Source of the DNA: Akkermansia muciniphila
Lineage (GTDB): Bacteria > Verrucomicrobiota > Verrucomicrobiia > Chthoniobacterales > Chthoniobacteraceae
Length of the DNA: 47,732 bases
Direction of reading: 5' to 3'
Assembly (NCBI GenBank): GCA_945906945.1
Contig: CAMDSZ010000001.1
Location: 1 to 47,732, forward strand
Part shown: one piece after another, positions 1-47,732 of the stretch
How the letters are laid out: the number at the start of each line of letters is the position of its first letter
Position numbering within the stretch: the stretch's first letter is position 1
The notes under the pieces: model-generated
The model's input: only the letters and a program-made list of their open reading frames with translations
Told to the model about the DNA's origin: nothing
Databases searched by the model: none
Translations under genes and position numbers: made by a program

Positions 1-1
1 A

Positions 2-3000
2 ATGACCAACCAGTCCACGATTCTCGCAGTGGGCACCACCTATGGCATTTCAGCCGGGATGCGCCTGATTGGCACCGGGCTGCCTGACCCGGTGGAAGTG
101 AGTGCAGTCTCCAGCGACGGCCGCAGCATCACGCTCACAGGCTCGATCAATGTGGGGACATTGTTTGGGGAATCGGTGTCGACGATTGGAGCGCCTTCGC
201 TGTCAGCGTTCGTTGTGCCAAACAGTGGCTCTGTCACCGCACAGACGGGCTCTTTGGAGGCGTTGCCCGATTACAATCCGAGCGGGGATGACAGCGAAAA
301 CTACGCGATCAAGCCGATACGCCAGGTGTTGCGGATCCGAGCCGACCCTGACAATTCGCTCATTTCTGGAAGCATTGTTTCAGTGGGAACCATTGGATTT
401 AGAAATTACCCGATAACTATGGCAAAGACCCTGATGGCGGGGACTTTTACGGTTGAGGTGCGTGAAAGTTCTCCGGCGGTGCGTGCGAGCGGAATTTCGA
501 ACGACCAAAAATGGTGGGGTGTGCGCGGAGTGCGTCCGGGGATGCGGGTGATAAACAAGAATCTGCCGCCGGGTTGCTATGTTTATTCGGTGGATGATGA
601 TTCGCGGGTGGTGAATGGAACCCTGTCCTACGGGCGCTTCACGGTGGCAATTCCAGTGGTGAATCGCGACGTTCCCAACACGGTTGTTTCAGGTTGGTCG
701 GGCGCAACCTCAGGCACGGTGAACATCACTGCCGGAGGTGGGAATGGATGGAGCGAAGGGATGGACCTCTCAGGTCCCGGAGTGCCTGCTGACACAAAAA
801 TTCAGGCGATCTTTTATCCTGGCACGATCAGCACCATCTTGTTGTCGAAGTCAGCGACTGTCGTGGCTGGAGCAACATTGACCGCATCCGGGCAGGGGTT
901 CACCGGCGATGTAACCAAAGTTTTCTCAGAGGCCAGATATTTGTACTACGCGCTTACTGGCATTGCTCCGTCCGCCGGAAAAATTTCACTCGTTGGCTCT
1001 GGTACGGTTCAGCTCAGCACACCCATCCCGCTGGACGGGCCTTTGGCATTTTTGCCGGATTCACCAACCGACTTGTATTCGGTGGGGATCCTCAACGGTG
1101 GCTATTTCACGTACAACGATTTCAATTATTTAAAACTTGCGATTCCAGCAAACAGCAACGGGACGGTTGACGACTACGGATTCAATTTCATTTTGTCCGG
1201 GGCCAATACTGCTTCGTTTAACGGGGGTACAATCGCCACGACTGCCGTCAGTTTTTCGAAGAAAAATGGTGGCAATAATTTCTACCAGGGCGGGGGAAAC
1301 AATGCCTTCGGCACTGTAGGAAATACGGCGGTTCTCACTGCGATTCCGGCGTTGCCTTTGAGGACCTGCAGTTTTGTCAACGGCTCCAAGATTGTCCGAA
1401 CATGGAGCACCAAGAGTCTGCTGCCGGGGATGTTCGTCCACCACAGGAATCTCCCTGACAGAGCATATGTGAAGCGAATTATCGATGATCAAACATTCGA
1501 AATATCGTCATACACTGGTGGGGCGACTGGTGGCATTCAGAATGATGATGTGGTTATCAATAACACCGTGGTTCCGAGTCGAGTTCTCGGGGTGCGTTCC
1601 TGGGGGTTGGTGACCACTCCGGTGGCTGCTTCTGGAACGGTGAATTTGAAGCTCAACGATGTGAGCGGGTTGAGTTATGGAACAAGGCTCTTGGGTGCAA
1701 ATTTATCTTCCGGCACCGCGGGCGTGGCAGTGATCACCGGTGTGGATAAGTTCAACTCTTCGGTCACAATCAGCAGCGGGAATACATTCGTCGCGGGGGT
1801 CTCTTTGGTCGCGGTACCAGAATTCGTAGGACCCAATAACATTAACACGTGGAACTTGTATAACTCGCCCATCACTCGTGCTGACGGACAGCCTGTGATA
1901 CTCAATGGCACGGCCTCCAGCTTGAACCCCGCGACGACCTTTCAGGCTGATTTAGGCTTTCTGGCCGTGCCCGGAAATCCGGGGCGTCTGCCCAGTGGCG
2001 CTCGGCTGTTTCCGGACGGAATGGTGGTTGTAGGAACCACCGGAGTTTTTCAGAATTTTGGGGCTGGCGTTGTGCCGGTTAGACAGCAGGTGGTGCTTAG
2101 TGGAACGCTTACAGACACTGGTGCGTTCCCTGCGTGGAGTGGCGCGGTCAGCTTTGTTCCGGGAGTGGACTTGGCGGCGGCAGCGACGGTTGAAGGCGGT
2201 TCAATGGTCACCGTGGGAACCCTGCCAACCGAACGGATCGCAGTCGGCATGCGAGTCTTTGGCCCTGGAATTCCGGAACTCGCTCGAGTGCGCTCGGTGT
2301 TGTCGGGGGGCACCGGCTTTACGATCGGCACGGGAACGCTCGACTTGACCTATGCGGGTAGCAGCACCTCAACCGGAAGCCTCACAGGCGGCTCAGTATC
2401 GCTTGGCACCCTTACAACCGCAACGACGGGAACGGTGATGTCGGTTGGTACAGCCGTAGTCATCGTGCCGAATGGAACGCTGGTCGCTGGCAGTCCGAAT
2501 GTTATCTGCGGAACCGTCGCCGGGCTTGCTCCTGGAATGATCCTTACCGGGTCATCCACCAGTGGAAGTGTTTCGCGCATCACCTACGCGGGCAGAGGGT
2601 ATTCACAGATCGCCTCTATTTCAAATGGCACGCTGTTTACCCTCACTGAGAACGCGAACCAGTCCTCCGCAGGGCCAATGAATTTGGTGGCTGCGTATCA
2701 GAGTTTTCCGAAAGAGTATGGAATGTTCATCACCGGCGCCGGTGTGATCGGCAACGGCCAGGTGTCCATTGGCAATCTTTCCGCAGTCAGTGGAAATGCG
2801 TCATCCTGGCGGTCAGGCTTGCAGCGAGGGATGGTGATTCATGCGCCCGGCCTCTCTCCGCTGGGTGCACACATTCTCCAAGTCAACCCAACAGACATCA
2901 TCGTGTCGACTTGGACTGCCGGAACCTATTCTTTGGGTTCTTTCGCAACCTTGTCTTCCGTTGGACCCACTGGAACGCTCTTGACTTCCAGCCCGTCCCT

Positions 3001-6000
3001 CACGGGTACGGGCACGATTACCATGGCAACAGCGACGGGCATTGTCCCGGGCATGGCGGTCACCGGAACGGGCCTCCCTACGGGCCGCTCGGTTTCCTCT
3101 GTATCAGGCACGGTCGTGACGCTTTCGGGCACGGTCAGTGGCGTTGTCTCCGGGGCTACCATTACGTTTAGCAGTTTTTACTCCTTAAATCCTTCGGCTT
3201 TGAACGCCCCGATTTATTTCAGTGCAACTCCATCTCTGGCGGGCGGCACAGGATTCACAAACAACATCTCCGTCGGTACTGCATCAGGGGTTAACGGGTA
3301 TTGGCTCTCAGGCGGCACGGCTTTGGCCAGCTCCAATCAGATCACGGTAACGTCGGCTCCCTCTTACTTGAAGCCGGGAATGACATTGTATCATCCATTC
3401 CTGAACTCTGGGAGCTTGGTGGAGTCGCAGCGAGGATGGGCCCGGGTAGCAGACGTTTCCGGGGGAGTGGTGACCATTGTTGGGAGTCTCGGGAGCGCGG
3501 TCAGCTCCGGCACCTTTGGAATAGCCGGTTACCTGCCGATGATGCTTTCCCCAGGCAGCCTTTCCGTGGACGGTACGCAGCTTACTTTCTCGGGTTCGAG
3601 CAATCTCTCCGCAGGCATGCTAGTGCATGGAGGAACAGTGAACGGGGGCGGCGCTTATGGCAGCATTTCAGGTGGAGGGAGTTTCACGGGATTTATCCCT
3701 GTGGTCCCTCCCGGTACATTCGTCAGGAATGTAAGCACCGACGGCAGAACGGTCACTTTGAACGGCACGTTAAACACCATTGCCGCTGGAAGCTTGGACG
3801 CAGGTAGCCTCATTTTTTCAACCCTGCCGGGTCAGATTATTCCCGCGGTTTCAACGCGTCCACACTCGAAGCGGCTCTTTGTGCAATCTGGTTCGATCGC
3901 GCAGTCCGGGTATCCCCTAACCGCAAGGCTGGCATGGTGGAGGGATAGCAACATCACGTTGGTCACCGCCGAGGCCCTTGCGAACAACAACACTGAGATT
4001 ATTCTCAACATTACAAATCAGCCCAATAATATCCCGTTCCCGAGCATCTCGGAGGGGGCGCCGATTGTCATCACCCCGCCGTTTGTGACCATGAACGCCA
4101 GGGGTAAAGCGGGATCCAATGTTGTTTCGCTTGAAGGCGGGACTAATGCATTAGTCAACATCCGGGCGCAGGGGGAAGATCTCAAAGTGGGTATGCCGAT
4201 TTTTGGTTACGGGGTACAAAGAGGGACCTTCATTGAATTCATCAACGAGTACACCAACCCAGTAACCGTAGAGCTGTCTCAAGCGCTTGGGCTGGACATC
4301 CCGGTGACTGTTTATGATGCCGATGGAAGCGGCGCTGTGGACGCCCTCGACGAGCCGCTTTCGTACGAGACGCTCGTGGTGAACACGTCCATTGTGTCCT
4401 CCATTTTAAATAAGTCCACCGCTTCGCAGACAGAAATCCAAGTCTTCGATAACTCGGGGTATTTCCCAGGAATGCCTCTGGTTAACAGCTTGGGAAATTT
4501 GACGGCCTTAGGCTTGAATGTGATCGCGAAAATTCCGACGGGGGCCAGGGTGGTATCGAAGCGAGACAGCACCTTCCTTACGCTGAACACCCCTCTGGTA
4601 GGGACCACCAACTACACCACCGTCCCGTACGCAGCTTACACAAATGCCACCACTGCGGAAGCCGCCAACGGTGCGGTTGTGTACGCCACAGCTCCCTACA
4701 TACGCCTCAGAGGAAGGAGCGCCACCCGAACTGCAGCTCAGGGTGGTGGTAGCTCGGTCACCACCATTCCCGGTTCCTCGATTGTGGATTTTGATTCGAG
4801 TTTTATTCAAATGGACCCGAGCTGGGCAGGGATGGCAGTTTACGGTGCGGGCATCCCCCCGGGGGCGAACGTCGAGTCCGTGATTGCGAGCAATCAGTTC
4901 ACTCTAAGCCAGCCAGCTGCACCCACGAGCCTTGTGCCGCAGCAGGCCGCTGCGCCGATTATCTTGGATCCCACCCGAGTCGTGGTTTCCCAGTTTTATG
5001 GGGACAAGAGTTCGCTGGCCCAGCTGACTTTGAATGCGGGTGATTCGGTCCTTTCTGCGCTCCAGAAAAACATGATCCTCGACAGCCCGACCCCGAGCTT
5101 TGGAGGCGCGCAAATTGGAAACGGGCTTCCCAACCTCACCTACCTGACGGGCGGCGCGAGCTTGAGTTCGCGCACCGTTGGAATCAGCGGAACACTCACT
5201 TCCGTTTTTTCTGGGATCAACGTGCGTGCGTTCTACGCCCCGATCCCAATCGGTGTTTCTGCCCAGACCTCGGAGAACAGCTTTACTGTCTCGGGGAACC
5301 TTACCGCACTGTACGAGGGAATGGCTCTGCTCGGGGGGAGTATCGCTACTACTTCGAGCTCAAATGTGCGGCTCAGGACAATCGATCAGGGCAATTCTGA
5401 AATTACGTTTGCGCCATTTTTACGTGTGGGAACGATGGAGGCGACGCCTTCATCACACCCCGAATTGTCAGGTATGCTGAGCAGCCCAATTATCACGCCC
5501 GGCCGACTGTGGTTTGTGAATCCGACGACGGTATTGTTTAAATCTGTGGGATTCACGGAGGGAGGCACGATTGCGGTGAGCGGAAGCGTGCCGAGTTTCG
5601 ACGATGTGAATTCAGTGATCCGCGAGCCTATCACCACTAATCTCTATGGCGGCACGAAAATTAAAAGTCTGCTGACGCCTGTCACTAATTTTGAGTTGAG
5701 CATGCCGGCGCGAGCAACCTCGGGTGGGGTTAGATTGCTGGTGAATCTGGCTGGGGACCGTGCGAATCCGGCAGCCTCGGTGTCGGCTGGAAGCCGCAAC
5801 AGGTCATTCATCCAGATTCCTCGAGCTAGCACCACGGCTGGAAGTTCGGTAGTGCAGTTTGCAGCGGCGATTAAGGCGTTGTATTTGGATTCTACAGCCA
5901 ACGGGTACTCGATAGTGGGCCAGCCCATTTACGGTACGGGAATACCAGCGGACGCGTTTGTTCAGTCCGTGGCGATGGACGGGCTTTCGCTCACGCTCAG

Positions 6001-8290
6001 CAAGGCGGCTGAGGCCGATTCGAGTGAGCAGATTATTGTGGTGAATCCCAACTATGTCATTCCTCTTGAGGGTGCGTTTGCCGCTGCGAATTCGCTGGAA
6101 GCCCAAGTGGAATCGATTGGGGCGGGCAGCGCACTGACCCCGGGGCTGTCCATTTCGGGATTGAACCTGTCCAGCGATACAACGTTGATCAGCTTCACAA
6201 ATACTGCGGAAGGGACGAAGTTAAATTTGAGCGGCCGAACCCTTGGGTACCCCTCATCGCAACTGCCCGGTTTGGGAAATTTTGTTGCGACGGTCCCTTT
6301 TGTGACATTGAAAGACGCCGTGGTGACCGCGAATTCAAACACGATCACCGTGGGGGATTACCAAGAGCCCCCCGGATCGGTGAATACATACCCACAGACA
6401 TCAGGTTTGCGGGTGGGAATGACGGTGATGGGGAGTGGATTGCCGTATGGAACCCAGATCACCGGGGTGATTAGCGGGACGTTGACGCTTTCGCAGTCAG
6501 CGACCAGGACGGGTACCTACACTTTGATTGTAAATCCAGAAGTGCTCTCGGCTCCAGGTTTGCAGCTGACGGCGGGCGGATCATTGGTGAGTCTCAGCGG
6601 ATCGGGGCTTGGAGCCGATACACCGCCCGCGGAGATCATTGCAGGAAGTCTTTCCTCAGACCTTGCCGAGCCGTTCGGTCCCTACGGGCTCGCCAACCAG
6701 TGGCAGAAGCTCGCCTCCTGGGGCAGGGCTCTTGGCGCCCCAGCAATTCCTCACGGAACGGTTTTTTTATCACCTTATTTCATTAACTTTGGGTCCCTCG
6801 GTGGGATCCAAGCCAGTGATAGAGCTTCAGTGCTAGCCGGTGGGTATTTTGATTTGACCAGCGCCAATGGAAACGGTGGCGATACACTGGGCGCCGCTTC
6901 CTTTACCATGAACCAGCGTGCCACAGCGTCGACGAGTTTAGCAGACTTTTATCTGACTTACGGAAGAAGCAGGCTAATTCTGACGGGTACAATACTAAGC
7001 GGCTCATCTGCCTTGAGTGTTTCAACGGTGGACGGTCTGCAGCTGGGACTTCAAGTGGACGGGGCGGGGATCCCGAGCGGGACCCGGATCGTTGAAATTG
7101 ATAGCATCAACAATCGATTGGTTTTGTCGGCTTTGGCGACGGCGACGACTAACGGAGCGTTCAGCTTTTCGAAAACTGGCGCTCTTGTCTCATCGGATTC
7201 TGGGGTGTTTTTGAACAATACGGTGGTGAGCAGCTTGGACTCGAGTGCTATTCAGCCGGGACAAACTGTATCTCTGGCAAGCGGCTCGCTGTTGATTATT
7301 CGAAACATAGTAGACCCCGTCAGTGGCGGGAGCGTGGCTGTGCCGAGTTACAACAACACCCCGTTTATGACGAGTCTGTTGGGGAATGCTGGTCCACGGG
7401 TGCGCTCCGTATCGTCAAACGGATCACTTGTGTTTGAAACAAATACAACTCCGGGCTTGGTGCTCACGGCAGGCACCTCCATCAGCAGCAGCACCGTCTC
7501 GACAACGTTCACCGTAGCAAGCAACCTGATGTTCAATATCAATGGGAACGTTTTTGGACCGTACACCATGGTGGCGGGCTCCACTATTGCAACGCGGGCT
7601 GCGGCTAGTTACCTGGCGCTGAGTCAGCCAGCGCAAAAAAGCTCCAAGTCGGTTCGAGTTTTGTTGGATGGAAAGCCTTACGGGCCTGTGGAAGTCATCA
7701 AAGGTTCACAGGCTCTCCTTTGGCGAGGTGCCGATTTTGTAAGGGCAGGCATGCCGGTGAAAGGCCCCGGCATTCTGCAGGGCACCACCATCCTGCAAGT
7801 GAGCCCGCCTCTGAGTAATGGGTCGCTCACGCTTACATTGAGCGCGCCAGCAACAAGTGAGTTGGCGGCGAATAGCAAATTTGATCTGGAGGTTGGCGGT
7901 GGGGTTAACAGCGGAATCGTGGAACTCAATGACTGGCAGTACAAGACCAATACCGAAAACCTGTCTGTGGAGCCCGGCTGGTTGCTATACCGCAGTAACG
8001 ACCCTTGGGCGGCAAACTGGTACCCTGGTTTTGGGAGAGGTGCTGGCGGCAGCAAGTTTGAGTTGGTCGATTATCTGCTTTTAGGGAAGATCACTTGGGT
8101 CGCTGGCAATGGGGTCTTTGGATTTGAGCCGATTCCCGATCCCCGGAACCGGGTGGCGTTCGACTCGCAGAGCCAGTACCTCATGGATCGGCTAAGTTTT
8201 GAAGCGACGACAGACGTGGCGCTCTCTTCCGGACGCCAAGGCTTTATTGACCAGTCGCTATCGGATTTTTACATGCTGGGACAGACCCCC
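2..8290 (+). repeat. N-terminal ~2,760-aa region: roughly 20-24 degenerate copies of a ~45-55-aa 'GM-box' mini-domain separated by variable G/S/T/V-rich spacers (75-215 aa period)
   Basis: Recurrent motif, approximately GS..[IV].[VL]-x(4-10)-[LI]..GM.[VIL].G.G[IL]P.GT.[IV]..[VI]-x(4-8)-[LIV]TLS..A. Clear copies: IVPGMAVTGTGLPTGRSVSSVSGTVVTLSGTV (3041..3136); SWAGMAVYGAGIPPGANVESVIASNQFTLSQPA (4820..4918); LRVGMTVMGSGLPYGTQITGVISGTLTLSQSA (6407..6502); VRAGMPVKGPGILQGTTILQV...LTLTLSAPA (7739..7852). The very first residues are also a copy: GISAGMRLIGTGLPDPVEVSAVSSDGRSITLTG (~41..139). Copy count is by eye. Confidence 0.6.
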
Positions 8291-11200
8291 GACTTCTTTG
8301 TAGAAGCTGGCAATGCCAGGAGTATTAGGTGGTACAAAGACGGGGAACTGCTTAATCAAGCCGCGGGGAGTTCCAGAGTACAGGTGAGGGTGTCTAACTA
8401 CACCGAGGGCTTTAGCCCTTCTGTAGCCAGAACTGCAACTTCTGACTTCTGGCAACGCTCGCAACTCTCGTTGAGTGCTTTGACCCTCAGCAGTCCCGGC
8501 TTTTATTATGCAAACGGGGTTTCTTCCAACGCTGGGTCCTACTCATTGTCGGATTTGATCCAGGTGAGCATTCCAGATCCGCAGCCTCTGATCGTAAAGC
8601 AGCCCGTATCAAAAGTGGTGCAGCGCGCAGGCACCCAAGTGACCCTGGAGGTTGATCTCAAATGCAACAGCAAGGCGCTGCTAGACACACCGAGGGGGCT
8701 AGCGGTTGCGCCAGACGGAGATTTCTACGTGGTGGAGTCGGGAAATAATTCGCTGCGGAAGGCAACGCTAGGGGGCTTTGTCAACACCATGATCGGATCC
8801 AAGAAAGCGATTCTTGACCCGAACGCCGACGGTGTATCGCGTGATTCGATTTGGGGAATGGCGTCTGGCATCGCTGTGAGGGTGGGCAGCCTTATGATTT
8901 CAGATAAGCTTCTGATTCTCCCATCAGGAACAGCCGGACTCACCGCTGGGATGAAAGTGCTCAGCTCCTCAATCAATGATCGGATTCTGCTGAGCAACTC
9001 GGCAGGCATCACCATTAGCGGTTTTGCGGGTGCAAACACGGTGATTCTTTCAGGCGCACCCGCAGGTGATTCTCCCAGCCACTCCATCATTTTCATCCGC
9101 CCCGAGGCTGAACTCCCAGCGAGTACGAACGAGGTAGTCTACCGGAGGGCAATCTCCAGCTACTCTTCCTTCGGTGTCACCTTGCCAAGCGGAGTTCAAA
9201 ACATTGTGCCCGGAATGCTGGTCTGCGGTTACGGAGTGCCTGACTTCACGACGGTGACAGCCGTCGAAGCCAAGAGCAACTCCGTCACCTTGTCGGGGTG
9301 GATAAGGCATGAAGGACTTGAGGCGAACAACCTATTGGTTTTTGTGCGACCACTGAATCAGCCCGAAGCGATCGCAAGTGACGAAGTCGGGGCCCTCTAC
9401 ATCGCAGACACGGGGAACAATCGGATCTTGAGGTTTTACCCCAAAACGGTTCAGGACAAATCAAGAGGATTTGATCCTGCTGTCCCTGCGGGAACAGTCG
9501 AGGTTTTGACTCCGGCGTCGGGGCCGCAGCTCTCTGCGCCTCGTGGGATCACGGTTGTTGGCTACGGGCCGGAGGCAGTCGTTTACGTGGCCAACTCTTC
9601 TCAAAACACTGTGCTGAAAATCGCGCGAAGTGGGGCATCGTGGGTGAGCACAACGCTCGCCGGTAAACCGGGAGTTTCGGGTTACGCAGATGGGGTGGCA
9701 ACGAGCGCGACATTCAATGGGCTACGTGATGTCGCGTACTACAACGAGTCGGTTTACGTCGCGGACTATCTCAATCACACAATTCGGCGGATTTCATTGG
9801 GTCAAACTCCCGAGGTCACGACGGTGGCGGGTGCGCCGGGACAGGCGGGTCTGATCGATGGCAGTGGAAGCGCCGCGAAACTATATTTCCCGGCAGGTTT
9901 GGCGGTGAATAAGGTGGACGGGAGTCTAACCGTCTCGGACTTGGGCAATCATGCGATTCGAAAACTCAACGCCAATGGTTCGTTGGTGACGATAGCAGGG
10001 AAGATCTTCAACGGAATTCCGGCCTTTGGGAAAGAAGACGGACTCGGCACCTCTGCGGGTTTCTGGTACCCCAAAGGCATCGCGATCGACAAGACGGGAG
10101 TGATCCGCATCGCAGACACCTCGAACCATCTGATCCGATCCATTACACCAGATGCAGCGGTTAGCACGGTGGCGGGCGTGGCCAAGTTCCCTTTCTTTAG
10201 AGATAGCGATAAGGATTGGGCAAAGCCTGTTGCCTATGTCCCAACAGAATTCATGGTGCAATGGTATAAGGACGGGGCCAAAATTACAGACGGCATTACG
10301 CCAAACGGCTCCGTGTTCGCTGGAACCAAGACCCGAATCCTCACGATCGACCAAGTCACTGAGCAGGACTCTGGAGCTTACGCGGCTCTTTTTGAGTCTG
10401 TGACTCGCGTCCCCGTTGAGACGAACGTCACCCAAGTGGTGGTTGGTGGAAATTTGGCGCCGGATTACGTCGGAGAATTCACGGTCACACCCGGAACCTT
10501 GGGTGCGATGAAAATGAATTTCCGTGATATTTTGCCTCCAACTCCGAGCGAGGCTTTCGTGCTCAATCAAATTCGGTGGGACGAGACATTCGAATCCGAA
10601 AAACCGTTCTGGTTGGATTTGGTTTCCAGCACGTTGCCGTCAGAACTGGACGGCAAAAAGGTGACGTTGAGCGCCGCCGGCGTCAACCACTCCATGGTCC
10701 TCACGGAGGATGGAAAATTATACGCGTGGGGCGCCAACAGTTACGGTCAGCTGGGGGTGGGGGATCGCAGTGCGCGGTTTACTCCGGTCCCTGTGTATAT
10801 GGGCGGGGTGTTGAGCGGAAAGACGATTACAAAGATCGCACTGGGCGAACATCACAGCTTTGTGCTGGATAAGGACGGGGCGCTCTACAGTTGGGGACGG
10901 AATGATTTTGGTCAGCTTGGGATTGGGTCAGTTTCGGATGCAAAAGTTTACCCAGAAAAGGCACTCTTGACCGGGTGGACAGCGATTGCCAGCGGGTATC
11001 AGCACGCCCTGGCGGTGAACTTCCGTGGGGAGCTGTACACATGGGGCTTGGACCATCACTCCCAGCTTGGACGACTCAACCGTCCGGCCACTCGCACGGT
11101 GACGTTTTCCAACGTTTCCCTCGCGGCCTTAAGCCAGACAGTCGGGCTAGGCAACAGCACTGGCTTGATTGCGGGCAGCACGCTTACCTTTGCGGCAGGT

Positions 11201-14200
11201 TTACTGGACGGTGGTACCGTCCAAGCTGTGGTTAGTTCTGTGATTGGAGAGGGGCAACTCCGCATCGGAACGGCTTCAGCCTCTGCCATCTCTGGGACAA
11301 CGTTTACCGCGTCTGTTTACTGCGACCCGGTTCCCACACAGATCACTGTGTCGAATGTTACGCCATTCGTGCAAAACTCGGTTGAACAGACGGGAAATGT
11401 GATTGCAGGCGGGCGTGCCCACTCACTGGTGGCCACCACCGGTGGCGTGCTGGCATGGGGGGAGAATAATCTTTTTCAAGCTGGCGCACTGAGCTTCGCT
11501 GATGTGGCGACTCCCCAGTTGATTTCGGCTACCAACGGCTTGCAGATTTCGCAGGTCAGCGCCGGACGCGAGCATTCAATGGCGCTTAGTGATGGAGGAA
11601 CGTTGTTGGCGTGGGGTCGGAACGATAGCCGCCAGCTAGGTGCTGATCTGCATCCGCGAGTGGTGAGCGGTTCCGCTTCGGTTGCGGCTGGAGGCACCCT
11701 TACTGGGAGCGGTACCAGTTCGGTAATTCAGCTGGCAAGCGTCGATGGAATCACCCGAGGGATGTCATTTACGGGTGCTAATTTGACTGGGACAACGCCC
11801 AAGGTGAGAGAAGTGTTGTCGGGCCAGGGAGTCATGCTGTCAGGAGGGAGCGTAACATTGGCCGAGGGAGGCACGATGCTGAGTTTCCAGCGAATCACCG
11901 CAGGAACAGTTCATGGAACGGAGTACAGGATGACTGCGTATCCGATTTCCACTGAGGCATCTAATGTGGTCCGTGTAAGCAGCACTGCGGCGCTTGGCGC
12001 CTCGTCCAGAAGCAACAGGGTGGATCCCGCGTGGGCTGGAACGGTTTCGAGGACATTGACGATGGTGAGCACAGGTTCATGGGCTCCGGGAATGGCGGTG
12101 TACGGTACAGGCGTCCCTTCGGGAACGCGGATTGTTTCCGTGGACGACAGTAGCAACCAGGTAACACTGTCTGGTTCGGTAACGGTGAGTCCGAGCACGG
12201 TGTTGGACGCTCGCGGTTCGAGTCTTGGGAACGAACTTCTGGCGGGGCCGATGAAAGTGACGGGTTTCAGCGCGACCGGGCAGTCTTTCTCCAGCACCCT
12301 GAGGTTGGAACGGATTGTTGAGGGCCCGGCTGTTGTGCTGTCGGGGAACGCAAGTTTTGTCAGTGGAGGCTCGGCCGCATTAAGCGCCCGGTACGGGAAT
12401 CTCGCGCTCTCGGGGACGGTTGCGTTCACCGGCAGCTTGGTGGCGGGGACCACTCAGGTCGTCGTGGCTGGAACCTCCGGGCTGGAAATCGGGATGGAGC
12501 TAAGCGCCAGTGGAAGCCTTGCAGCCGGGACCACCATTCAGGAGATTGTGACTGGCAAACTAAAGCTGTCCTCTGCTCCGCTCATCTCTGGGGCATCCGT
12601 CCCGATGATCGCAACCCGTGTTGCTTCCAGCAGCCCGGTGGCGGTGAATTTGTCCGAGCTGCGACTGCCCGAGGCTGTATCCTCCGTGACGCGGCGTGTC
12701 ACCGATATTAGCAGCGGTGCACAGTTTAACTTTATCAAGACCTCGGACGGCCTGTTCTGGGCCTGGGGGTTGAACTCGGATGGGCAGTTGGGGGATGGCA
12801 CGTTCAACGACAAATCCATACCCACTGCATTCTTGTCACCGGCCGAAGAGACGTTTGCATGGATTGCTCCGGGTGGAAATCATGCATTGGCCACGACCAC
12901 CGGGGGGGGATTGTTCTCCTGGGGAGGCAATCAGTCGGGTCAGCGGGGTGATGGGACGACGAATACGGTGGCCGACCCTCAAAGACATAAGGGCATCACC
13001 GAATACTTTTTGCAGGCTCAGAGTATTCCCGATTCAGAAGGCCAGCAGCAGGTGCGCGCACGGGTAATTTTAAATGACTCCCAGAAAGTAGAAACGCTGG
13101 TAGTCGTGAAGCCGTCGGCCGCGAACTATGTGAGTCCAAATGCGCCGGTGATTACAAAACAGCCCGCATCGGTGATGGTAGCTGCGGGTGCGACTGCGAC
13201 TTTGACGGTGGAGGCGCGCTCTGAGCTGCCCCTGCAGTACCAGTGGATGTTGAACGGGGTGGATGTAGCCTTGGGCGGGAACAGCCCAAACTACGCGTTG
13301 ACCGATTCGCCGCGGACTCCGATCGCAGGGTTGTATTCAGTGAAGGTGAGTGACGAGCGGGGAAGCATCGTGTCCAAAACCGTGCAGGTTGCGGTGGTGA
13401 ACAGCCCGAGCGTGTTTGCGGAACCGGAGGCCCAAGTGATCCTTCCAAAAACGTCTACATCGATTCAGGTGCTGATGCAGTCTCAGTTCAAAACCTTGTT
13501 TAATTCTCCTCACGGACTTGTGGTTCGAGGAAACGGTGACCTCCTGGTTGCCGACCGCGATAACAGTGTCGTGCGCGTGATGAATGACGGGGGGTTTGTT
13601 GAGACATTGGTAGGGATTCCACAGCAAAGCGGCTGGGTTGATTCGGTGGGCAACCTTTCTCGGTTGTCCAGGCCCGAAGGGTTGACTGTATTGAACATCG
13701 GTGAATTTGAACTGGTGTTCATTACGGATCCGGGGTCGCACACAGTGCGTTGCCTCACTTGGGAGTTTGATAAATCTGTTGGCGATTTCGTGTACCGTTT
13801 GAGAACAGTCGCAGGTTTGCCAATGCAAGCTGGGTTTGTGGATGGCGATATGAAGGAAGCGAAGTTTAATTCGCCAATGGGAGTCGCTGGGTTTGTTTCC
13901 CAGAGGAAAGATACTTCGACGCAATTGCCGCTGCCCGATCAGTATGAGGTCTACCTGTATGTTGCGGACCTGAATAACCATGCATTGAGACTTGTGCTGC
14001 TGCCCGTGACTGTGAGTGAGGACGCGTTGGCCGCAGACCCAAGGAGCAAGCGGACCCTGCAAATCGCACCGAGCATGGTGGCAAGTGTCGCAGGTGCTAC
14101 TCCAATCACTCCAGGGCCGGGCAGCAACGACTCCGCTGCATCGGGACAGCCCGCGCAGTTCTTACTACCCTCAGATGTGGCTGTCCAAGCTGGGTCCAGC

Positions 14201-17200
14201 CATGCGGTGTACGTGGTGGATTCTGGAAATCACAGCATTCGGCGGGTTGAGGCGGATGCGCCCACCTCGCAGCGACTGGCCCAGGGAGTGATTGTTGGAA
14301 CCTACAAGGGGACTGGATCCACCTACATCACGTGGGGTTCTTCTCGCCGGCCCGACTGGGTCAGGCCTGGGATGAAAGTTTCCGCATCCGGATTTTTTAA
14401 GGATGAAACGTATGTGAGTCGGGTGGACGATGGCGGTGTCTTTGTGAGCCAACCCGCGCTTATTCAGGGGGTGACATCCGTGCAATTCACGGATACTCTC
14501 GTAAACTCAATTTTCACCACTTACACGTATGCCGGAACTCCGGGAATCTCAGGGGCGCAGGACGGAGCGGGGGTGCAGGCGCGGTTTTGGTTCCCGCAGA
14601 AAGTCGCGATATCTGGGGATGGTTCATTGTTTGTGTCAGATACAAACAATTGCCTAATTCGTAAGATTGCGCCCTCTTTAGATCCGAGGTCTGGGATTGT
14701 GCGGGTTTTTGCCGGGGTTGTGGGCAAGAGCGGATCTGTTGACGGGCCGGCCTCGATGGCCCAGTTCAGTGCGCCAAAGGGTGTTGCGGTTTCCGACGAC
14801 GGGTCGGTTTATATTTCCGATGACGGGTCGCATCTTATTCGGAAAATCTACGATTATTACGGGGATCGGATGGTGGCAACGCTCGGAGGGCTAGCCAAGT
14901 CTCCCGGCCACATGGATAGCGACCTTGTTTCTGAGTACATCTATCAGTGGAAGAAAAACGGAGCTCCCCTCGGTGCTGCGATTCGAGGCGAAGCAGGCCG
15001 TACGCTCACTTTGAGCGGCGACGCTGCTGATTCGGGAGTTTATGTCGTGGAGGTCACATCTGCGGCACTCTCGAGCTTTAAGTTCACCTCTCAACCGGCA
15101 CAGATCACGGTTCCGGCTTCGAGCGCACCGGTGGCATTCGTAAAGTCGATCACGGTTAGGGCGGGGAATACCTATCAACTGGGCGTCAACGACGTATTCA
15201 AGACGTACTTCCCAAAGCTTGACTGCAAACAATTCATATTTGAGCAGGTTGATTCGAGGCGGCAGACATTGCCGGAGTGGATACAGATTCCAGCTCAACT
15301 AGCCGGCCCAGATCAGGCAGTTGTATCCATCACTCCGAAGGCGGACGCAACCACCCAGTCCCTCGTGATCAGTGTTCTTGCTGATTTGGACGATGGAACA
15401 ACCAAGCTGGGTTATCTCCAATTCAATGTTCAAGGCGTTCGAGTGGATCAAGACTATAGGCCAATCATTGTCCAGCAGCCCACGTCATGGAACTCTACTG
15501 ATAGCGCCCTAATGAGTGACAGACTGGCGGTGAAGGTGATGTCTGGGGATGAATTCTCCACCAGTTATCAGTGGTACCAGAGACAGAAGCCGAGCGCCTC
15601 TTATCTCAGTTACTCAGGCGGTTCGCAGGTCAGTGTGAATTCGCTGTTGAGATCTAGGCAGGCTGCGACAACTGGGAGTCTTGCCCTCTCAATTCCGGTG
15701 TCTGGGGGAACGGGAAGTTCGTTATCATTGCCTCCACCCCTGACGGCGGGAATTTACGCGCTTAAGGTTACAAATAAAAAAGTGCTCTCAAGTTCGACGA
15801 ATACCGTCTTCACGCAGCAAGTCGTGTATAACACGTCAGGGAATTCAGCGGCAGCGACCGGTTCTTTTTCGACGGTCACGAATCAATCACTTGCTTCTGA
15901 CGGTTCTTCGGTCGAAACGGATCTCGTTCAGGTGGTGGTTTCCGGCCCGCCTCAGGTGGTGCAGCAGCCGTTCTCTTACCTTCAGTCGGAGGGCGACCGT
16001 GTGATTCTCAGGGTTTATCCGAAGACTTCCGCGAAATCCTTGATGAACGAACCGCGTGGAATTGCTTACAACAGCAGTGACCAATCCTTGTTATCGGTGG
16101 AGCGCGGCAATTACGCGGTTCGTTCCGTTTCTCTGGGCGGGGAAGTCGCCGACTTCGCCGGTTCGCGTTCGGATTGGGGCGGCGACGACTCCCGACTCTC
16201 GAGGGAAGCCCGATTTGGCAGAACTGACGGAGGCCCCGAGGGGTTGACCGTTGATACTTCGGGGACGGTGTATGTTGCTGATACCATGAATCATGTGGTT
16301 CGCATGATTTATGGGGGCACCGTTAGCACAATTGCGGGTGTCACAGGGTTCGCGGGTTCAACCAACGGTTCTGGCCAATCTGCACGATTCAACATGCCTT
16401 CCGGAATCGCCAGCAGGAACACAGTTGATACGAGCGGTTCGGAAGTTGTGATTCTTTATGTCGCGGACTCAGGCAACCATCTGGTTCGGAAGATTATGGT
16501 TTTGAACAAGGGCAAGACAAATCAGACTATTTCGGTTACGACGCTAGCTGGCGGAGCAGGAATTTCAGGCTATGTGAATGGCGACGGTTCCAGCGCAAGA
16601 TTCTCCGAACCGTTTGATGTGGCTTATTCAAACAACAAAGTGTTCGTGGCAGATTTTCAAAACCACGCAGTACGCTGTATTACCGATCACAACGACGGGA
16701 ATCCCGCAAATGTGACGGTTATCACGCTCGCAGGGGGTGCTCTGGTGGGAGGAACCGAGGTTTTTGGATTGGACATTCCGAATAACCCTGATTCCCCGCT
16801 TTCGGGATTGGACGCAGGATTGAAGGCGAAGTTTTTACATCCCACGGGCGTAGCCTCGGACGGTCAATTTGTCTACGTGGCAGACTGGGGTAATCATGTT
16901 GTCAAACGGGTATCTTTCCCGAGTCCGGGAGCCCAGCAGCAGTCGCTCAGAGTCGAAGTGATCGCAGGTGAGTCAGGTGTTCCAGGTGAATCAGGCGACG
17001 GTCCAGTCAAAGCAAAGGATGCTCGCTTCAAGGAGCCGACAAAAGTCGCCGTGGATCCTTTAGGGAATGTTTATGTTTCTGACTCTTGGAATCACGTGAT
17101 CAGAAAGATTGGCTTAGACCAAGTGATGACCACGGTTGCGGGTGTCGAGGGGCTTCCTGGTGATTTGAACAGCGACTTGCCAGTGGAATTTTATTATCAG

Positions 17201-20200
17201 TGGTATAAGGGCAATCGGCCAATCACGGGCGGAAGCGGAAATGCATCCTCCTATGAAATTAAGTCTCTCAGCTCCGCTTCGGAAGGAGACTACACAGTGT
17301 TGATTTCGAACGATGCCAGAATGAGTGCGTCCTTGATGAGTGCTTCTGCCTCGGTAAAAATGGCTACGCCCACGAGCATGAAGCTGGTGGACGTCATTGC
17401 GGGTCAAACCAGTATCATTGGGAAGAGTGTGATTCGATCAGGTTCTTTGGCCGTGGATCAGCTGCCGACATGGGCCCGGGTGGATAGTCTGGGGAATTTG
17501 GTTCTGTCGCCAAGCGTAATGGAGCCTGTCGGTCTTGTCTCTGGCACCTACGGCGGGGATCCACTGTTTGTAAATGTGGTGTCAAAGAAGCAGGGTATGC
17601 TCTCGCCAAGAATTCTCACCGAACCGATTGATATTCTGACCGGCGTCGGCCAGGACCTGAATTTGCGAGCAAAAGTCCAGCTACCGGGGGCTGCGGCAAC
17701 TGCTGTGGCAACACTTTCAGCTCAAAATGTCAAATGGTACAGGCTTGGTGCGGCTGGGGCGCTCGTGTCTTGCGGCACGCTAGGGGACGCCACTGGGGCT
17801 CGCTCTTCGTTACTGCCCGATGTTCTCCCTGAAACGTACGAGGTGAATTTAAGTTGCCCGCGCGTGCAGGCCGGTCAGGCCGGATTTTATCGCCTTGAAG
17901 TTACGCCGATCCAAGGCGGCGCTCCATTGATCTCGAATTGGATTCAAATCGTGCTTCAGGCTTCTCCATCTTTCGTTGAGCAGCCTGAACCCGAAAAGTT
18001 TTTTGTCGTGGGAGGGTCACTTTCAATATCGGCCGAAGTGCGGACGCCGGCGAAATCGCTGTTCCAGCGTCCGGTGGGTCTGGCGTCTTTGCCAAACACG
18101 TCGCGACTGATCATCGCGGACGAAGAAGATCGAACTGTCCGGATATCCTCCTCGGGAGGCCGAGTCTCTAACTGGTTAGGTGCATCGGGGATCAGCGGTT
18201 TTGCGTCAGGTTCGGGTGAAAATACACGCTTGGGCTCTGTTGAGGCAATAGCTTATGACCCCGGCATCGTGCTGAACTTGAGAAGTGCAAGGCTTACGGC
18301 AGGGTCCGCCTGGATTAAGGTAAAGGAGATCGAAGGCATACACCTAGGAATGACAGTCTCCGGGACTCTGGCGATCCCTGCCGGCGCGCAAATTGAGGAA
18401 ATCGGAGCGGCGGAAGGCTTTTTCCGAAACATCAAGTTGAGCACGACCGCGACTCAGACCCACGCCGAAGTCGATCTGGTTGCCACTAGGGCGAGCGCGA
18501 CTTATTTGGCGGACTCCGTCAACCACGTCATTTGTAAGGTGTCTATGGCCGGCGAAATGAGGGTACTCTGCGGTAGTTTGGGGGTTGCGGGCGACGGAGG
18601 GCTTTACTGTTCTTTGGATAACGCAAAGTTTAATGCACCTCAAGGAGTGGCGGTCGATCCATTGGATGGAACGGTTTATGTTTCCGATACGGGTAACCAC
18701 GCCATCCGGATGATTCAACAAGGGGTGCCAAGGGTGTATTTGGTCGCCGGGGGAACCTTTGGGGATACGCTGGCGTTGCCCTCTTACAGCTTCAAAGATG
18801 TGTCTCGCGAGGAGCTTGGAAACGGGTTTTCCACGTTCAGTCCGTTGGACGTGAAGTTTTATCAGCCCCTAGGGATTGCGGCACGCACTCGTCTTTTGAC
18901 TTCTTTGGATTTCCCGTTGGGTCGATATGTAACTGAGGTTTTTGTGGCTGACCGGATGAACCATGTGGTTCGGGTAATTCGATTAAACGCGCGGAAGCCC
19001 GACAACAGCTTTGCCGTGTTAAATTGGAGCGGTCTGTCTACCGATAAATCCGCTTATTTCAAAGAAGGCCTGTATGACAAAGTTCTCGGTGTGCTTACCT
19101 GGGCGGGTCAGCCCGGAATTAGCGGCGCGAAGGATGGAGCCGGTGATAGCGCTAAGTTTAATTTGCCTTACGGGTTGGCTCTCGACTTCGGCAACGAAGT
19201 GGATGGAAGTCTCTATGTTGCGGATCAAGGCAACCACGCGCTGCGGCGCATCGCTACAGAATTTGATGCACAAACCCTGGTTTTTAAGGATCAGGGGACT
19301 GTAGAAACCGTTGCGGGCATCTTAGGCGTGCCTGGCGCTGCAGATGGTTCTGTGGTCACTGATCCCGTTACGCAGGTTCAAACTGCGATTCCTTCGCGGT
19401 TGTCGTGGCCCACTGGTGTCGCTGTGAACTCGAGAACTGGAGAGGTTTTTGTGTCTGACACAGGGAATTTCTCCATCAGGGTTTTGAGGGACGGTGTTTT
19501 GCAAGCTTTTGTTGGTGAGCTGGGAGCAAAGGGATCCTTTAATAGCGCCGAAGTTTTGGATGGGTTCACTTACCAATGGTACAAAGATGGAAGCCCGATC
19601 GCAGTAAAGGGCTCCGGATTGCAAGGTGTCAATTCGGACACGCTCAGCAATTCGCCGATGGCTTTCAGTGATATAGGCGCATACCAACTGGAAGTCCGCG
19701 GGGCGACTACTCTGCGGAGCGCGGTCAGTTTGCTGCGCGCCGAGACTCCCATGCGATTCATTGAGAGTCCCTTGTCGTACGTTCAAAACAATACGTTGAC
19801 CAACAAGGGCGGTGTTTGGAACAATGATCGAGGGTTCGAGGTGGATCCTTACGGGACCGTCCGTCTTACAGCTACAGTATACGGGGCGGGAAACCTTGGC
19901 TATCAATGGAGCAAAAATGGCATGCCGTTGTCAGACGGAGCAAACCTTTCTGGTGCCGTACTCGGCGGGGTATTGTCTCCGAGTGTCACTTTGGGAAGAG
20001 GCGGATGGAAGAAAATTGACAGTGCAGTGGCTGGCCCGCGGCACTCTGCAGCAATCAGTGCGGGGACGCTTTACATGTGGGGAGCGAACGACGCTGGGCA
20101 ACTGGGGCTTGGGGATCGAGTGCCTAGATCGCTGCCGCAGGCTCTGCCTGCAAGTGCATTTGGTGGAAATCAGGTGAAGGAAGTCGCTCTTGGGCAGAGT

Positions 20201-23200
20201 CATACGCTTGTGCGAACAGCGGATGGGGCAATTTATGCGTGGGGTAGTAACGCTCAGGGCCAGCTCGGCAAGCCGTCCGGCGACAATATTCTTCAACCGT
20301 CCAATGTGGACATCGGGACCAAAAAGATCAGGGCGATTGCTGCCGGTTCCAACCATTGTTTGGCGGTCATTGACAAGTCCAGCGCAGGCGCAAACACGGT
20401 CCTAAGCTGGGGCGGGGGGCCTGATACGCCGGCTCAACTTGGCCGCAAAATCGCCGCCGGCAAATTTGTTGTTGCCTCGGGAGCCTATTCGGGCGAACTC
20501 ACCGGTGAAATTTGGTCAGATGCCGCCCTCGCCCAAGCGGTTTTTAGCATGACTGTAAATACAGACTCTGGGGTTTTCTCTGTGCCGCCGCGCATCTTAT
20601 CCGCTGCTCCAGCATCAGGCGCTTCGGCTACCAATCTGGTTCTAGATCAAAAAGCGCAACGTTCTGGGGTTTTTGCCGTCACTATCTCACACCCAGCATG
20701 GAAGCCTTCGCCGGTGATTTGCACTGTCAACGGCCAACTGCGATTGCTGAAGGCCTTTGATTTTTCAACCGAATCCGCTTTGCTTACGAAGTTGAAGAGC
20801 GACGGAAAAAAGCTGGGACTCGAAGCGGTCTCCTGCGTGTCAACCGGATTGGCGCATTCCTTGGTTCTAGGGGACGACTTGAACGTCTACGGGTTTGGCT
20901 CCAATGCGAAAGGCCAAGCGGGGCAGGTGGACACAGTTCAAATGCAAGAGGTCGCGTTGGCGATGCCGATTGAGACAGCAAATATCCGCGGTGAATTATT
21001 TAGATCGGTCGCAGCAGGGGATGTGCATTCCATAGCTTTGACTTCCAAAGGGGTGCTTGTGTCGTGGGGTGATAACAGTTCCAAGCAACTTGGACGATCG
21101 GTGATCAAGTCGGTTGAATCGAGCTTGGTAAGCACCAACACGTTGGTGGTTTCAGGAACGAGTATGCTGAAAGTGAATTCAATGGCGGCGTACTTTGAAC
21201 AGAATGTGGGAGGTGGAAAATGGGATGCTCGTTCAGGATGGTCCGGCAAATATGACTTGGGATTGAACATTTGGCCGCAGGTTTTCTCTCCAGCCTCAGC
21301 GAGAATCTCTGTGATAAATGCTAGTCGGGTTGTCAGGCTCGATGGGTTCTTCTCCCTGCCAGTCCCCACTATGCAGGGCCAACCGATTGAGGTGGTTTTT
21401 GCGGACATAACCAATTTCTCGGGGATGCCGAGAAAAGCCTTCTATGTAGAATCCGACCCAAAACAGTTAAGTTCCATTGCCTCGGGAGGCAGTTCAAACA
21501 TTGCGATCGGAGCGGATAGTAATGTCTATGTCTGGGGACGCAATGGGGGCCAGTTGGGGATTGAATGGCGAGATATCTCGGAATTGGCAGCCCCGCAGCC
21601 ATTGGAATTCTTCTCCTCGGTGCTGTGTAAAAACTCGCGGGCTGTGCGAGTATCCGTGGGCGGGCATGGCCATGACACCGGCCATGCCTTTGCGGTGGAT
21701 TCTCAGGGTATGCTTTTTGTGTGGGGCGACAACACAGCCGGACAACTCGGTGATGGATTGTTGGCGGAGCGGAGAGTGCCGAACTACAATGCGTTTTCAG
21801 ACTTTGGCAATTACACGCTGAAAGTGCGTTCAAGCGTGGATGGTCAACAAGACGAATCCGAGGGAGTGTTTCTCGTGCAGCCCGAGGTGGAGGCTTCGCG
21901 ATTCGGTGAGTGGCCAAGAGCACTTTTAAGCCCCGAGCTTCAGGTGAGCTACAAGGGGTCTGTAGCGATTAACATCCCTGGGCCAATGGGCTACCCTAAA
22001 CCCGATGTACAATGGGTCGATGGAGGGACGCGAAGCTTCGGAAATTCCTACGTGGTAAACAACGTCGAAAGTCTAAGGCAGGTATCGGTGACACTTGGGC
22101 AGCGTGACGGCTCCGGAAACTTTATTCCGCTGCCTAATCCGGATCTCTTGAGCCGATGGTCTTTTAATAACCCAGCTGAACCAGCAAGACTCACGGGAAG
22201 TTTTGATTACGCTTTTGAGTATCAACTCGGGAGTCAAACTGGGTTGACTTCCGGGTCTACGTACCAAACCACTCATGCAGCGGCGACGAGCGCCGCGCTG
22301 GCACTCCGCCCAAGTGACTCTAGTACGAGCAACTTGATCGTCGTGCCGTCTGTAAACCCGAATTATGAGCCGCTGGAGAGTTTCAGGGATGCTATGCTTA
22401 AGCAGAGGAGCTTACGCGACCAAGACTCCGGCAATTTCAGCGTGCGGACAGATGCTGGGCCTGCGGGCACTGCATCCTTCGTTGATTTGAGCGAATTGGA
22501 CCCGAGTGATGCGACGAAGGTGATTGCTGGGTCCGGAACAATCAAATTCAGTTCTGGTGCTCTGGCCGTTGGCGCGCTGAAAAGCGGCTCTCTAACGACA
22601 TTGACACCTGATGCCACGCGGGCTGCCAGCTACGTCTCCCTCCCCATGAGCTTGACTGGCGAGGAGATTGCAAGAGACGGTCTGACCGTAGAGGTTTGGG
22701 CAGCGCTCAATAACGCGACGGCATTCCCAACGATCTTTAGTTTGGACACTCCCAATAAAGCGGGCGCGGAACTTTGGGCGGGCTATTATTATGCCAAAAC
22801 TGACACGAGTCGCCCAGCTCTGTCCTCCTCGCTGGCTGATGCGGCAACGGCGACCGCCACGACTGCGATGCCGCTGGTACTTGGCAAAATCTATCATTGG
22901 GCTTTAGTTGTCAGTCCTGCAGCTGCCAAGGCGACGCTGTATCGAGACGGGGTGGAGGTGTGTTCCGTCCCAGTGAGTTTGGCAGATGTGGGAGCTCTTC
23001 AATTTGGAGAGCTGTGCTTGGGCAAATCTTTGACAAATGACGATCCACATTCCTCTGCTACGTATCTTGAGGCGCGCGTGTGGCGCCGGACCTTGAGCGC
23101 GGCTGAAATCAAACAGAACAGCGATTTGAAAGAAGATGCTGACTTCAGTTACAGCCGAAATTTCAAGGTCGTTCCAAGTGGATTCCGTCTACTGGTACCG

Positions 23201-25609
23201 GATTGGGAGCGCGCTGGAGTTCGCAGGCGCGACTCTGTAGTAACGGTTGCGCAAGGTGACAGCATCAAACTCTTCGCGGCGTTTGATGGTCAGCCTTGGC
23301 CCGGCATGAGCTACCGATGGAAAAAAGATGGAATGTTTTTGAACGGAGAAAATCAAAGCTCGCTTGATTTCTCCAACCCGATGGAAGAGTTGAATCTTAA
23401 TAGAGGAATAGTTCCTCGTCAGGCTGGAAACTACCAAGTGGTCGTCTCTGATGGGTTCGTCATAAAAGAGAGTCCTGTTGTCAAGGTTGTGGTCACCAGT
23501 ACATCGGCGGTCACGCTCACCGGGAACCTCACACAGGATTCAGACTACGTAAAAGTAAGCAACGTCTCGAATCTGAAGGTCGGGATGGGCATAGGTGCGA
23601 GCGGCATCCAGAAGGGGACCCTCATTGTTGAAATTATTCCTGCCACTTCAACCATTAGACTCTCAAGCTTGGCCTTCACCACTGCTTCGAATGTAACGAT
23701 AACTGCCTCGCAGGATGCTCTCTACCAGGTCATCGTAGACTCCAGAGACATCGATGGAAACGATGGCGTGCGAGGTGTTGAAATAATCCCACAACTAGGC
23801 GCTGAAAATTCTTACCTGCCCGCGGGCACTAGCGTGAGGATTGCGGGGACACCTGTTTCGGGCATTCTTCGTGGCTGGAAAATCACCGATCCAAGAAATC
23901 CCGATAACGAGTATGGCCAGGTGCAGGCAACGGGCTCGTGGGTCTCCTTTGTAACACCGGCAAAGGACATAAAAATCACACCAATCATTGGCACGGCTTT
24001 AGCCGGTTTGTATTCAGGGTTCGTCACAAGTTCCTCTTCCGAAGAAGTCACAGAGCAAGATTTGGGTAAAATTCGCGGTTACTTGGAGGCTGCTGTCACT
24101 CCTCAAGGGTCAGGAAGTTGCGCTTTATGGGTCGATGGCAGACGCTATGTGTCGAGGCCAACTTTTGGGTGGGTCGAGGGCGCGAAGATCGATTTATCGG
24201 TCGTCGATAAAACCAGTGGCGTCACAGTCGTCGAGGTATTGGAGGGCGGCATAGCTGAAAAGGCTGGCCTCAAAGCGAGCGATATTATCGAGTCTGTACA
24301 GGTTGAGGGCAGCTCTACTGCAATCGAACTTTACCGGGTCCGTGATTTTGACGCCTTTGTAAACAACTCTCGAATGATAGGCAAAAAAGCCTACCTCAGT
24401 GTCGTGCGCGCGGGAGTAAGGCTCGCAGAGCCTTTAGTTGTACAGCCCGAGAGTGAGTGGTACATGCGATCGATGATCCAGTTGGATACCAAAGGGCTGG
24501 GGACTTGGGTTGGTGAGATGAGTATCAAAGCTGACGAAAAACGTGGAACCCGTGCTTTTTTAAATTTGAGAAACGTGTCGCTGAAAAATCCCGCATTTAA
24601 CTCGGCGGAAATTTCGGGAGGAAACGACATTTTCTGCAACGCCTACACCCCTGTCGGTATTGGAAAAACCAACTATGGGTTGCACTCTGCAGGTCTGTAT
24701 AAGGGAACAGGTAAAGTTGAAAACCTCGGGCAAGGTGGCGTCTTTTTGATCCAGACGAACGCGACAGCCGGCACCGCCTTGATTTACGGGCGACTCGGAA
24801 ATGGAAAACAGTTTAGTTTCAGGGGCATTGTAGGTAGACTATTTTCGCCATCAACAAACCTTGGGTCTGACTTCCTGAGCGCCTCAGCATCGGTCGCGAA
24901 TGTATTCTCCGAAACTATCGTTGACGAAACCCCAGAGGCTGCAATGCGAGACGCCCTCTATCGCAAAACAGTAAATCCGCTGATGCCTGTCTGGAGCCTG
25001 GGTGACTTGCGAACAGACTTGAATTTCATTGCTGGTGCGGTGGTTTTTGATGGCGAAAAAATCCATGGATCCGTGGGGATGATCAACCGCCCTCTGAACT
25101 CGACGGGATTCAGCACAGAATATACTCCCAATAAGCTTGTGGGTCACGCCGTGCTTCCAGCCACGACTGGCACATTGGGTTCAGCCGTATGGCTACCTTC
25201 CGATGCAGTTACTTTATACTCCAGTTTAACTTATCCCAAGCCGCAAGGATTCGGGTCGCAGTATATGAAGTACTTCGGTACAGCAGGACTCATCTTGCAA
25301 AAAATGACCCCAGAACTGCGTGTGCCAAATGTAGAAAATTTGAGAGTCGAAAGGCCTCTCAGTGGGCTTTTCAAGGGCTCCTTCACAGCGACGGATGTCG
25401 ACTCCCGACTGATTGGAGCTCAGAATCGAATGAGCAGGGGATTAATTAACACATTCTATGGTGTCGCCATTGGTGGAGAGACAAACGCGGGGGTTGGGTT
25501 CCTCCTTCGAGGCCCTGTCGTACAGACCTATACTCAACTTCTTGGCAATCAGCAGAAGTTTGATGAGGTATCTCCACGTACCGAATCAATCCGGCTTGAT
25601 GCTCCTTAG
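2..25609 (+). CDS. Giant multidomain repeat protein, >=8,535 aa (ORF touches 5' window edge, so may be 5'-partial); probable surface/extracellular binding protein
   Basis: Single stop-free frame-2 ORF (ATG at 2..4, TAG at 25607..25609). The other five frames contain only short ORFs (<=241 aa) across this span. The translation resolves into repeated recognisable domain families (NHL, RCC1, Ig-like, LamG, PDZ). No upstream sequence is available to confirm the start codon. Confidence 0.9.
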   Translation: MTNQSTILAVGTTYGISAGMRLIGTGLPDPVEVSAVSSDGRSITLTGSINVGTLFGESVSTIGAPSLSAFVVPNSGSVTAQTGSLEALPDYNPSGDDSENYAIKPIRQVLRIRADPDNSLISGSIVSVGTIGFRNYPITMAKTLMAGTFTVEVRESSPAVRASGISNDQKWWGVRGVRPGMRVINKNLPPGCYVYSVDDDSRVVNGTLSYGRFTVAIPVVNRDVPNTVVSGWSGATSGTVNITAGGGNGWSEGMDLSGPGVPADTKIQAIFYPGTISTILLSKSATVVAGATLTASGQGFTGDVTKVFSEARYLYYALTGIAPSAGKISLVGSGTVQLSTPIPLDGPLAFLPDSPTDLYSVGILNGGYFTYNDFNYLKLAIPANSNGTVDDYGFNFILSGANTASFNGGTIATTAVSFSKKNGGNNFYQGGGNNAFGTVGNTAVLTAIPALPLRTCSFVNGSKIVRTWSTKSLLPGMFVHHRNLPDRAYVKRIIDDQTFEISSYTGGATGGIQNDDVVINNTVVPSRVLGVRSWGLVTTPVAASGTVNLKLNDVSGLSYGTRLLGANLSSGTAGVAVITGVDKFNSSVTISSGNTFVAGVSLVAVPEFVGPNNINTWNLYNSPITRADGQPVILNGTASSLNPATTFQADLGFLAVPGNPGRLPSGARLFPDGMVVVGTTGVFQNFGAGVVPVRQQVVLSGTLTDTGAFPAWSGAVSFVPGVDLAAAATVEGGSMVTVGTLPTERIAVGMRVFGPGIPELARVRSVLSGGTGFTIGTGTLDLTYAGSSTSTGSLTGGSVSLGTLTTATTGTVMSVGTAVVIVPNGTLVAGSPNVICGTVAGLAPGMILTGSSTSGSVSRITYAGRGYSQIASISNGTLFTLTENANQSSAGPMNLVAAYQSFPKEYGMFITGAGVIGNGQVSIGNLSAVSGNASSWRSGLQRGMVIHAPGLSPLGAHILQVNPTDIIVSTWTAGTYSLGSFATLSSVGPTGTLLTSSPSLTGTGTITMATATGIVPGMAVTGTGLPTGRSVSSVSGTVVTLSGTVSGVVSGATITFSSFYSLNPSALNAPIYFSATPSLAGGTGFTNNISVGTASGVNGYWLSGGTALASSNQITVTSAPSYLKPGMTLYHPFLNSGSLVESQRGWARVADVSGGVVTIVGSLGSAVSSGTFGIAGYLPMMLSPGSLSVDGTQLTFSGSSNLSAGMLVHGGTVNGGGAYGSISGGGSFTGFIPVVPPGTFVRNVSTDGRTVTLNGTLNTIAAGSLDAGSLIFSTLPGQIIPAVSTRPHSKRLFVQSGSIAQSGYPLTARLAWWRDSNITLVTAEALANNNTEIILNITNQPNNIPFPSISEGAPIVITPPFVTMNARGKAGSNVVSLEGGTNALVNIRAQGEDLKVGMPIFGYGVQRGTFIEFINEYTNPVTVELSQALGLDIPVTVYDADGSGAVDALDEPLSYETLVVNTSIVSSILNKSTASQTEIQVFDNSGYFPGMPLVNSLGNLTALGLNVIAKIPTGARVVSKRDSTFLTLNTPLVGTTNYTTVPYAAYTNATTAEAANGAVVYATAPYIRLRGRSATRTAAQGGGSSVTTIPGSSIVDFDSSFIQMDPSWAGMAVYGAGIPPGANVESVIASNQFTLSQPAAPTSLVPQQAAAPIILDPTRVVVSQFYGDKSSLAQLTLNAGDSVLSALQKNMILDSPTPSFGGAQIGNGLPNLTYLTGGASLSSRTVGISGTLTSVFSGINVRAFYAPIPIGVSAQTSENSFTVSGNLTALYEGMALLGGSIATTSSSNVRLRTIDQGNSEITFAPFLRVGTMEATPSSHPELSGMLSSPIITPGRLWFVNPTTVLFKSVGFTEGGTIAVSGSVPSFDDVNSVIREPITTNLYGGTKIKSLLTPVTNFELSMPARATSGGVRLLVNLAGDRANPAASVSAGSRNRSFIQIPRASTTAGSSVVQFAAAIKALYLDSTANGYSIVGQPIYGTGIPADAFVQSVAMDGLSLTLSKAAEADSSEQIIVVNPNYVIPLEGAFAAANSLEAQVESIGAGSALTPGLSISGLNLSSDTTLISFTNTAEGTKLNLSGRTLGYPSSQLPGLGNFVATVPFVTLKDAVVTANSNTITVGDYQEPPGSVNTYPQTSGLRVGMTVMGSGLPYGTQITGVISGTLTLSQSATRTGTYTLIVNPEVLSAPGLQLTAGGSLVSLSGSGLGADTPPAEIIAGSLSSDLAEPFGPYGLANQWQKLASWGRALGAPAIPHGTVFLSPYFINFGSLGGIQASDRASVLAGGYFDLTSANGNGGDTLGAASFTMNQRATASTSLADFYLTYGRSRLILTGTILSGSSALSVSTVDGLQLGLQVDGAGIPSGTRIVEIDSINNRLVLSALATATTNGAFSFSKTGALVSSDSGVFLNNTVVSSLDSSAIQPGQTVSLASGSLLIIRNIVDPVSGGSVAVPSYNNTPFMTSLLGNAGPRVRSVSSNGSLVFETNTTPGLVLTAGTSISSSTVSTTFTVASNLMFNINGNVFGPYTMVAGSTIATRAAASYLALSQPAQKSSKSVRVLLDGKPYGPVEVIKGSQALLWRGADFVRAGMPVKGPGILQGTTILQVSPPLSNGSLTLTLSAPATSELAANSKFDLEVGGGVNSGIVELNDWQYKTNTENLSVEPGWLLYRSNDPWAANWYPGFGRGAGGSKFELVDYLLLGKITWVAGNGVFGFEPIPDPRNRVAFDSQSQYLMDRLSFEATTDVALSSGRQGFIDQSLSDFYMLGQTPDFFVEAGNARSIRWYKDGELLNQAAGSSRVQVRVSNYTEGFSPSVARTATSDFWQRSQLSLSALTLSSPGFYYANGVSSNAGSYSLSDLIQVSIPDPQPLIVKQPVSKVVQRAGTQVTLEVDLKCNSKALLDTPRGLAVAPDGDFYVVESGNNSLRKATLGGFVNTMIGSKKAILDPNADGVSRDSIWGMASGIAVRVGSLMISDKLLILPSGTAGLTAGMKVLSSSINDRILLSNSAGITISGFAGANTVILSGAPAGDSPSHSIIFIRPEAELPASTNEVVYRRAISSYSSFGVTLPSGVQNIVPGMLVCGYGVPDFTTVTAVEAKSNSVTLSGWIRHEGLEANNLLVFVRPLNQPEAIASDEVGALYIADTGNNRILRFYPKTVQDKSRGFDPAVPAGTVEVLTPASGPQLSAPRGITVVGYGPEAVVYVANSSQNTVLKIARSGASWVSTTLAGKPGVSGYADGVATSATFNGLRDVAYYNESVYVADYLNHTIRRISLGQTPEVTTVAGAPGQAGLIDGSGSAAKLYFPAGLAVNKVDGSLTVSDLGNHAIRKLNANGSLVTIAGKIFNGIPAFGKEDGLGTSAGFWYPKGIAIDKTGVIRIADTSNHLIRSITPDAAVSTVAGVAKFPFFRDSDKDWAKPVAYVPTEFMVQWYKDGAKITDGITPNGSVFAGTKTRILTIDQVTEQDSGAYAALFESVTRVPVETNVTQVVVGGNLAPDYVGEFTVTPGTLGAMKMNFRDILPPTPSEAFVLNQIRWDETFESEKPFWLDLVSSTLPSELDGKKVTLSAAGVNHSMVLTEDGKLYAWGANSYGQLGVGDRSARFTPVPVYMGGVLSGKTITKIALGEHHSFVLDKDGALYSWGRNDFGQLGIGSVSDAKVYPEKALLTGWTAIASGYQHALAVNFRGELYTWGLDHHSQLGRLNRPATRTVTFSNVSLAALSQTVGLGNSTGLIAGSTLTFAAGLLDGGTVQAVVSSVIGEGQLRIGTASASAISGTTFTASVYCDPVPTQITVSNVTPFVQNSVEQTGNVIAGGRAHSLVATTGGVLAWGENNLFQAGALSFADVATPQLISATNGLQISQVSAGREHSMALSDGGTLLAWGRNDSRQLGADLHPRVVSGSASVAAGGTLTGSGTSSVIQLASVDGITRGMSFTGANLTGTTPKVREVLSGQGVMLSGGSVTLAEGGTMLSFQRITAGTVHGTEYRMTAYPISTEASNVVRVSSTAALGASSRSNRVDPAWAGTVSRTLTMVSTGSWAPGMAVYGTGVPSGTRIVSVDDSSNQVTLSGSVTVSPSTVLDARGSSLGNELLAGPMKVTGFSATGQSFSSTLRLERIVEGPAVVLSGNASFVSGGSAALSARYGNLALSGTVAFTGSLVAGTTQVVVAGTSGLEIGMELSASGSLAAGTTIQEIVTGKLKLSSAPLISGASVPMIATRVASSSPVAVNLSELRLPEAVSSVTRRVTDISSGAQFNFIKTSDGLFWAWGLNSDGQLGDGTFNDKSIPTAFLSPAEETFAWIAPGGNHALATTTGGGLFSWGGNQSGQRGDGTTNTVADPQRHKGITEYFLQAQSIPDSEGQQQVRARVILNDSQKVETLVVVKPSAANYVSPNAPVITKQPASVMVAAGATATLTVEARSELPLQYQWMLNGVDVALGGNSPNYALTDSPRTPIAGLYSVKVSDERGSIVSKTVQVAVVNSPSVFAEPEAQVILPKTSTSIQVLMQSQFKTLFNSPHGLVVRGNGDLLVADRDNSVVRVMNDGGFVETLVGIPQQSGWVDSVGNLSRLSRPEGLTVLNIGEFELVFITDPGSHTVRCLTWEFDKSVGDFVYRLRTVAGLPMQAGFVDGDMKEAKFNSPMGVAGFVSQRKDTSTQLPLPDQYEVYLYVADLNNHALRLVLLPVTVSEDALAADPRSKRTLQIAPSMVASVAGATPITPGPGSNDSAASGQPAQFLLPSDVAVQAGSSHAVYVVDSGNHSIRRVEADAPTSQRLAQGVIVGTYKGTGSTYITWGSSRRPDWVRPGMKVSASGFFKDETYVSRVDDGGVFVSQPALIQGVTSVQFTDTLVNSIFTTYTYAGTPGISGAQDGAGVQARFWFPQKVAISGDGSLFVSDTNNCLIRKIAPSLDPRSGIVRVFAGVVGKSGSVDGPASMAQFSAPKGVAVSDDGSVYISDDGSHLIRKIYDYYGDRMVATLGGLAKSPGHMDSDLVSEYIYQWKKNGAPLGAAIRGEAGRTLTLSGDAADSGVYVVEVTSAALSSFKFTSQPAQITVPASSAPVAFVKSITVRAGNTYQLGVNDVFKTYFPKLDCKQFIFEQVDSRRQTLPEWIQIPAQLAGPDQAVVSITPKADATTQSLVISVLADLDDGTTKLGYLQFNVQGVRVDQDYRPIIVQQPTSWNSTDSALMSDRLAVKVMSGDEFSTSYQWYQRQKPSASYLSYSGGSQVSVNSLLRSRQAATTGSLALSIPVSGGTGSSLSLPPPLTAGIYALKVTNKKVLSSSTNTVFTQQVVYNTSGNSAAATGSFSTVTNQSLASDGSSVETDLVQVVVSGPPQVVQQPFSYLQSEGDRVILRVYPKTSAKSLMNEPRGIAYNSSDQSLLSVERGNYAVRSVSLGGEVADFAGSRSDWGGDDSRLSREARFGRTDGGPEGLTVDTSGTVYVADTMNHVVRMIYGGTVSTIAGVTGFAGSTNGSGQSARFNMPSGIASRNTVDTSGSEVVILYVADSGNHLVRKIMVLNKGKTNQTISVTTLAGGAGISGYVNGDGSSARFSEPFDVAYSNNKVFVADFQNHAVRCITDHNDGNPANVTVITLAGGALVGGTEVFGLDIPNNPDSPLSGLDAGLKAKFLHPTGVASDGQFVYVADWGNHVVKRVSFPSPGAQQQSLRVEVIAGESGVPGESGDGPVKAKDARFKEPTKVAVDPLGNVYVSDSWNHVIRKIGLDQVMTTVAGVEGLPGDLNSDLPVEFYYQWYKGNRPITGGSGNASSYEIKSLSSASEGDYTVLISNDARMSASLMSASASVKMATPTSMKLVDVIAGQTSIIGKSVIRSGSLAVDQLPTWARVDSLGNLVLSPSVMEPVGLVSGTYGGDPLFVNVVSKKQGMLSPRILTEPIDILTGVGQDLNLRAKVQLPGAAATAVATLSAQNVKWYRLGAAGALVSCGTLGDATGARSSLLPDVLPETYEVNLSCPRVQAGQAGFYRLEVTPIQGGAPLISNWIQIVLQASPSFVEQPEPEKFFVVGGSLSISAEVRTPAKSLFQRPVGLASLPNTSRLIIADEEDRTVRISSSGGRVSNWLGASGISGFASGSGENTRLGSVEAIAYDPGIVLNLRSARLTAGSAWIKVKEIEGIHLGMTVSGTLAIPAGAQIEEIGAAEGFFRNIKLSTTATQTHAEVDLVATRASATYLADSVNHVICKVSMAGEMRVLCGSLGVAGDGGLYCSLDNAKFNAPQGVAVDPLDGTVYVSDTGNHAIRMIQQGVPRVYLVAGGTFGDTLALPSYSFKDVSREELGNGFSTFSPLDVKFYQPLGIAARTRLLTSLDFPLGRYVTEVFVADRMNHVVRVIRLNARKPDNSFAVLNWSGLSTDKSAYFKEGLYDKVLGVLTWAGQPGISGAKDGAGDSAKFNLPYGLALDFGNEVDGSLYVADQGNHALRRIATEFDAQTLVFKDQGTVETVAGILGVPGAADGSVVTDPVTQVQTAIPSRLSWPTGVAVNSRTGEVFVSDTGNFSIRVLRDGVLQAFVGELGAKGSFNSAEVLDGFTYQWYKDGSPIAVKGSGLQGVNSDTLSNSPMAFSDIGAYQLEVRGATTLRSAVSLLRAETPMRFIESPLSYVQNNTLTNKGGVWNNDRGFEVDPYGTVRLTATVYGAGNLGYQWSKNGMPLSDGANLSGAVLGGVLSPSVTLGRGGWKKIDSAVAGPRHSAAISAGTLYMWGANDAGQLGLGDRVPRSLPQALPASAFGGNQVKEVALGQSHTLVRTADGAIYAWGSNAQGQLGKPSGDNILQPSNVDIGTKKIRAIAAGSNHCLAVIDKSSAGANTVLSWGGGPDTPAQLGRKIAAGKFVVASGAYSGELTGEIWSDAALAQAVFSMTVNTDSGVFSVPPRILSAAPASGASATNLVLDQKAQRSGVFAVTISHPAWKPSPVICTVNGQLRLLKAFDFSTESALLTKLKSDGKKLGLEAVSCVSTGLAHSLVLGDDLNVYGFGSNAKGQAGQVDTVQMQEVALAMPIETANIRGELFRSVAAGDVHSIALTSKGVLVSWGDNSSKQLGRSVIKSVESSLVSTNTLVVSGTSMLKVNSMAAYFEQNVGGGKWDARSGWSGKYDLGLNIWPQVFSPASARISVINASRVVRLDGFFSLPVPTMQGQPIEVVFADITNFSGMPRKAFYVESDPKQLSSIASGGSSNIAIGADSNVYVWGRNGGQLGIEWRDISELAAPQPLEFFSSVLCKNSRAVRVSVGGHGHDTGHAFAVDSQGMLFVWGDNTAGQLGDGLLAERRVPNYNAFSDFGNYTLKVRSSVDGQQDESEGVFLVQPEVEASRFGEWPRALLSPELQVSYKGSVAINIPGPMGYPKPDVQWVDGGTRSFGNSYVVNNVESLRQVSVTLGQRDGSGNFIPLPNPDLLSRWSFNNPAEPARLTGSFDYAFEYQLGSQTGLTSGSTYQTTHAAATSAALALRPSDSSTSNLIVVPSVNPNYEPLESFRDAMLKQRSLRDQDSGNFSVRTDAGPAGTASFVDLSELDPSDATKVIAGSGTIKFSSGALAVGALKSGSLTTLTPDATRAASYVSLPMSLTGEEIARDGLTVEVWAALNNATAFPTIFSLDTPNKAGAELWAGYYYAKTDTSRPALSSSLADAATATATTAMPLVLGKIYHWALVVSPAAAKATLYRDGVEVCSVPVSLADVGALQFGELCLGKSLTNDDPHSSATYLEARVWRRTLSAAEIKQNSDLKEDADFSYSRNFKVVPSGFRLLVPDWERAGVRRRDSVVTVAQGDSIKLFAAFDGQPWPGMSYRWKKDGMFLNGENQSSLDFSNPMEELNLNRGIVPRQAGNYQVVVSDGFVIKESPVVKVVVTSTSAVTLTGNLTQDSDYVKVSNVSNLKVGMGIGASGIQKGTLIVEIIPATSTIRLSSLAFTTASNVTITASQDALYQVIVDSRDIDGNDGVRGVEIIPQLGAENSYLPAGTSVRIAGTPVSGILRGWKITDPRNPDNEYGQVQATGSWVSFVTPAKDIKITPIIGTALAGLYSGFVTSSSSEEVTEQDLGKIRGYLEAAVTPQGSGSCALWVDGRRYVSRPTFGWVEGAKIDLSVVDKTSGVTVVEVLEGGIAEKAGLKASDIIESVQVEGSSTAIELYRVRDFDAFVNNSRMIGKKAYLSVVRAGVRLAEPLVVQPESEWYMRSMIQLDTKGLGTWVGEMSIKADEKRGTRAFLNLRNVSLKNPAFNSAEISGGNDIFCNAYTPVGIGKTNYGLHSAGLYKGTGKVENLGQGGVFLIQTNATAGTALIYGRLGNGKQFSFRGIVGRLFSPSTNLGSDFLSASASVANVFSETIVDETPEAAMRDALYRKTVNPLMPVWSLGDLRTDLNFIAGAVVFDGEKIHGSVGMINRPLNSTGFSTEYTPNKLVGHAVLPATTGTLGSAVWLPSDAVTLYSSLTYPKPQGFGSQYMKYFGTAGLILQKMTPELRVPNVENLRVERPLSGLFKGSFTATDVDSRLIGAQNRMSRGLINTFYGVAIGGETNAGVGFLLRGPVVQTYTQLLGNQQKFDEVSPRTESIRLDAP
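8291..8578 (+). other. Ig-like beta-sandwich domain (intact)
   Basis: FFVEAGNARSIRWYKDGELL ... GSYSLSDLIQVSI. The [YW]-x-W-[YK]-K-[DN]-G strand-C signature is shared with all other Ig-like units in this ORF. Confidence 0.5.
8579..10450 (+). other. Composite unit 1: Ig-like domain split by a six-bladed NHL beta-propeller (~624 aa)
   Basis: N-terminal Ig half PLIVKQPVSKVVQRAGTQVTLEVDLKCNSKALLDT. NHL blades run 8690..~10180: PRGLAVAPDGDFYVVESGNNSLRKA, GALYIADTGNNRILRF, PRGITV..VYVANSSQNTVLKI, VYVADYLNHTIRRI, PAGLAV..LTVSDLGNHAIRKL, PKGIAIDKTGVIRIADTSNHLIRSI. C-terminal Ig half FMVQWYKDGAKI...RILTIDQVTEQDSGAYAALFES...VTQVVV. Blade 2 is interrupted at 8881..9385 by an insert with two GM-boxes (ATG of GM at 8951 and 9215). 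Confidence 0.7.
10451..13141 (+). other. RCC1 seven-bladed beta-propeller 1 with two large inter-blade inserts, flanked by cadherin-like/He_PIG-like beta-sandwich halves
   Basis: Blades span 10670..~12966: AAGVNHSMVLTEDGKLYAWGANSYGQLG, LGEHHSFVLDKDGALYSWGRNDFGQLG, SGYQHALAVNFRGELYTWGLDHHSQLG, GGRAHSLVATTGGVLAWGENNLFQAG, AGREHSMALSDGGTLLAWGRNDSRQLG, SGAQFNFIKTSDGLFWAWGLNSDGQLGDG, PGGNHALATTTGGGLFSWGGNQSGQRGDG. Insert after blade 3 at 11071..11400 has one degenerate GM-box. Insert after blade 5 at 11642..12705 has 3-4 GM-boxes (GM ATGs at 11762, 12092, 12494). The flanks (EFTVTPG...KPFWLDLVSSTLPSELDGKKVTLS before, YFLQAQSIPDSEGQQQVRARVILNDSQKVETLVVV after) may be one split beta-sandwich; this is tentative. 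Confidence 0.7.
13142..13399 (+). other. Ig-like domain (intact reference copy)
   Basis: APVITKQPASVMVAAGATATLTVEARSELPLQYQWMLNGVDVALGGNSPNYALTDSPRTPIAGLYSVKVSDERGSIVSKTVQVAVV. All strands are contiguous, so this copy serves as the template for the split copies. Confidence 0.65.
13400..15121 (+). other. Composite unit 2: Ig-like domain split by a six-bladed NHL beta-propeller (~574 aa)
   Basis: Ig N-half SVFAEPEAQVILPKTSTSIQVLMQSQFKTLFNS. NHL blades run ~13505..14890: PHGLVVRGNGDLLVADRDNSVVRV, PEGLTV..VFITDPGSHTVRCL, LYVADLNNHALRLV, AVYVVDSGNHSIRRV, PQKVAISGDGSLFVSDTNNCLIRKI, PKGVAVSDDGSVYISDDGSHLIRKI. Ig C-half YIYQWKKNGAPLG...RTLTLSGDAADSGVYVVEVTS...AQITVPAS. A one-GM-box insert (VRPGMKVSASG, ATG 14372) lies between blades 4 and 5 at ~14250..14530. 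Confidence 0.7.
15122..15455 (+). other. Cadherin-like / He_PIG-like beta-sandwich domain
   Basis: VAFVKSITVRAGNTYQLGVNDVF...QTLPEWIQIPAQLAGPDQAVVSITPKADATTQSLVISVLADLDDGTTKLGYLQFNV. The 'LP.W..' + 'I.P...' pattern is typical of dystroglycan-type cadherin-like/putative Ig domains. Assignment is by eye only. Confidence 0.4.
15456..15946 (+). other. Ig-like domain with expanded S/T-rich loops
   Basis: PIIVQQPTSW...RLAVKVMSGDEFSTSYQWYQRQ...LTAGIYALKVTNKK...DLVQVVVSG. Confidence 0.5.
15947..17371 (+). other. Composite unit 3: Ig-like domain split by an uninterrupted six-bladed NHL beta-propeller (~475 aa)
   Basis: Ig N-half PPQVVQQPFSYLQSEGDRVILRVYPKTSAKSLMNE. NHL blades run 16052..~17150: PRGIAYNSSDQSLLSVERGNYAVRSV, PEGLTVDTSGTVYVADTMNHVVRMI, ILYVADSGNHLVRKI, VFVADFQNHAVRCI, PTGVASDGQFVYVADWGNHVVKRV, PTKVAVDPLGNVYVSDSWNHVIRKI. 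Ig C-half FYYQWYKGNRPITGG...YEIKSLSSASEGDYTVLISND...SASVKMATP. No GM-box insert is present. Confidence 0.75.
17372..17600 (+). other. Cadherin-like / He_PIG-like beta-sandwich domain (second copy)
   Basis: MKLVDVIAGQTSIIGKSVIRSGSLAVDQLPTWARVDSLGNLVLSPSVMEPVGLVSGTYGGDPLFVNVV. Confidence 0.4.
17601..17962 (+). other. Ig-like domain
   Basis: PRILTEPIDILTGVGQDLNLRAKVQ...VKWYRLGAAG...AGFYRLEVTPIQGGAPLISNWIQIVLQA. Confidence 0.5.
17963..19750 (+). other. Composite unit 4: Ig-like domain split by a six-bladed NHL beta-propeller (~596 aa)
   Basis: Ig N-half SPSFVEQPEPEKFFVVGGSLSISAEVRTPAKSLFQR. NHL blades run ~18064..19495: PVGLASLPNTSRLIIADEEDRTVRIS, SATYLADSVNHVICKV, PQGVAVDPLDGTVYVSDTGNHAIRMI, VFVADRMNHVVRVI, PYGLAL..LYVADQGNHALRRI, PTGVAVNSRTGEVFVSDTGNFSIRVL. 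Ig C-half FTYQWYKDGSPIAV...DIGAYQLEVRG...VSLLRAETP. Blade 2 is interrupted at ~18263..18492 by one GM-box (IHLGMTVSGTLAIPAGAQIEEI, ATG 18350). Confidence 0.7.
19751..21883 (+). other. Composite unit 5: Ig-like domain split in its E-F loop by RCC1 seven-bladed beta-propeller 2
   Basis: Ig strands A-E: MRFIESPLSYV...TVRLTATVYGAGNLGYQWSKNGMPLSDGANLSGAVLGGVLSPSVTLG. RCC1 blades run ~20041..21760: AGPRHSAAISAGTLYMWGANDAGQLG, LGQSHTLVRTADGAIYAWGSNAQGQLG, AGSNHCLAV..VLSWGGGPDTPAQLG, TGLAHSLVLGDDLNVYGFGSNAKGQAG, AGDVHSIALTSKGVLVSWGDNSSKQLG, SGGSSNIAIGADSNVYVWGRNGGQLG, GHAFAVDSQGMLFVWGDNTAGQLGDG. Ig strands F-G: NAFSDFGNYTLKVRSSVDGQQDESEGVFLVQP. Non-GM inserts follow blade 3 (20444..20845) and blade 5 (21094..21480). 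Confidence 0.65.
21884..22141 (+). other. Ig-like domain
   Basis: LSPELQVSYKGSVAINIPGPMGYPKPDVQWVDGGTRSFGNSYVVNNVESLRQVSVTLGQRD. Confidence 0.4.
22142..23125 (+). other. LamG / concanavalin-A-like lectin domain (Laminin_G_3-like), with an N-terminal extension
   Basis: Opening DLLSRWSFNN. Core: LTGEEIARDGLTVEVWAALNNATAFPTIFSLDT...LGKIYHWALVVSPAAAKATLYRDGVEVCS...LCLGKS...YLEARVWRRTLSAAEIKQN. The 'RVW.R.LSA.EI' ending is the usual LamG_3 signature. Confidence 0.65.
23160..23495 (+). other. Ig-like domain
   Basis: VTVAQGDSIKLFAAFDGQPWPGMSYRWKKDGMFLNGENQSSLDF...RQAGNYQVVVSDGFVIKESPVVKVVV. Confidence 0.55.
23496..23700 (+). repeat. Isolated GM-box copy near the C-terminus
   Basis: LTGNLTQDSDYVKVSNVSNLKVGMGIGASGIQKGTLIVEIIPATSTIRLSSLAF (GM ATG at 23585). 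Confidence 0.55.
23720..23992 (+). other. Possible InlB-B-repeat-like (bacterial repeat) beta domain
   Basis: YQVIVDS...GVEIIPQLGAENSYLPAGTSVRIAGTPVSGILRGWKITDP...SWVSFVTPAKDIKITPIIG. The pattern Y.v.v...G.v.p....y..Gt.V.i.A.P..G..F.GW resembles divergent InlB B-repeat domains. Assignment is by eye only. Confidence 0.3.
24215..24448 (+). other. PDZ domain embedded in the C-terminal region
   Basis: SGVTVVEVLEGGIAEKAGLKASDIIESVQVEGSSTAIELYRVRDFDAFVNNSRMIGKKAYLSVVRAGVRLAEPLVVQP. It has the classic V..V..GS.A..AGL..GD.I..ING pattern (here GGIAEKAGLKASDII) followed by 'l.V.R.G...'. Confidence 0.6.
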
Positions 25610-25813
25610 CCCGCTCGCTTGCGTTTGGCGCGAACCATTCCCAGTTCAATTTAGTTTCGTTGTGTGCAGACGCTTGCGTTACCTTTCGTTTGGTGACTCT
25701 CTTCAACCAAACTCTCACGAGCCGAATGATGTCTTTTCTACTTCGGAGGGCGGGTTAAAGTTGAGAGAACGGCACTCCAGCGAACCTGATAAAATTTTGT
25801 TTGCCTCCCCCGC

Positions 25814-28800
25814 ATGCACTTCAGAACATCAAAGCCGCGTATCCTCCGAAATCTATACGGCCTAGCTGTTGCCCCTCTCTTTCATGCTGCGTTCGCGGTG
25901 GCTCATCCGTCCGCAGGCGAAGTGAATTATTTCGAGAAAAAAGTCCGTCCCCTGCTAGAGGAGCACTGCCTCGAATGCCACAGCGCAGCGAAGAAAATCA
26001 AGGGTGGATTGCGTCTCGATTCCCAATCCGGCTGGAAGATCGGTGGTGACTCCGGCCCTGCTCTTGTGCCGCATGATCCAGAGGCCAGTCTTCTGATCAA
26101 GGCGGTTCGCTACCGCGATCCTGACTTCCAAATGCCGCCGCGCAAAAAACTCGCGGCCCGGGAACTCGAGATCCTTGAACAATGGGTACGGACGGGTGCC
26201 CATGACCCGAGGCGCGAAGATCTGGCATTGCAAAACCCCACGCGAACTCAGTCGCGCGCGCTTGCTTTGGAGGATGCCGCCAGTCACTGGGCTTATCGGG
26301 CCGTCGTCCCACAGGCAGAGCCCGTCGTCCGAAACGGCGCTTGGGCGGAGGGGCCTATCGACCGGTTTTTGCTGCGCGCCATGGAGTCGGCTTCGATCAC
26401 ACCGGTTCGAGACGCGGACGCGGCTGTGGTCTTGCGCAGACTTCACCTGCTGCTCACGGGGCTGCCGCCCGAACCGGAAGCGATCGATGCCTTCGAGTTG
26501 GAATACAAGCGCGACCGGCGTCAGGCTGTTCTTAAGACCGCCGACGCCTTGATCGCATCCACCGCGTTTGCCGAGGCGTTTGCACGGCGCTGGCTGGATT
26601 TGACGCGGTTCGCGGAGTCCAGTGGAGGCGGCCGCACATTGCTATTCAAGGACGCATGGCGTTACCGCGACTATGTCCTAAACTCCATCCACGCGGACGT
26701 GCCCCTCAACCGTTTCATCACAGAGCACATTGCCGGCGACCTCCTTCCCGCATCGTCGGTGCAGGAACGGGCGAGGCTTTTGACCGCCACCGGCTTTCTT
26801 GCGCTCGGCCCCACCAACTACGAGGAGCAGGACAAGCAGCAGCTCCGCTTTGACATCATCGACGAACAACTCGACACCATCGGCAAGGCGTTCCTCGGTC
26901 AAACCATCGGGTGCGCGCGCTGCCACGATCACAAGTTTGATCCGATCCCGCAGCGAGATTACTACGCGCTTGCTGGAATTTTCAGCAGCACGAGAACGCT
27001 TAATAATCTCACAGACAATGTAGCGCGCTGGGTGGTTGAGCCGCTCCCAGGCTACCCGGAGGAAGAGCGACTGGAGCATGAGCATAAGCAAAAGGTAGCG
27101 CAACTCCGCGCCAAGATTGAAGCGGCCCGCAACCAGGTCGCCCGCCTCAATTCGAGCCCACTCCAAGGCGAATCAATCGTGAAAGGGCCCATCGCCATCG
27201 ACCGTTTTCACGGGATTATTCTCGATGACGCCGACGCCAAACTGGTGGGGGCGTGGAAAACCTCGAGCTTCTTTAAAAACTACGTCGGAGTTGGTTACCT
27301 CACAGACGAAAACACGGGCAAAGGCGAGAAGACCGCGACTTTCACACCCTTGTTTGCTCACTCGGGCCGGTACGAAGTCCGCTTCGCGTATTCCGCAGGA
27401 CCGAATAGATCAAAAGAGGTCCGTGTCACAGTATTTCATGCCGATGGCGAGGAAGTCGTCACCGTCAACGAGACTGAAGAGCCTGCGGTTGACGGTCATT
27501 TCACATCGCTCGGCACGTTCCGTTTTGAAAAAGACGGCGCAGGTTTCGTTCTGGTGAGCAACGCTGGCGGCGCTGGGCATGTCGTGGTTGACGCAGTTCA
27601 GTTTATTCAGGACACCCTGCCTGCCGCGCGTACTGTCACGCAGGCAGCGGCTGGTACAGCGGGTACAGCTAGTGCGCCTAGCGCGGCCGGCTCGGATGCA
27701 AATTCAACCGGACCGCAGACAACATCGGCATCAGTCAGCTCAAATAACGGGGCCGATCAACTGCCTGCATCCAAGAAAGTGGATTCCGCCAAAGATGCGC
27801 GCGCAACGCTTGCTTCCCTCAGCGAGGAGCTCAAGCAACTCGAAAAAAAAGCTCCGCCGCGTTCGGTCGCGATGGTTGTGTCCGAGAATGTTGAAGTCGG
27901 CGACACGGCGCTGCGCGTCAGGGGTATTGCAAAACAAAAAGCCGAGATAGTGCCCCGCGGTTTTTTGCGTGCCGTCATGGTGGACGATGCAAAACAAATC
28001 CAATTCGATGCAACGCAGAGCGGGCGGACCCAGTTCGCGCAGTGGCTTACATCGGACAACAATCCGCTCACTGCGCGCGTCTTGGTAAATCGCACTTGGG
28101 CTTGGGTGTTCGGCGCGGGATTGGTGGGGACCACCGAGAATTTCGGGACAACGGGCGAGAAGCCGACGCATCCGGAGTTATTGGATTATTTGACTGCGCG
28201 TTTTATTCAACAGGGATGGAGCCTGAAGCAGCTCGTGCGAGAGATGGTGACTTCCCACGCATGGCGTCTTGCAGAAGAGGCACCCCTTGGCGCGGATCCC
28301 ACAAATAAGCTGCTTTCACGGCACTCGGTTCGCCGCATGGATGCGGATCAGATTCGCGATACGATGCTGCATGCAGCAGGGAGGTTGAGCCGTGAGTTTG
28401 GCGGCGCAAATATCAACGGAGCAAAAGATATCAACGCGAATGAATCCAGCGCGGCAAATATCGAGTACAATTACATATTCACCGACGTGCGGCGCAGCCT
28501 TTATACTCCGGCATTCCGCAATCGAAGGCACGAGGTGTTTGATGTGTTTGATTTTGGCGATATCAACAACAGCGTCGGTGTGCGTGAGGCGAGTACCGTT
28601 GCCCCGCAGGCGTTGTTCTTCCTGAACAGCGCCTTTGCTGGGGAGCAGGCGAAAGCGGTGGGTGAGCGGCTCGCAGTCTCACATCCAGACCCGATCGCCG
28701 CCGTTGATAGGGTGAGCCTTGTGATGCTTGGAAGGCACCCCTCGCAGACCGAGGCGAAAGTTCTCTCAGCACTATACAACTCTTGTCCGAGCGAGGAAGA

Positions 28801-28870
28801 TGCCGCGCAGCGGCTGGCCCGGGTCGCGCACGTGCTTTTCGCCAGCGTGGACTTCAGATACATTCGCTAG
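25814..28870 (+). CDS. PSCyt1-DUF1549(PSCyt2)-DUF1553(PSD1) family protein, 1,018 aa, with an extra beta-sandwich insert and a low-complexity linker
   Basis: Hydrophobic N-terminus (LYGLAVAPLFHAAFAVA). CxxCH 'CLECH' lies at 25967..25981 within FEKKVRPLLEEHCLECHSAAKKIKGGLRLDS (Planctomycete cytochrome-c-like). A second motif, CARCHDHKFDPI, lies at 26912..26947. C-terminal DUF1553-type text: NPLTARVLVNRTWAWVFG, HPELLDYL, ...ASVDFRYIR. Confidence 0.9.
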   Translation: MHFRTSKPRILRNLYGLAVAPLFHAAFAVAHPSAGEVNYFEKKVRPLLEEHCLECHSAAKKIKGGLRLDSQSGWKIGGDSGPALVPHDPEASLLIKAVRYRDPDFQMPPRKKLAARELEILEQWVRTGAHDPRREDLALQNPTRTQSRALALEDAASHWAYRAVVPQAEPVVRNGAWAEGPIDRFLLRAMESASITPVRDADAAVVLRRLHLLLTGLPPEPEAIDAFELEYKRDRRQAVLKTADALIASTAFAEAFARRWLDLTRFAESSGGGRTLLFKDAWRYRDYVLNSIHADVPLNRFITEHIAGDLLPASSVQERARLLTATGFLALGPTNYEEQDKQQLRFDIIDEQLDTIGKAFLGQTIGCARCHDHKFDPIPQRDYYALAGIFSSTRTLNNLTDNVARWVVEPLPGYPEEERLEHEHKQKVAQLRAKIEAARNQVARLNSSPLQGESIVKGPIAIDRFHGIILDDADAKLVGAWKTSSFFKNYVGVGYLTDENTGKGEKTATFTPLFAHSGRYEVRFAYSAGPNRSKEVRVTVFHADGEEVVTVNETEEPAVDGHFTSLGTFRFEKDGAGFVLVSNAGGAGHVVVDAVQFIQDTLPAARTVTQAAAGTAGTASAPSAAGSDANSTGPQTTSASVSSNNGADQLPASKKVDSAKDARATLASLSEELKQLEKKAPPRSVAMVVSENVEVGDTALRVRGIAKQKAEIVPRGFLRAVMVDDAKQIQFDATQSGRTQFAQWLTSDNNPLTARVLVNRTWAWVFGAGLVGTTENFGTTGEKPTHPELLDYLTARFIQQGWSLKQLVREMVTSHAWRLAEEAPLGADPTNKLLSRHSVRRMDADQIRDTMLHAAGRLSREFGGANINGAKDINANESSAANIEYNYIFTDVRRSLYTPAFRNRRHEVFDVFDFGDINNSVGVREASTVAPQALFFLNSAFAGEQAKAVGERLAVSHPDPIAAVDRVSLVMLGRHPSQTEAKVLSALYNSCPSEEDAAQRLARVAHVLFASVDFRYIR

Positions 28871-28908
28871 TCTTTCCCCCGTCTCCCTCCACTTTACCCC
28901 CAACGGAT

Positions 28909-30357
28909 ATGCGCTCAAATCTCTCCCACCCCATGTCTTTGGGTACGACACGCCGAGCGGCGCTTTCAAAACTCGCGTGCGGGTTCGGCTCGATGGCCTT
29001 AGCAGGTCTCGCAGCCAAGAACTCGGAGGCGGCACTCGCAGCCTTAAGCTCTATGGCGCCACGAACCGGCGTAGTTCCAGCACGCGCAAAACGCATCATC
29101 TTTCTGTTCATGTCGGGCGGCGTCAGCCACGTCGATAGTTTTGATTACAAGCCTCGCCTTATCGAAGACGATGGTAGGCTTCTCGATTTCGACGATCTCC
29201 GTGCGATCGCAAAGACGGGTACCAGCCCCAAGCAGCGAGTGATGGCGCCCATGTGGAAGTTCGAAAAACGCGGACAAAGCGGCCTCTGGGTTGCGGACCT
29301 CTTTCCGGAAATGGCAAAACATGCGGACGACCTTTGCGTGATTCGCTCGATGCAAACCGAGGGCATCGCGCACGGGCCAGCCACGCTCTTTTTGCACACC
29401 GGATCCACCAATTTTTTAAGACCGTCCATGGGCGCATGGGTGAGTTACGGTCTGGGCACAGAGAACCAGAATCTCCCCGGCTTCGTTACTATTTCTCCCG
29501 CGATGGGCAATGGCGGGCCGCGCAATTACGGTACGGCCTTTCTTCCGGCTGCGTATCAAGGCACCGCCATCGGGCGCGCAGGCGTTCCGGCCAAGGACGC
29601 GGTGATTCGTAACATGACGGCAAGCAACCCGTTTGGAGGTGACGTGCGGCAGCTCGACGCAATCCGCGCGCTGAATGCAGCGCAATCGGCCGGAACGGCT
29701 GGCGGTTCTGATATTGAGGCGATGGTGGAAAGCTACGAACTGGCATGGCGCATGCAGACGGCTGGGCCGCTAGCTTTTGATTTGGATTCCGAGCCGCAGC
29801 ATGTGCGCGAGCTTTATGGAATCGGAACTGCTGCTACCGACCAGTTCGGCCGGCAGTGTTTGCTTGCGCGGCGCATGGCCGAATCGGGCGTGCGCTTCAT
29901 TCAAGTGAGCTACGCTGACAACACGAACAATCCCGCATGGGACCAGCACTCCAACCTTAAAAAGCATGGCGACCACGCCCTCGCTGTTGACAGGCCTGTC
30001 GCGGGTCTGCTCGCGGATCTAAAGCAGCGCGGCATGCTCGAGGACACCATCGTCTGGTGGGGAGGCGAATTCGGGCGCACGCCTTACGCGGAAAAAAACG
30101 GAACGGGGCGGGATCACAATCCGGCGGGCTTTTCCGTTTGGGTTGCAGGTGGCGGTTTCAAGTCCGGCGTCGCTTATGGTGAGACTGACGAATTTGGGCA
30201 CCACGCCATCTCCGACAAGGTGCACATGCATGATCTCCATGCGACGCTGCTTCACGCGCTGGGTCTCGACCATGAGAAGCTCACGTACCGTCACGCAGGC
30301 CGTGATTTCCGGCTCACCGATGTGCATGGCCATGTAGTCTCTGACCTGTTTGCTTAA
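28909..30357 (+). CDS. DUF1501 family protein (sulfatase/alkaline-phosphatase-superfamily-like) with twin-arginine signal, 482 aa
   Basis: The track ORF 28783..30357 overlaps the upstream gene's 3' end. The ATG at 28909 lies 38 nt after the upstream stop and gives MRSNLSHPMSLGTTRRAALSKLACGFGSMALAGLAA (Tat-like TRRAAL). Family text: RIIFLFMSGGVSHVDSFDYKP, IRSMQTEGIAHGPA, WWGGEFGRTP...GRDHNP, DLHATLLHALGLDH. Confidence 0.9.
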   Translation: MRSNLSHPMSLGTTRRAALSKLACGFGSMALAGLAAKNSEAALAALSSMAPRTGVVPARAKRIIFLFMSGGVSHVDSFDYKPRLIEDDGRLLDFDDLRAIAKTGTSPKQRVMAPMWKFEKRGQSGLWVADLFPEMAKHADDLCVIRSMQTEGIAHGPATLFLHTGSTNFLRPSMGAWVSYGLGTENQNLPGFVTISPAMGNGGPRNYGTAFLPAAYQGTAIGRAGVPAKDAVIRNMTASNPFGGDVRQLDAIRALNAAQSAGTAGGSDIEAMVESYELAWRMQTAGPLAFDLDSEPQHVRELYGIGTAATDQFGRQCLLARRMAESGVRFIQVSYADNTNNPAWDQHSNLKKHGDHALAVDRPVAGLLADLKQRGMLEDTIVWWGGEFGRTPYAEKNGTGRDHNPAGFSVWVAGGGFKSGVAYGETDEFGHHAISDKVHMHDLHATLLHALGLDHEKLTYRHAGRDFRLTDVHGHVVSDLFA

Positions 30358-30407
30358 GCACGCGCACGCGATTCCAAGAAGCGCCGTAAAATTTAAATTC
30401 CACTCTC

Positions 30408-31322
30408 ATGCGATTCGTAAAATTTTTATCTCTCTTCGCGATTAGCTTAAACTGTGCGAGCGCGATCTTCGCGCTAAGCCCCGAGCAGTCGGAGGTCGTG
30501 CTTGAACAACTGCCCTCCAACGCGAAGGGAGCGCGCGTTCTCTTGATTGCTGGCGAGCCATCCAACAAGCCCGGCCAGCATGAGTACTTCGCGGGATGCA
30601 CTCTGCTCGCCAACTGGCTGCGTCAAAACGCAGAGGTCGTCGCGGTGCAAGCCGCCAACGGCTGGCCGAAGGACGAGTCTTTGATCGATAAGGCGCAATG
30701 CATCGTCGTCTTCGCCGACGGCGGTCCGAAACTTCCATTCCTGGAACCCGCACGGATGGCCCGCATGGCTGCTGCGATCAAGCGCGGCGCGGGCTTGGTG
30801 ATGCTTCACCAGGCGGTCGACGTCCCGCGGTCGGTTTCCGAGGAAATCGGTGATTGGCTTGGAGCGGTGTGGCAGCCCGACATCGGGTCGCGCGGTCACT
30901 GGGATATGGAGTTTAATGAATTCCCGTCTCATCCAGTGACGCGCGGAGTCAGTGCTTTTGCTGCTCCCCTGGACGGATGGCTGTTTAATCTGCACTTCCG
31001 AAAGGGCGCAATCCCGCTGGTGTCCGGACTGGTTCCCGACAAGAACCGCTCCACTGCAGATGCGAAGGCAAATCTGGGCCGTGCCGAGGTGATTGGTTGG
31101 GCATACGAACGGCCATCGGGCGGCAGAAGCTTTGGGTTTACCGGATGCGACCTGCATCGGAACTGGGGCGTGGAAGGCCAGCGCCGGTTGGTGGTGAACG
31201 GTATCCTGTGGGCGGCTGGTATCGAAGTGCCGCTGGCGGGCGCCTCTGCGCAAAACGAGCCCCGCGATTTATTGCGATGGATGGACGACAAGGTTAAGCC
31301 GGTCGCGGCCGCCAGCCAGTAG
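30408..31322 (+). CDS. ThuA-like (trehalose-utilisation-like) domain protein with signal peptide, 304 aa
   Basis: Signal-like MRFVKFLSLFAISLNCASAIFA. RVLLIAGEP...HEY...VVFADGG...LVMLHQAVD and a C-terminal GILWAAG resemble the ThuA class-I glutamine-amidotransferase-like fold family common in PVC genomes. Assignment is by eye. Confidence 0.55.
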   Translation: MRFVKFLSLFAISLNCASAIFALSPEQSEVVLEQLPSNAKGARVLLIAGEPSNKPGQHEYFAGCTLLANWLRQNAEVVAVQAANGWPKDESLIDKAQCIVVFADGGPKLPFLEPARMARMAAAIKRGAGLVMLHQAVDVPRSVSEEIGDWLGAVWQPDIGSRGHWDMEFNEFPSHPVTRGVSAFAAPLDGWLFNLHFRKGAIPLVSGLVPDKNRSTADAKANLGRAEVIGWAYERPSGGRSFGFTGCDLHRNWGVEGQRRLVVNGILWAAGIEVPLAGASAQNEPRDLLRWMDDKVKPVAAASQ

Positions 31323-31341
31323 TCCAACTCTTGCCAATTGA

Positions 31342-32553
31342 ATGGACCCTGGGCAGACGCTGCTCGCATCGGCTCAAGCCAGCACGAATCCACGACATCG
31401 CGTGATTCTGCATGTCGACATGGATGCGTTCTTCGCGTCCATCGAACAGCGCGACAATCCGGAGTACCGAGGAAAGCCGCTGGTGGTGGGCTCGCCGCCG
31501 AATCAGCGCGGGGTGGTGTGCGCCGCAAGCTATGAGGCGAGGCGTTTCAAGGTGCGCTCCGCAATGCCGTCACGGACCGCGGCGAAGTTGTGTCCGTCGG
31601 CGGTTTTCGTGAGGCCCCGCATGGATGTGTACCGCGCTGAGTCGGTGAAAATCATGGGCATTTTTGAGAGCTACACGCCGCTTGTCGAACAGGTGTCGGT
31701 GGACGAGGCGTATCTGGATCTGAGCTTTGTCGGTGAGCCTTGTGAGACGGCAGATGAAGCGTTGCAACGTGCGCTTCCATTGGCGCGTGATATCAAGGAC
31801 CGCGTCTTTGAGGAGCGTGGCTTGACGGCCAGCATCGGGGTTGCATCGAACAAATTTCTCGCAAAGCTTGGTAGTGATTACGACAAACCAAATGGGCTCA
31901 CGCTCATCGAAGACAGCAGGAAGGTGGAGTTTCTTCGACCGCTTTCTGTTCGAAGCATCCACGGTGTCGGGCCGGTCACGGCAGAGGCCTTGGAAGGACA
32001 GGGACTCTGGAAGATCAGCGATCTGCAGGACACCACGCTGAGGTTGGAGGACATTGTGGGTTCGTACGCGGCTAGCCTTAGAAGTCGTGCATTCGGTGAG
32101 GACGATCGGGAAATTGAGCTCGAGCGTGAACGCAAAAGCATCAGTTCAGAGCATACATTTCCAGTCGATACGGATAGCCGCGCAGAACTCCGCGAGGTTT
32201 TGCACGCCCTCGCGGAGGACGTCCGCTGCGCCCTCGAAGAACACGAGTGCGGAGCGCTCACGGTTCAGGTGAAGGTTCGCTACACCGATTTCAGAACGCT
32301 TACGCGACAGCTGCGCTTGGATGAACCTGTGACTACAGCTCGTGAACTTTACCGGATCGCCTGTCACTTGCTTGCAACCCACCGGTTGGTGACAGGCCCT
32401 TTAAGGCTGCTGGGCCTGGGGGTATCGACGCTTGTTCCCCCTGTTCGTAGGCAAATGCTGCTTCCTTTGTTTCCCGAGACAAATTCTTCAAGCTCTCCAA
32501 ACACTACGCTTGCAGTCGGTGCCATGCCGACCGTCCACAAGCAAGCGCTTTGA
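31342..32553 (+). CDS. dinB: DNA polymerase IV (Y-family)
   Basis: ILHVDMDAFFASIEQRDNPEYRGKPLVVG...GVVCAASYEARRFKVRSAMP...VSVDEAYLDL...ASIGVASNKFLAKLGSDYDKPNG...IHGVGPVT. Confidence 0.9.
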   Translation: MDPGQTLLASAQASTNPRHRVILHVDMDAFFASIEQRDNPEYRGKPLVVGSPPNQRGVVCAASYEARRFKVRSAMPSRTAAKLCPSAVFVRPRMDVYRAESVKIMGIFESYTPLVEQVSVDEAYLDLSFVGEPCETADEALQRALPLARDIKDRVFEERGLTASIGVASNKFLAKLGSDYDKPNGLTLIEDSRKVEFLRPLSVRSIHGVGPVTAEALEGQGLWKISDLQDTTLRLEDIVGSYAASLRSRAFGEDDREIELERERKSISSEHTFPVDTDSRAELREVLHALAEDVRCALEEHECGALTVQVKVRYTDFRTLTRQLRLDEPVTTARELYRIACHLLATHRLVTGPLRLLGLGVSTLVPPVRRQMLLPLFPETNSSSSPNTTLAVGAMPTVHKQAL

Positions 32554-32579
32554 GCCTAGGAGGCTGAGGCCTTGCTGCG

Positions 32580-33041
32580 CTACTTCGCGTGGCGTCTTTT
32601 GTAATGCTGCACTTCGAATTCAGCGTGGGATTCGATGACTTCGCTCAGCTCAAAATCCGTCTCGAATGCAGGAAACAGAGCGTCGCCCGACGGCTCAAGG
32701 TTGACCATGCTCAGGTAGAGGTCCGAGCAGAACGGAAGTGTTTGCGCATACAGATCGCTGCCGCCGATGATCCACACCTCTCGGTCGCCAAATGAAATTG
32801 CAAGCAGCTCCTCGATGCTGCGGACCATTCGCACGCCGGAGATCTCAGTCGAACGCGACAGCACCACATTCTCGCGGCCAGGAAGTGGTTTGCCGAGGCT
32901 CTCGTAAGTTTTCCGACCCATGACAATCACGCCTCCCATTGTGGCACGCTTGAACCAGCGAAAGTCCTCTGGAAGGTGCCACGGGATCGCTCCGTGTGCG
33001 CCAATGACACGGTTCCTGGCCATTGCTGCGATTGCCTTCAT
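32580..33041 (-). CDS. folA: Dihydrofolate reductase, 153 aa
   Basis: MKAIAAMARNRVIGAHGAIPWHLPEDFRWFKRATMGGVIVMGRKTYESLGKPLPGRENVVLSR...VWIIGGSDLY. The start was moved to the ATG at 33041 (track ORF extends to 33107), which lies 20 nt downstream of the thyA stop. Confidence 0.9.
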   Translation of the reverse strand: MKAIAAMARNRVIGAHGAIPWHLPEDFRWFKRATMGGVIVMGRKTYESLGKPLPGRENVVLSRSTEISGVRMVRSIEELLAISFGDREVWIIGGSDLYAQTLPFCSDLYLSMVNLEPSGDALFPAFETDFELSEVIESHAEFEVQHYKRRHAK

Positions 33042-33061
33042 GTTTGCGTGTACGCCGCAGT

Positions 33062-33856
33062 TCAGACAGCGATGGGCGCCTTGATTGCCGGGTGCGGGTC
33101 GTAGCATTCCAAAGTAAAATCCTCGAACTTGAAATCTGTGATCTCGGATACCGCCGGGTTGATTCGCATCACGGGCAACGCGCGCGGTTCGCGCGAAAGC
33201 TGTAGGCGCGCCTGCTCAAGGTGGTTTGAATACAAGTGCAGATCACCAAAGGTGTGGACGAAGTCGCCGGGCTGGAGCCCGCACACCTGCGCCACCATCA
33301 TGGTGAGCAGCGCGTAGGACGCGATATTGAACGGCACGCCAAGAAACAGGTCAGCGCTGCGTTGGTAAAGTTGGCAGCTCAGTCTGCCGTTTGCCACGTA
33401 GAACTGAAAAAGAGTGTGGCAGGGTGGTAGCGCCATCAAATCGATTTCACCCGGGTTCCAAGCGCATACCAGATGTCTGCGGCTGTCGGGATCGCGGCGG
33501 ATGCGTGCGATGGCGTCGTGAATCTGGTTGATCGACCTACCATCGGGTGAACGCCAGTCGGTCCATTGCGCGCCGTAGACGCGCCCAAGATTTCCGTCGG
33601 CATCTGCCCATTCGTTCCAAATGGTGACGCCCACCTCTTGAAGTGAGCGTACGTTTGTATCGCCGCGTAAAAACCACAAAAGTTCGTGAATGATGCTCTT
33701 GAGGTGAAGCTTCTTCGTCGTGAGCAGCGGAAAACCTTGGGACAGGTTAAAGCGCGTTTGCGCGCCGAAAACCGACAAGGTGCCTGTGCCCGTACGGTCG
33801 GACTTTTCGTGGCCGCTTTCGAGCACCAGCCGTAGTAGTTCGTGGTATTGGCGCAT
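33062..33856 (-). CDS. thyA: Thymidylate synthase (ThyA type), 264 aa
   Basis: [68 protein letters not shown]...[12 protein letters not shown]...[26 protein letters not shown]. Confidence 0.97.
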
Positions 33857-33917
33857 GGGACGTGTAAAGAATGTCTGCTAGGGTGAAGCGGAGCTGTGAC
33901 TCGCAGGCGCCGCGCCG

Positions 33918-35285
33918 CTACAGGATCGCCGCATCCCCGTAAAGGGTGAAGCCGCTTGAGCGCGTCACGCGCACATCCAGCAGTTGGCCGTAGTGACGCC
34001 GATTTCCTTCAAAAATCACGATCTTGTTTTGTGGCGTGCGTCCGGACAGGCGCTGATCGTTGTTCTTGCTCAAGCCTTCGCATAGCACCTCCACATTCGT
34101 GCCCACCAATTCCTCGTGTTTTCTGATGACGATCGCGTTGAGCACGCCCAGGAGATCCTGGTTGCGCTCCTCTTTCACGGACTCGGGAAGTTGTTCCTCC
34201 ATCGTCGCAGCCGGGGTGTCGCGTCGCGGCGAGTACCGGAAGATGAATGCATTGTCGAACTCCACGCGCTTCACCATCTCGCGGGTTGCTGCGTAATCCT
34301 CGTCGGTTTCGCCGGGAAACCCGACGATAACATCCGTCGTCACCGCGATGTCCTTCCGCGCTTTGCGCAGCGCCTCCGTGAGGGCGAAGAATTTTTCGGC
34401 TGTGTAGCCCCGATGCATTTTCTTCAGAATCCTATCCGAGGCAGACTGCATTGGAAGGTGCACATGGGGCATCAGCTTTGGCAGGCGGCCGAAGGATTCC
34501 ACGAGGTCCGCCTTAAACCCGATGGGATGCGGTGAAGTAAAGCGCAGCCGCTCGAGACCGTCGACGGCGTGGACCGCCTCTAGGAGCTGCACAAAAGGAC
34601 TGATGCCGCCTACTTTTTCGAATTCGTGTCGGCCGTAAAGATTCACGATTTGTCCGAGCAGAGTGACTTCGCGCACTCCGTTTTCAACGAGTTTACGGAC
34701 CTCGTCGACGATCTCGGAAATCGGGCGGGAACGTTCAGAGCCGCGCGTGCTTGGAACGATGCAGAAGGTGCAGCGCATGTTGCAGCCCTGCATGATGGAG
34801 ACAAATGCTGTGGCCTGTCCGTCTTCCAGCACGTGTTCGCGGATGGTCTGCTGCGAGCCGGGTTCCTCTTCGATATCCACAATCGAGAGGCGCTGATCGT
34901 CCATGAGTCGGTCTCGCGAGCGCTGGCGGTGTTGCACGAGCTGGTCGACGTAGTCGGCGACCTTGTGAAATTTCTGCGTGCCTACAACGAGATCAACGTG
35001 GGCAATGTCCCTCACGAGCTCAGCCCCGCGGCTCTGCGCCATGCAACCGAGGAACCCGAACACCATCTCAGGCTTGTTCTGGCGCAGCCGGCTGAGGATG
35101 CCCATTTTTCCAAGGGCTTTTTGCTCGGCCATGTCCCGGACGCTGCAAGTGTTGAGCAAGACGACATCCGCCGAGCGCTCGCTTTGCGCGAGCTCGTAAC
35201 CGCGTGCCAGCAGATCGCGCGTGACCTGTTCGGAATCACGTTCGTTCATCTGGCAGCCGTAGGTTTTAATGAATACTTTGGGCAT
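33918..35285 (-). CDS. miaB: tRNA-2-methylthio-N6-dimethylallyladenosine synthase (radical SAM methylthiotransferase), 455 aa
   Basis: MPKVFIKTYGCQMNERDSE..., NTCSVRDMAEQK, radical-SAM MQGCNMRCTFCIVPSTRG, and a C-terminal TRAM-like region. The start was moved to the ATG at 35285 (track ORF extends to 35381). Confidence 0.9.
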   Translation of the reverse strand: MPKVFIKTYGCQMNERDSEQVTRDLLARGYELAQSERSADVVLLNTCSVRDMAEQKALGKMGILSRLRQNKPEMVFGFLGCMAQSRGAELVRDIAHVDLVVGTQKFHKVADYVDQLVQHRQRSRDRLMDDQRLSIVDIEEEPGSQQTIREHVLEDGQATAFVSIMQGCNMRCTFCIVPSTRGSERSRPISEIVDEVRKLVENGVREVTLLGQIVNLYGRHEFEKVGGISPFVQLLEAVHAVDGLERLRFTSPHPIGFKADLVESFGRLPKLMPHVHLPMQSASDRILKKMHRGYTAEKFFALTEALRKARKDIAVTTDVIVGFPGETDEDYAATREMVKRVEFDNAFIFRYSPRRDTPAATMEEQLPESVKEERNQDLLGVLNAIVIRKHEELVGTNVEVLCEGLSKNNDQRLSGRTPQNKIVIFEGNRRHYGQLLDVRVTRSSGFTLYGDAAIL

Positions 35286-35455
35286 AGCCGGAGTGCGAGC
35301 TTGCCACGGTTGGAGTTCGGAGTCTAATCCGGAGACGGTTTTGGGCGGGATCCGACAAATTTTGTGCCTGAGGAGGGGCAAAACCGATTTTGGGTTTGCA
35401 TCGGCCCGCGTCCAAACGGAGGTTCACTGCTTTTAGATCCAATTTTGATCCAATT

Positions 35456-36700
35456 ATGAGTTCTGCGCGCCGAGTTGTTGTAACAGGAATGGGAGTCATG
35501 AGTCCGGTGGGAGCCGACCTCGAGACTTTCTGGAAAAATCTGACCTCGGGAAAAAGCGGAATCGGACGCGTCACTCTCTTTGACATCACTGGTTACGACT
35601 GTCAGATCGCGGGCGAGGTGGATGGATTTGACCCGACCCAATGGTTCAAGGTTCCGAAGGATTCGCGCCGCGCGGATCGGTACGCGCAGCTTGCAATGGC
35701 CGCATCGAAGCTTGCGATGGCTGATGCGGGCCTCGAGGGCGCTCCGGGCAATCCCGAGCGTTTCGGGGTGATGATCGGGTCGGGAATCGGCGGGCTCAAG
35801 TCCCTCGAAGATCAGCACACCAACCTCATCACGAAGGGGCCCGGCCGCATCTCGCCCTTCATGATTCCCATGATGATCTCGAATATGGCGAGCGGCCTCG
35901 TGTCCATGGAGTACGGGCTCCAGGGGCCGAACTTCGCGCCTGTGTCGGCCTGCGCGACCTCCGCGCACGCGATCGGCGAAGCCTGGCGCATGATCCGGGA
36001 CGGTGACGCCGATGCCTTTCTCGCGGGCGGCTCAGAGGCCGCCGTTGTGCCGCTTGGACTGGGCGGTTTCGGGGCAATGAAAGCGCTCTCCACCCGTAAC
36101 GACGAGCCCGAGCGGGCCTCGAGGCCCTTCGACAAGGGGCGCGACGGATTCGTGATGGGCGAAGGCGCCGGCGTTCTGGTTCTGGAGGAGCTTGAGCATG
36201 CCAAAAAGCGGGGTGCGCGCATTTATTGCGAGCTGCTTGGATACGGCCTGACGGCCGACGCGTATCACATGACCTCGCCGCTTCCAAACGGCGAAGGAGC
36301 CCAGCGTTGCATGCGCATGGCATTGGCCAAGGCGGGTTTGAACATTGAAGACATCGACTACATCAACGCTCACGGCACCTCGACTCCGGTGGGGGATTTG
36401 TGCGAAGTGCGTGCTATCAAGGCCGTCTTTGGCGAACACGCGAAGAAGCTGGCCATCTCTTCCACCAAATCAATGACCGGACACCTCCTGGGTGCTGCCG
36501 GCGTGGTTGAGAGCGTTGCGTGTGCCATGAGTATTCGGACGGGCGTCGTGGCGCCCACGATCAATTTGGAAGATCCAGAGGAGGAGTGTGATTTGAACTT
36601 TACGGCGCTGACCGCCCAAGAGCGGCCGGTGCGGTTCGCCCTCAACAACAGCTTTGGGTTCGGCGGACACAATGCGTCCTTGGTGATCGGCGCGTTTTAG
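35456..36700 (+). CDS. fabF: 3-oxoacyl-ACP synthase II (KAS II), 414 aa
   Basis: MSSARRVVVTGMGVMSPVG..., active-site PVSACATSAHAIGEA, YINAHGTSTPVGD, SSTKSMTGHLLGAAG, NSFGFGGHNASLV. The start was moved to the ATG at 35456. Confidence 0.88.
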   Translation: MSSARRVVVTGMGVMSPVGADLETFWKNLTSGKSGIGRVTLFDITGYDCQIAGEVDGFDPTQWFKVPKDSRRADRYAQLAMAASKLAMADAGLEGAPGNPERFGVMIGSGIGGLKSLEDQHTNLITKGPGRISPFMIPMMISNMASGLVSMEYGLQGPNFAPVSACATSAHAIGEAWRMIRDGDADAFLAGGSEAAVVPLGLGGFGAMKALSTRNDEPERASRPFDKGRDGFVMGEGAGVLVLEELEHAKKRGARIYCELLGYGLTADAYHMTSPLPNGEGAQRCMRMALAKAGLNIEDIDYINAHGTSTPVGDLCEVRAIKAVFGEHAKKLAISSTKSMTGHLLGAAGVVESVACAMSIRTGVVAPTINLEDPEEECDLNFTALTAQERPVRFALNNSFGFGGHNASLVIGAF

Positions 36701-36930
36701 ACCGGCTCCACAGCGCCAAGATCGCTGTCCGGGGTGTCCCCCGCCGCGGCCTCCTCGGTCCTGAGGTTTCGCTGTGGGGTGCAAAACTTTTTGAATCAGC
36801 GGCTTTCGTCCTGGCGGCCGTCGCGTTGATGGTGATCCGCTTGAACTGCTGGTTGGGTTGGCGCATAGTTTTCGGCCCGAGCCGCGATTCCGCGCGGCGC
36901 GGTCTAACCTCTTCCATAAAAACCAGCCTT

Positions 36931-38646
36931 ATGACCTCTGAATCAAATGGTGCCAAACCCTTGAGCGCCAACGAGAACATCAAGACGCTTTCCAATCTTT
37001 TGCGCGGCAGCATCGCCGAGGATTTGAGGGATCCCTCCACTGGCGCCATTTCAGAGGAAAACAGCCAGCTCACCAAATTCCACGGCTTGTACCTTCAGGA
37101 CGATCGGGATCGGAGAAATGCGCTCAAAAAAGAGGGCAAGGAAAAAGCGTTTTCGTTCATGCTTCGCGTGCGCCTGCCCGGTGGAAAGGCGACCCCGCAA
37201 CAGTGGCTGGTGTTAGACAAGCTAGCGGGTGAGGTTGCCTCGCCATCGCTTCGCCTGACCACGCGCCAGACTTTTCAATTTCACGGCATTCTCAAGGGAA
37301 ACGTAAAGCCGCTGGTGCAGCGTATGCATAGCGTGCTGCTGGATTCGATCGCCGCGTGCGGTGACGTGAACCGCAACGTGATGGCACCGCCCAATCCGGA
37401 ATGCAGCGCGCATTTGCAGCAGGTTTACAACGATGCCCGTGCATGGAGCGAGTATTCGCTGCCAAAGACGCGTGCCTATCACGAGATCTGGCTCGACGAA
37501 GAAATGGTTGCGGGCGGCGAACCCGAGAATGAAACCATGTACGGAGCGACGTATTTGCCGCGCAAATTCAAGACGGGATTCGTGCTCCCGCCGTCCAACG
37601 ACGTGGACGTATTTTCGCAGGATTTGGGGTATATTGCGATCGTCGACGGCGATCGTTTGGTGGGCTACAACGTGACCGTTGGAGGAGGCCTCGGGATGAG
37701 CCATGGAAATGAGGAAACCTTCCCAAGGCTCGCAGATGTGCTCGGATTCATCACGCCTGACAAGGTCAACATCGTGGGCGATGCAGTGCTCACCACCCAG
37801 CGTGACCACGGGGACCGGACCAACCGCAAACACGCGCGCTTGAAGTACACGATCGAAGATCGCGGCATCGACTGGTTTCGCGCAGAAGTGGAGCGTCGTG
37901 CCGGTATCAAGTTTGAGCCCGCCCGCCCGTACGAATTCACCACGATCGAGGATCCGCACGGCTGGCACCAGTGCTTGGACGGAACTTGGTTTTATGGACT
38001 GCATATCTTGAGCGGCCGCATTCGCGATCTACCCGGATGGAATATGAAATCGGCCCTGCGCGAGATTGCCGAAATCCACACCGGCGATTTCCGCCTCACG
38101 CCCTCCCAGAATTTGACGATCTCTGGCGTGACAGACGCACAGAAACCTGTGATCGAGGCGATCCTTGGCCGCCACGGCCTCACGGGTGAGAACAACCGCT
38201 CCCGCCTCCGCTTGAACGCGCTTTCCTGCGTGGCTCTGCCCACCTGCGGACTGGCGCTTGCAGAAAGCGAGCGAGCACTTCCCGAGATCCTCTCGAAGTT
38301 CGAGTCCGTTTTGGACGAGGCCGGCTTGCGGGAAGACGCGATCAGTCTGCGGGTGACGGGATGCCCGAACGGGTGCGCGCGGCCATATCTCGCTGAGATT
38401 GGTTTTGTGGGACGCGCGCCGAACAAGTACGCACTTTACATTGGAGCAAAATACAACGGCACACGCTTGAACCGGCTCTACAGCCCCAGCGTGACCATTG
38501 ATTCCGCCGTTGAGATGCTGAAGCCGGTGATCAAGCGTTACGCTGTCGAGCGGAATGCAGGAGAAGGTTTCGGTGATTTCTGCGACCGCGCAGTGCTCCC
38601 AAAAGACGCAACATTCCATTCGGTTGGGACAGCCGCACAGGTTTAA
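36931..38646 (+). CDS. cysI: Assimilatory sulfite reductase hemoprotein (siroheme/[4Fe-4S]) beta-component, 571 aa
   Basis: Co-linear with my recollection of E. coli CysI: SNLLRGSIAEDL, FHGLYLQDDRD, RLTTRQTFQFHGILKGNVKP, YLPRKFKTGFV, VTTQRDHGDRTNRKHARLKYT, VERRAGIKFEP, RVTGCPNGCARPYLAEIG, AGEGFGDF. The start was moved to the ATG at 36931 so the N-terminus matches CysI length. Confidence 0.85.
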   Translation: MTSESNGAKPLSANENIKTLSNLLRGSIAEDLRDPSTGAISEENSQLTKFHGLYLQDDRDRRNALKKEGKEKAFSFMLRVRLPGGKATPQQWLVLDKLAGEVASPSLRLTTRQTFQFHGILKGNVKPLVQRMHSVLLDSIAACGDVNRNVMAPPNPECSAHLQQVYNDARAWSEYSLPKTRAYHEIWLDEEMVAGGEPENETMYGATYLPRKFKTGFVLPPSNDVDVFSQDLGYIAIVDGDRLVGYNVTVGGGLGMSHGNEETFPRLADVLGFITPDKVNIVGDAVLTTQRDHGDRTNRKHARLKYTIEDRGIDWFRAEVERRAGIKFEPARPYEFTTIEDPHGWHQCLDGTWFYGLHILSGRIRDLPGWNMKSALREIAEIHTGDFRLTPSQNLTISGVTDAQKPVIEAILGRHGLTGENNRSRLRLNALSCVALPTCGLALAESERALPEILSKFESVLDEAGLREDAISLRVTGCPNGCARPYLAEIGFVGRAPNKYALYIGAKYNGTRLNRLYSPSVTIDSAVEMLKPVIKRYAVERNAGEGFGDFCDRAVLPKDATFHSVGTAAQV

Positions 38647-38733
38647 AAAACAGGAGCAGCCGGCTTCGCATTGTGATCAGGCAGGCATTCTTGATCGCGG
38701 AGTCGGTGTTCTCTCTACGCACCCCTTGAAGTT

Positions 38734-40272
38734 ATGAGCCAACCCCAGACTGCAATCACTCCGCGCCGGGAAGAGGATTTTTCCGAATGGTACCAGCAGG
38801 TTGTTCGCGCCGCGGACCTCGCCGAGCCTTCAGATGTCCGTGGTTGCATGGTCATCAAACCCTGGGGATACGGCGTGTGGGAGCAGATGCAGGGCGCTCT
38901 CGATGCCATGTTCAAGGCAACGGGCCACAAGAACGCGTACTTTCCACTCTTTATCCCGCTCTCGTACCTCGCGAAGGAAGCAGAGCACGTCGACGGGTTT
39001 GCCAAGGAATGCGCCGTGGTGACACATCACAGGCTTGAAGTCGGGCCCGATGGAGCACTGCGTCCCGCGCCGTCTGCGGAATTGACCGAGCCCTTGATCG
39101 TGCGGCCTACGAGCGAGACCATCATTGGCGCCACCTATGCCAAGTGGGTGCAAAGTTATCGCGACCTGCCGATCCTCATCAATCAATGGGCTAATGTGGT
39201 CCGCTGGGAAATGCGGCCCCGGATTTTTTTGCGGACGGCGGAGTTTCTTTGGCAGGAAGGCCACACGGCGCATGAAACCGATGTCGAGGCCGTGGAGGAA
39301 ACCGAGAGGATGCTGGGCGTGTATGCCAAGTTTGCGCGCGAGCATTTGGCGTTGCCGGTTTACACGGGAGAAAAAAGCGCCGGAGAGCGTTTTCCGGGTG
39401 CAGTGCAGACCCTCACCATCGAGACAATGGTGCAGGATCGGAAGGCGATCCAGGCCGGAACCTCGCATTTCCTCGGGCAGAATTTTGCGAAGGCGAGCGG
39501 CATTCGTTTCTTATCCAGAACAAACACGCAGGAGTACGCGTGGACCACGAGCTGGGGCGTGAGCACTCGGTTGATTGGGACGGTGATCATGGCGCACGGT
39601 GACGATGACGGTGTAGTTCTGCCACCGCGCGTTGCTCCCTCGCAGATCGTGATTTTGCCGGTCACACCTAAGGAAGATACCAAAGCCGCCGTGCTCGATG
39701 CTGCGCACAAGCTTGCTTCTCGTTTGCGCGAACAGCGCTTCCATGGCGATCTGTTGCGCGTTGAAGTGGACACGCGCGACATCGGTGGTGGGACCAAGAG
39801 CTGGGAATGGATCAAAAAAGGCGCGCCGGTTCGCATTGAAATCGGGCCGCGTGATTTGGAAAAAGGATCGGTTGCATTGGCGCGTCGCGATCGCGGTCCG
39901 AAGGAGAAGACGTTCCCAACCGTTGACGAGTGTGTTGAGGGAATCACCGTGGTGTTGCAGGAAATTCAGGACGGTTTGCTCGCGAAGGCGACCGCTTACC
40001 GCGATGCAAACACGGTGCGGATTGATACGAAGGAAGATTTCTATGCGTTTTTCACCCCGAAGAATGCTGAAAAACCTGAGATTCACGCCGGTTTCGCTCT
40101 TGCGCACTGGAACGGATCGGTGGAGGTGGAGAAGCAGATCAAGGAGGATTTGAAGGTGACCATCCGCTGCATCCCTACGGCCGGCCAAATCCCTGGCGCA
40201 GAAGAGCCCGGACGCTGTGTGATTACGGGAGAGCCGAGTCCGCGGCGGGTGCTTTTTGCTAAGTCGTATTGA
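38734..40272 (+). CDS. proS: Proline-tRNA ligase, archaeal/Thermus-type (class IIa), 512 aa
   Basis: [17 protein letters not shown]...[19 protein letters not shown]..., [78 protein letters not shown], and the C-terminal ...RVLFAKSY characteristic of this ProRS type. Confidence 0.95.
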   Translation: [512 protein letters not shown]

Positions 40273-40284
40273 ATCATTTTCTAA

Positions 40285-40318
40285 GATTCCGGTCCCGAAT
40301 CGGAATCATCTGTTTGAA
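40285..40318 (+). terminator. Weak candidate intrinsic terminator after proS
   Basis: 7-bp stem GATTCCG (40285..40291) / CGGAATC (40301..40307) with a 9-nt loop, followed by ATCTGTTTG. The stem is short and the U-tract poor. Confidence 0.25.
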
Positions 40319-40353
40319 AGAAGCGTTGCTCCCTTGTTAACCACAATCCTCTT

Positions 40354-41472
40354 ATGACTTCAGCCATCCCCGTCGAACACAACGATCCGGTCAACGCGCA
40401 GATTCTTGCGATATCCGAGGACAAGATTCAGGGGTTTGTCAGAGAGCCTTTCGAGGAAATCGCGAGGCTTTCGGGAGTCGCATTGGACGTGGTCGTTGAG
40501 CGGATCCGCGCAATGCTTGAAGCGGGAACGATCCGCCGCGTTCGCCAGACTTTGATCGCGCCGAACCTCGCGCACGGCGCGCTTGTCGCGTGGCGTGTCG
40601 CAGAGGAGAAACTCAACAGTGCCTTTGATTTCATGTTTCAGCAGGATCCGTTTAGCGGTCACGTGGTGGTCCGCTCAACCGACCAGCAAACCAAAGGCTC
40701 AGAGTACCGGCTTTGGACCACTTTGAAGGTGCCCGTGGGCACCTCGATGGATGAGCATTGCGAGGTGTTGATGAAGCACACCGGTTGCGAGAAGTACAAG
40801 CTGATGCCGGCCAAAGGCATCTTTGCACTCGGCGTGGGACACGTCAGGCGAAAGGCCGTCGAGCCTGGGGATAGGATTGAAATGCCCGCGCAAATGATGC
40901 CCGTTCAAAGCATCAATTTGAGTGATCTGGATTGGAAGGTGCTTCTTGCTTTGAAGCGTGAGTTTGAAGTTTCGGAAATCGGATCGCACCCTTGGGTCGC
41001 GAGGGCGGCGGAGGCGGGAGTCAGCGTGGACGAGTTCTTCGCCACAGCAGAGAGCCTCCAGCAGCGCAAAGTGATTGGGCGTTTTTCTACCTTCCTTGAG
41101 CACGTGAAGCCCTCGCAAACCGGAGTGCGTGTCACACGCTTCAATGCGCTTTTCCACTGGGCGGTGCCTGCGGGCCGCGAGGTGGAGGCGGGCGGTGAGG
41201 TTGGCCGGCACGAGGTGCTCACTCACTGCTACTGGCGCGAGGGCGGCCCGGATTTTAATAACGTCAATATCATGTCCGTCGCACACGGGACCGAGAAGGA
41301 CCGCGTGCTCTTGCACAAGGCTGCAATTGACGCGCATCTAGCCGCATGCGGAATTCCCGTGGCGTACACCAACGTCTTCTGGGGCGGCCGCAGCGAGATC
41401 AAGCCTTCGGAGATTTCGCCGGTGATCCACAAGGAGTGGATGGCGCGAATGAGAGCGAGCGCTCCTGCTTAA
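40354..41472 (+). CDS. Tandem AsnC/Lrp-fold protein resembling fused siroheme decarboxylase subunits (NirDL/NirGH/AhbAB-like), 372 aa
   Basis: There are two similar halves. Half 1: REPFEEIARLSGVALDVVVERIRAMLEAGTIRRV...GALVAWRV...FSGHVVVRS...YRLWTTLKV. Half 2: SHPWVARAAEAGVSVDEFFATAESLQQRKVIGRFSTFL...NALFHWAV...VLTHCYWRE...NIMSVAH. The layout (winged-helix segment, 'G.IRR' strand, ligand-domain 'H.Y.R....LW') matches my recollection of siroheme decarboxylase subunits. A plain Lrp/AsnC-like regulator cannot be excluded. Confidence 0.5.
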   Translation: MTSAIPVEHNDPVNAQILAISEDKIQGFVREPFEEIARLSGVALDVVVERIRAMLEAGTIRRVRQTLIAPNLAHGALVAWRVAEEKLNSAFDFMFQQDPFSGHVVVRSTDQQTKGSEYRLWTTLKVPVGTSMDEHCEVLMKHTGCEKYKLMPAKGIFALGVGHVRRKAVEPGDRIEMPAQMMPVQSINLSDLDWKVLLALKREFEVSEIGSHPWVARAAEAGVSVDEFFATAESLQQRKVIGRFSTFLEHVKPSQTGVRVTRFNALFHWAVPAGREVEAGGEVGRHEVLTHCYWREGGPDFNNVNIMSVAHGTEKDRVLLHKAAIDAHLAACGIPVAYTNVFWGGRSEIKPSEISPVIHKEWMARMRASAPA

Positions 41473-41504
41473 ATCGCGTTGCTGTGCGGCTTGAGAATCC
41501 GTTC

Positions 41505-42107
41505 TTAGCCGATGTCGGGGTTTCTTGACAGCCAAGTTTGGAACGCCTCTAGGGCTCTCGCCCTGTGGCTGACGGCGTTCTTGATTTCCGACGAGAGCAC
41601 GCCGAAGGAGTCCGTGTGTCCCTCCGGCACGAACAACGAATCGTAGCCGAATCCCCCCGTGCCCTGCTCGTCTGTGAGTAACCTGCCTTCGCACACCCCT
41701 TGAAAAAGACCGCGGATCTCGCCCGCTTGTGCAAGTGCGAGGACGCAATGGAAGCGGCCTCCTCTGGATTGTGTTTCAAGATGGGCGGCCATTTCCTGTA
41801 GCAGGCGCGCGCGGTTTTCCGCATCGGAGCTGTTCGGGCCGGCGTACCTCGCTGAGATCACACCCGGGGCGCCGTTGAGCGCGTCAACTGCCAGTCCTGA
41901 ATCATCGGCAAGCACCCAGCCGTCGAATCGCTGTGACGCTGCCAGCGCCTTGATCGCCGCATTCTCTGCAAAGGTGCTGCCGGTCTCTTCGGGAGAGACG
42001 ATTTCGGGATGCGAACACAAATCGCTGACATTCCAGCGGTCGCCCAGAACGGCTTTGAACTCTTCGGTTTTATGAGCGTTTTTTGTGGCGATAAGCAGCT
42101 TCGGCAT
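41505..42107 (-). CDS. rdgB: Non-canonical purine NTP pyrophosphatase (dITP/XTP pyrophosphatase, RdgB/HAM1), 200 aa
   Basis: MPKLLIATKNAHKTEEFKAVLG...EETGSTFAENAAIKA...VLADDSGLAVDALNGAPGVISARYAG...GGFGYDSLF...SHRARAL. The second in-frame ATG (42107) was preferred over the track start at 42122. Confidence 0.9.
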   Translation of the reverse strand: MPKLLIATKNAHKTEEFKAVLGDRWNVSDLCSHPEIVSPEETGSTFAENAAIKALAASQRFDGWVLADDSGLAVDALNGAPGVISARYAGPNSSDAENRARLLQEMAAHLETQSRGGRFHCVLALAQAGEIRGLFQGVCEGRLLTDEQGTGGFGYDSLFVPEGHTDSFGVLSSEIKNAVSHRARALEAFQTWLSRNPDIG

Positions 42108-42243
42108 CACGTCTGAATACACGACGATGCATGATCAGCCGATTGGAAAAATTCCGTCGTTTGAAACTGCACCGTAAACATCTTCGGCACCCAGGGCATG
42201 CGGGCTTTGAATCCCAAAAAGGGAAGCTGCTAGAGTGGAGCCC

Positions 42244-43431
42244 CTAGAGGCGCGGCCGGATCAACTCAAGAGTCAGCAGTCCGTAGGACGTTACCAAGGC
42301 CGCGTCCTTTTCCATCCAGCGTCCGGTATCATTCAACCAAAAGCCCGAGGCGTCCTGCCGGTTGATGAGCTCGATGGCGAGTTCGCGCGCCCAGTCGTGC
42401 GATTTTCCAGCAGCCTCGAACGTCTGCGTTTCGCTTGCGACAAGCGCCTTCGCCATGAGGTGGTAGTAGTAATACAGACCCTGCTTACCCAAACCGGGAT
42501 TCTCTTCTAAAGTGAAGTTGTTTTGAAGCCACCCCAGCGCCGCCTGTATTCGCTGGTCTTGCTTGGAAACATCCGCGTAGATGAATGAAAGCAGCCCCGC
42601 GTAGCTCATCGAGCCGGAACTTCTCAGGGCCTTGCGGCCGCCTTTTTCTTCCAATTCTCCTGCGTTGCTGAAGCCCGGATAATACACAAAACCTCCGCGC
42701 TCCGAGGGGGACTCGGAAACCCACTCCTGCGGGTTCGTTGCTGAAAGATTCTGGCAGCGCGAAACAAAGGCGATCGCTGCCGCCCAATCGAGGCGGGAGC
42801 TTTTGGAAGTGTTCTCCTTCGTCGTTTCGGCAAGCTCGAATGCCCTGAGTGCTTCCAGTGAAATCATTGTGTTATCCAAGTCCGGGTGTTGCCGCTTAGG
42901 GCTGACTCCCGTCGGACCGTATCCGATACCTCCATTCAATTCTGGGCGTACCATTTGATCCGCTTGCTGTCGGATGAGAAAATCCTTCGCATGACGAATG
43001 ATTGACGCGTCCTGCGGATCGCCAAGCTGCAGGAATGCCAACAGCGCTATGGCGGTGTTATAGTTGCTCAAGCCCTCTGCGTAAATTCCGCCATCAGGCT
43101 TTACGTGGGTCCGCAGAAAACTAAATCCTTTTTGAATATTTGGGGTCGCATTAATCGATTCAGTGACCTGCGCGCGCAGAAGAGAAAGGAGTGATAGCGC
43201 TGTAATAGCAGGGTTTCGCGGGTCGCTCCAAGCGCCCGTCTCGTTCTGCTGCGCCGCCAACCAGCGGGCACCGCGCGCCACTGTTTCCGCCACCTCATGC
43301 TGCAGGGAGCCATTTGCCTGGACCTTCGCCTCCGGTTGCACCGCGATTGCGCAGTCGATGTACCAGAGTGAAAGAGTGAAGCTAACAACGATGCAGTATG
43401 TCGTGCGAAAGACCGGGGCAGTGCTTTTCAT
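42244..43431 (-). CDS. Secreted prenyltransferase/squalene-oxidase-repeat (alpha/alpha-toroid, terpenoid-cyclase-like) protein, 395 aa
   Basis: Signal-like N-terminus (TYCIVVSFTLSLWYIDCAIA). Repeated QQ..GAW / GG..Y motifs (AAQQNETGAWSD, KPDGGIYAEG, RQDASGFWLND) are typical of the prenyltransferase and squalene oxidase repeat. Confidence 0.6.
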   Translation of the reverse strand: MKSTAPVFRTTYCIVVSFTLSLWYIDCAIAVQPEAKVQANGSLQHEVAETVARGARWLAAQQNETGAWSDPRNPAITALSLLSLLRAQVTESINATPNIQKGFSFLRTHVKPDGGIYAEGLSNYNTAIALLAFLQLGDPQDASIIRHAKDFLIRQQADQMVRPELNGGIGYGPTGVSPKRQHPDLDNTMISLEALRAFELAETTKENTSKSSRLDWAAAIAFVSRCQNLSATNPQEWVSESPSERGGFVYYPGFSNAGELEEKGGRKALRSSGSMSYAGLLSFIYADVSKQDQRIQAALGWLQNNFTLEENPGLGKQGLYYYYHLMAKALVASETQTFEAAGKSHDWARELAIELINRQDASGFWLNDTGRWMEKDAALVTSYGLLTLELIRPRL

Positions 43432-43577
43432 AAACCGTGTTTATTCCTGCAGACTTGAGCCGTCAAACCGGATGCAGCGGCTTTCGAGTAATGGGTGTGA
43501 CCATTTCGATCGTCATACTCTTCTCGGATTGATCGCCTGGTCGAGAAGTGTGAAGGTAGACCGACACCCATTTTTAC

Positions 43578-44387
43578 ATGAAGGCTTTCGCTCTATCGCA
43601 GTCTTTGCTGTTCGCTTGCTTGTGCACCGGAGGTTTTGCGGATCGGGGCGTTGAGTCTTCTTTGGTTGAAAGTTCCTCGCCTCACATCGGGACCGGCGGT
43701 GCACCTGGCTCCGAAAAGACTCCTTTGGCAGCGGGGACGGGGCCTGCCGCTGCCACTGCTCCCGAGTTAAACAGTGTTCCTGCTGATCCAAGCGCGCCGC
43801 GTATCCAGAAGCTTGGCGACGGCAGGATCGTAGTCGGGCTGGTGACGGTTGATCCGGAAAGGCGGCAGATCTCATTTCCGGCGAAGGTCAATCAGCGTTC
43901 CGGTTTGGTGGAGTATGCGGTGGTGACGAGCAAGGGCAAGGTGCACGAGTCGGTGTTTGTGACCGAGGCCGCGCCAACCCACATTCACATGGCAGCCCTG
44001 CTGCTAAAGCTCGCTCCGCTCGAAGGTCTGGCGGAGCCGGTAAAACTCGCCGTCGAGGTGGAGTGGCAGCTTGATGGATCCGCGAGGCGTGAATCACTGG
44101 ATCGGTTCATCGTCCACACGAAGGATGCCGGGGCGAGTCGCGCTGGTAGCACGCTGCCGCGGGAAGCCTGGCATTACGCAGGCTCCGTCCTAAATGACGG
44201 AGTGCTTGTAGCGGAGGCCGAGGGTAGCGTGATCGCGCTCATTACCGACGAAGCCGCTTTGATTCAAAACCCGCGTGCGGGGCGGGTGGACGACGAGTTG
44301 CATGCGCCCAACCCTGCCTTGCTGTTGGAGCAGGGGTGCGCGGTGGTGGTGCACTTGGTTCAAGCGGGAGCGAGGGAGGCAAAGTAG
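43578..44387 (+). CDS. Secreted/lipoprotein-like protein, possibly YdjY-domain family, 269 aa
   Basis: Signal with possible lipobox (MKAFALSQSLLFACLC). Core ISFPAKVNQRSGLVEYAVVTSKGKVHESVFVTEAAPTHIHMAALLLKL resembles what I recall of YdjY-domain proteins in PVC genomes; this is unverified. Confidence 0.4.
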   Translation: MKAFALSQSLLFACLCTGGFADRGVESSLVESSSPHIGTGGAPGSEKTPLAAGTGPAAATAPELNSVPADPSAPRIQKLGDGRIVVGLVTVDPERRQISFPAKVNQRSGLVEYAVVTSKGKVHESVFVTEAAPTHIHMAALLLKLAPLEGLAEPVKLAVEVEWQLDGSARRESLDRFIVHTKDAGASRAGSTLPREAWHYAGSVLNDGVLVAEAEGSVIALITDEAALIQNPRAGRVDDELHAPNPALLLEQGCAVVVHLVQAGAREAK

Positions 44388-44523
44388 ACCTAGAGAAAAG
44401 CGCGGGTCCCTACTGGGCTTGGGGGAGCTCTAGAGTGCGCCAGCAGAAGCAGAGTTTTGCTAATAGAAAGTCTTTTTAAGGGTAGTCCTAGAGTTGCCAG
44501 TCTGAAGGTTCGGCCTTCATCCC

Positions 44524-47211
44524 ATGCGTTTTCCCTCCCCAGTTCTACCCCTGCTATCCAAAGCGCAACGCGTGCTGGCGTCGCTCCTTGCCCGGCCGGC
44601 TTGCGTACGGGTGGCATGGCTGGCATTCGCTCTGATATGTTCCGACGGCGTTGCGGCCGATAAAAGCCCAGTCTACGAAACGGAAATCCGCCCAATTCTC
44701 AAGGCCCACTGCACCCATTGCCATGGTGAGGAACCGAAACTCGGGGGTGGTATCGATCTTCGCCTGCGGCGCTTTATGGGTGGGAAAACCAAAGACGGTT
44801 CTCCGATTCTTCTCCCCGGCAAACCCGAGGAGAGCGAACTGCTGCGAGTCATTCACGATGGCGAGATGCCTAAGAAGGGGAAGAAGCTTTCCACCGAGGA
44901 ACTCGGGCTGCTCGAGAAGTGGGTGAGAGACGGTGCAAAAATCAACGCGAGCGAGCCTGAAAGTCTTCCTGCCGGGCCGTACATCACCGAGGAGGAGCGC
45001 AAGTTCTGGTCTTTTCAACCCGTAAAAATTAATGCGCTCCCGAAGTTTTCCGATGCGCCAAATCTCGCACCGATCGACGCATTTGTGCGCGACGCGCTTC
45101 AAAGGCAGCAGATGGACTTTGCTCCGGAGGCGGACCGCGCGACTCTGATCCGCCGTGTCTCGCTCGATCTAACCGGGCTGCCGCCTTCGCCTGAGGATGT
45201 CGCCGCCTTTGTTGCGGATAAACGCGAGCAAGCTTATGCGGAGCTCGTGGACCGGCTTCTTGCCTCCAACAACTACGGTGAGCGCTGGGCAAGGCATTGG
45301 CTCGATGTCGCCGGCTATTCGGACACTAACGGTTATGCGGATGTGGATTCTGTGCGGCCCAATGCATGGCGCTATCGCGACTATGTGATTCGGGCACTGA
45401 ATTCGGACAAGCCGTGGAATCGCTTCATTCAGGAGCAGCTAGCCGGTGACGAGTTGGTTGAGACCGCGCATGGAAAAATTGGCGACCTTGTGCATCAGCC
45501 TGAAAAATTCGATGCGCTAGCTGCCACGGGTTTCTTGCGGCTTGCCCCGGACGGCACAGGCGATGTGGTGCCGGACATGAATCTTGCCCGCAATCAAAAC
45601 ATCGCCGACACGCTGCGAATTGTCTCTACCGCGCTCACAGGCCTAACGGTGGCTTGCGCTCAATGTCACGATCACCGGTACGACCCGATCACGCAGGCCG
45701 ACTACTACCGGCTGCGCGCCGTGTTTGATCCTGCGTTTGATTGGCGCAAATGGCGGGCTCCCGCACAGCGTCAGGTTTCGCTTTACACCCAGGCGGACCG
45801 TGAGCGTGCAGCAGAGATTGAGAAGCAGGCCGTCGAAATCGATGCTGTCGCCAAGAAAATGGACCGCGGTTATCTCGATGAGATCTTTGAGAAAAAAATA
45901 CTCGAGCTTCCTGAAGCGGACCGCGAGCCCTATCGACTGGCGCGTTCGCTGGACAAAGCAAAGCGTTCTCCGGAACAAGAGGCCTTGTTGAAAAAGTATC
46001 CGTCCGCCTTGGCGCTTTCCTCGCTGAATTTGTACGATCCGAAGCTCGACAAAATCGTGCAGGAAAAGCGCGCTGAGGCAACGAAGCTGCGAGCGACAAA
46101 GCCGGTTGAGGGGATGCTTATGGTGGTGACAGAGGTCGCTGGTGAGGCGCCGATAAGTCAGCTGCATCATCGTGGCGATCACGAGCAGTTGCGCGAAGAA
46201 CTGACCCCCGGCGACCTTGCCGTTCTAGGCGCGCCGGAATTGAACAAACCAAAGCCCGAGCTTCCGACCACGGGAAGGCGACTTGCGTACGCGCAGTGGC
46301 TGACTTCCGGCAAACATCCGTTGGTGGGCCGGACTTTGATGAATCGTGTTTGGATGCACCATTTCGGCCAAGGAATCGTGCGTTCAGCGGGTGATTTTGG
46401 AAAGCTCGGTGATCTGCCGTCTCACCCCGAGTTGCTGGATTATCTTGCGGACAAATTTGTGCGCTCGGGATGGAGTCTCAAGGCCATGCATCGCGAAATG
46501 GTGACCAGTCGCACCTACCGGCAGATTTCGTCCTGCGCAGTTTCCATTGCGAAAGACCCCGAGAACGTGTGGCTGGGCCGGTTCCGCATCCGACGGCTTG
46601 ATGCCGAGGCGGTGCGCGATGCGATGCTGGCAACAGCGGGCGTTCTTCAGCCTGACATGTTTGGCGCGCCCGTTTCGATCGCGCGCTCAAACGAGGGCCG
46701 TGTTGTGGCGGGAGTCGAAGTTCTCAACGCCAACGGCGATGTGACAAAGGTGGACAACACCGCGCCGGCGGTAAACAGGCGCTCGATTTATCTGCAGGTG
46801 CGCCGCAAAACGCCGGTCACTGTTCTGGATACTTTTGATCTTCCGATCATGGATCCGAACTGCGAGGTGCGCGCGACTTCGACTATCGCGCCACAGGCTC
46901 TGTTCTTGATGAATGATGAATTCGTCGTGCGGGTCGCCCGCTCCCTTGGCGAGCGTGTGCAGCGCGAGAAGCCTGGTGACCGCCGCGCGCAGGTTCGACG
47001 CGCCTGGGAGCTCACTCAGGGCCGGCATCCAGGCGCTGCCGAGGAAGACCGCTTTCTTGCGGCTTGGTCCGAGCAAACCGAGCAGCTTCGCGAGTACGCG
47101 GTAAAAAACCCGCCGCCAAAGGATGCGCCTCCCGCCGACAGCCAGCTCGATGCTTTGGGTTCGCTTTGCCAGGCGCTTCTCGCTTCAAACCGATTTCTGC
47201 ATCTCGAATAA
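44524..47211 (+). CDS. PSCyt1-DUF1549(PSCyt2)-DUF1553(PSD1) family protein, 895 aa
   Basis: Signal-like VAWLAFALICSDGVAA. CxxCH 'CTHCH' at 44710..44724 within IRPILKAHCTHCHGEEPKLGGGIDLRL. WSFQPV, IDAFV, ERWARHWLDVAGYSDTNG. Second motif CAQCHDHRYDPI at 45655..45690. HPLVGRTLMNRVWMHHFG, HPELLDYL, ...ASNRFLHLE. Confidence 0.92.
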   Translation: MRFPSPVLPLLSKAQRVLASLLARPACVRVAWLAFALICSDGVAADKSPVYETEIRPILKAHCTHCHGEEPKLGGGIDLRLRRFMGGKTKDGSPILLPGKPEESELLRVIHDGEMPKKGKKLSTEELGLLEKWVRDGAKINASEPESLPAGPYITEEERKFWSFQPVKINALPKFSDAPNLAPIDAFVRDALQRQQMDFAPEADRATLIRRVSLDLTGLPPSPEDVAAFVADKREQAYAELVDRLLASNNYGERWARHWLDVAGYSDTNGYADVDSVRPNAWRYRDYVIRALNSDKPWNRFIQEQLAGDELVETAHGKIGDLVHQPEKFDALAATGFLRLAPDGTGDVVPDMNLARNQNIADTLRIVSTALTGLTVACAQCHDHRYDPITQADYYRLRAVFDPAFDWRKWRAPAQRQVSLYTQADRERAAEIEKQAVEIDAVAKKMDRGYLDEIFEKKILELPEADREPYRLARSLDKAKRSPEQEALLKKYPSALALSSLNLYDPKLDKIVQEKRAEATKLRATKPVEGMLMVVTEVAGEAPISQLHHRGDHEQLREELTPGDLAVLGAPELNKPKPELPTTGRRLAYAQWLTSGKHPLVGRTLMNRVWMHHFGQGIVRSAGDFGKLGDLPSHPELLDYLADKFVRSGWSLKAMHREMVTSRTYRQISSCAVSIAKDPENVWLGRFRIRRLDAEAVRDAMLATAGVLQPDMFGAPVSIARSNEGRVVAGVEVLNANGDVTKVDNTAPAVNRRSIYLQVRRKTPVTVLDTFDLPIMDPNCEVRATSTIAPQALFLMNDEFVVRVARSLGERVQREKPGDRRAQVRRAWELTQGRHPGAAEEDRFLAAWSEQTEQLREYAVKNPPPKDAPPADSQLDALGSLCQALLASNRFLHLE

Positions 47212-47224
47212 CACGTGCACCCAA

Positions 47225-47732
47225 ATGATGAATCAATCTTCACAGCTGTGTTCCCGCCGCCATTTTCTGCAAAGCAGCGGGTTTGGTTTGGGAGGAATTG
47301 CGCTTGCATCGCTTCTACGCGACGACGGCTTGATGGCTGCGCCGGTGAAACCGTTGCTTAGCAATGACACCTTTGATCTGAAGCCAAAAACGCCTGCTGC
47401 CACCGGCAAGGCGCGCGCGATGATTTCGCTTTTTATGATGGGCGGTCCCTCGCAAATGGACTTGTTCGACCCCAAGCCGGAGCTCAACAAACGGCATGGA
47501 GAAAAGTTTCCGGGTCAGGTCATCTACGATAATGTTGCGCAGGCCTCACCAAAGATGTTCGGCTGCCCGTGGTCTTTTGCGAAGGCCGGGCAAAGTGGCA
47601 TGGAATTGAGCGAGTGGCTCCCGTATTTGCAGCAGGTCGCGGACGACATTACTCTCATACGCTCAATGAAGTCCGGTGTAAGCAATCATTTGCAGGGAAT
47701 GCTTGCGATGCTAACCGGGCGCGGCACCGTTG
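47225..47732 (+). CDS. DUF1501 family protein with twin-arginine signal (3'-truncated by window edge)
   Basis: This ORF is not in the supplied ORF track because it runs off the window. My own translation from the ATG at 47225 gives MMNQSSQLCSRRHFLQSSGFGLGGIALASLL... (Tat motif SRRHFL), then ISLFMMGGPSQMDLFDPKPEL and LIRSMKSGVSNH. These parallel the DUF1501 gene at 28909. It starts 14 nt after the upstream stop. Confidence 0.85.
   Translation, partial: MMNQSSQLCSRRHFLQSSGFGLGGIALASLLRDDGLMAAPVKPLLSNDTFDLKPKTPAATGKARAMISLFMMGGPSQMDLFDPKPELNKRHGEKFPGQVIYDNVAQASPKMFGCPWSFAKAGQSGMELSEWLPYLQQVADDITLIRSMKSGVSNHLQGMLAMLTGRGTV

Follow-up and report, generated by a model that had tools for sequence, protein, structure and literature searches.

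Our main reading, to which we assign a probability of about 0.6, is that the giant ORF at the start of the 47,732-bp stretch analyzed here (the window) represents the 3′ 87% of a gene that is intact and under selection in a freshwater bacterium related to the Chthoniobacteraceae (Verrucomicrobiota), and that the product of this gene, ~1 MDa in mass and almost all β-structured, is exported and acts as a long, multivalent binding fibre at the cell surface or outside the cell. The giant protein is of a known general kind, unusually built.

The window is an entire contig, and the ORF (2..25609, + strand, as are all features of the protein given below) runs off its 5′ edge. As claimed in the first-pass annotation, a single frame stays open throughout: frame 2 is uninterrupted from base 2 to base 25606, giving 8,535 codons, and ends with a TAG stop at 25607-25609. 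At a per-codon stop probability of 0.0387, taken from the base composition of the window, the chance probability of such a frame is ~1e-146. The accompanying statement that no other frame in the span exceeds 241 codons has to be corrected, since the longest competing open stretch has 274 codons (minus strand, 13340-14161). On JGI contig Ga0453231_0000034, which is 98.2% identical to the window over 20.8 kb, the same gene is called at 9,754 aa; relative to this call, the upstream portion absent from the window amounts to ~1,219 codons. Truncation at the contig end and the longer JGI call rule out the ATG at base 2 as the gene start. The visible part of the protein has a mass of 889 kDa and a pI of 5.8 and is, as had been noted, almost free of cysteine (23 Cys, 0.27%) and rich in G (11.2%), S (11.1%), V (9.6%) and T (7.9%).

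The orthologue search suggested in the first-pass annotation recovered a collinear sequence from a Chthoniobacteraceae MAG (L006; JBILUQ010000175.1), almost indel-free and 73% identical over 1,767 aa (aa 6769-8535). Comparison of the window with L006 gave a dN of 0.158, a dS of 1.26 and a dN/dS of ~0.13. Assembly L001, in which the 9,754-aa gene is called, shows 7 differences from the window in the last 2.5 kb, and a fragment of 2,511 aa in assembly L002 shows an identical set of Pfam domains. Two further orthologues are 94% (fragment P0115, across aa 3959-4670) and 80% (P0004, over aa 7549-8129) identical. An assembly chimera, frameshifts or stops had been named as what could overturn the annotation, and we also considered a decaying pseudogene open by chance; this is a metagenomic contig with a gene cut at its end, repeat-rich genes being prone to misassembly. 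A chimera or pseudogene is largely refuted and extremely improbable, given the chance estimate, the dN/dS against a collinear orthologue and the agreement of independent assemblies. Repeat collapse was rejected because the internal repeats are just 25-39% identical, too diverged to collapse; DNA tandem arrays are absent from the ORF except for one 50-bp, two-copy repeat. We conclude that the giant ORF is a real, intact gene under purifying selection that is present in several assemblies, mostly JGI/IMG metagenome contigs. A scan of metagenome and genome contigs with the first 400 aa returned zero matches, as did a second scan of metagenome contigs with the C-terminal domain (CTD, see below) as the query. 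The downstream 22 kb carry PSCyt/DUF1501 pairs and housekeeping genes. No phage genes were found near the giant gene in the window, and no noteworthy terminator or promoter consensus follows the stop codon.

The first ~2,850 aa of the visible protein have no Pfam or NCBIfam match. The domains listed in the first-pass annotation hold for aa ~2,850-8,140, but the N-terminal third, which that list missed, is an array of small β-barrel modules. Using our own iterated HMM and AF2, we delineated 18 copies of a ~65-aa six-stranded β-barrel in aa 1-2620 (2..7861), with cores at 2-157, 506-628, 704-865, 1373-1516, 1625-1786, 2186-2350, 2480-2662, 2780-2926, 2996-3139, 3320-3481, 3566-3778, 4127-4291, 4763-4927, 5831-6019, 6101-6244, 6329-6511, 6992-7147 and 7694-7855. 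Between the copies run unique linkers, each 60-300 aa long, which are similar neither to each other nor to the 150 best module-bearing proteins. The array is very low in charge (9.7% K+R+D+E) and consists of 52.8% small residues. Seven more copies lie further on, which brings the total found with the iterated HMM to 25. The AF2 model of the module has six strands and a pLDDT of 94.3, and the profile consensus reads ..GSxxvTvxxxxGlxxGMxVxGxGIPxGTTIxSIxxxxxiTLSxxAT..; the giant protein matches both the profile and the barrel fold. A PDB sequence search with the module returned chance-level matches only. The array is followed (aa 2621-2857, 7862..8572) by an aromatic-rich stretch and then what reads as the C-to-G half of an Ig-like domain (motif IRWYKDG), with no Pfam match.

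In database searches the module profile matched 5,579 of 1.84e9 representatives (E<=1e-3), with up to 27 copies per protein, and in 57 carriers no Pfam model covers the module region. The barrel is a widespread, unnamed module that lacks a Pfam or NCBIfam model. Its carriers include PEP-CTERM giants of Verrucomicrobia (e.g., Verrucomicrobium WP_265592841.1, which has a PEP-CTERM tail), FlgL/flagellin-like proteins (e.g., Geobacter FlgL GAM09668.1), where it sits between the terminal helical regions, and phage tail-fibre and baseplate proteins. Pfam domains co-occurring with it include Flagellin_N, PATR, PEP-CTERM, Por_Secre_tail, Big_13, GH16 and metalloproteases. The link to phages rests on Foldseek against BFVD, a DNA motif scan of IMG/VR, and PHROGs. 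Foldseek with the module model gave 20 BFVD matches at E<=1e-3, with query-normalized TM-scores of 0.64-0.89 (19 of the 20 at >=0.74) and identities of 20-41% (38-41% for the top two), to phage tail-collar, tail-fibre and virion structural proteins. In IMG/VR, 119 of 120 motif-bearing loci had module ORFs (tail collar fibre, tail and baseplate wedge proteins). The closest PDB match is gp7, the capsid decoration protein of Arthrobacter phage Bridgette (PDB 8ECI; bioRxiv 10.1101/2022.09.09.507160). A tblastn search of GenBank phages with the modules gave no match, probably due to the low-complexity filter and the short query. Outside the giant protein, the module is confined to exported or virion-surface contexts.

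The four NHL and two RCC1 propellers of the first-pass annotation, and its LamG domain, were confirmed (Pfam NHL, RCC1/WD40_RLD and Laminin_G_3; six blades in NHL and seven in RCC1 propellers). The inventory was correct, but it missed the new CTD and the nesting of modules in propellers and of propellers in Ig domains. Five of the six propellers are inserted in a loop of an Ig domain: when each was removed in silico (splice test), full-length Ig_3 or I-set matches appeared, the score rising by 7-10 bits for four of the propellers and by 6.6 bits for the other. In cassette 1 (aa 2858-3482, 8573..10447; Pfam NHL, blade map, splice test and module HMM), a six-bladed NHL propeller splits an Ig domain between strands B and C; the spliced domain matches Ig_3 over profile positions 2-72 at 34.5 bits, compared with 25.0 for the half alone. 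An insert of ~190 aa after blade 1 of this propeller (8789-9361) contains one clear module (9164-9310) and one weak one. RCC1 propeller 1 follows (seven blades, aa 3545-4345, 10634..13036; Pfam WD40_RLD/RCC1 E 4e-78, blade map and module HMM), with inserts after blade 3 (11099-11371) and blade 5 (11669-12661), the latter holding three modules (11708-11857, 12044-12190 and 12437-12589). Splicing out RCC1 propeller 1 to look for a host domain gave no Ig match.

An uninterrupted Ig-like domain (aa 4382-4465, 13145..13396; Pfam Ig_3 and Ig_2, profile 1-79) precedes cassette 2 (aa 4468-5038, 13403..15115), in which six-bladed NHL propeller 2, with a module between blades 4 and 5 (14312-14467), splits an Ig domain (Ig_3 profile 2-77 after splicing, 23.0 versus 16.2 bits). 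The β-rich region that comes next (aa 5039-5315, 15116..15946) is probably two Ig-like sandwiches; it has the motif YQWYQ, and sub-threshold Ig_3 and PKD-like matches at its start only. In cassette 3 (aa 5316-5787, 15947..17362), NHL propeller 3, whose six blades are free of inserts, interrupts an Ig domain (Ig_3 profile 1-78, 29.0 versus 19.5 bits). After a second β-rich region (aa 5788-5987, 17363..17962), which matched no Pfam family, NHL propeller 4 splits the Ig domain of cassette 4 (aa 5988-6577, 17963..19732; Ig_3 profile 2-76, 27.1 versus 17.8 bits) and has a module after blade 1 (18293-18460). In cassette 5 (aa 6585-7293, 19754..21880; Pfam, blade map and splice test), RCC1 propeller 2, with seven blades, interrupts an I-set-like Ig domain between strands E and F, and splicing yields a match to I-set profile 15-84 at 20.5 bits, versus Ig_2 12-47 at 13.9 bits. 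The inserts of this propeller (20444-20806 and 21104-21451), to which we gave no class, lie after blades 3 and 5, the same blade positions as in RCC1 propeller 1.

Overall, five of the six propellers have inserts between blades and four contain recognizable modules, and the blade map shows that blade counts remain six (NHL) and seven (RCC1) around the inserts. Judged by sequence, the resulting module-inside-propeller-inside-Ig arrangement appears to be a clear natural case of three-level nesting. The Ig-to-NHL and NHL-to-Ig junctions recur in two metagenome proteins (P0040, 2,908 aa; P0054, 3,120 aa), since junction HMMs match both halves there. All four NHL propellers have Pfam TEN_NHL matches. 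The first-pass count of more than 10 Ig-like sandwiches stands for only about seven domains with Pfam support (Ig_3, I-set or Ig_2), five of them split by propellers; the other Ig-like calls are sequence motifs only.

Towards the C terminus lie a LamG/concanavalin-A-like lectin domain (aa 7543-7704, 22628..23113; Pfam Laminin_G_3, E 5e-15, profile 5-151 of 151), an Ig domain of the I-set/Ig_3 type (aa 7745-7832, 23234..23497; Ig_3 E 1e-6, I-set E 1e-4) and the last β-barrel module (aa 7843-7910, 23528..23731; module HMM E 3e-17 and 5.5e-13), which is kept in orthologue P0004. The PDZ domain (aa 8065-8138, 24194..24415) reported in the first-pass annotation scores weakly in the visible protein (E 0.003-0.02 and 15.7-17.7 bits for Pfam PDZ_6, PDZ_2 and PDZ, under the cut-offs; the PDZ region of HtrA/Ctp models also matches), but PDZ matches at the orthologous position do pass Pfam, at 28.2 bits for PF00595 in P0004 (cut-off 23.2) and 29.3 bits for PDZ_2 in L006 (cut-off 27).

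The protein ends with a conserved basic domain of 386 aa (CTD; 24449..25606, pI 9.1). It has no Pfam, NCBIfam or PDB sequence match, and PDB sequence searches with the CTD and with aa 7290-8150 gave chance-level matches only. Among 5.8e9 proteins, its homologues were six fragments of orthologues or relatives. Identity across orthologues is 56-77%, and the domain is also present in proteins with different bodies: a profile derived from the domain in the window and in its orthologues matches the extreme C termini of P0054 (E 3e-16) and P0040 (E 8.5e-13). Comparison with the ...GYGYFLLP...SPIxSG C-terminal family of other PVC giants gave an hhalign probability of only 37%. AF2 modeling of the last 635 aa with a five-sequence alignment reached a pLDDT of 29. 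The CTD is a new, rare and conserved domain. The tail of the giant protein, ...SPRTESIRLDAP, has no PEP-CTERM signature and no PF07589 match, and no RTX, LPXTG-like or T9SS tail is present either. No hydrophobic or transmembrane-like segment was found in the visible protein (Kyte-Doolittle, window 19, threshold >1.8).

These features suggest a layout in three parts. More than 2,600 N-terminal residues would form a stalk of low charge, with small β-barrel modules strung on unique linkers. In the central array, the six propellers (four NHL, two RCC1) may serve as side-mounted binding platforms on an Ig backbone; because five of them sit in Ig loops, the chain would enter and leave each at one point, and the propeller would hang off the backbone. 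The LamG lectin, Ig, additional module, PDZ and basic CTD would make up the distal or proximal end, and position, conservation and charge lead us to guess that the CTD could be an envelope-attachment or sorting element. Export is probably by Sec, as in the two shorter CTD-sharing relatives P0040 and P0054, whose N termini resemble Sec-type signal peptides when judged by eye. What the fibre binds is likely to be glycans or proteins carried by particles or by other cells. An extracellular location is probable, by analogy with the contexts of the module and the signal peptides of the CTD relatives, and fits a protein that is acidic, low in Cys and free of transmembrane segments. The multivalent extracellular binding scaffold proposed in the first-pass annotation is still the best reading on this indirect support, although its export, anchoring and ligand are what we infer. 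No secretion or anchoring genes were found downstream of the giant gene in the window.

The giant protein can be compared with several known systems. P0040 and P0054 share with it the CTD at the extreme C terminus, an NHL propeller between Ig strands B and C, the β-barrel module and Ig_3/I-set domains, but they are a third of its size, Pfam finds no RCC1, LamG or PDZ in them, and their CTDs are only 27-28% identical to its own. The PEP-CTERM/PATR giants of Verrucomicrobia (WP_265592841.1, 3,774 aa) come from the same phylum and are likewise multi-kiloresidue, β-rich and Cys-poor, with many module copies; in contrast, the giant protein lacks a PEP-CTERM tail and, in its visible 8,535 aa, PATR (PF12951) repeats, and has propeller cassettes, LamG, PDZ and another CTD instead. 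Giant adhesins of the RTX kind that leave the cell by type 1 secretion (LapA, MpIBP and SiiE type) are extended, Cys-poor, multi-domain proteins with ligand-binding domains towards the C-terminal part. The giant protein resembles them in size, extended form, multi-domain make-up, scarcity of Cys and the C-terminal-ward position of ligand-binding-type domains, but differs in lacking RTX nonapeptides and a long run of near-identical Big repeats. The first-pass statement that RTX and cadherin arrays are missing was upheld at the level of both motifs and Pfam (zero regex matches to GGxGxDxUx; no HemolysinCabind or related match), and the 22 kb downstream contain no ABC transporter, MFP or TolC genes. 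Phage tail-fibre, tail-collar and baseplate proteins and gp7 have the same small six-stranded barrel (query-normalized TM-score of 0.80 to 8ECI), and the motif GMxVxGxGIPxGT is common to the module of the giant protein and IMG/VR tail proteins; unlike the phage genes, the giant gene is chromosomal, lies among housekeeping genes, encodes no collar or baseplate domains and has a far higher module copy number. The Oscillospiraceae RCC1-type giants, predicted to be extracellular, have RCC1 propellers repeated along their whole length (West-Roberts et al., bioRxiv 10.1101/2023.11.21.568195). The giant protein is, like them, giant, bacterial and RCC1-containing, but RCC1 accounts for 2 of its about 50 domains, both interrupted by inserts.

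Other functions have to be weighed against a binding fibre. The protein could instead be a structural part of the envelope (a sheath, an S-layer-like coat or a cell-to-cell or holdfast matrix), its domains being mainly spacers and self-association surfaces rather than receptors for foreign ligands. The small residues and low charge of the N-terminal array would suit such a role. So would what the module does elsewhere: in phages it decorates the capsid or is a structural element, and in flagellin-like proteins it forms the central region. One may also speculate that the PDZ domain of one molecule binds the conserved end (...R(F/L)DAP) of its neighbor. However, an abundant coat protein would not typically come from a single-copy gene that has so few homologues in the databases, and a LamG lectin with six propellers is more typical of ligand binding. 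We consider this role unlikely. Contact-dependent antagonism or toxin delivery along the lines of polymorphic toxins, teneurins or Tc toxins, with the β-rich body presenting the 386-aa CTD as effector, is brought to mind by NHL propellers with TEN_NHL matches combined with a conserved extreme C-terminal domain, and a CTD of no known family leaves room for a catalytic role. The likeness to teneurins and Tc toxins stops at the NHL part, as no Pfam match to an RHS/YD-repeat shell exists, nor to haemagglutinin, PT-VENN or other pre-toxin modules. The CTD is conserved rather than polymorphic and also occurs on different bodies, and there is no conserved immunity-like partner because the downstream gene differs, being one for a PSCyt protein in the window and, in L006, a 638-aa ORF of the opposite strand that is unrelated to it. 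We regard toxin delivery as quite improbable.

Intracellular scaffolds with signalling domains of eukaryotic type have sometimes been proposed for PVC bacteria, but we consider it very improbable that the giant protein is one. RCC1, NHL and PDZ are classic eukaryotic intracellular modules and have intracellular roles in other organisms too, and the window part of the protein has no export signal, its N-terminal ~1,219 aa lying off the contig. Against this stand the Ig-like and LamG domains, the 0.27% Cys content, the signal peptides seen by eye on the CTD relatives, and a module otherwise present in flagellar, PEP-CTERM, T9SS-tailed and phage virion proteins. We retain the multivalent binding fibre as the preferred reading.

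Giant bacterial genes are rare and mostly uncharacterized, and the present one is intact, under selection and found in multiple assemblies. Its ~65-aa β-barrel, with 5,579 cluster representatives, occurs alike in the tail proteins of phages, in flagellar proteins and in surface giants of PVC bacteria, yet has no Pfam or NCBIfam model. Three-level domain nesting bears on the folding and evolution of very large β-proteins, and the new CTD may explain how Verrucomicrobia giants without PEP-CTERM or RTX signals are attached or exported. A bolder reading, which we find rather unlikely, is that the giant protein represents an unrecognized class of surface fibre in PVC bacteria, assembled in evolution by inserting domains recursively into one another. 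The CTD would then be a new envelope-anchoring or sorting signal, and the barrel a unit that binds glycans or cell surfaces and has passed between phages and bacteria, together making a ~1 MDa tail-fibre-like device for the capture of algae, cyanobacteria or particles. If the ligand is an alga or a cyanobacterium, the giant protein would be relevant to particle attachment by freshwater Verrucomicrobia.

The 8,535-codon frame described in the first-pass annotation is open as claimed: frame 2 runs without a stop from base 2 to base 25606 and is closed by a TAG at 25607–25609. With a stop probability of 0.0387 per codon, calculated from the base composition of the window, a run of this length would be expected by chance with a probability of ~1e-146. 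The accompanying statement that no other frame exceeds 241 codons was too strict, the longest other open stretch being 274 codons (minus strand, 13340–14161); it lies antisense to the giant gene, and nothing marks it as a gene in its own right. The ORF is incomplete. ProRS and DinB from the window are on record as products of a contig of exactly 47,732 bp, which makes the window a whole contig; the 5′ end is thus cut by the contig end of the assembly, not by window cutting, and the gene runs past it. A near-identical 106.7-kb JGI contig, Ga0453231_0000034, has the same gene order and is 98.2% identical to the window across 20.8 kb, with seven differing sites in the giant gene's final 2.5 kb. 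There the gene is called at 9,754 aa, so the window lacks ~1,219 upstream codons and its ATG at base 2 lies inside the gene. GC content over window positions 1–26000 is 0.53–0.58, falling to 0.506 at 24–26 kb (neighbors, ~0.585), and the coding strand shows strong G>C skew, up to 0.15; amino-acid bias or a foreign origin may lie behind this.

We conclude that the giant ORF is a real gene on four grounds: an orthologue, its presence in other assemblies, the divergence of its internal repeats, and a tandem repeat search. The orthologue, in contig L006 of a Chthoniobacteraceae MAG (JBILUQ010000175.1), comprises 1,817 aa and matches aa 6769–8535 over its full length at 73% identity, nearly without indels; dN of 0.158 and dS of 1.26 (Nei-Gojobori) give a dN/dS of ~0.13. 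Elsewhere, a 2,511-aa fragment from contig L002 carries the same Pfam set as the window protein, and further protein fragments match aa 3959–4670 (P0115, 94% identity), aa 7549–8129 (P0004, 80%), and the C terminus (P0001–P0003, 56%–70%). Internal repeats are just 25%–39% identical at the protein level, and Tandem Repeats Finder returned a single 50-bp two-copy repeat and nothing else; collapse of repeats during assembly was therefore dismissed. The gene is intact, under selection, and ~9,750 codons long, and we consider it extremely improbable that the ORF is an artefact.

Pfam supports the four NHL and two RCC1 propellers proposed earlier, and a motif map combined with direct reading assigns six blades to each NHL and seven to each RCC1 propeller. 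The proposed Ig-like domains are likewise matched (Ig_3, I-set, and Ig_2), as is LamG (Laminin_G_3, aa 7543–7704, E = 5e-15). For the PDZ assignment, aa 8065–8138 of the window protein score below threshold and resemble the PDZ portion of HtrA and Ctp models only weakly; in P0004 and L006 the same position is above Pfam thresholds. As had been noted, RTX, cadherin, and VCBS elements are absent, both as Pfam matches and as motifs, from the visible 8,535 aa. The protein is indeed rich in G, S, V, and T (11.2%, 11.1%, 9.6%, and 7.9%) and nearly devoid of Cys (0.27%); Ala accounts for 9.2%. The visible protein also contains no matches to or motifs of PATR, PEP-CTERM, or RHS and no transmembrane-like segment, and its first ~2,850 aa are without Pfam, NCBIfam, or PHROG match.

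Inspection by eye followed by iterated HMM searches revealed 25 copies of a ~65-aa module with the core GMxVxGxGIPxGTxIxSV...LTLSxxAT, 18 of them within aa 1–2620 and seven further on. An AlphaFold2 model based on an alignment of the 21 best copies is a six-stranded β barrel (pLDDT 94.3, pTM 0.80). Its top PDB match (TM-score 0.80, normalized to the query) is 8ECI chain 1, which we interpret as gp7, the capsid decoration protein from Arthrobacter phage Bridgette, followed by N-terminal domains of phage tailspikes/depolymerases, the N-terminal barrel of F1-ATPase subunits, and the E1 FCCH barrel. Among predicted viral structures, 20 tail-collar, tail-fibre, and virion structural proteins matched at E ≤ 1e-3, with TM-scores of 0.64–0.89 (≥0.74 for 19 of them), rmsd of ~1–2.4 Å for most, and identities of 20%–41% (38%–41% for the top two). 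When 1.84e9 representatives were searched exhaustively with the module profile, 5,579 proteins passed E ≤ 1e-3, and 78 of these also passed E ≤ 1e-30; a single protein holds as many as 27 copies, and lengths reach 7.7 kaa. Named carriers include PEP-CTERM-tailed “autotransporter-associated beta strand repeat” proteins from Verrucomicrobium, proteins from MAGs of Verrucomicrobia and Planctomycetota, and a Geobacter FlgL. No Pfam family covers the module in the 57 carriers scanned; accompanying domains include Flagellin_N (4 of 57), PATR, PEP-CTERM, Por_Secre_tail, Big_13, GH16, and metalloproteases. In IMG/VR, a degenerate DNA motif representing the core hit at least 120 loci; 119 of 120 examined contain ORFs matching the module HMM (E-values down to 7e-53), and three of six such ORFs scanned against PHROGs match families of tail collar fibre, tail, or baseplate wedge proteins. 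The module is a real, widespread, unnamed domain that, in the contexts named here, belongs to exported proteins of bacteria and virion proteins of phages.

Three carriers, P0015 (Geobacter sp. OR-1 GAM09668.1), P0019, and P0021, combine flagellin/FlgL-like N termini with 8–12 module copies, an arrangement in which the modules would make the outer surface of the flagellar structure. An ORF of >4,310 aa with eight modules occupies frame +2, from base 3, of L059 (IMGVR_UViG_3300015615_001160), an IMG/VR contig filed as viral. Either its product is a phage structural protein of unusual size or a cellular contig has been misfiled.

The blade map and module HMM place module copies within propellers, leaving blade counts unchanged: after blade 1 of NHL1 (one clear and one weak copy), between blades 4 and 5 of NHL2 (one), after blade 1 of NHL4 (one), and after blades 5 (three) and 3 (one weak) of RCC1-1. 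RCC1-2 carries unclassified inserts at the same two positions, after blades 3 and 5. Judging by sequence profiles, the propellers themselves sit inserted in Ig domains, with strands A–B before each NHL propeller and strands C–G after it (motif YQWYKDG). When NHL1–NHL4 were removed in silico and the flanking Ig halves joined, each yielded a single Ig_3 match over positions 2–72, 2–77, 1–78, and 2–76 of 78, scoring 34.5, 23.0, 29.0, and 27.1 bits, compared with 25.0, 16.2, 19.5, and 17.8 bits for the C–G half alone. Removal of RCC1-2 gave a joined I-set match over positions 15–84 of 90 (20.5 bits); the N-terminal part of this cassette alone matches Ig_2 positions 12–47 (13.9 bits).

The last 386 aa (nt 24449–25606) form a basic C-terminal domain (CTD; pI 9.1 versus 5.1–6.0 for the rest) with no match in Pfam, NCBIfam, or PDB. 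A search of 5.8e9 proteins returned six matching fragments only. The CTD also ends two shorter metagenome proteins, P0040 (2,908 aa, E = 8.5e-13) and P0054 (3,120 aa, E = 3e-16; both E-values from a 154-sequence set), each with NHL, Ig, and module and with the same Ig-NHL junctions as the giant protein; by eye, their N termini look like Sec signal peptides. Nine other module-bearing PVC giants of 2.9–7.7 kaa (P0006, P0017, P0023, P0025, P0062, P0063, P0066, P0071, and P0116) share a distinct ~450-aa C-terminal domain ending in G(Y/V)G(Y/F)F(L/I)L, ~20 aa, and SPIxSGxxxF. Its similarity to the CTD is weak, at an hhalign probability of 37%, and it may represent another unnamed sorting/anchor domain.

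Among species-representative genomes, the sole match comes from a Chthoniobacteraceae MAG with an isolate name that points to Lake Mendota. The surroundings are chromosomal and PVC-type: two PSCyt1-PSCyt2-PSD1 (DUF1549/DUF1553) plus DUF1501 gene pairs lie downstream (25814–30357 and 44524–47731), along with ThuA-like, dinB, thyA-folA, MiaB-like radical-SAM, fabF, sulfite/nitrite reductase, proS, NirD/L-like, and Ham1 genes. Such PSCyt/DUF1501 pairs are typical of PVC bacteria and multi-copy; the first contains a Golvesin_C insertion at aa 469–598. At 36826–41472, proS is grouped with the sulfite/nitrite reductase (NIR_SIR) gene and with a fused gene of the NirD/L-like siroheme decarboxylase type. 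No secretion genes were found downstream within the window. In L006 the orthologue is followed by an unrelated 638-aa ORF without Pfam match (5786–7702, minus strand), so downstream synteny is not conserved.

What we observe directly is the order of the domains and the module family with its contexts; for function, we favor, with a probability of about 0.6, a secreted multivalent surface or extracellular binding fibre. By analogy with P0040 and P0054, export would probably be Sec-dependent. The low-charge module array would form the stalk of an extended fibre, the six side-mounted propellers and the LamG lectin are predicted binding platforms, and the PDZ and basic CTD may constitute an attachment or sorting end. 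A coat or matrix protein whose role is mainly structural is a distinctly less probable reading. Toxin delivery seems unlikely, and an intracellular scaffold, set against the signal peptide-like N termini of the relatives, is more doubtful still. In defining features the giant protein differs from RTX adhesins, PEP-CTERM/PATR proteins, teneurin/Tc-like proteins, and RCC1-only giants.

Proteins of 5–10 kaa in PVC phyla and RCC1-rich giants in Oscillospiraceae have been described (bioRxiv 10.1101/2023.11.21.568195), so this kind of protein is known, and the size and domain mix of the giant protein are not in themselves very surprising. Only a few uncharacterised proteins, those with the CTD and Ig-NHL nesting, are its true relatives. 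The concrete, testable points are the unnamed module shared with phages, the recursive insertion of domains into one another, and the new CTD.

Follow-up and report, generated by a model that had tools for sequence, protein, structure and literature searches.

The GM-box, a motif repeated along a giant protein encoded in the window (the whole stretch of 47,732 nucleotides that was analyzed), marks a domain of an unnamed family, which carries neither a Pfam nor an NCBIfam name and is new but of an ordinary kind. We consider the repeat to be demonstrated with high confidence, and jointly with it the family, the fold and the relatives. The motif is not an orphan: precedents were found in the phage protein gp7 and in PHROG families of virion proteins. 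All GM-box units were carried by one giant ORF (nt 2-25609, + strand, 8535 aa), the frame of which was open throughout from nt 2. The ORF begins 1 nt from the window edge, and the true N-terminus may lie upstream.

The repeat and its copies

The recurrent motif was [GS]..[VI]T[VL]..T.GL..G[MQ].V.G.GIP.GT.I..[IV]....[IV]TLS..AT, and translation and HMM searches confirmed its presence in the ORF where the initial annotation had placed it. A self-trained HMM, iterated on the giant protein until convergence (cut-off iE<0.01), gave 27 matches of 17-52 bits, corresponding to 26 copies, one of which was broken by an insertion. When the residues of the whole protein were shuffled 100 times, no score exceeded 5.4 bits. 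An external-only HMM, built from the units of other proteins alone, served as a non-circular control; it also returned 27 matches at iE<0.01 in the same places; of these, 19 scored higher than any shuffle (maximum 5.7 bits) and 16 reached iE<1e-5. Methionine followed glycine in 19 of its 40 occurrences in aa 1-2763, compared to 5.0 expected (binomial p 5.5e-8). A homologue with 32-36% identity (P0002) kept the boxes at corresponding positions. The robust copies, all on the + strand and scored with the self-trained HMM unless indicated, were as follows:

nt 2-160, + (aa 1-53): GM-box unit, 44.7 bits
nt 506-631, + (aa 169-210): GM-box unit, 33.6 bits
nt 701-871, + (aa 234-290): GM-box unit, 44.2 bits
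nt 1370-1531, + (aa 457-510): GM-box unit, 48.4 bits
nt 1625-1798, + (aa 542-599): GM-box unit in which G-T replaces G-M, 35.3 bits
nt 2183-2359, + (aa 728-786): GM-box unit, 43.7 bits
nt 2477-2671, + (aa 826-890): GM-box unit with insertions, 26.6 bits
nt 2765-2929, + (aa 922-976): GM-box unit, 22.2 bits
nt 2996-3154, + (aa 999-1051): GM-box unit, modelled as aa 988-1062, 33.9 bits; AF2 pLDDT 82; Foldseek 8ECI TM 0.75
nt 3317-3505, + (aa 1106-1168): GM-box unit with insertion, 31.3 bits
nt 3557-3787, + (aa 1186-1229 and 1233-1262): single GM-box unit interrupted by an insertion, 22.3 and 17.7 bits, HMM positions 5-45 and 28-53
nt 4112-4303, + (aa 1371-1434): GM-box unit, 37.8 bits
nt 4760-4930, + (aa 1587-1643): GM-box unit, 46.7 bits
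nt 5828-6022, + (aa 1943-2007): GM-box unit, G-Q variant with inserted helix, 39.5 bits; in three-unit model
nt 6104-6247, + (aa 2035-2082): GM-box unit, G-L variant, 17.4 bits; folds as a unit in three-unit model
nt 6329-6514, + (aa 2110-2171): GM-box unit, 45.6 bits; external-only HMM 41.9 bits
nt 6989-7153, + (aa 2330-2384): GM-box unit, G-L variant, 47.2 bits; external-only HMM 50.9 bits
nt 7691-7858, + (aa 2564-2619): GM-box unit, 44.8 bits
nt 8900-9076, + (aa 2967-3025): GM-box unit between NHL matches (NHL best-stretch coordinates from Pfam), 21.8 bits
nt 9155-9316, + (aa 3052-3105): GM-box unit, 52.0 bits
nt 11693-11869, + (aa 3898-3956): GM-box unit downstream of the first RCC1 match, 27.8 bits
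nt 12029-12193, + (aa 4010-4064): GM-box unit, 51.0 bits; external-only HMM 39.6 bits
nt 12434-12592, + (aa 4145-4197): GM-box unit, 37.5 bits
nt 14297-14470, + (aa 4766-4823): GM-box unit, 42.7 bits
nt 18290-18466, + (aa 6097-6155): GM-box unit, 43.1 bits; external-only HMM 32.4 bits
nt 23525-23692, + (aa 7842-7897): GM-box unit between Ig and PDZ-like matches, 46.2 bits; external-only HMM 46.1 bits

The robust copy number is 26, with the matches at aa 1186-1229 and 1233-1262 taken as a single copy with an insertion, and replaces the 30-35 copies of the initial annotation. Eighteen copies fell within aa 1-2763, where inserts of variable length separate them. They account for 1040 of 2763 aa (38%), and the other 62% is unexplained by robust units; the robust copies thus do not build the first ~2,760 aa on their own, contrary to the initial annotation. 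The eight further copies lie downstream, alone or grouped by two or three, in the vicinity of NHL and RCC1 propeller, Ig, LamG and PDZ-like domains, and they include the copy that had been proposed at nt 23496-23700, now confirmed at nt 23525-23692. Further degenerate copies could be seen by eye in three "spacers" (aa 1470-1530, 1757-1803 and 2240-2320). Aligned with the unit profile by hhalign, the three spacers gave weak or non-significant results, and aa 1757-1803 was the only one with (weak) profile support (E 5e-4, probability 32%).

Protein identity between copies was 16-38%, and no DNA-level repeats matching the copies were found. The copies are therefore old duplications, as had been argued from the divergence of their DNA. 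The folded unit spans about 65-70 aa rather than the ~50 aa first suggested, based on a modal tandem period of 60-80 aa in other proteins and on the seven strands that the structural model distributes over ~65 residues.

Fold, family and relatives

The AF2 model of a single unit (aa 988-1062) was all-beta, with seven short strands, a pLDDT of 82 and a pTM of 0.72. In a three-unit segment (aa 1930-2190, pLDDT 80), the three units each folded separately; the pTM of 0.59 leaves the geometry between units uncertain, and no solved multi-unit structure matched this model. The Foldseek neighbors of the unit model were small closed beta-barrels, and there were no Ig structures among its top matches. 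Likewise, neither an Ig-type sandwich fold nor a Big/Ig HMM match was found inside the GM unit using Pfam and Foldseek. The suggestion of a small beta-barrel or beta-hairpin module is supported by this confident all-beta prediction and its barrel neighbors.

Searches of Pfam, NCBIfam and PHROGs with aa 1-2763 returned nothing, with 0 Pfam or NCBIfam families at E≤0.1. When 107 units were scanned singly against Pfam, only one-off noise was obtained and no family was matched by more than one unit. The GM unit showed no sequence match to Big/Ig-like, PATR, DUF11 or similar Pfam families. The earlier statement that the motif belongs to no named family holds for Pfam-A (2025 copy) and NCBIfam 20.0. 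Among 1.84 billion representative proteins scanned in full with HMMER, 3345 clusters (50% identity) reached E≤1e-3, 631 reached E≤1e-10, and many carried 5-27 matched stretches. The consensus of 654 foreign units retained, in order, G (97%), M (60%) or Q (20%), G (92%), G (75%), I (77%), P (64%) and S (83%). The carriers included giant proteins of Planctomycetota, proteins with flagellin N/C domains, and PEP-CTERM, ESPR and PATR proteins, and GM units co-occurred with Big_13, PATR and DUF11 in other proteins.

The family profile (A2) matched chain 8eci_1 with an E of 6.3e-6 and 29.1 bits, aligning profile positions 5-65 (61 of 72) with chain residues 12-74; the profile built from the window copies only (A1) was marginal (E 0.15). 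The same chain was the top PDB match of the aa 988-1062 model in Foldseek (TMq 0.75, rmsd 2.2 Å, 73 columns, 25% identity). PDB 8ECI contains gp7, the capsid decoration protein of Arthrobacter phage Bridgette, whose authors neither defined nor named the domain (Podgorski et al., bioRxiv 10.1101/2022.09.09.507160). The gp7 segment G-x-x-I-x-x-A-G-I-P-A-G-T-T-I-T-A-V ... T-I-S-A-A-A-T aligns with the unit profile, and gp7 shares an exposed location, on the particle surface. However, gp7 has G-R where the GM unit has G-M; at 126 aa it contains just one unit and attaches in dimers around the capsid pentons, and it is neither a tandem array nor a cellular protein. Predicted phage fiber and tail-collar structures in BFVD also resembled the unit (Foldseek TM 0.75-0.84, identity ≤41%), among them the "Fiber" of Synechococcus phage Syn30 (M4SIH3), the tail collar of Bordetella phage PHB04 (A0A291LAU2) and a protein of Arthrobacter phage Jinkies (A0A7S6BFK4). 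PHROGs 5838, 6005, 6002, 10467 and 17105 were each matched locally by 26-47 of the 107 units. A window unit matched PHROG virion structural families at E 0.0018 and 0.004, covering only ~50 of 1106-1512 profile positions; what is shared with families 5838, 6005 and 6002, annotated as "virion structural protein", is a domain and not membership of the whole protein. Like the giant protein, these long virion proteins contain GM-type units, but they are viral, and PHROGs are whole-protein clusters without functional detail rather than domain definitions.

In bacteria, Flagellin_N was present in three flagellin-like carriers and Flagellin_C in one, and one carrier was annotated as FlgL. Eight or nine GM-type units follow Flagellin_N, or in P0022 lie between Flagellin_N and Flagellin_C; an example is WP_052440365.1 of Geobacter sp. 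OR-1, annotated as flagellar hook-associated protein 3. The unit is again a surface-exposed tandem bead, although in these carriers the units are inserted into the subunit of a self-assembling filament, whereas the GM-box protein is a multi-domain protein of 8.5 kaa. Giant surface proteins made of Big/Ig-like, PATR or DUF11 domains resemble the present one in that many diverged small beta domains form a long extracellular protein, and differ in that the GM unit does not match them in sequence and its nearest structures are small closed barrels, not Ig sandwiches. That giant surface proteins contain small beta domains in tandem is well established, and the new family changes no concept.

With more than 3,300 clusters at 50% identity, the unit is common, and a single protein often has 5-27 copies. 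Neither Pfam nor NCBIfam detects it, and therefore thousands of residues stay unannotated in phage fibers, in long flagellins and in the giant proteins of planctomycetes. A family definition anchored on 8ECI would reduce this unannotated part, provide domain boundaries for expression constructs and point to a connection between the surface of phage virions and the surface structures of bacteria.

Proposed role and alternative readings

Our overall reading, which we consider likely, is that strands 3-6 of an autonomous, barrel-like all-beta domain of ~65-70 residues form the conserved core seen as the GM-box, and that this domain acts as a spacer. The secondary structure of the model and the conservation pattern suggest that the conserved residues are a folding signature and not an active site. 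The near-invariant Gly would sit before strand 4, the Met that follows it (Gln in 20% of the family) and the alternating V/I/L would face the core, G-x-G-I-P would form a tight turn joining strands 4 and 5, G-T would start strand 5 and T-L-S would end strand 6, with surface positions presumably free to vary. At least 26 such beads would be strung along the chain, most likely as rigid, protease-resistant spacer or stalk modules that set the length and spacing of a very large fiber, secreted or on the cell surface, whose propeller and lectin-like domains would do the binding. Homologous units apparently do the same job at other exposed sites, namely in phage fibers, tail-collar and capsid decoration proteins, the flagellin variable region and surface proteins with PEP-CTERM or type-V signals. 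Counted against the spacer reading is that the only solved homologue, gp7, binds the capsid as a dimer.

The unit could instead be a binding module for glycans or surface adhesion, its many weak beads making up a multivalent adhesin. Its relatives occur in attachment proteins (predicted phage fiber, short tail fiber and tail collar, and the capsid-bound gp7), and the NHL, RCC1, LamG and Ig partner domains are typical of binding proteins. Nevertheless, we consider a binding role unlikely. The conserved Gly, Pro and alternating hydrophobics are what turns and a core typically show, not a ligand site, the surface varies strongly from copy to copy (16-38% identity), and the unit lacks an aromatic or acidic signature of the kind usual in modules that bind carbohydrate or Ca. 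A broader version seems distinctly unlikely to us, namely that the GM unit is a mobile module, exchanged between receptor-binding phage fibers or decoration proteins and host flagellins or giant surface proteins, with weak multivalent binding to glycans or cell surfaces of its own, or else an unrecognized GD-box/cradle-loop branch. If the mobile binding module were real, the giant protein would be a fiber-like multivalent adhesin made of phage-type parts.

Cradle-loop/RIFT barrels with a GD-box include the N-terminal barrel of F1/V-ATPase subunits and EF-Tu domain 2, and the GM unit might be a remote, six-stranded member with G-[MQ] in place of G-D. We take the local pattern hydrophobic-x-G-[MQ]-x-V-x-G to resemble a GD-box hairpin. 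After 8ECI and the phage domains, Foldseek listed a Uba1/UBA6 domain and ATPase chains (TMq 0.5-0.7, ~70-85 columns), presumably the Uba1 beta-barrel domain and the ATPase N-terminal barrel, but at a non-significant E of 0.1-0.9. Moreover, the A2 profile searched against the PDB to E=10 recovered 8ECI and one marginal DUF74-type chain only, none of the units reached E≤0.1 with the ATPase or EF-Tu barrel families of Pfam, and seven strands were modelled rather than six. The GD-box/psi-loop kinship raised by the initial annotation is thus retained as a fold-level resemblance (TM 0.6-0.7 to the Uba1 and ATPase barrels, E non-significant) and finds no sequence support; we judge such an origin very improbable. 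It is harder still to see the motif as an artefact of G/S/T/V-rich composition or as an already named repeat family, readings to which we give almost no credence. The region is indeed rich in these residues (G 12%, S 12%, T 10%, V 9% in aa 1-2763), but shuffles of the same composition topped out at 5.4-6.1 bits against the 17-52 bits observed, profiles from foreign proteins also detected the units, the domain has a solved homologue in 8ECI, and no family emerged from Pfam, NCBIfam or the per-unit Pfam scans. Significance beyond compositional bias is therefore confirmed, and both readings were rejected for Pfam-A (2025 copy) and NCBIfam 20.0.

Pfam matches to NHL, RCC1, Ig, Laminin_G_3 and PDZ-like domains occurred solely past aa 2763, with the Ig_3, I-set and Ig_2 matches outside the GM units. 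No signal peptide or hydrophobic anchor was found in the giant protein within the window, whose edge possibly cuts off the N-terminus. Judging by the domain company of the giant protein, an extracellular or surface location appears moderately probable, as does the spacer role of the unit. The window is cellular and showed no phage genes. The genes adjoining the giant ORF are typical of Planctomycetes, and the closest genome was a Planctomycetaceae MAG from Lake Erken.

A recurrent and diverged unit in the giant protein

The giant open reading frame (ORF) has its ATG at nt 2, a single nucleotide from the window edge, and stays open to nt 25609 (8535 aa). Translation may really begin farther upstream, outside the window, in which case the protein would exceed 8535 aa. 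As read in the window, the protein begins directly with a GM unit, the recurrent G-M ... G-x-G-[IL]-P ... TLS motif, and shows neither a signal peptide nor a hydrophobic anchor. Pfam placed NHL and RCC1 propellers, Ig, Laminin_G_3 and a weak PDZ-like match on the protein, all past aa 2763, and aa 1–2763 gave zero matches in Pfam, NCBIfam and PHROGs. The C-terminal ~400 aa after the PDZ-like match (aa about 8140–8535; nt about 24400–25609) showed no Pfam match, no hydrophobic anchor and no recognisable sorting signal.

Within aa 1–2763, 19 of 40 methionines directly follow a glycine, compared to 5 expected (p 5.5e-8). Starting from 12 obvious copies, an HMM iterated over the giant protein converged on 27 matches of 17–52 bits, whereas 100 residue shuffles of the protein reached a maximum of 5.4 bits. 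Because this test is partly circular, a second HMM was built as a control exclusively from foreign units. It returned 27 matches at iE<0.01 in the same places, 19 of them above its best shuffle (5.7 bits) and 16 with iE<1e-5. A compositional artefact was rejected (shuffles ≤5.4–5.7 bits vs. 17–52 bits observed), and the recurrent motif described in the initial annotation was confirmed by both HMMs.

Counting aa 1186–1229 and 1233–1262 as a single unit with an insertion, 26 copies are robust. Eighteen lie in aa 1–2763, where they cover 1040 aa (38%), so on their own the robust copies do not build the first ~2,760 aa, as the initial annotation had it. The remaining eight begin at aa 2967, 3052, 3898, 4010, 4145, 4766, 6097 and 7842, the last being the copy already placed at nt 23496–23700. 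No DNA-level repeats were found at the GM copies, and their pairwise protein identity is 16–38%. A homologue from another metagenome (P0002; 32–36% identical to the giant protein) keeps boxes at corresponding positions. Taken together, these comparisons argue that the copies are old and under selection, in agreement with the ancient divergence first proposed.

The initial annotation had counted 30–35 copies, and those beyond the 26 are plausible by eye but were not demonstrated by hhalign or by partial-unit HMMs. Degenerate units can be seen in spacers between robust copies at aa 1470–1530 (G-M at 1490), aa 1757–1803 (G-M at 1773) and aa 2240–2320 ('GAPAIPHGTVF ... FTMNQRATAS'; 'GGDGIPINTVF ... 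FSLSQRAT' in P0002). When three ortholog-aligned spacers (aa 1644–1942, 2172–2329 and 2385–2563) were compared by hhalign with the unit profile, one gave a weak match (aa 1757–1803, E 5e-4, probability 32%) and the other two were not significant. These matches are too weak to show that degenerate units make up the entire N-terminal region. N-terminal, core and C-terminal sub-HMMs, cut from the profile so that insertion-interrupted copies could be counted, had too little power; the core sub-HMM, the sole useful one, gave 21 matches. The spacers at aa 1644–1942 (window 4928–5827) and 2385–2563 (window 7154–7690) are weakly alike (BLASTP E 4e-5 over ~130 aa), a hint of either another repeated element or strongly degenerated GM units.

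Family members and predicted fold

The 22-copy alignment, run by HMMER against the full set of 1.84 billion representative proteins, matched 3345 of them at E<=1e-3; 631 reached E<=1e-10 and 67 reached E<=1e-30, and many carry 5–27 matched stretches. A word-indexed protein search with the same alignment gave no matches. Among the best 150 HMMER matches, successive units are mostly spaced 60–80 aa apart; the natural unit is therefore ~65–70 aa, somewhat longer than the motif and than the ~50 aa originally estimated. The consensus of 654 foreign units is ..GS..[VIL]T[VL].ST.GL.vG[M60%/Q20%].[VI].G.G[I]P.GT.[IV]..[IV]....[IVF]T[LI]S..AT, in which the first Gly (of G-M) is conserved at 97%, the next Gly at 92% and the Ser of TLS at 83%.

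Carriers include further Planctomycetota giants. In three further carriers a Flagellin_N domain is followed by 8–9 units; one of these three also has Flagellin_C, and a different one, a Geobacter sp. OR-1 protein, bears the annotation hook-associated protein 3. Still other carriers are marked by a PEP-CTERM signal, by a type V extended signal peptide, or by PATR, Big_13 or DUF11 domains. Several foreign units (P0003–P0152) contain a conserved Cys pair flanking the first strands, e.g., 'NCVTQVGSSLVTCNST'; if a disulfide, this would suggest an extracellular location.

As the initial annotation had held, the unit is unassigned: with no match in Pfam-A (2025 copy) or NCBIfam 20.0, membership in a named family of either was rejected, and the domain is unnamed in both. 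Scanned singly against Pfam, 107 units were assigned to no family, and no family was matched by more than one unit. In PHROGs, 26–47 of the 107 match locally within 'virion structural protein' families 5838, 6005 and 6002, as well as unannotated families 10467 and 17105.

By sequence, the unit profile matched one solved structure, 8ECI chain 1 (E 6.3e-6, 61/72 positions; marginal with window copies alone, E 0.15). 8ECI shows the capsid of Arthrobacter phage Bridgette, in which this chain is gp7, a decoration protein bound as dimers around the pentons (bioRxiv 10.1101/2022.09.09.507160). The uncharacterized protein 3QKB also matched weakly (E 0.14–0.17), which was judged chance. A tblastn search of 50,697 phage records with the 8ECI segment gave no match, a result that is silent on absence from phages and probably reflects the low-complexity filter on a T/A/S-rich 63-mer.

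An AlphaFold2 model of aa 988–1062 from a 107-row unit alignment (pLDDT 82, pTM 0.72) has seven short strands. G-M opens strand 4, and the G-x-G-L-P loop leads into strand 5, which begins with G-[TR]; strand 6, paired with strand 5 as a hairpin, ends in T-L-S, and the last strand ('ITF') closes the unit. Independently of sequence, Foldseek placed 8ECI first (TM 0.75, 2.2 Å rmsd), which together with the model supports the small beta-barrel suggested earlier. Predicted viral structures gave 12 matches at E<=1e-3 (TM 0.75–0.84), including Synechococcus phage Syn30 'Fiber', tail-collar proteins and Arthrobacter phage proteins. The next PDB neighbours (phage tail-tube/tailspike, Uba1/UBA6 and F1/V-ATPase subunit chains; TM 0.5–0.7) were non-significant (E 0.1–0.9).

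In a model of aa 1930–2190 (pLDDT 80, pTM 0.59), three units folded separately, each ending in a long strand with '[IV]VNP' on two of them; Foldseek found no multi-unit counterpart in the PDB. The '[IV]VNP[EN]' strand follows units aa 1943–2007 and 2110–2171 (aa about 2010–2018 and 2174–2181; window about 6020–6050 and 6520–6545) and is kept in P0002 ('LVVNPNNII', 'LVVNPEILT'). It may mark a unit sub-type or a fixed inter-unit joint.

Proposed role of the unit

The conserved positions are glycines, one proline and alternating aliphatics, and surface positions vary freely. We infer from this pattern that the motif is a folding signature shaping turns and core rather than a catalytic or ligand site. 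All identifiable carriers are secreted, filament-forming or virion-exposed, which leads us to read the unit as a putative compact, independently folding bead. Such beads would lend length and rigidity to extracellular fibres, spacing functional domains apart; in the giant protein, for which we infer a surface location, these would be the NHL and RCC1 propellers and the Ig, LamG and PDZ-like modules.

The main alternative is a bead with a binding activity of its own, hinted at by the units in phage fibres and a decoration protein; we consider this unlikely. Remote kinship with GD-box/RIFT barrels, raised in the initial annotation, is more doubtful still, as the fold resemblance is non-significant and has no sequence support. 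The domain belongs to a familiar category, tandem small beta domains in giant surface proteins, and is no conceptual surprise. Our literature searches, which covered giant genes of planctomycetes, long proteins and giant flagellins, yielded no account of it. It has a solved homologue and sits hidden within PHROG families; it merits a family definition, and its spread over phage, flagellin and giant protein is a modestly interesting lead.

Surroundings of the giant gene

Downstream of the giant ORF are PSCyt1/PSCyt2/PSD1 proteins, a DUF1501 protein and housekeeping genes. PSCyt1/PSCyt2/PSD1 with DUF1501 is a hallmark gene set of Planctomycetes.

PSCyt1-PSCyt2-PSD1 genes in the window
25814–30357: first gene; overlaps the DUF1501 gene and also has a Golvesin_C domain
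44524–47211: second gene

The sole related genome locus, 87% identical, was a Lake Erken contig belonging to an uncultured Planctomycetaceae MAG. Unlike the GM units, which have no detectable DNA similarity among themselves, a 43-nt segment forms the sole DNA-level direct-repeat family of the giant gene. Its six copies (window 14626–18979; 60–74% identity to the reference copy) fall in the part where Pfam finds NHL repeats.

Follow-up and report, generated by a model that had tools for sequence, protein, structure and literature searches.

In integrin beta chains the beta-I domain is inserted in an Ig-like hybrid domain, which is itself inserted in a PSI domain. In prolyl oligopeptidase the propeller lies inside the hydrolase domain. 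The IgG-like domains of RrgA and GBS104 are non-contiguous, with a vWA domain inserted in them (PMC7893114). The locus described here lies in a window of 47,732 nucleotides, the whole stretch of DNA analysed, and presents a further pair of folds that are very probably nested in this manner.

The region of interest (8579..19750) is contained in a single open reading frame (2..25609, + strand) of 8,535 codons without interruption, which encodes 8,535 aa and whose start may lie upstream of the window. The host is a Chthoniobacterales-like bacterium (Verrucomicrobiota), and its protein has at least 8,535 aa, in which no enzymatic domain was detected. The protein most likely acts outside the cell in multivalent binding or adhesion; no signal peptide or anchor was identified in it that would back a localization or function.

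Composition of the nested units

Each of four units very probably consists of one Ig-like sandwich with a complete six-bladed NHL propeller in its B-C loop, as a sequence-only reading of this DNA had proposed. The proposal is supported by profile alignments, by AlphaFold2 and by conservation in two orthologues, and the coordinates and peptides quoted with it were all correct on re-check. In each unit an N-terminal half of ~29 aa (strands A-B) is separated by the propeller from a C-terminal half of ~65 aa (strands C-G); all features given below are on the + strand. The first unit, U1 (aa 2860-3483), comprises an N-half at 8579..8668 (aa 2860-2889), which matches the Ig profiles and is 90% identical in the orthologue L001, a propeller at 8669..10243 (aa 2890-3414) recognized by Pfam NHL/TEN_NHL and by alignment with NHL homologues, with two small domains in blade 2, and a C-half at 10244..10450 (aa 3415-3483; Pfam I-set/Ig_3). 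An intact Ig-like domain at 13142..13399 (aa 4381-4466), matched by Pfam Ig_3/Ig_2 across the whole profile, serves as the uninterrupted reference copy and directly adjoins the N-half of U2 (aa 4467-5040). The parts of U2 are an N-half at 13400..13486 (aa 4467-4495; profile matches), a propeller at 13487..14929 (aa 4496-4976; Pfam and NHL alignment) with one small domain in blade 4, and a C-half at 14930..15121 (aa 4977-5040; profile match). U3 (aa 5316-5790) has its N-half at 15947..16030 (aa 5316-5343), a propeller with no further insert at 16031..17182 (aa 5344-5727; AlphaFold2, Foldseek) and its C-half at 17183..17371 (aa 5728-5790), both halves being identified by Pfam Ig_3 and AlphaFold2. 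U4 (aa 5988-6583) is made up of an N-half at 17963..18049 (aa 5988-6016), a propeller at 18050..19558 (aa 6017-6519; Pfam and NHL alignment) with one small domain in blade 2 and other loop extensions, and a C-half at 19559..19750 (aa 6520-6583; profile match).

The propeller fold of the inserts is established. Pfam NHL (PF01436) gave E = 1e-24 and 3e-57 and TEN_NHL (PF25021) E = 3e-12 and 2e-23, and in an alignment the six NHL repeats are in register with those of 18 foreign NHL propellers. AlphaFold2 modelled the U3 propeller as 24 strands in six blades (residues 36-400, pLDDT mostly >90), a closed fold with four strands per blade, for which Foldseek retrieved NHLRC2, SOQ1, TRIM71 and Pizza6. 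The E-values ran from 1e-20, reached by the NHL domains of SOQ1 and NHLRC2, to 1e-12, and the target-normalized TM-score was up to 0.80.

The inserts are 525, 481, 384 and 503 aa long in U1 to U4. These size differences come from a small domain of ~60 aa inserted into the propellers, which had been missed in the earlier reading. A self-built HMM located it at 9149..9334 in U1 (aa 3050-3111; E = 4e-19), at nt 14300-14485 in U2 (aa 4767-4828) and at nt 18290-18475 in U4 (aa 6097-6158), and a degenerate second copy was found, weakly, at nt 8909-9043 in U1 (about aa 2970-3014; E = 0.014). The small domain had no match in Pfam or NCBIfam, and the best match of a profile search of the PDB, to the N-terminal barrel of the F1-ATPase beta subunit, was not significant (E ~1). 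Judged by its sequence, it appears to be a novel domain sitting within propeller hairpins.

A probable fifth nested unit follows at 19751..21901. Here an RCC1 propeller (aa 6665-7262), recognized by RCC1 Pfam matches, probably interrupts a further Ig-like domain (aa 6584-6664 + 7263-7300) at its E-F loop. When spliced, the flanks matched I-set positions 15-84 of 90 with E = 9e-4, and unspliced they matched Ig_2 positions 12-55 with E = 0.035; the arrangement is kept in a second orthologue, P0148. Nesting of the first RCC1 propeller is unsupported, its spliced flanks (aa 3484-3548 + 4327-4380) giving no Pfam domain.

Junctions and origin of the four units

Across the 8,535 aa there are exactly four matches to the entry motif, K[AST]L[LFM].[TSEQR]P.G[LI], which start at aa 2891, 4497, 5345 and 6018, and the C-strand motif is found at aa 3417, 4979, 5730 and 6522. 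The junctions had been described as conserved, and they are kept in L001. The alignment with the 18 foreign propellers gave A-R-F-x-x-P-x-G-[IV]-A and G-x-x-G-x-x-D-G as the NHL repeat consensus, and by this comparison the entry and exit motifs are largely that consensus, cut in the same phase. The deviations specific to the units are K-x-L-[LFM] in place of A-R-F at the entry and [ND]-S-[DA] (N/D-S-D) in place of D-G-x-G at the exit.

It had further been claimed that the composite was invented once and then amplified. A single invention is plausible: all four units share one insertion loop and one repeat phase. The support for one origin consists of this identical insertion point and phase and the few unit-specific residues. 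The four propellers are 32-38% identical among themselves versus 36-45% to unrelated NHL propellers, so that they are no closer to each other than to foreign ones, and a distance tree of the propellers, with long basal branches, was uninformative on origin. These two results, and the largely consensus character of the junctions, would fit a real nesting that arose through several separate insertions, or through exchange of propellers, at a loop favored by structure, with no duplication of the composite. The RCC1 propeller, of a different kind and probably nested in a different Ig loop (E-F), also suggests that insertion occurred more than once in this protein. This explanation is nevertheless rather unlikely. 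It is opposed by the constancy of host loop and phase, by the shared non-consensus residues at entry and exit, and by the finding of no nested unit outside this one protein family among the NHL loci and the best 150 of 136,268 profile matches.

The split Ig-like domain and its conservation

The split homology of the flanks is established by a profile test in which the propeller was cut out in silico and the flanks were joined and scanned against Pfam Ig_3 (PF13927) and I-set (PF07679). The spliced flanks of U1 to U4 matched Ig_3 in one stretch, from profile position 1 or 2 to 72-78, with E = 6e-8, 8e-5, 2e-6 and 1e-6, whereas the C-halves alone matched positions 32-78 only, with E = 5e-5 to 0.017. 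Spliced U1 exceeded the gathering scores of both profiles (33.4 vs 30 for Ig_3; 37.9 vs 23.7 for I-set), and spliced U2, U3 and U4 (23.5, 28.7 and 29.3) fell just under that of Ig_3. With the N-halves, which align to Ig_3 positions 1-30, the score is higher by 7-12 bits (11.7 bits for U4). With a second HMM, built solely from foreign intact Ig domains, the natural N-halves of U1 to U4 contributed 13.0, 5.3, 7.6 and 2.2 bits. Their scores were matched by 0, 5, 2 and 28 of 300 segments of 28-30 aa drawn at random from this protein and by 0, 6, 0 and 18 of 300 shuffled N-halves, the U4 N-half alone being thus weak and not significant against this HMM.

The hallmark residues of Ig domains are present. 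The strand C Trp is kept in all four units (VQWYKDG, YQWKKNG, YQWYKGN, YQWYKDG), as is the tyrosine corner, D-x-G-x-Y before strand F, which reads DSGAY, DSGVY, EGDY and DIGAY. The B-F disulfide cysteines are absent from the four unit Igs and equally from the aligned foreign bacterial Igs. Each N-half starts right after the last strand of the preceding Ig-like domain, at the usual inter-Ig junction (VQVAVV followed by NSPSVF, VQVVVSG by PPQVVQQP, IQIVLQA by SPSFVEQP), which is the very place at which a new Ig begins in a tandem array. The two host segments of a unit are both homologous to portions of a single intact domain, and the insert between them is a complete autonomous domain. MAFFT placement was rejected as evidence of the split: intact Igs span it only for some input sets, and in local trials the split alignment was kept only with at most one NHL row in the input. 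An alignment of the units with 14 Igs and 16 NHL propellers, in which MAFFT scattered strands A-B of the Igs across columns of the propellers, was discarded.

A second AlphaFold2 run on U3, with the four units and 10 intact Igs in the alignment, gave a mean pLDDT of 86.0 and a pTM of 0.84. In this model the N-half forms four strands (residues 3-6, 11-13, 19-22 and 24-26) at pLDDT 83/93/77, and the C-half has 72-96; the predicted strands lie where a two-sheet sandwich of A-B-E(-D) and C-C'-F-G would have them. Without the intact Ig rows the N-half fell to pLDDT 36-65 and strands A-B were unplaced. The confident result for the N-half therefore leans on the homology under test, and we infer from the profiles and this model that strands A-B would pair with C-G in one sandwich. 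If instead the flanks did not form one domain, the N-half would be a linker or hairpin on the preceding Ig or propeller, and the C-half the relic of a propeller-disrupted Ig. The low pLDDT without Ig homologues and the slightly sub-threshold scores of spliced U2-U4 are in keeping with such an arrangement, but we regard it as improbable in view of the alignment of the N-halves to the start of Ig_3, the four N-half strands predicted with Ig homologues (pLDDT 77-93), and the hydrophobic core that a lone five-strand C-G half-sandwich would leave exposed. The N-halves are also conserved like the propellers (dN/dS ~0.2), and are under purifying selection.

Two orthologues keep the nested units. L001, from a Chthoniobacteraceae MAG, has an open frame of 5,291 aa that is 74% identical over 4,891 aa and retains all four units and their junctions, with 65-90% identity in the N-halves versus 71-83% in the propellers. 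P0148, a JGI metagenome protein of 4,395 aa with 59% identity, retains U2-U4. An assembly chimera or a frameshift fusing unrelated pieces, in favor of which no point was found, has next to no probability, being refuted by the uninterrupted frame and by the same architecture in these two independent assemblies.

Elsewhere no split Ig was found among 159 other NHL loci, the 120 nearest protein homologues and the best 150 of 136,268 profile matches; in all of these, about 430 other NHL proteins and loci, an Ig adjoining an NHL propeller is always intact. A profile search over 1.84 billion representatives was dominated by multi-blade NHL giants, with P0148 as the sole informative match, and a metagenome scan yielded no close orthologue. 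A protein search with the spliced U3 Ig gave no matches, there being too few shared words, and one with a consensus-like foreign Ig gave only 15. The nested arrangement appears to be specific to this protein family.

Proposed architecture and comparison with known systems

In the nested arrangement the chain would leave an I-set/Ig_3-type sandwich after strand B, form the six-bladed NHL propeller and re-enter for strands C-G. The B-C loop, equivalent to CDR1 and at the N-terminal end of the sandwich, tolerates variable length. Since six in-phase repeats close into a ring whose two ends are adjacent, the propeller should fit the loop and leave the host fold unbroken. The backbone would then run from Ig to Ig, in at strand A and out at strand G, like an ordinary tandem-Ig rod, and the propellers would hang sideways as putative binding heads, not in line.

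The small domains and the RCC1 unit suggest, tentatively and with slightly less likelihood than its converse, a family of giant verrucomicrobial proteins built like a three-level "Russian doll", with small domains in NHL/RCC1 propeller hairpins, propellers in Ig loops (NHL in B-C, RCC1 in E-F) and the Igs as a continuous backbone. If true, a branched rod carrying its binding heads on the side would here be put together in a manner not described before, and the small domain would found a new family without a Pfam, NCBIfam or PDB relative.

The nesting opens no new biological mechanism. If physical, it is a natural, repeated and conserved graft of a ~400-aa propeller into an Ig at the loop equivalent to CDR1, a precedent for the design of loop-grafted binders, and it could serve to test how parsers of discontinuous domains perform on predicted structures. 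It would also be a clue to the giant surface proteins of PVC bacteria, as a linear Ig backbone with lateral heads. On the same condition there is a warning for annotation: standard scans report half an Ig after each propeller and overlook the 29-aa N-half, so that an NHL with a truncated Ig would be wrongly read from such proteins.

Among known proteins, the tandem NHL-Ig proteins of Verrucomicrobiota and others (among them P0009, P0015, P0069, P0181 and P0254; one source name is "MYXO-CTERM domain-containing protein") share the two domain families, are apparently surface proteins, and have the same Ig type as the giant protein (xPxIxxQPxSxxV...YQWxxNG...DxGxYxV). Their Igs, however, are intact, follow the propeller or propellers and are never split. 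NHLRC2 and SOQ1 (PDB 6gc1, 7djl) are the best structural matches to the propeller and carry a beta-sandwich beside the NHL domain, but their domains follow one another along the chain (Trx-like, NHL, C-terminal domain); the query-normalized TM-score of at most 0.61 indicates that only the propeller was matched. No chain covering both domains was present among the structural matches in the PDB, and literature searches turned up nothing specific on a propeller nested in an Ig domain.

Prolyl oligopeptidase also has a whole beta-propeller within another domain, preceded by an N-terminal segment of that domain and followed by its C-terminal bulk, but the host is an alpha/beta-hydrolase and the seven-bladed propeller, unrelated to NHL, gates the active site. 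Integrin beta is likewise a multi-level nest, an Ig-like sandwich one of whose loops carries a large globular binding domain, but it is eukaryotic, the insert is of vWA type and occurs once per chain, and the host loop is another one. RrgA/GBS104, the Streptococcus pilus tip adhesins, are like the giant protein in being surface proteins with a split IgG-like stalk (D1, D2) and an inserted ligand-binding head (PMC7893114). They differ in that the insert is a vWA domain and not a beta-propeller, the host folds are of CnaA/CnaB type (IgG-rev, DEv-IgG) and not I-set-like, each protein has a single nest versus four or five in the giant protein, and there is no sequence relationship between them. 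The initial claim that the arrangement had not been described therefore holds, apparently, for the NHL/Ig fold pair; the principle of domain insertion was already established by RrgA/GBS104 (PMC7893114), integrin beta and prolyl oligopeptidase.

Split Ig-like domains in a giant protein

A single giant ORF (2..25609, + strand) encodes 8,535 aa with no internal stop, and the region 8579..19750 lies wholly within it. Its ATG is at base 2, at the very edge of the window; the real start of the protein, and any signal peptide with it, may be beyond that edge. A reading of the sequence alone had described four composite units in this protein, each an NHL propeller set into the B-C loop of an Ig-like domain: U1 (8579..10450, aa 2860-3483), U2 (13400..15121, aa 4467-5040), U3 (15947..17371, aa 5316-5790) and U4 (17963..19750, aa 5988-6583), with an intact Ig at aa 4381-4466. 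This observation was confirmed in its coordinates, and all of the quoted peptides were found in the protein. The entry motif has exactly four occurrences in the whole protein, and the C-strand motif stands at all four expected places. Unit boundaries were set to give N-halves (strands A-B) of 28-30 aa, inserts of 525, 481, 384 and 503 aa (U1-U4), and C-halves (strands C-G) of 63-69 aa.

In the native sequence, Pfam gives only partial Ig matches behind each propeller, and the Ig_3 match of the unspliced C-halves is confined to profile positions 32-78. When the propeller was deleted in silico and the N-half joined to the C-half, one continuous Ig_3 match was obtained in every unit (4/4). It covered positions 2-72 of 78 in U1 (E 6e-8; 24.1 bits for the C-half alone, 33.4 after splicing), 2-77 in U2 (E 8e-5; 16.1 to 23.5 bits), 1-78 in U3 (E 2e-6; 18.6 to 28.7 bits) and 2-76 in U4 (E 1e-6; 17.6 to 29.3 bits). 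As a window-independent control, an HMM was built from 14 intact foreign Ig domains; against it the natural N-halves contributed 13.0, 5.3, 7.6 and 2.2 bits in U1-U4, respectively. Their scores were equalled by 0, 5, 2 and 28 of 300 random segments of the same protein, and by 0, 6, 0 and 18 of 300 shuffled N-halves. In the narrow foreign-Ig model the N-half signal was thus clear for U1-U3 but weak for U4. Every N-half adjoins the G-strand of the preceding Ig-like domain by a normal inter-Ig junction, which is the site where a new Ig begins in tandem arrays.

Conservation argues against the N-halves being linkers. An orthologous contig from a Chthoniobacteraceae MAG of the Verrucomicrobiota (L001, JBILUQ010000010.1), the only close relative among 185,579 species genomes, has 74% identity over 4,891 aa and keeps all four units with their junctions. 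Identity to it is 65-90% in N-halves, 71-83% in propellers and 73-87% in C-halves, and Nei-Gojobori dN/dS values are 0.147/0.728 (pooled N-halves), 0.25/1.9 (C-halves) and 0.108/1.34 (U1 propeller). Constraint on the N-halves is thus of the kind seen in a folded part. U2-U4 are retained in a third, more distant orthologue, the JGI metagenome protein P0148 (59% identity over window aa 4165-8535), named in its source ‘alpha-tubulin suppressor-like RCC1 family protein’. Nesting of an NHL propeller within an Ig-like domain is well supported, and the strands on either side of the insert probably pair.

The propeller insert, its predicted structure and its origin

The insert has Pfam matches to NHL and teneurin-type NHL. 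Alignment with 18 foreign NHL propellers placed the six NHL repeats of each unit in register, and all four propellers are cut in identical repeat phase. The entry and exit motifs, which had been taken for conserved junctions, are indeed present in all four units but largely reflect the consensus of the NHL repeat itself (A-R-F-x-x-P-x-G-[IV]-A and G-x-x-G-x-x-D-G); the unit-specific departures from it are K-x-L-[LFM] at entry and [ND]-S-[DA] at exit. A closed ring of in-phase repeats would have neighbouring ends, which would make insertion into a loop geometrically easy.

AlphaFold2 was run on U3 with two alignments. With the other units and the 18 NHL propellers, mean pLDDT was 84.8 with a pTM of 0.83; pLDDT was above 90 for the 24 strands of the propeller and 66-88 for the C-half, but the N-half reached only 36/55/65, with one short strand. 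The second alignment, checked column-wise, combined the other units with ten intact Igs (the window's own and nine foreign ones) and a single NHL row. Mean pLDDT was then 86.0 and pTM 0.84, the C-half had 72-96, and the N-half had 83/93/77; N-half strands were predicted at residues 3-6, 11-13, 19-22 and 24-26. At such pLDDT, 28 residues must be packed into a domain. The predicted pairing of the N-half with strands C-G, suggested earlier as a structural test, is supported rather than proven by these values, since confidence was high with intact Ig homologues in the alignment and low without them. Foldseek against the PDB gave matches only to NHL propellers (SOQ1, NHLRC2, teneurins, Pizza6); with TM-scores normalised to the query of at most 0.61, no solved structure spans the Ig and propeller composite.

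The sequence-only reading held that the composite was invented once and then amplified. Pairwise identity over 314 propeller columns is 32-38% between units, 36-45% between units and foreign propellers and 54% among the latter, and the units lie on long basal branches of a neighbour-joining tree, so sequence distance cannot show duplication of the whole composite. Host loop, repeat phase and a few departures from the NHL consensus are common to the four units and favor a single origin, which is probable, and amplification of the composite is plausible.

Further nesting and surroundings

Differences in unit size stem from a small domain of ~60 aa (consensus ..GS..l.v....gl..GM.V.G.GiP.GT.I..V.....lTLS), which is found both as free tandem copies and within hairpins of NHL and RCC1 propellers. 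An iterated self-built HMM found 27 copies, 20 of them in the N-terminal 2,625 aa (window 2-7876); neither this region nor the small domain has a match in Pfam or NCBIfam. Copies lie inside the propellers of U1 (9149-9334) and U4 (18290-18475), at blade 2, and of U2 (14300-14485), at blade 4; another (23525-23704, aa 7842-7901) is free. The best hit in a PDB profile search, the N-terminal barrel of F1-ATPase beta, was non-significant (E ~1). The first RCC1 propeller (window ~10630-13020, aa ~3545-4340) has three clear copies between its blades (11696-11875, 12038-12211, 12434-12601) and one degenerate copy; its spliced flanks gave no domain match.

The second RCC1 propeller (aa 6665-7262; unit at 19751-21901) appears, from profile matches, to be nested in another Ig, in the E-F loop, a different loop from that used by the NHL units. 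Splicing aa 6584-6664 to 7263-7300 gave I-set positions 15-84 of 90 (E = 9e-4), compared with Ig_2 positions 12-55 (E = 0.035) before splicing. A canonical F-strand motif, FSDFGNYTLKV, comes after the propeller, and the arrangement is conserved in P0148.

Segments after U2 (15122-15499) and U3 (17372-17650) have a common motif, ‘LPxW.q.p/LPTWARVD...G.L.LSP’. Judged by eye they resemble putative-Ig or cadherin-like (He_PIG-type) domains; Pfam finds nothing in them. The C-terminal part of the protein has a Laminin_G_3 (ConA-like lectin) domain (22628-23113), one intact Ig (23237-23449) and a weak PDZ-like match (24194-24415). The last ~400 aa have no domain match; neither an anchor nor a sorting signal was detected.

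Ordinary chromosomal genes follow, including DinB, a MiaB-like enzyme, FabF, sulfite/nitrite reductase and ProRS, along with PSCyt1/PSCyt2/PSD1 and DUF1501 pairs. PSCyt1-PSCyt2-PSD1 proteins are encoded at 25814-30357, followed by a DUF1501 protein, and at 44524-47211. Such gene pairs are typical of Planctomycetota and Verrucomicrobiota, in support of a PVC origin of the window. Towards its 3′ end (22001-26000) the giant gene has a lower G+C, 0.51-0.53, than neighboring genes (0.58-0.59; 26001-46000).

Rarity and comparison with known systems

Every Ig found beside an NHL is intact among the 120 closest protein homologues of U3, of which P0009, P0015 and P0069 have two propellers and then a whole Ig. 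The same is true of 79 other genome loci, of 80 metagenome loci and, P0148 apart, of the best 150 of 136,268 profile matches among 1.84 billion representatives. These best 150 gave 164 full-length Ig matches in 41 proteins, and split matches only in P0148. That the nesting is rare is indicated rather than established, the sampling being biased to many-bladed proteins. P0243, with a partial match, was rejected as a further split Ig; its Ig is intact and has a long B-C loop, which shows that this loop tolerates varied length.

A search of the literature and the PDB found no paper or entry in which a propeller is set into an Ig-like domain. The nested units are a curiosity of structure, a trap for annotation and a precedent for design. 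In integrin beta the beta-I domain is housed in the hybrid domain, and in prolyl oligopeptidase a propeller is set within the hydrolase domain. Insertion of a domain into Ig-like stalk domains is established from RrgA and GBS104, in which the IgG-like domains D1 and D2 are non-contiguous and a vWA domain separates their halves (PMC7893114). The insert there is a vWA domain, whereas in U1-U4 it is an NHL propeller.

What the first reader, a model, noticed from the sequence alone, without database searches (positions are those of the whole stretch)
8881..9385. GM-boxes inserted inside propeller blades: a third nesting level, with NHL-3 as a natural insert-free control
In NHL-1 the second blade is split between its first strand (…SGIAV) and second strand (GALYIADTGNNRILRF) by 168 aa containing two GM-boxes. 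NHL-4 is split at the equivalent point of blade 2 (VEAIAYDP | insert 18263..18492 | SATYLADSVNHVICKV). NHL-2 has a GM-box at a different place, between blades 4 and 5 (14250..14530). NHL-3 (16052..17150) has none. GM-boxes therefore sit within NHL propellers that sit within Ig domains. Their different positions among paralogous propellers imply repeated gain or loss of this module within coding sequence.
Basis: seen in the sequence. Interest (0 to 1): 0.65.

Follow-up and report, generated by a model that had tools for sequence, protein, structure and literature searches.

The report
Small barrel domains nested inside propellers
A giant 8,535-residue protein of a freshwater bacterium carries copies of an unnamed ~80-residue beta-barrel repeat (the "GM-box", also found in phage tail fibres) spliced into three of its four NHL propellers, a real and selected example of domains nested three deep, but of a kind already known in principle.

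Summary
The window holds one ORF (2..25609, 8,535 aa) with about 26 GM-boxes. A profile built only from the N-terminal array finds GM-boxes inside NHL-1, NHL-2 and NHL-4. NHL-3 is an intact, insert-free six-bladed propeller, and each propeller sits inside a split Ig domain.

Three corrections:
- The NHL-2 box lies inside blade 4, in the C-D hairpin, not between blades 4 and 5.
- The first NHL-1 box is degenerate.
- The NHL-1 insertion point is ambiguous. Strand-A-like motifs flank the insert on both sides, and a profile of foreign NHL proteins slightly prefers an intact blade 2 with the insert in the blade 1-2 connector.

The GM-box is predicted to be an autonomous six-stranded beta-barrel (pLDDT 84). 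It has no Pfam or NCBIfam model, yet about 4,900 protein clusters match its profile, and it resembles phage fibre domains. Other giant proteins carry it inside NHL blades as well.

The inserts are old: boxes are about 24% identical, no DNA repeats mark the borders, and composition is unremarkable. They are under purifying selection in lake metagenomes.

At least two insertion sites imply repeated events, but gain cannot be told from loss. Domain insertion into propellers is known (UBR5, integrins), so this is a new variant of a known kind.

The parts
2..25609 (+). Giant ORF, 8,535 aa. It may be cut at its 5' end by the window edge, because the first GM-box lacks its first strand.
2..7876 (+). 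N-terminal array of about 17-18 GM-boxes (aa 1-2625).
   Evidence: Self-built profile; alignments A1 and A2
8579..8665 (+). N-terminal half (strands A-B) of the Ig domain that hosts NHL-1 (aa 2860-2888).
   Evidence: Stitched to aa 3409-3482, it gives one Ig_3 match (profile 3-72/78, 36.5 bits)
8678..8848 (+). NHL-1 blade 1 (aa 2893-2949), including the canonical connector motif DGVSRDS.
   Evidence: pLDDT about 80
8849..8878 (+). Left strand-A-like motif IWGMASGIAV (aa 2950-2959).
8867..9103 (+). GM-box 1 of NHL-1 (aa 2956-3034), a degenerate copy ending in IIFIRP.
   Evidence: Leave-one-out 11.9 bits, 0 of 1000 shuffles reach it; 6.1 bits with the array-only profile
9122..9352 (+). GM-box 2 of NHL-1 (aa 3041-3117), a canonical copy ending in LLVFVRP.
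   Evidence: 33.6 bits with the array-only profile; AF2 model with pLDDT 84 and six strands
9353..9391 (+). Right strand-A-like motif LNQPEAIASDEVG (aa 3118-3130), contiguous with strand B.
   Evidence: Best deletion model keeps it (59.5 bits); it aligns to profile positions 3-30
9392..10186 (+). NHL-1 blade 2 strands B-D and blades 3-6 (aa 3131-3395).
   Evidence: pLDDT 88-98; Foldseek hits to NHL propellers
10226..10447 (+). C-terminal half (strands C-G) of the Ig domain that hosts NHL-1 (aa 3409-3482).
11672..12598 (+). Three GM-boxes (aa 3891-4199) interrupting the first RCC1 propeller.
   Evidence: 57 bits with the array-only profile
13496..14899 (+). NHL-2 propeller, six blades (aa 4499-4966).
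14261..14515 (+). GM-box inserted in the C-D hairpin of NHL-2 blade 4 (aa 4754-4838).
   Evidence: 89.0 bits for this deletion
16040..17152 (+). NHL-3 propeller, six blades, no insert (aa 5347-5717).
18059..19528 (+). NHL-4 propeller, six blades (aa 6020-6509).
18260..18487 (+). GM-box inserted in the A-B hairpin of NHL-4 blade 2 (aa 6087-6162).
   Evidence: 64.1 bits for this deletion
23504..23695 (+). Free-standing GM-box after the last Ig domain (aa 7835-7898).

Best explanation
**What the GM-box is.** It is an autonomous domain of about 75-85 residues, predicted to fold as a six-stranded small beta-barrel. Its motif is G[ST]..v.V....GL..GM.V.G.GIP.GT.I.SV.....vTLS..a, followed by a last strand.

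**Why it can be inserted (inferred).** One copy fits inside a tight A-B or C-D hairpin, so its first and last strands should bring the two chain ends together. That would let it be spliced into a loop of a host domain without breaking the host fold.

**Layout in this protein.** Copies form a long N-terminal array and also decorate the propellers:
- one box in the A-B hairpin of blade 2 of NHL-4;
- one box in the C-D hairpin of blade 4 of NHL-2;
- a pair of boxes, one degenerate, between strand D of blade 1 and strand B of blade 2 of NHL-1; I think this pair most likely sits just upstream of an intact blade 2;
- three boxes inside an RCC1 propeller.

The A-B and C-D loops lie on the same face of a propeller (textbook geometry, not tested here). 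The NHL-2 and NHL-4 boxes would therefore project from the face opposite to where the chain enters from and leaves to the Ig domain.

**Origin (inferred).** The inserts arose by old in-frame insertions or duplications of GM-coding segments, at two or more independent sites. They have since diverged to about 24% identity and are now maintained by purifying selection.

**Function (inferred from relatives only).** The boxes are non-catalytic binding or spacer modules of an extracellular adhesin- or fibre-like giant protein, as in phage tail fibres. They would add extra surfaces or struts to the propellers.
For: - **Independent profile detection.** A profile from the N-terminal array alone finds the GM-boxes in the inserts, and shuffled controls fail.
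- **Blades heal when the insert is removed.** Each host blade gives one continuous match after the insert is deleted.
- **Autonomous fold.** The AF2 model of NHL-1 box 2 alone has pLDDT 84, pTM 0.73 and six strands.
- **Propeller still predicted.** In the AF2 model of Ig + NHL-1 + inserts, blade 1 (pLDDT about 80) and blades 2B-6 (88-98) form a propeller. It matches six-bladed NHL structures, and the Pizza6 alignment spans the insert (TMt 0.80 over 499 columns).
- **Family is large and often in giant proteins.** The GM profile finds 4,938 clusters at E<=1e-3 and 905 at E<=1e-10.
- **Recurrent nesting elsewhere.** GM-boxes lie in NHL C-D hairpins or connectors in P0166, P0190 and P0152.
- **Phage fibre resemblance.** The model matches phage tail-fibre and virion proteins with TM 0.70-0.77, rmsd 1.4-2.1 A and E down to 2.6e-5. 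P0123 combines 14 GM-boxes with tail-fibre PHROGs.
- **Real and selected in nature.** Independent lake metagenome runs have contigs collinear across both insert borders, with no indels or joints. Of 40 listed variants, 34 are synonymous; inside the insert, 10 are synonymous and 2 are conservative changes.
Against: - The nested AF2 model leaves the inserts and the Ig halves below pLDDT 50. How the boxes pack against the propeller, and which segment supplies strand A of blade 2, is not shown.
- Box 1 of NHL-1 is only weakly GM-like.
- The window's GM-boxes hit no PHROG, Pfam or NCBIfam model, and PDB fold matches are weak (best E 6.7e-3). The link to phage fibre domains therefore rests on predicted structures.
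- No signal peptide, localisation or ligand evidence was obtained.
- Function and origin are inferred.
Confidence: 0.7

Rival explanations
1. In NHL-1 the GM pair splits blade 2 between strand A (…SGIAV) and strand B (GALYIAD), at the same point as in NHL-4. One ancestral blade-2 insertion would then be shared by NHL-1 and NHL-4 and later duplicated or lost.
For: - The left motif is preceded by a canonical connector in perfect register (DGVSRDSIWGMASGIAV against DG.G..A.F..P.GvAv).
- It lies at the normal distance from strand D of blade 1.
- The deletion model 2959|3127 still scores 55.4 bits.
Against: - The foreign-homologue profile prefers keeping the right-hand motif (59.5 bits).
- The right motif carries the 'PE[GA]' pattern seen in blade 2 of NHL-2, NHL-3 and NHL-4.
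- Counted back from the GM motif, 'GIAVRVGSLMIS' lines up with the first GM strand of the NHL-4 insert ('GIVLNLRSARLTAG').
- NHL-1 and NHL-4 are not closer to each other than to the other modules (33.6% identity).
- Their GM-boxes are not nearest relatives.
Confidence: 0.35
2. The 'inserts' are only long native loops or decayed extra NHL blades with no domain identity.
For: - Box 1 of NHL-1 scores poorly with the array-only profile (6.1 bits).
- It contains blade-like fragments (SLMISD, NDRILL).
- Other long loops without any GM signal do exist in these propellers (NHL-2 blade 3, NHL-4 blade 4).
Against: - NHL-1 box 2 and the NHL-4 and NHL-2 inserts score 26-35 bits with a profile that never saw them, while shuffles stay below 10 bits.
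- The GM and blade profiles are unrelated (hhalign probability 0.04%).
- The blade profile gives only about 2 bits on box 1.
- The isolated box is predicted to fold as its own barrel.
Confidence: 0.05
3. The insert is a mobile or removable element (intein, IS remnant, recently transposed coding cassette) or an assembly artefact in a repetitive gene.
For: - The 168-aa size is close to that of a mini-intein.
- The gene is highly repetitive at the domain level.
Against: - There is no Hint or intein Pfam hit.
- The borders carry no intein-like residues (…GIAV|RVG…, …SDEV|GALY).
- No flanking DNA repeats were found, and there is no GC discontinuity.
- Independent metagenome runs give collinear contigs with no insert-free joints.
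- Variation is mostly at third codon positions.
- The boxes are too diverged (24% identity) to cause misassembly.
Confidence: 0.02

Closest known systems
[quoted passage not shown]
   Same: Small beta-barrel domains are nested inside blades of a propeller that still closes. More than one insertion site is used in one propeller family.
   Different: UBR5 is a eukaryotic E3 ligase with unrelated sequence. Its propeller is seven-bladed and RCC1-like. Its barrels are not members of a repeat array and are not reused elsewhere in the protein. There is no third (Ig) nesting level.
Unnamed small barrel domains of phage tail-fibre and virion structural proteins. BFVD examples: Bordetella phage PHB04 tail collar protein A0A291LAU2, Synechococcus phage S-PM2 Q5GQW2, and Syn30 fibre M4SIH3. 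PHROG family phrog_17105.
   Same: The predicted fold matches the GM-box model (TM 0.70-0.77, 20-31% identity). These domains also occur as tandem arrays in long fibre-like proteins. P0123, a strong GM-profile hit, matches phrog_17105 thirteen times and carries tail-fibre PHROGs at its C-terminus.
   Different: The window's own GM-boxes do not hit phrog_17105 or any other PHROG at E<=0.01. The phage proteins were not shown to carry the domain inside propeller blades.
Integrin alpha I-domain inserted in the seven-bladed alpha-subunit propeller, and the inserted domains of sialidase and endosialidase propellers (papers listed; the insertion details are from my own knowledge)
   Same: An autonomous ligand-binding domain is spliced into a propeller loop, adding a binding surface.
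   Different: The inserted folds differ (a Rossmann-like vWA domain; lectin-like barrels), as do the host propeller families. These are single insertions, and the insert is not a repeat unit used elsewhere in the same protein.
NHL-repeat six-bladed propellers (Pfam PF01436; SOQ1 7djj, NHLRC2 6gc1, teneurin NHL, TRIM71, Pizza6 designs)
   Same: The host domains are ordinary members: six blades, the P.GvAvD..G.lYVaD..NhrIrki motif, and Foldseek E values of 1e-15 to 1e-10.
   Different: None of the 120 best sequence homologues of NHL-1 contains a GM-box.

Membership tests
NHL repeat beta-propeller (PF01436 / PF25021) | Repeated ~40-60 aa blades carrying the NHL motif and scoring above the Pfam gathering score | tested here: met
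   NHL scores 78.2 and 173.2 bits against a cut-off of 20; TEN_NHL scores 41.7 and 77.2 against 27.1.
NHL repeat beta-propeller (PF01436 / PF25021) | Six blades closing into a ring | tested here: met
   Six blades were mapped in each of the four modules. The AF2 model of NHL-1 matches six-bladed NHL structures, and the Pizza6 alignment spans the insert with TMt 0.80. Strand A of blade 2 was not resolved.
GM-box repeat (defined here; no public model) | Match to a profile built from the N-terminal array only, beyond shuffled controls | tested here: met
   NHL-1 box 2 scores 33.6 bits, NHL-4 34.9 and NHL-2 26.1; shuffles reach at most 9.8. NHL-1 box 1 scores only 11.9 bits leave-one-out, though 0 of 1000 shuffles reach that.
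GM-box repeat (defined here; no public model) | Autonomous fold | tested here: met
   AF2 on a 22-paralogue alignment gives pLDDT 84, pTM 0.73 and six strands. This is a prediction only.
phrog_17105 / phage fibre barrel repeat | Sequence match to the PHROG profile | tested here: not met
   Window GM regions give no PHROG hit at E<=0.01, whereas P0123 gives 1.8e-118.
phrog_17105 / phage fibre barrel repeat | Same fold as the domains of phage fibre proteins | tested here: met
   BFVD Foldseek gives TMq 0.70-0.77 and E from 2.6e-5 to 1e-3. Both sides of the comparison are predicted models.
Immunoglobulin domain (Ig_3, PF13927) as outer host | One continuous profile match once the propeller is removed | tested here: met
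   The stitched halves match Ig_3 positions 1-3 to 72-78 of 78 for all four modules, at 36.5, 19, 30 and 27 bits against a gathering score of 30. Two reach the cut-off.
Intein (Hint domain) | Hint-domain match and splice-junction residues (C/S/T at the start; HN followed by C/S/T at the end) | tested here: not met
   No Hint family hit in Pfam. The junctions read GIAV|RVGS and SDEV|GALY.
Known small beta-barrel folds in the PDB | Significant structural match | tested here: inconclusive
   The best PDB match is 8eci_1 (E 6.7e-3, TMq 0.61). Next come phage tail tube and tailspike proteins, endosialidase, Uba1 and F1-ATPase barrels at E>0.04. A PDB sequence search found nothing significant.

The most novel reading that the evidence does not exclude
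The GM-box is an undescribed, widespread 'plug-in' domain family shared by phage fibres and giant bacterial surface proteins. It would be predisposed to colonise hairpins and connectors of beta-propellers and other hosts (NHL, RCC1, possibly FlgL) by repeated in-frame insertion, making it a general route for adding binding modules to existing folds. This protein would then be its most extreme case, nested three levels deep.
Probability: 0.35. Interest if true: 0.6.

Novelty: new variant of a known kind. Interest (0 to 1): 0.45.

Why it matters
- **A natural control for domain insertion.** One polypeptide offers the same propeller family with a one-box insert, a two-box insert, a differently placed insert and no insert. 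All are under selection in wild populations.
- **A large unmodelled domain family.** About 4,900 clusters at 50% identity match the GM profile, yet Pfam and NCBIfam have no model. The family links giant bacterial proteins with phage tail fibres, and a model for it would improve annotation of many very long 'hypothetical' proteins.
- **Guidance for protein engineering.** The NHL C-D hairpin is used repeatedly as an insertion site, which suggests permissive positions for building on propeller scaffolds.
- **Limits.** The finding does not reveal a new biological mechanism.

Tried and rejected
- **Automatic MAFFT alignment of NHL-1 with homologues.** It shifts the register by one blade or scatters residues into the insert. 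I replaced it with blade-wise alignment and deletion scans. For structure prediction I used homologue fragments starting at strand B. This removed the information needed to place strand A of blade 2.
- **Nested AF2 model.** The inserts and Ig halves came out below pLDDT 50, so it settles neither the packing of the boxes nor the strand-A question.
- **Word-indexed protein search with the GM alignment.** No hits. The exhaustive profile search succeeded.
- **Search for orthologues to polarise gain against loss.**
  - The genome-contig scan returned only generic NHL matches to YIADTGNN.
  - The metagenome-contig scan with the insert alone found nothing.
  - The C-terminal 636 aa have only four homologues, all on contigs of 3.3 kb or less.
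  - A look-up of the neighbouring ProRS gave one 2.8-kb Logan contig with no taxonomy.
- **GM-box phylogeny.** At a mean of 24% identity over 64 columns, nearest neighbours are uninformative. No tree was built.
- **DNA repeats and microhomology at the borders.** None found. Short inverted repeats (8842-8856/9439-9453; 18267-18281/18432-18446) were judged to be chance.
- **Public models and structures for the GM-box.** Pfam, NCBIfam, PHROGs and PDB sequence searches found nothing.
- **GM-box as a decayed NHL blade.** Rejected by hhalign.
- **Intein, mobile element or misassembly.** Rejected.
Full report
**Context.** The window is dominated by one ORF, 2..25609, encoding 8,535 aa. Pfam finds NHL repeats, RCC1 repeats, Ig domains and a Laminin_G_3 domain. 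Downstream genes (PSCyt1/PSCyt2/PSD1, DUF1501, ProRS, sulfite reductase and others) are chromosomal and typical of Planctomycetota/Verrucomicrobiota-type genomes. The DNA occurs in many lake-water and freshwater metagenomes.

**The GM-box is a real repeat.** An iterated profile finds 26 copies of a ~64-residue core, G[ST]..v.V....GL..GM.V.G.GIP.GT.I.SV.....vTLS..a. A further strand follows 10-20 residues later, for example IIFIRP and LLVFVRP.

The copies are distributed as follows:
- about 17-18 in the N-terminal 2,625 aa;
- two at aa 2956-3117 in NHL-1;
- three at aa 3891-4199 inside the first RCC1 propeller;
- one each in NHL-2 and NHL-4;
- one at aa 7835-7898.

As an independent test I built a profile from the N-terminal array alone. 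It scores NHL-1 box 2 at 33.6 bits, the NHL-4 insert at 34.9 and the NHL-2 insert at 26.1. Three hundred shuffles of each insert never exceed 9.8 bits. Other long loops in these propellers, and all of NHL-3, score about zero.

NHL-1 box 1 is degenerate. It scores 6.1 bits with the array-only profile and 11.9 bits leave-one-out, a value that none of 1,000 shuffles reaches. The GM profile and the NHL blade profile are unrelated (hhalign probability 0.04%), so the inserts are not decayed blades.

**Anatomy of the propellers.** Each of the four NHL modules has six blades. With the inserts removed, the modules align blade for blade and are 34-38% identical in every pairing. In insert-free blades the A-B loops are 3-20 aa and the C-D loops 5-38 aa. 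The exceptions are 172 aa in NHL-1 blade 2, 80 aa in NHL-4 blade 2 and 91 aa in NHL-2 blade 4.

To place the borders without relying on the window's own paralogues, I built blade-pair profiles from 80 foreign NHL proteins and scanned all single deletions.
- **NHL-4:** unambiguous. Keeping …SVEAIAYD and resuming at RASATYLAD gives 64.1 bits. This is an A-B hairpin insertion of aa 6087-6162.
- **NHL-2:** unambiguous. Keeping …SIRRVEADA and resuming at TTYTYAG gives 89.0 bits. This is a C-D hairpin insertion inside blade 4, aa 4754-4838.
- **NHL-1:** ambiguous. Both IWGMASGIAV on the left (preceded by a canonical DG…connector) and LNQPEAIASDEVG on the right (contiguous with strand B, ALYIAD) fit strand A. 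The best model keeps the right copy (59.5 bits).

Two further points favour the right-hand copy in NHL-1:
- Counted back from the GM dipeptide, GIAVRVGSLMIS corresponds to the first GM strand of the NHL-4 insert (GIVLNLRSARLTAG).
- The right motif shares the 'PE[GA]' pattern of blade 2 in the other three modules.

I therefore favour, at moderate confidence, an intact blade 2 with the GM pair in the blade 1-2 connector. Either way, the pair lies inside the propeller's sequence.

**Outer nesting level.** Joining the sequence before and after each propeller gives a single continuous Ig_3 match across the junction for all four modules (36.5, 19, 30 and 27 bits). The Ig > NHL > GM nesting is therefore supported.

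**Structure predictions.** NHL-1 box 2 alone, with 21 paralogues as its alignment, gives a confident six-stranded model (pLDDT 84, pTM 0.73).

The construct of Ig halves plus NHL-1 plus inserts gives confident blades 1 and 2B-6 (pLDDT about 80 and 88-98). The inserts, the Ig halves and both strand-A candidates stay below 50. Part of the reason is that my alignment could only include homologue fragments starting at strand B. The confident part matches six-bladed NHL propellers (SOQ1, NHLRC2, teneurin, TRIM71; E down to 2e-15). It aligns to the six-bladed Pizza6 design across the insert (TMt 0.80 over 499 columns), which is consistent with a closed ring.

**What the GM-box resembles.**
- Against the PDB, the box gives only weak matches to small barrels: a protein of phage Bridgette, phage tail tube and tailspike domains, the endosialidase barrel, and Uba1 and F1-ATPase barrels. 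The best E value is 6.7e-3.
- Against predicted viral structures, it matches domains of tail-fibre and virion proteins well (TM 0.70-0.77, rmsd 1.4-2.1 A, 20-31% identity, E down to 2.6e-5).
- An exhaustive profile search finds 4,938 protein clusters at E<=1e-3 and 905 at E<=1e-10. Many are giant proteins with up to 27 matched stretches.
- Ten representative hits have no Pfam domain over the repeats, and four of them tested against NCBIfam have none there either.
- P0123 has 14 boxes, matches phrog_17105 thirteen times and ends in tail-fibre PHROG domains.
- P0135 is an FlgL-like protein followed by eight boxes.

**Nesting is recurrent.**
- None of the 120 best homologues of NHL-1 has a GM-box.
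- Among the 150 best GM hits, six have NHL blades.
- P0166 has one box in a C-D hairpin (…HRIRKIEP|GM|RLVTTFAG), one in a D-A connector, and three tandem boxes in another C-D hairpin.
- P0190 has a box in a C-D hairpin, and P0152 has a nine-box array directly after strand C.

**Age and selection.**
- GM-boxes average 24% identity (maximum 44%), and the intra-propeller copies are not each other's nearest relatives.
- No direct repeats or microhomology flank the inserts.
- GC content is continuous across the borders.
- Contigs from four independent metagenome runs are collinear with the window across both borders of the NHL-1 insert, with no indels or alternative joints.
- Of the 40 best-supported variants, 34 are synonymous. 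Inside the insert, 10 are synonymous and 2 are conservative (S>A, I>V).

The insert is therefore translated, constrained coding sequence. It is not an artefact, an intein or a recent mobile insertion.

**Interpretation.**
- *Shown:* the GM-box is a distinct, widespread sequence family; it is predicted to fold autonomously; it interrupts three NHL propellers at two or more different structural positions; the same happens in other proteins; the inserts are old and selected.
- *Inferred:* the chain ends of the barrel are adjacent, which the hairpin insertions require; the NHL-2 and NHL-4 boxes project from the face of the propeller opposite the Ig connection; the boxes act as binding or spacer modules of an extracellular fibre-like protein, as in phage fibres; they arose by in-frame duplication or insertion.
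- *Unresolved:* gain against loss cannot be decided, because no orthologue covering this region was found.

**Comparison with what is known.** Insertion of autonomous domains into propellers is established. In UBR5, two small beta-barrels are inserted into blade 5 of an RCC1-like propeller and a UBA domain into blade 2. Integrin I-domains and sialidase inserts are further examples. What is new here is the identity of the insert (an unmodelled repeat family), its reuse at several sites and in several host propellers within one protein, and the three-deep nesting. I rate it a new variant of a known kind, of moderate interest.

Noticed in passing
window 8579-8665 + 10226-10447; likewise around 13496-14899, 16040-17152 and 18059-19528: Each NHL propeller is inserted between strands B and C of an Ig domain. 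Stitching the two halves restores a single full-length Ig_3 match.
   Followed up: yes
window 19748-21900 (aa ~6583-7300): The second RCC1 propeller also appears to be inserted in an Ig domain, at a different loop (after the strand ending …SPSVTLG and before …FGNYTLKV). The stitched halves give only a weak I-set match (18.6 bits, E 2e-3).
   Followed up: partly
window 11672-12598 (aa 3891-4199), and possibly 11099-11326 (aa ~3700-3775): Three GM-boxes interrupt the first RCC1 propeller after a …WGRNDSRQLG repeat. A fourth insert of about 76 aa in the same propeller is only faintly GM-like (6 bits).
   Followed up: partly
window 1-60: The giant ORF begins at base 2, and its first GM-box lacks the first ~8 profile positions. 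The gene may continue upstream of the window. No signal peptide is visible.
   Followed up: no
window ~24200-24330 (aa ~8065-8110) and 22600-23100: The C-terminal part has a PDZ-like stretch and a Laminin_G_3 domain; the fragmentary homologue P0274 carries PF00595. Only four homologues of the last 636 aa exist in the 5.8-billion-protein set, all on short contigs.
   Followed up: partly
window 18267-18281 / 18432-18446: A 15-nt inverted repeat (93% complementary) lies inside the NHL-4 GM-box and encodes parts of two of its strands. It is probably chance.
   Followed up: no
P0135 (one search hit; 764 aa): This is an FlgL / flagellin-N-type protein followed by eight GM-boxes. It suggests the repeat also decorates flagellar hook-associated proteins.
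   Followed up: partly
window 25814-30357 and 44524-47211: Gene pairs of PSCyt1-PSCyt2-PSD1 (one of them also with a Golvesin_C domain) plus DUF1501 are typical of Planctomycetota/Verrucomicrobiota. The source taxon was not determined.
   Followed up: no
window 8500-9800 in runs X2-X4: Several co-occurring strains differ from the window by 1-5% in lake metagenomes from different studies. The organism is therefore widespread in fresh water.
   Followed up: partly

Follow-up and report, generated by a model that had tools for sequence, protein, structure and literature searches.

RTX fibrillar adhesins such as AhLap, FrhA and MpIBP have Ig-like split domains (Ye et al. 2025, PMC12077191; Sherik et al. 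2024, PMC10865825), which have been proposed as a marker for the ligand-binding modules of giant adhesins, a proposal so far restricted to RTX adhesins of Proteobacteria (PMC12077191). Nesting can recur inside the guest of such a domain, as in a vWFA that lies within a beta-roll and comes with a further insert (PMC12077191). Here we describe a module of related design in the window, the whole 47,732-nucleotide stretch of Akkermansia muciniphila DNA (GCA_945906945.1, CAMDSZ010000001.1:1-47732) that was analysed. The module, nt 19751-21883 on the plus strand, encodes aa 6584-7294 (a 711-aa chain) and lies wholly inside a giant ORF. We propose, with a probability of roughly 0.8, that it is a single discontinuous domain of the I-set/Ig_3 type (I-set, PF07679; Ig_3, PF13927), into which a complete seven-bladed RCC1 propeller (PF00415) is inserted at the start of the E-F loop. 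As judged from profiles and models, it displays the pattern by which RTX split domains are recognised, an Ig-like sandwich interrupted by a complete guest. In the RTX adhesins an axial Ig-like beta-sandwich of a giant bacterial surface protein is broken by a complete second domain, and the guest has adjacent termini and buds from the filament axis, as would be the case here; by analogy, the module looks like a new version of the giant-adhesin split domain. Unlike the RTX adhesins, however, the giant protein has neither RTX nonapeptide repeats nor recognisable type I secretion features and comes from a PVC-group bacterium. Its host is an I-set/Ig_3-type Ig rather than a BIg extender, its guests are entire beta-propellers, about 600 aa in size, rather than a 17-30-kDa CBM, beta-roll or vWFA, and insertion occurs after strand E, whereas it occurs after the first strand in the one crystallised AhLap example (PMC12077191). 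A search of the 8,535 aa for a C-terminal RTX beta-roll yielded one GGxGxD match only, which falls within an RCC1 blade, and no HemolysinCabind in Pfam; to class the giant protein with the RTX adhesins would be inappropriate. Graham et al. (2024, Proteins 92:933) reportedly provide a further source on the split domains of RTX adhesins. The same split design in a giant protein without RTX features, from a freshwater member of the Verrucomicrobia, would make the principle wider than RTX adhesins; here the guests, whole propellers, are much larger and two Ig loops are used, B-C for NHL and E-F for RCC1. No new biochemical system is revealed.

Two further systems bear comparison. In integrin beta the beta-I (vWA) domain is inserted in an Ig-like hybrid domain, itself inserted in a PSI domain, and in integrin alpha an I domain is inserted between propeller blades. 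The present module resembles integrins in its multi-level nesting, with an Ig-like sandwich as host and a propeller that holds an insert, but integrins are eukaryotic and sequence-unrelated, their sandwich hosts a Rossmann-like domain and not a propeller, and the propeller here would at once be nested in the Ig and hold further segments itself. Like the RCC1-family propellers (UVR8, RCC1, HERC and the RPGR RLDs), the guest has seven RCC1 repeats, with a TM of about 0.86 to UVR8; unlike them, it carries about 240 aa extra after blades 3 and 5 and sits inside another domain. The ring of human RCC1 has N/C strand exchange ("Velcro"), which the ring here appears to lack, judged from its repeat pattern. 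Bacterial RCC1-repeat proteins are functionally diverse.

The giant protein and its RCC1 propeller

The giant ORF (nt 2-25609, plus strand; 8,535 aa) is continuous over 25.6 kb, and Pfam recognises in its product two RCC1 propellers, NHL repeats, Ig domains and Laminin_G_3; a search of it turned up neither a signal peptide nor a transmembrane segment, and no RTX repeats. The ORF starts at nt 2 of the window, so its 5' end may be truncated and the protein would have at least 8,535 residues.

The propeller of the module comprises 594 aa (aa 6669-7262, nt 20006-21787), over which Pfam gives 144.9 bits for RCC1 (cut-off 21.7), 117.3 bits for RCC1_2 (seven stretches) and 215.9 bits for WD40_RLD (PF25390; cut-off 150), and Foldseek places its model on the seven-bladed UVR8 at E = 2e-27, with a TM of 0.83-0.87 normalised to the target. 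Profiles and model alike predict a complete, seven-bladed and closed propeller. Blades 1-3 (aa 6669-6816, nt 20006-20449) match RCC1, RCC1_2 and WD40_RLD, show the A-B-C-D strand pattern, are modelled at pLDDT 88-98 and are 69% identical to those of a diverged ortholog from a JGI metagenome, P0142. Blades 4-5 (aa 6939-7035, nt 20816-21106) and 6-7 (aa 7153-7262, nt 21458-21787) are recognised by Pfam and in the model, with 74% and 71% identity to P0142, respectively, and the outer strand of blade 7, RRVPNY, marks the end of the propeller. Two segments with no Pfam match separate these groups. The first (aa 6817-6938, nt 20450-20815; pLDDT below 50) probably holds the outer strand of blade 3, VPPRILS, the only part of it to which RCC1 homologs align, and is 46% identical to P0142 and 67% to a second ortholog, L001; the second (aa 7036-7152, nt 21107-21457; pLDDT 24-35) is 50% identical to P0142. 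The preliminary description had spoken of about 590 aa of RCC1 propeller: the length and the seven blades agree with this, but about 240 aa belong to the two non-RCC1 segments. Given these segments, nesting may be three levels deep.

Several candidates were set aside along the way. An E-F-pattern hint from a paralog profile that the first extra segment might be an Ig was rejected at an hhalign probability of 2%, and a homologous host around the first RCC1 propeller of the protein was rejected on account of flanks dissimilar to those here (z below 0.5). An alignment of full-length multi-RCC1 homologs, which forced RCC1 blades onto the Ig halves, was discarded and replaced with one of homologs trimmed to seven blades.

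The two Ig-like halves

The N half (aa 6584-6665, nt 19751-19996) would provide strands A, A', B, C, C', D and E and carries the invariant strand-C Trp (YQWSKNG). The sequence quoted for it in the preliminary description, TVRLTATVYGAGNLGYQWSKNGMPLSDGANLSG...SPSVTLG, is present and ends with G6665 (nt 19996), in keeping with the end of strands A-E given there as about nt 20000. A Gly-rich linker read from the sequence, RGG (nt 19997-20005; QGG in P0142), leads from strand E to the first propeller strand. The C half (aa 7263-7297, nt 21788-21892), the 35 aa between the propeller and the next Ig-like domain, is too short for folding by itself and would supply the remainder of the E-F loop together with strands F and G: it contains a D-x-G-x-Y-type motif (FSDFGNY), strand F (YTLKVRS) and strand G (GVFLVQP), and the quoted NAFSDFGNYTLKVRSS...EGVFLVQP is likewise present, from aa 7263 to 7294 (nt 21788-21883). 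The uninterrupted pattern is seen in the intact homolog L002 as LAYQWSKNGMPLPGATAAYLSLTNVQTADAGNYSLTVSN. The split Ig contains the core signature, a strand-C Trp plus D-x-G-x-Y leading into strand F, and the propeller separates its parts, with the strand-B hydrophobics and W54 before it and G92 and Y94 after. In the Ig alignment (A4), W54 and G92 do not vary and Y94 hardly does (at least 90%); P0142 conserves the three residues, and L001, which is without the N half, conserves G92 and Y94.

Profile searches assign the halves to complementary parts of one Ig domain, as the preliminary description had anticipated. In Pfam, the N half alone matches Ig_2 over 12-55 of 79 positions only, and the spliced sequence matches I-set over 16-84 of 90. 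Against a profile built from the Ig domains of the giant protein itself, the N half matches hmm 19-59 and the C half hmm 67-81; against an external Ig profile, hhalign puts the N half on columns 13-62 (95.6% probability) and the C half on columns 60-76, which bears out the resumption with strands F-G from nt 21788 on, and the spliced sequence aligns across the junction over columns 13-75 at E = 4e-10. Taken together, these matches show that nt 19751-20000 hold only part of a domain. The best match of each half in the 8.5-kaa protein is the corresponding part of other Ig domains, that of the C half being strand F of the upstream Ig, AFSDIGAYQLEVRGA. The match exceeds what chance would produce: with an Ig profile built without the candidate, joining the true C half to the N half raises the score from 25.3 to 32.7 bits, a combined score reached by only 8 of 2000 same-protein control segments and none of 500 shuffles. 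An external-only profile shows just a small gain from the C half (20.9 versus 19.5 bits), which 46 of 2000 controls reach. An external profile restricted to F-G, which was judged too short, did not return the C half among its matches, and the known F-G regions that it found scored at most 1.6 bits; phmmer searches of the PDB were uninformative, since they aligned strands B-C alone for both the spliced and the unspliced sequence. When the candidate is part of an alignment-based profile, that profile matches titin, Sidekick and contactin in the PDB at E = 1e-20 to 1e-39.

The spliced sequence falls below the Pfam gathering scores (I-set, 18.0 bits against a cut-off of 23.7; Ig_3, 14.6 bits against 30), as do uninterrupted Ig domains of the giant protein (I-set, 19.2 and 21.4 bits; Ig_3, 29.5 and 24.4 bits), and these scores reflect divergence throughout the lineage. 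On I-set, the spliced sequence and the intact domains score similarly.

In an AlphaFold2 model of the native 711-aa chain, the propeller blades reach pLDDT 85-98 and both Ig halves only 26-56. When the propeller is removed in silico, the spliced Ig is modelled as a sandwich with strands A' to G at pLDDT 72-88 over residues 30-100, in which the C half supplies strand F (residues 92-100, pLDDT about 80), a model that was guided by an alignment of intact Ig domains and is biased toward the Ig fold. The best 50 PDB matches to the spliced model are all immunoglobulin-superfamily or antibody-type Ig-fold chains (I-set cell-adhesion domains; antibody, nanobody and TCR variable domains; other Ig-fold chains), with Sidekick-1 matching at an rmsd of 2.0 A over 79 columns. 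The expectation of a single sandwich, also part of the preliminary description, is matched by the spliced model; because the native one leaves both halves below pLDDT 56, we infer their packing together in the intact chain from the profiles and the spliced model. We favor a single interrupted Ig because the profile matches are complementary, the signature is divided by the propeller, the spliced sequence models as an Ig and the junctions are kept in an ortholog.

The lack of visible packing between the halves in the native-chain model and the external-profile gain equalled by 46 of 2000 controls would also fit a tandem arrangement, in which an atrophied Ig without F-G precedes an RCC1 propeller, and the short beta-hairpin linker after the propeller resembles an F strand only by chance. 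Its appeal is increased by the weak match of the C half alone (hhalign P = 0.006, probability 6%) and by the known existence of partial domains (PMC4432964). We nevertheless consider it improbable: a chance hairpin would hardly match exactly the complementary profile columns, find its best in-protein match in a true F strand and conserve the motif FSD[FY]G.YTL in three orthologs; with only five strands, the half sandwich would have an uncovered hydrophobic core; and the same split logic recurs in four sister NHL modules. Quite improbable, too, is the view that aa 7263-7297 are an N-terminal extension of the next Ig-like domain or an extra strand pair on the propeller. These residues directly precede a beta-rich domain (aa about 7298-7390) that has no Pfam match and whose boundaries are uncertain, but they end in LVQPEVE, as is typical of a strand G plus inter-domain linker, the profiles put them on Ig columns 60-76 and not on the A strand, and the downstream domain has an A-strand-like start of its own (LLSPELQV).

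Relatives and conservation of the junctions

The L001 ortholog, from a Chthoniobacteraceae MAG (Lake Mendota), is about 75% identical and retains an intact C junction; P0142 keeps both junctions. Identity of the Ig halves to the orthologs is 54-69%, with 54% (N half) and 63% (C half) to P0142 and 69% (C half) to L001. In a motif scan of 275 retrieved proteins and the window protein, the split pattern was present in the window protein and P0142 only. Five matches that appeared to cross the N junction (P0161, P0178, P0207, P0222 and P0272) were rejected as RCC1-to-RCC1 alignments; such spurious crossings arise because YQWSKNG mimics the WG.N motif of an RCC1 blade. The Ig alignment is shallow because a homolog search with the spliced Ig as query found no matches and one with the paralog alignment only five proteins; a metagenome scan returned solely L003, an RCC1 locus that is unrelated.

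The base composition shows no break and stays even over the junctions, and a search around the module for flanking repeats pointing to a recent insertion found none, which together argue for an old, fixed architecture. A metagenome mis-assembly that joined propeller DNA into an Ig-coding region is hardly credible: the window appears to derive from an uncultured organism and the closest relatives are all MAG or metagenome contigs, but the same junctions occur in the independent assemblies of L001 and P0142 at 54-82% identity, the ORF is unbroken and the composition is even.

Proposed folding path and role

In the interrupted-Ig reading, the chain would first make Ig strands A-E and exit via the Gly-rich linker. 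The propeller would be built next, starting at the inner strand of blade 1 and finishing with the outer strand of blade 7, a path that should leave its ends as close as in a normal blade-to-blade connection, and the chain would then come back with the FSDFGNY loop and strands F and G, closing the Ig sandwich. The split domains of fibrillar adhesins suggest a role by analogy: we posit a very long, probably extracellular filament that has the Ig domains as its axis and from which this RCC1 propeller, the second RCC1 propeller and four NHL propellers bud sideways as putative binding modules; filament tension would run through the Ig sandwich, bypassing the propeller. The analysis shows how the sequence is arranged, that this arrangement is conserved and how the propeller folds; the extracellular location and binding function of the giant protein are suggested by the same analogy.

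A bolder reading, possible in our view but doubtful, is that the host Ig acts as a clasp for the propeller, that the module is an obligatorily hierarchical, three-level folding unit and that it represents a non-RTX propeller-in-sandwich class. Closure of a ring without strand exchange would then depend on Ig strands E and F holding its ends, the sandwich would stay incomplete until about 600 guest residues have emerged, and the guest itself would carry two nested segments; together with one more RCC1 and four NHL propellers, the module would belong to a non-RTX class of PVC-group giant filament proteins. The interrupted Ig domain is a natural test case for a small sandwich folding around a 600-residue insert. 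Standard domain annotation misses the split design: P0142 is labelled "RCC1 family protein" and nothing more, and the Ig halves fall below Pfam thresholds.

The use of a second Ig loop in the same protein, as first pointed out from the sequence, holds: NHL propellers occupy B-C loops and the RCC1 propeller an E-F loop, and the spliced A-B and C-G pieces of the NHL hosts align end to end with Ig_3 and I-set. In the other RCC1 propeller of the giant protein, extra sequence likewise follows blades 3 and 5.

An Ig-like domain probably interrupted by a propeller

We estimate, with a probability of roughly four in five, that an RCC1 propeller is nested in a split Ig-like domain at aa 6584-7294 of a giant protein, the 8,535-aa product of a single unbroken ORF (nt 2-25609) in the window. 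Because this ORF begins at base 2 of the window, its 5' end may be truncated and the true N terminus may lie upstream. The preliminary description had placed the propeller in the E-F loop of an Ig-like domain; both sequence stretches that it quoted are present at their positions, confirming the observation, and its interpretation is supported by profiles, a split signature, a chance control, a model of the spliced domain, and orthologs. These five independent lines agree that the flanking sequences are one interrupted Ig domain. Split Ig hosts are already known, and the nested module does not amount to a new biological system; what is new is the type of Ig, the loop used, the propeller as guest, and the phylum. 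The arrangement bears on protein architecture, folding, and the annotation of giant proteins.

The upstream half, strands A-E (nt 19751-19996), has SPSVTLG as its last residues (up to aa 6665, nt 19996), and a short RGG linker comes next; the downstream half, strands F-G, occupies nt 21788-21892. Pfam aligns the N half alone only to positions 12-55 of 79 in Ig_2 and finds no match for the C half alone; once the propeller is removed in silico, the alignment of the spliced sequence bridges the junction and takes in positions 16-84 of the 90 in I-set. A paralog profile of six other Ig domains of the giant protein gives two hits, one on residues 36-77 (profile positions 19-59) and one on residues 681-695 (profile positions 67-81). 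Against an Ig profile built from external sequences only, hhalign places the unspliced N half on columns 13-62 (score 47.5) and the C half on columns 60-76; the spliced ortholog pair spans columns 13-75 (score 56.3, E = 4e-10, probability 96.7%). At the level of sequence, the halves give complementary split-profile matches by Pfam, paralog profile, and hhalign, which is the outcome that the preliminary description had anticipated for such a comparison. All Pfam Ig scores of the candidate fall below gathering thresholds, as do those of the uninterrupted Ig domains of the same protein; the spliced candidate reaches 18.0 bits against I-set, compared with 19.2 and 21.4 bits for the uninterrupted domains. 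With the true C half added, the profile score of the N half rises from 25.3 to 32.7 bits, which only 8 of 2000 equal-length segments from elsewhere in the giant protein and none of 500 shuffles can match; the external-only profile gives a smaller gain, attained by 46 of 2000 controls.

The most conserved residues of the family are themselves divided in the Ig-domain alignment, with the strand-C Trp upstream of the propeller and, downstream, the G-x-Y of the E-F loop/strand F. An uninterrupted relative from another Verrucomicrobia genome (L002) reads LAYQWSKNGMPLPGATAAYLSLTNVQTADAGNYSLTVSN; in the window protein the same pattern is interrupted, as LGYQWSKNGMPLSDGANLSGAVLGGVLSPSVTLG-propeller-NYNAFSDFGNYTLKVRSS. 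Modeling of the spliced sequence yields an Ig sandwich, with pLDDT 72-88 over residues 30-100 and strand F (residues 92-100) supplied by the C half, although the alignment of intact Ig domains used to build it biases the model toward this fold. Its best 50 PDB matches are immunoglobulin-superfamily chains in every case (50/50), including I-set adhesion domains (Sidekick, contactins, DLAR, PTP-delta) and many antibody, nanobody, and TCR variable domains; the match to Sidekick-1 (rmsd 2.0 Å, 79 columns) exceeds what the N half alone could supply. Because the model of the native chain left the Ig halves at pLDDT 26-56, we strongly infer, rather than observe, that the two come together as a single sandwich in the intact chain. 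The nearest genomic relative (L001, a contig of a Chthoniobacteraceae MAG; ~75% protein identity) has the C junction intact, and a more distant ortholog (P0142, a 4,395-aa fragment from a JGI metagenome) has both. Ortholog identity stands at 54% for the N half and 63-69% for the C half, with conservation of the motifs YQW.KNG.PLSDG, G.GGWK, and RR.P.[YF]NAFSD[FY]G.YTL.

The RCC1 guest and its extra segments

The RCC1 region (aa 6669-7262, nt 20006-21787, 594 residues) scores 144.9 bits against Pfam RCC1, matches RCC1_2 in seven stretches, and reaches 215.9 bits against WD40_RLD (cut-off 150). We modeled the native 711-aa segment with AlphaFold2 using aligned RCC1 homologs that had been trimmed to seven blades and that cover neither the Ig halves nor the extra segments; the blades show a regular four-strand pattern at pLDDT 85-98, and superposition on the seven-bladed UVR8 propeller gives a TM score of 0.83-0.87 normalised to the target. 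The seven-bladed assignment made from sequence holds, except that ~240 of the 594 residues form two extra segments, aa 6817-6938 (nt 20450-20815) after blade 3 and aa 7036-7152 (nt 21107-21457) after blade 5. Both have no Pfam match and are modeled with low confidence (pLDDT <50); they are conserved in orthologs at 46-73% identity, with motifs that include HP.W[KR]PSPV, RLLKAFDFS, FEQ.VGGG.W.A.SGWSG, and PRKAFYV.SD.

Judging by the repeat pattern, the first propeller strand (WKKIDSAVAG) is inner and the last (RRVPNY) outer. The ends would then be placed like any consecutive blade-to-blade connection, a relation that would suit insertion into a loop. The propellers may project sideways, near inter-domain junctions.

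A second RCC1 propeller (nt ~10448-13138, aa 3483-4379; propeller aa ~3552-4330) is colinear with the one described above and likewise has extra sequence following blades 3 and 5, with ~400 aa in the second extra segment. Its short, beta-rich flanks (aa 3483-3551 and 4325-4379) resemble another split host domain; they have no similarity to the Ig flanks studied here and are not recognisably Ig.

Other modules and gene neighbourhood

Four NHL propellers lie between strands B and C of Ig domains, at nt 8579-10447 (aa 2860-3482), 13400-15112 (aa 4467-5037), 15944-17362 (aa 5315-5787), and 17960-19744 (aa 5987-6581). Spliced together, the A-B and C-G pieces of each module give an end-to-end alignment with Pfam Ig_3 and I-set, one scoring 33.4 bits, above the I-set cut-off. 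Because these guests split the Ig domain between B and C and RCC1 does so between E and F, the preliminary description was right that a second, different loop is used.

A ~45-aa repeat (GMxVxGxG(I/L)PxGTxIxSV...TLS) occurs in at least 21 copies, across nt 2-8578 and scattered elsewhere (e.g., aa 19, 180, 749, 1017, 1610, 2139, 2349, 3071, 4030, and 7861), with copies also in NHL propellers and in the second RCC1 propeller (aa ~3552-4330); the N-terminal 2,859 aa are made up of this repeat and have no Pfam match at all. The C-terminal part holds a Laminin_G_3 (concanavalin-like) domain and a weak PDZ-like match (E = 0.003-0.03) at nt ~22600-23100 and ~24190-24420, and the last ~400 aa are conserved in orthologs with no family match.

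Downstream of the giant ORF lie housekeeping genes and PVC-group-typical genes, namely a PSCyt1/PSCyt2/PSD1 protein (nt 25814-30357) followed by a DUF1501 protein, and a second PSCyt1/PSCyt2/PSD1 protein (nt 44524-47211). Such pairs typify Planctomycetes and Verrucomicrobia, in agreement with the taxonomic assignment of the window.

Relation to RTX adhesins and distribution

RTX adhesins use Ig-like "split domains" to keep ligand-binding domains clear of the filament axis, and these can be nested further (PMC12077191); by analogy, these adhesins provide the best functional model for the giant protein. The giant protein as a whole has no RTX nonapeptide repeats, no Pfam HemolysinCabind match, no recognisable signal peptide, and no transmembrane segment, and it therefore cannot be classed as an RTX adhesin.

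In a motif scan of the window protein and 275 RCC1-rich or Ig-rich proteins, the Ig-RCC1-Ig split was found only in the window protein and P0142. Since the junctions show neither a compositional break nor flanking repeats, the arrangement is old and fixed. The Ig subtype of the giant protein is common to phage decoration proteins, because the Ig profile matches phage tail and capsid-decoration proteins in the PDB (9ncf, 9c2d, 5lxk, 3shs). Single-Ig proteins of ~115 aa beginning with MVDVIKRR (P0122, P0123, P0125) are among the nearest relatives of the Ig domains of the giant protein.
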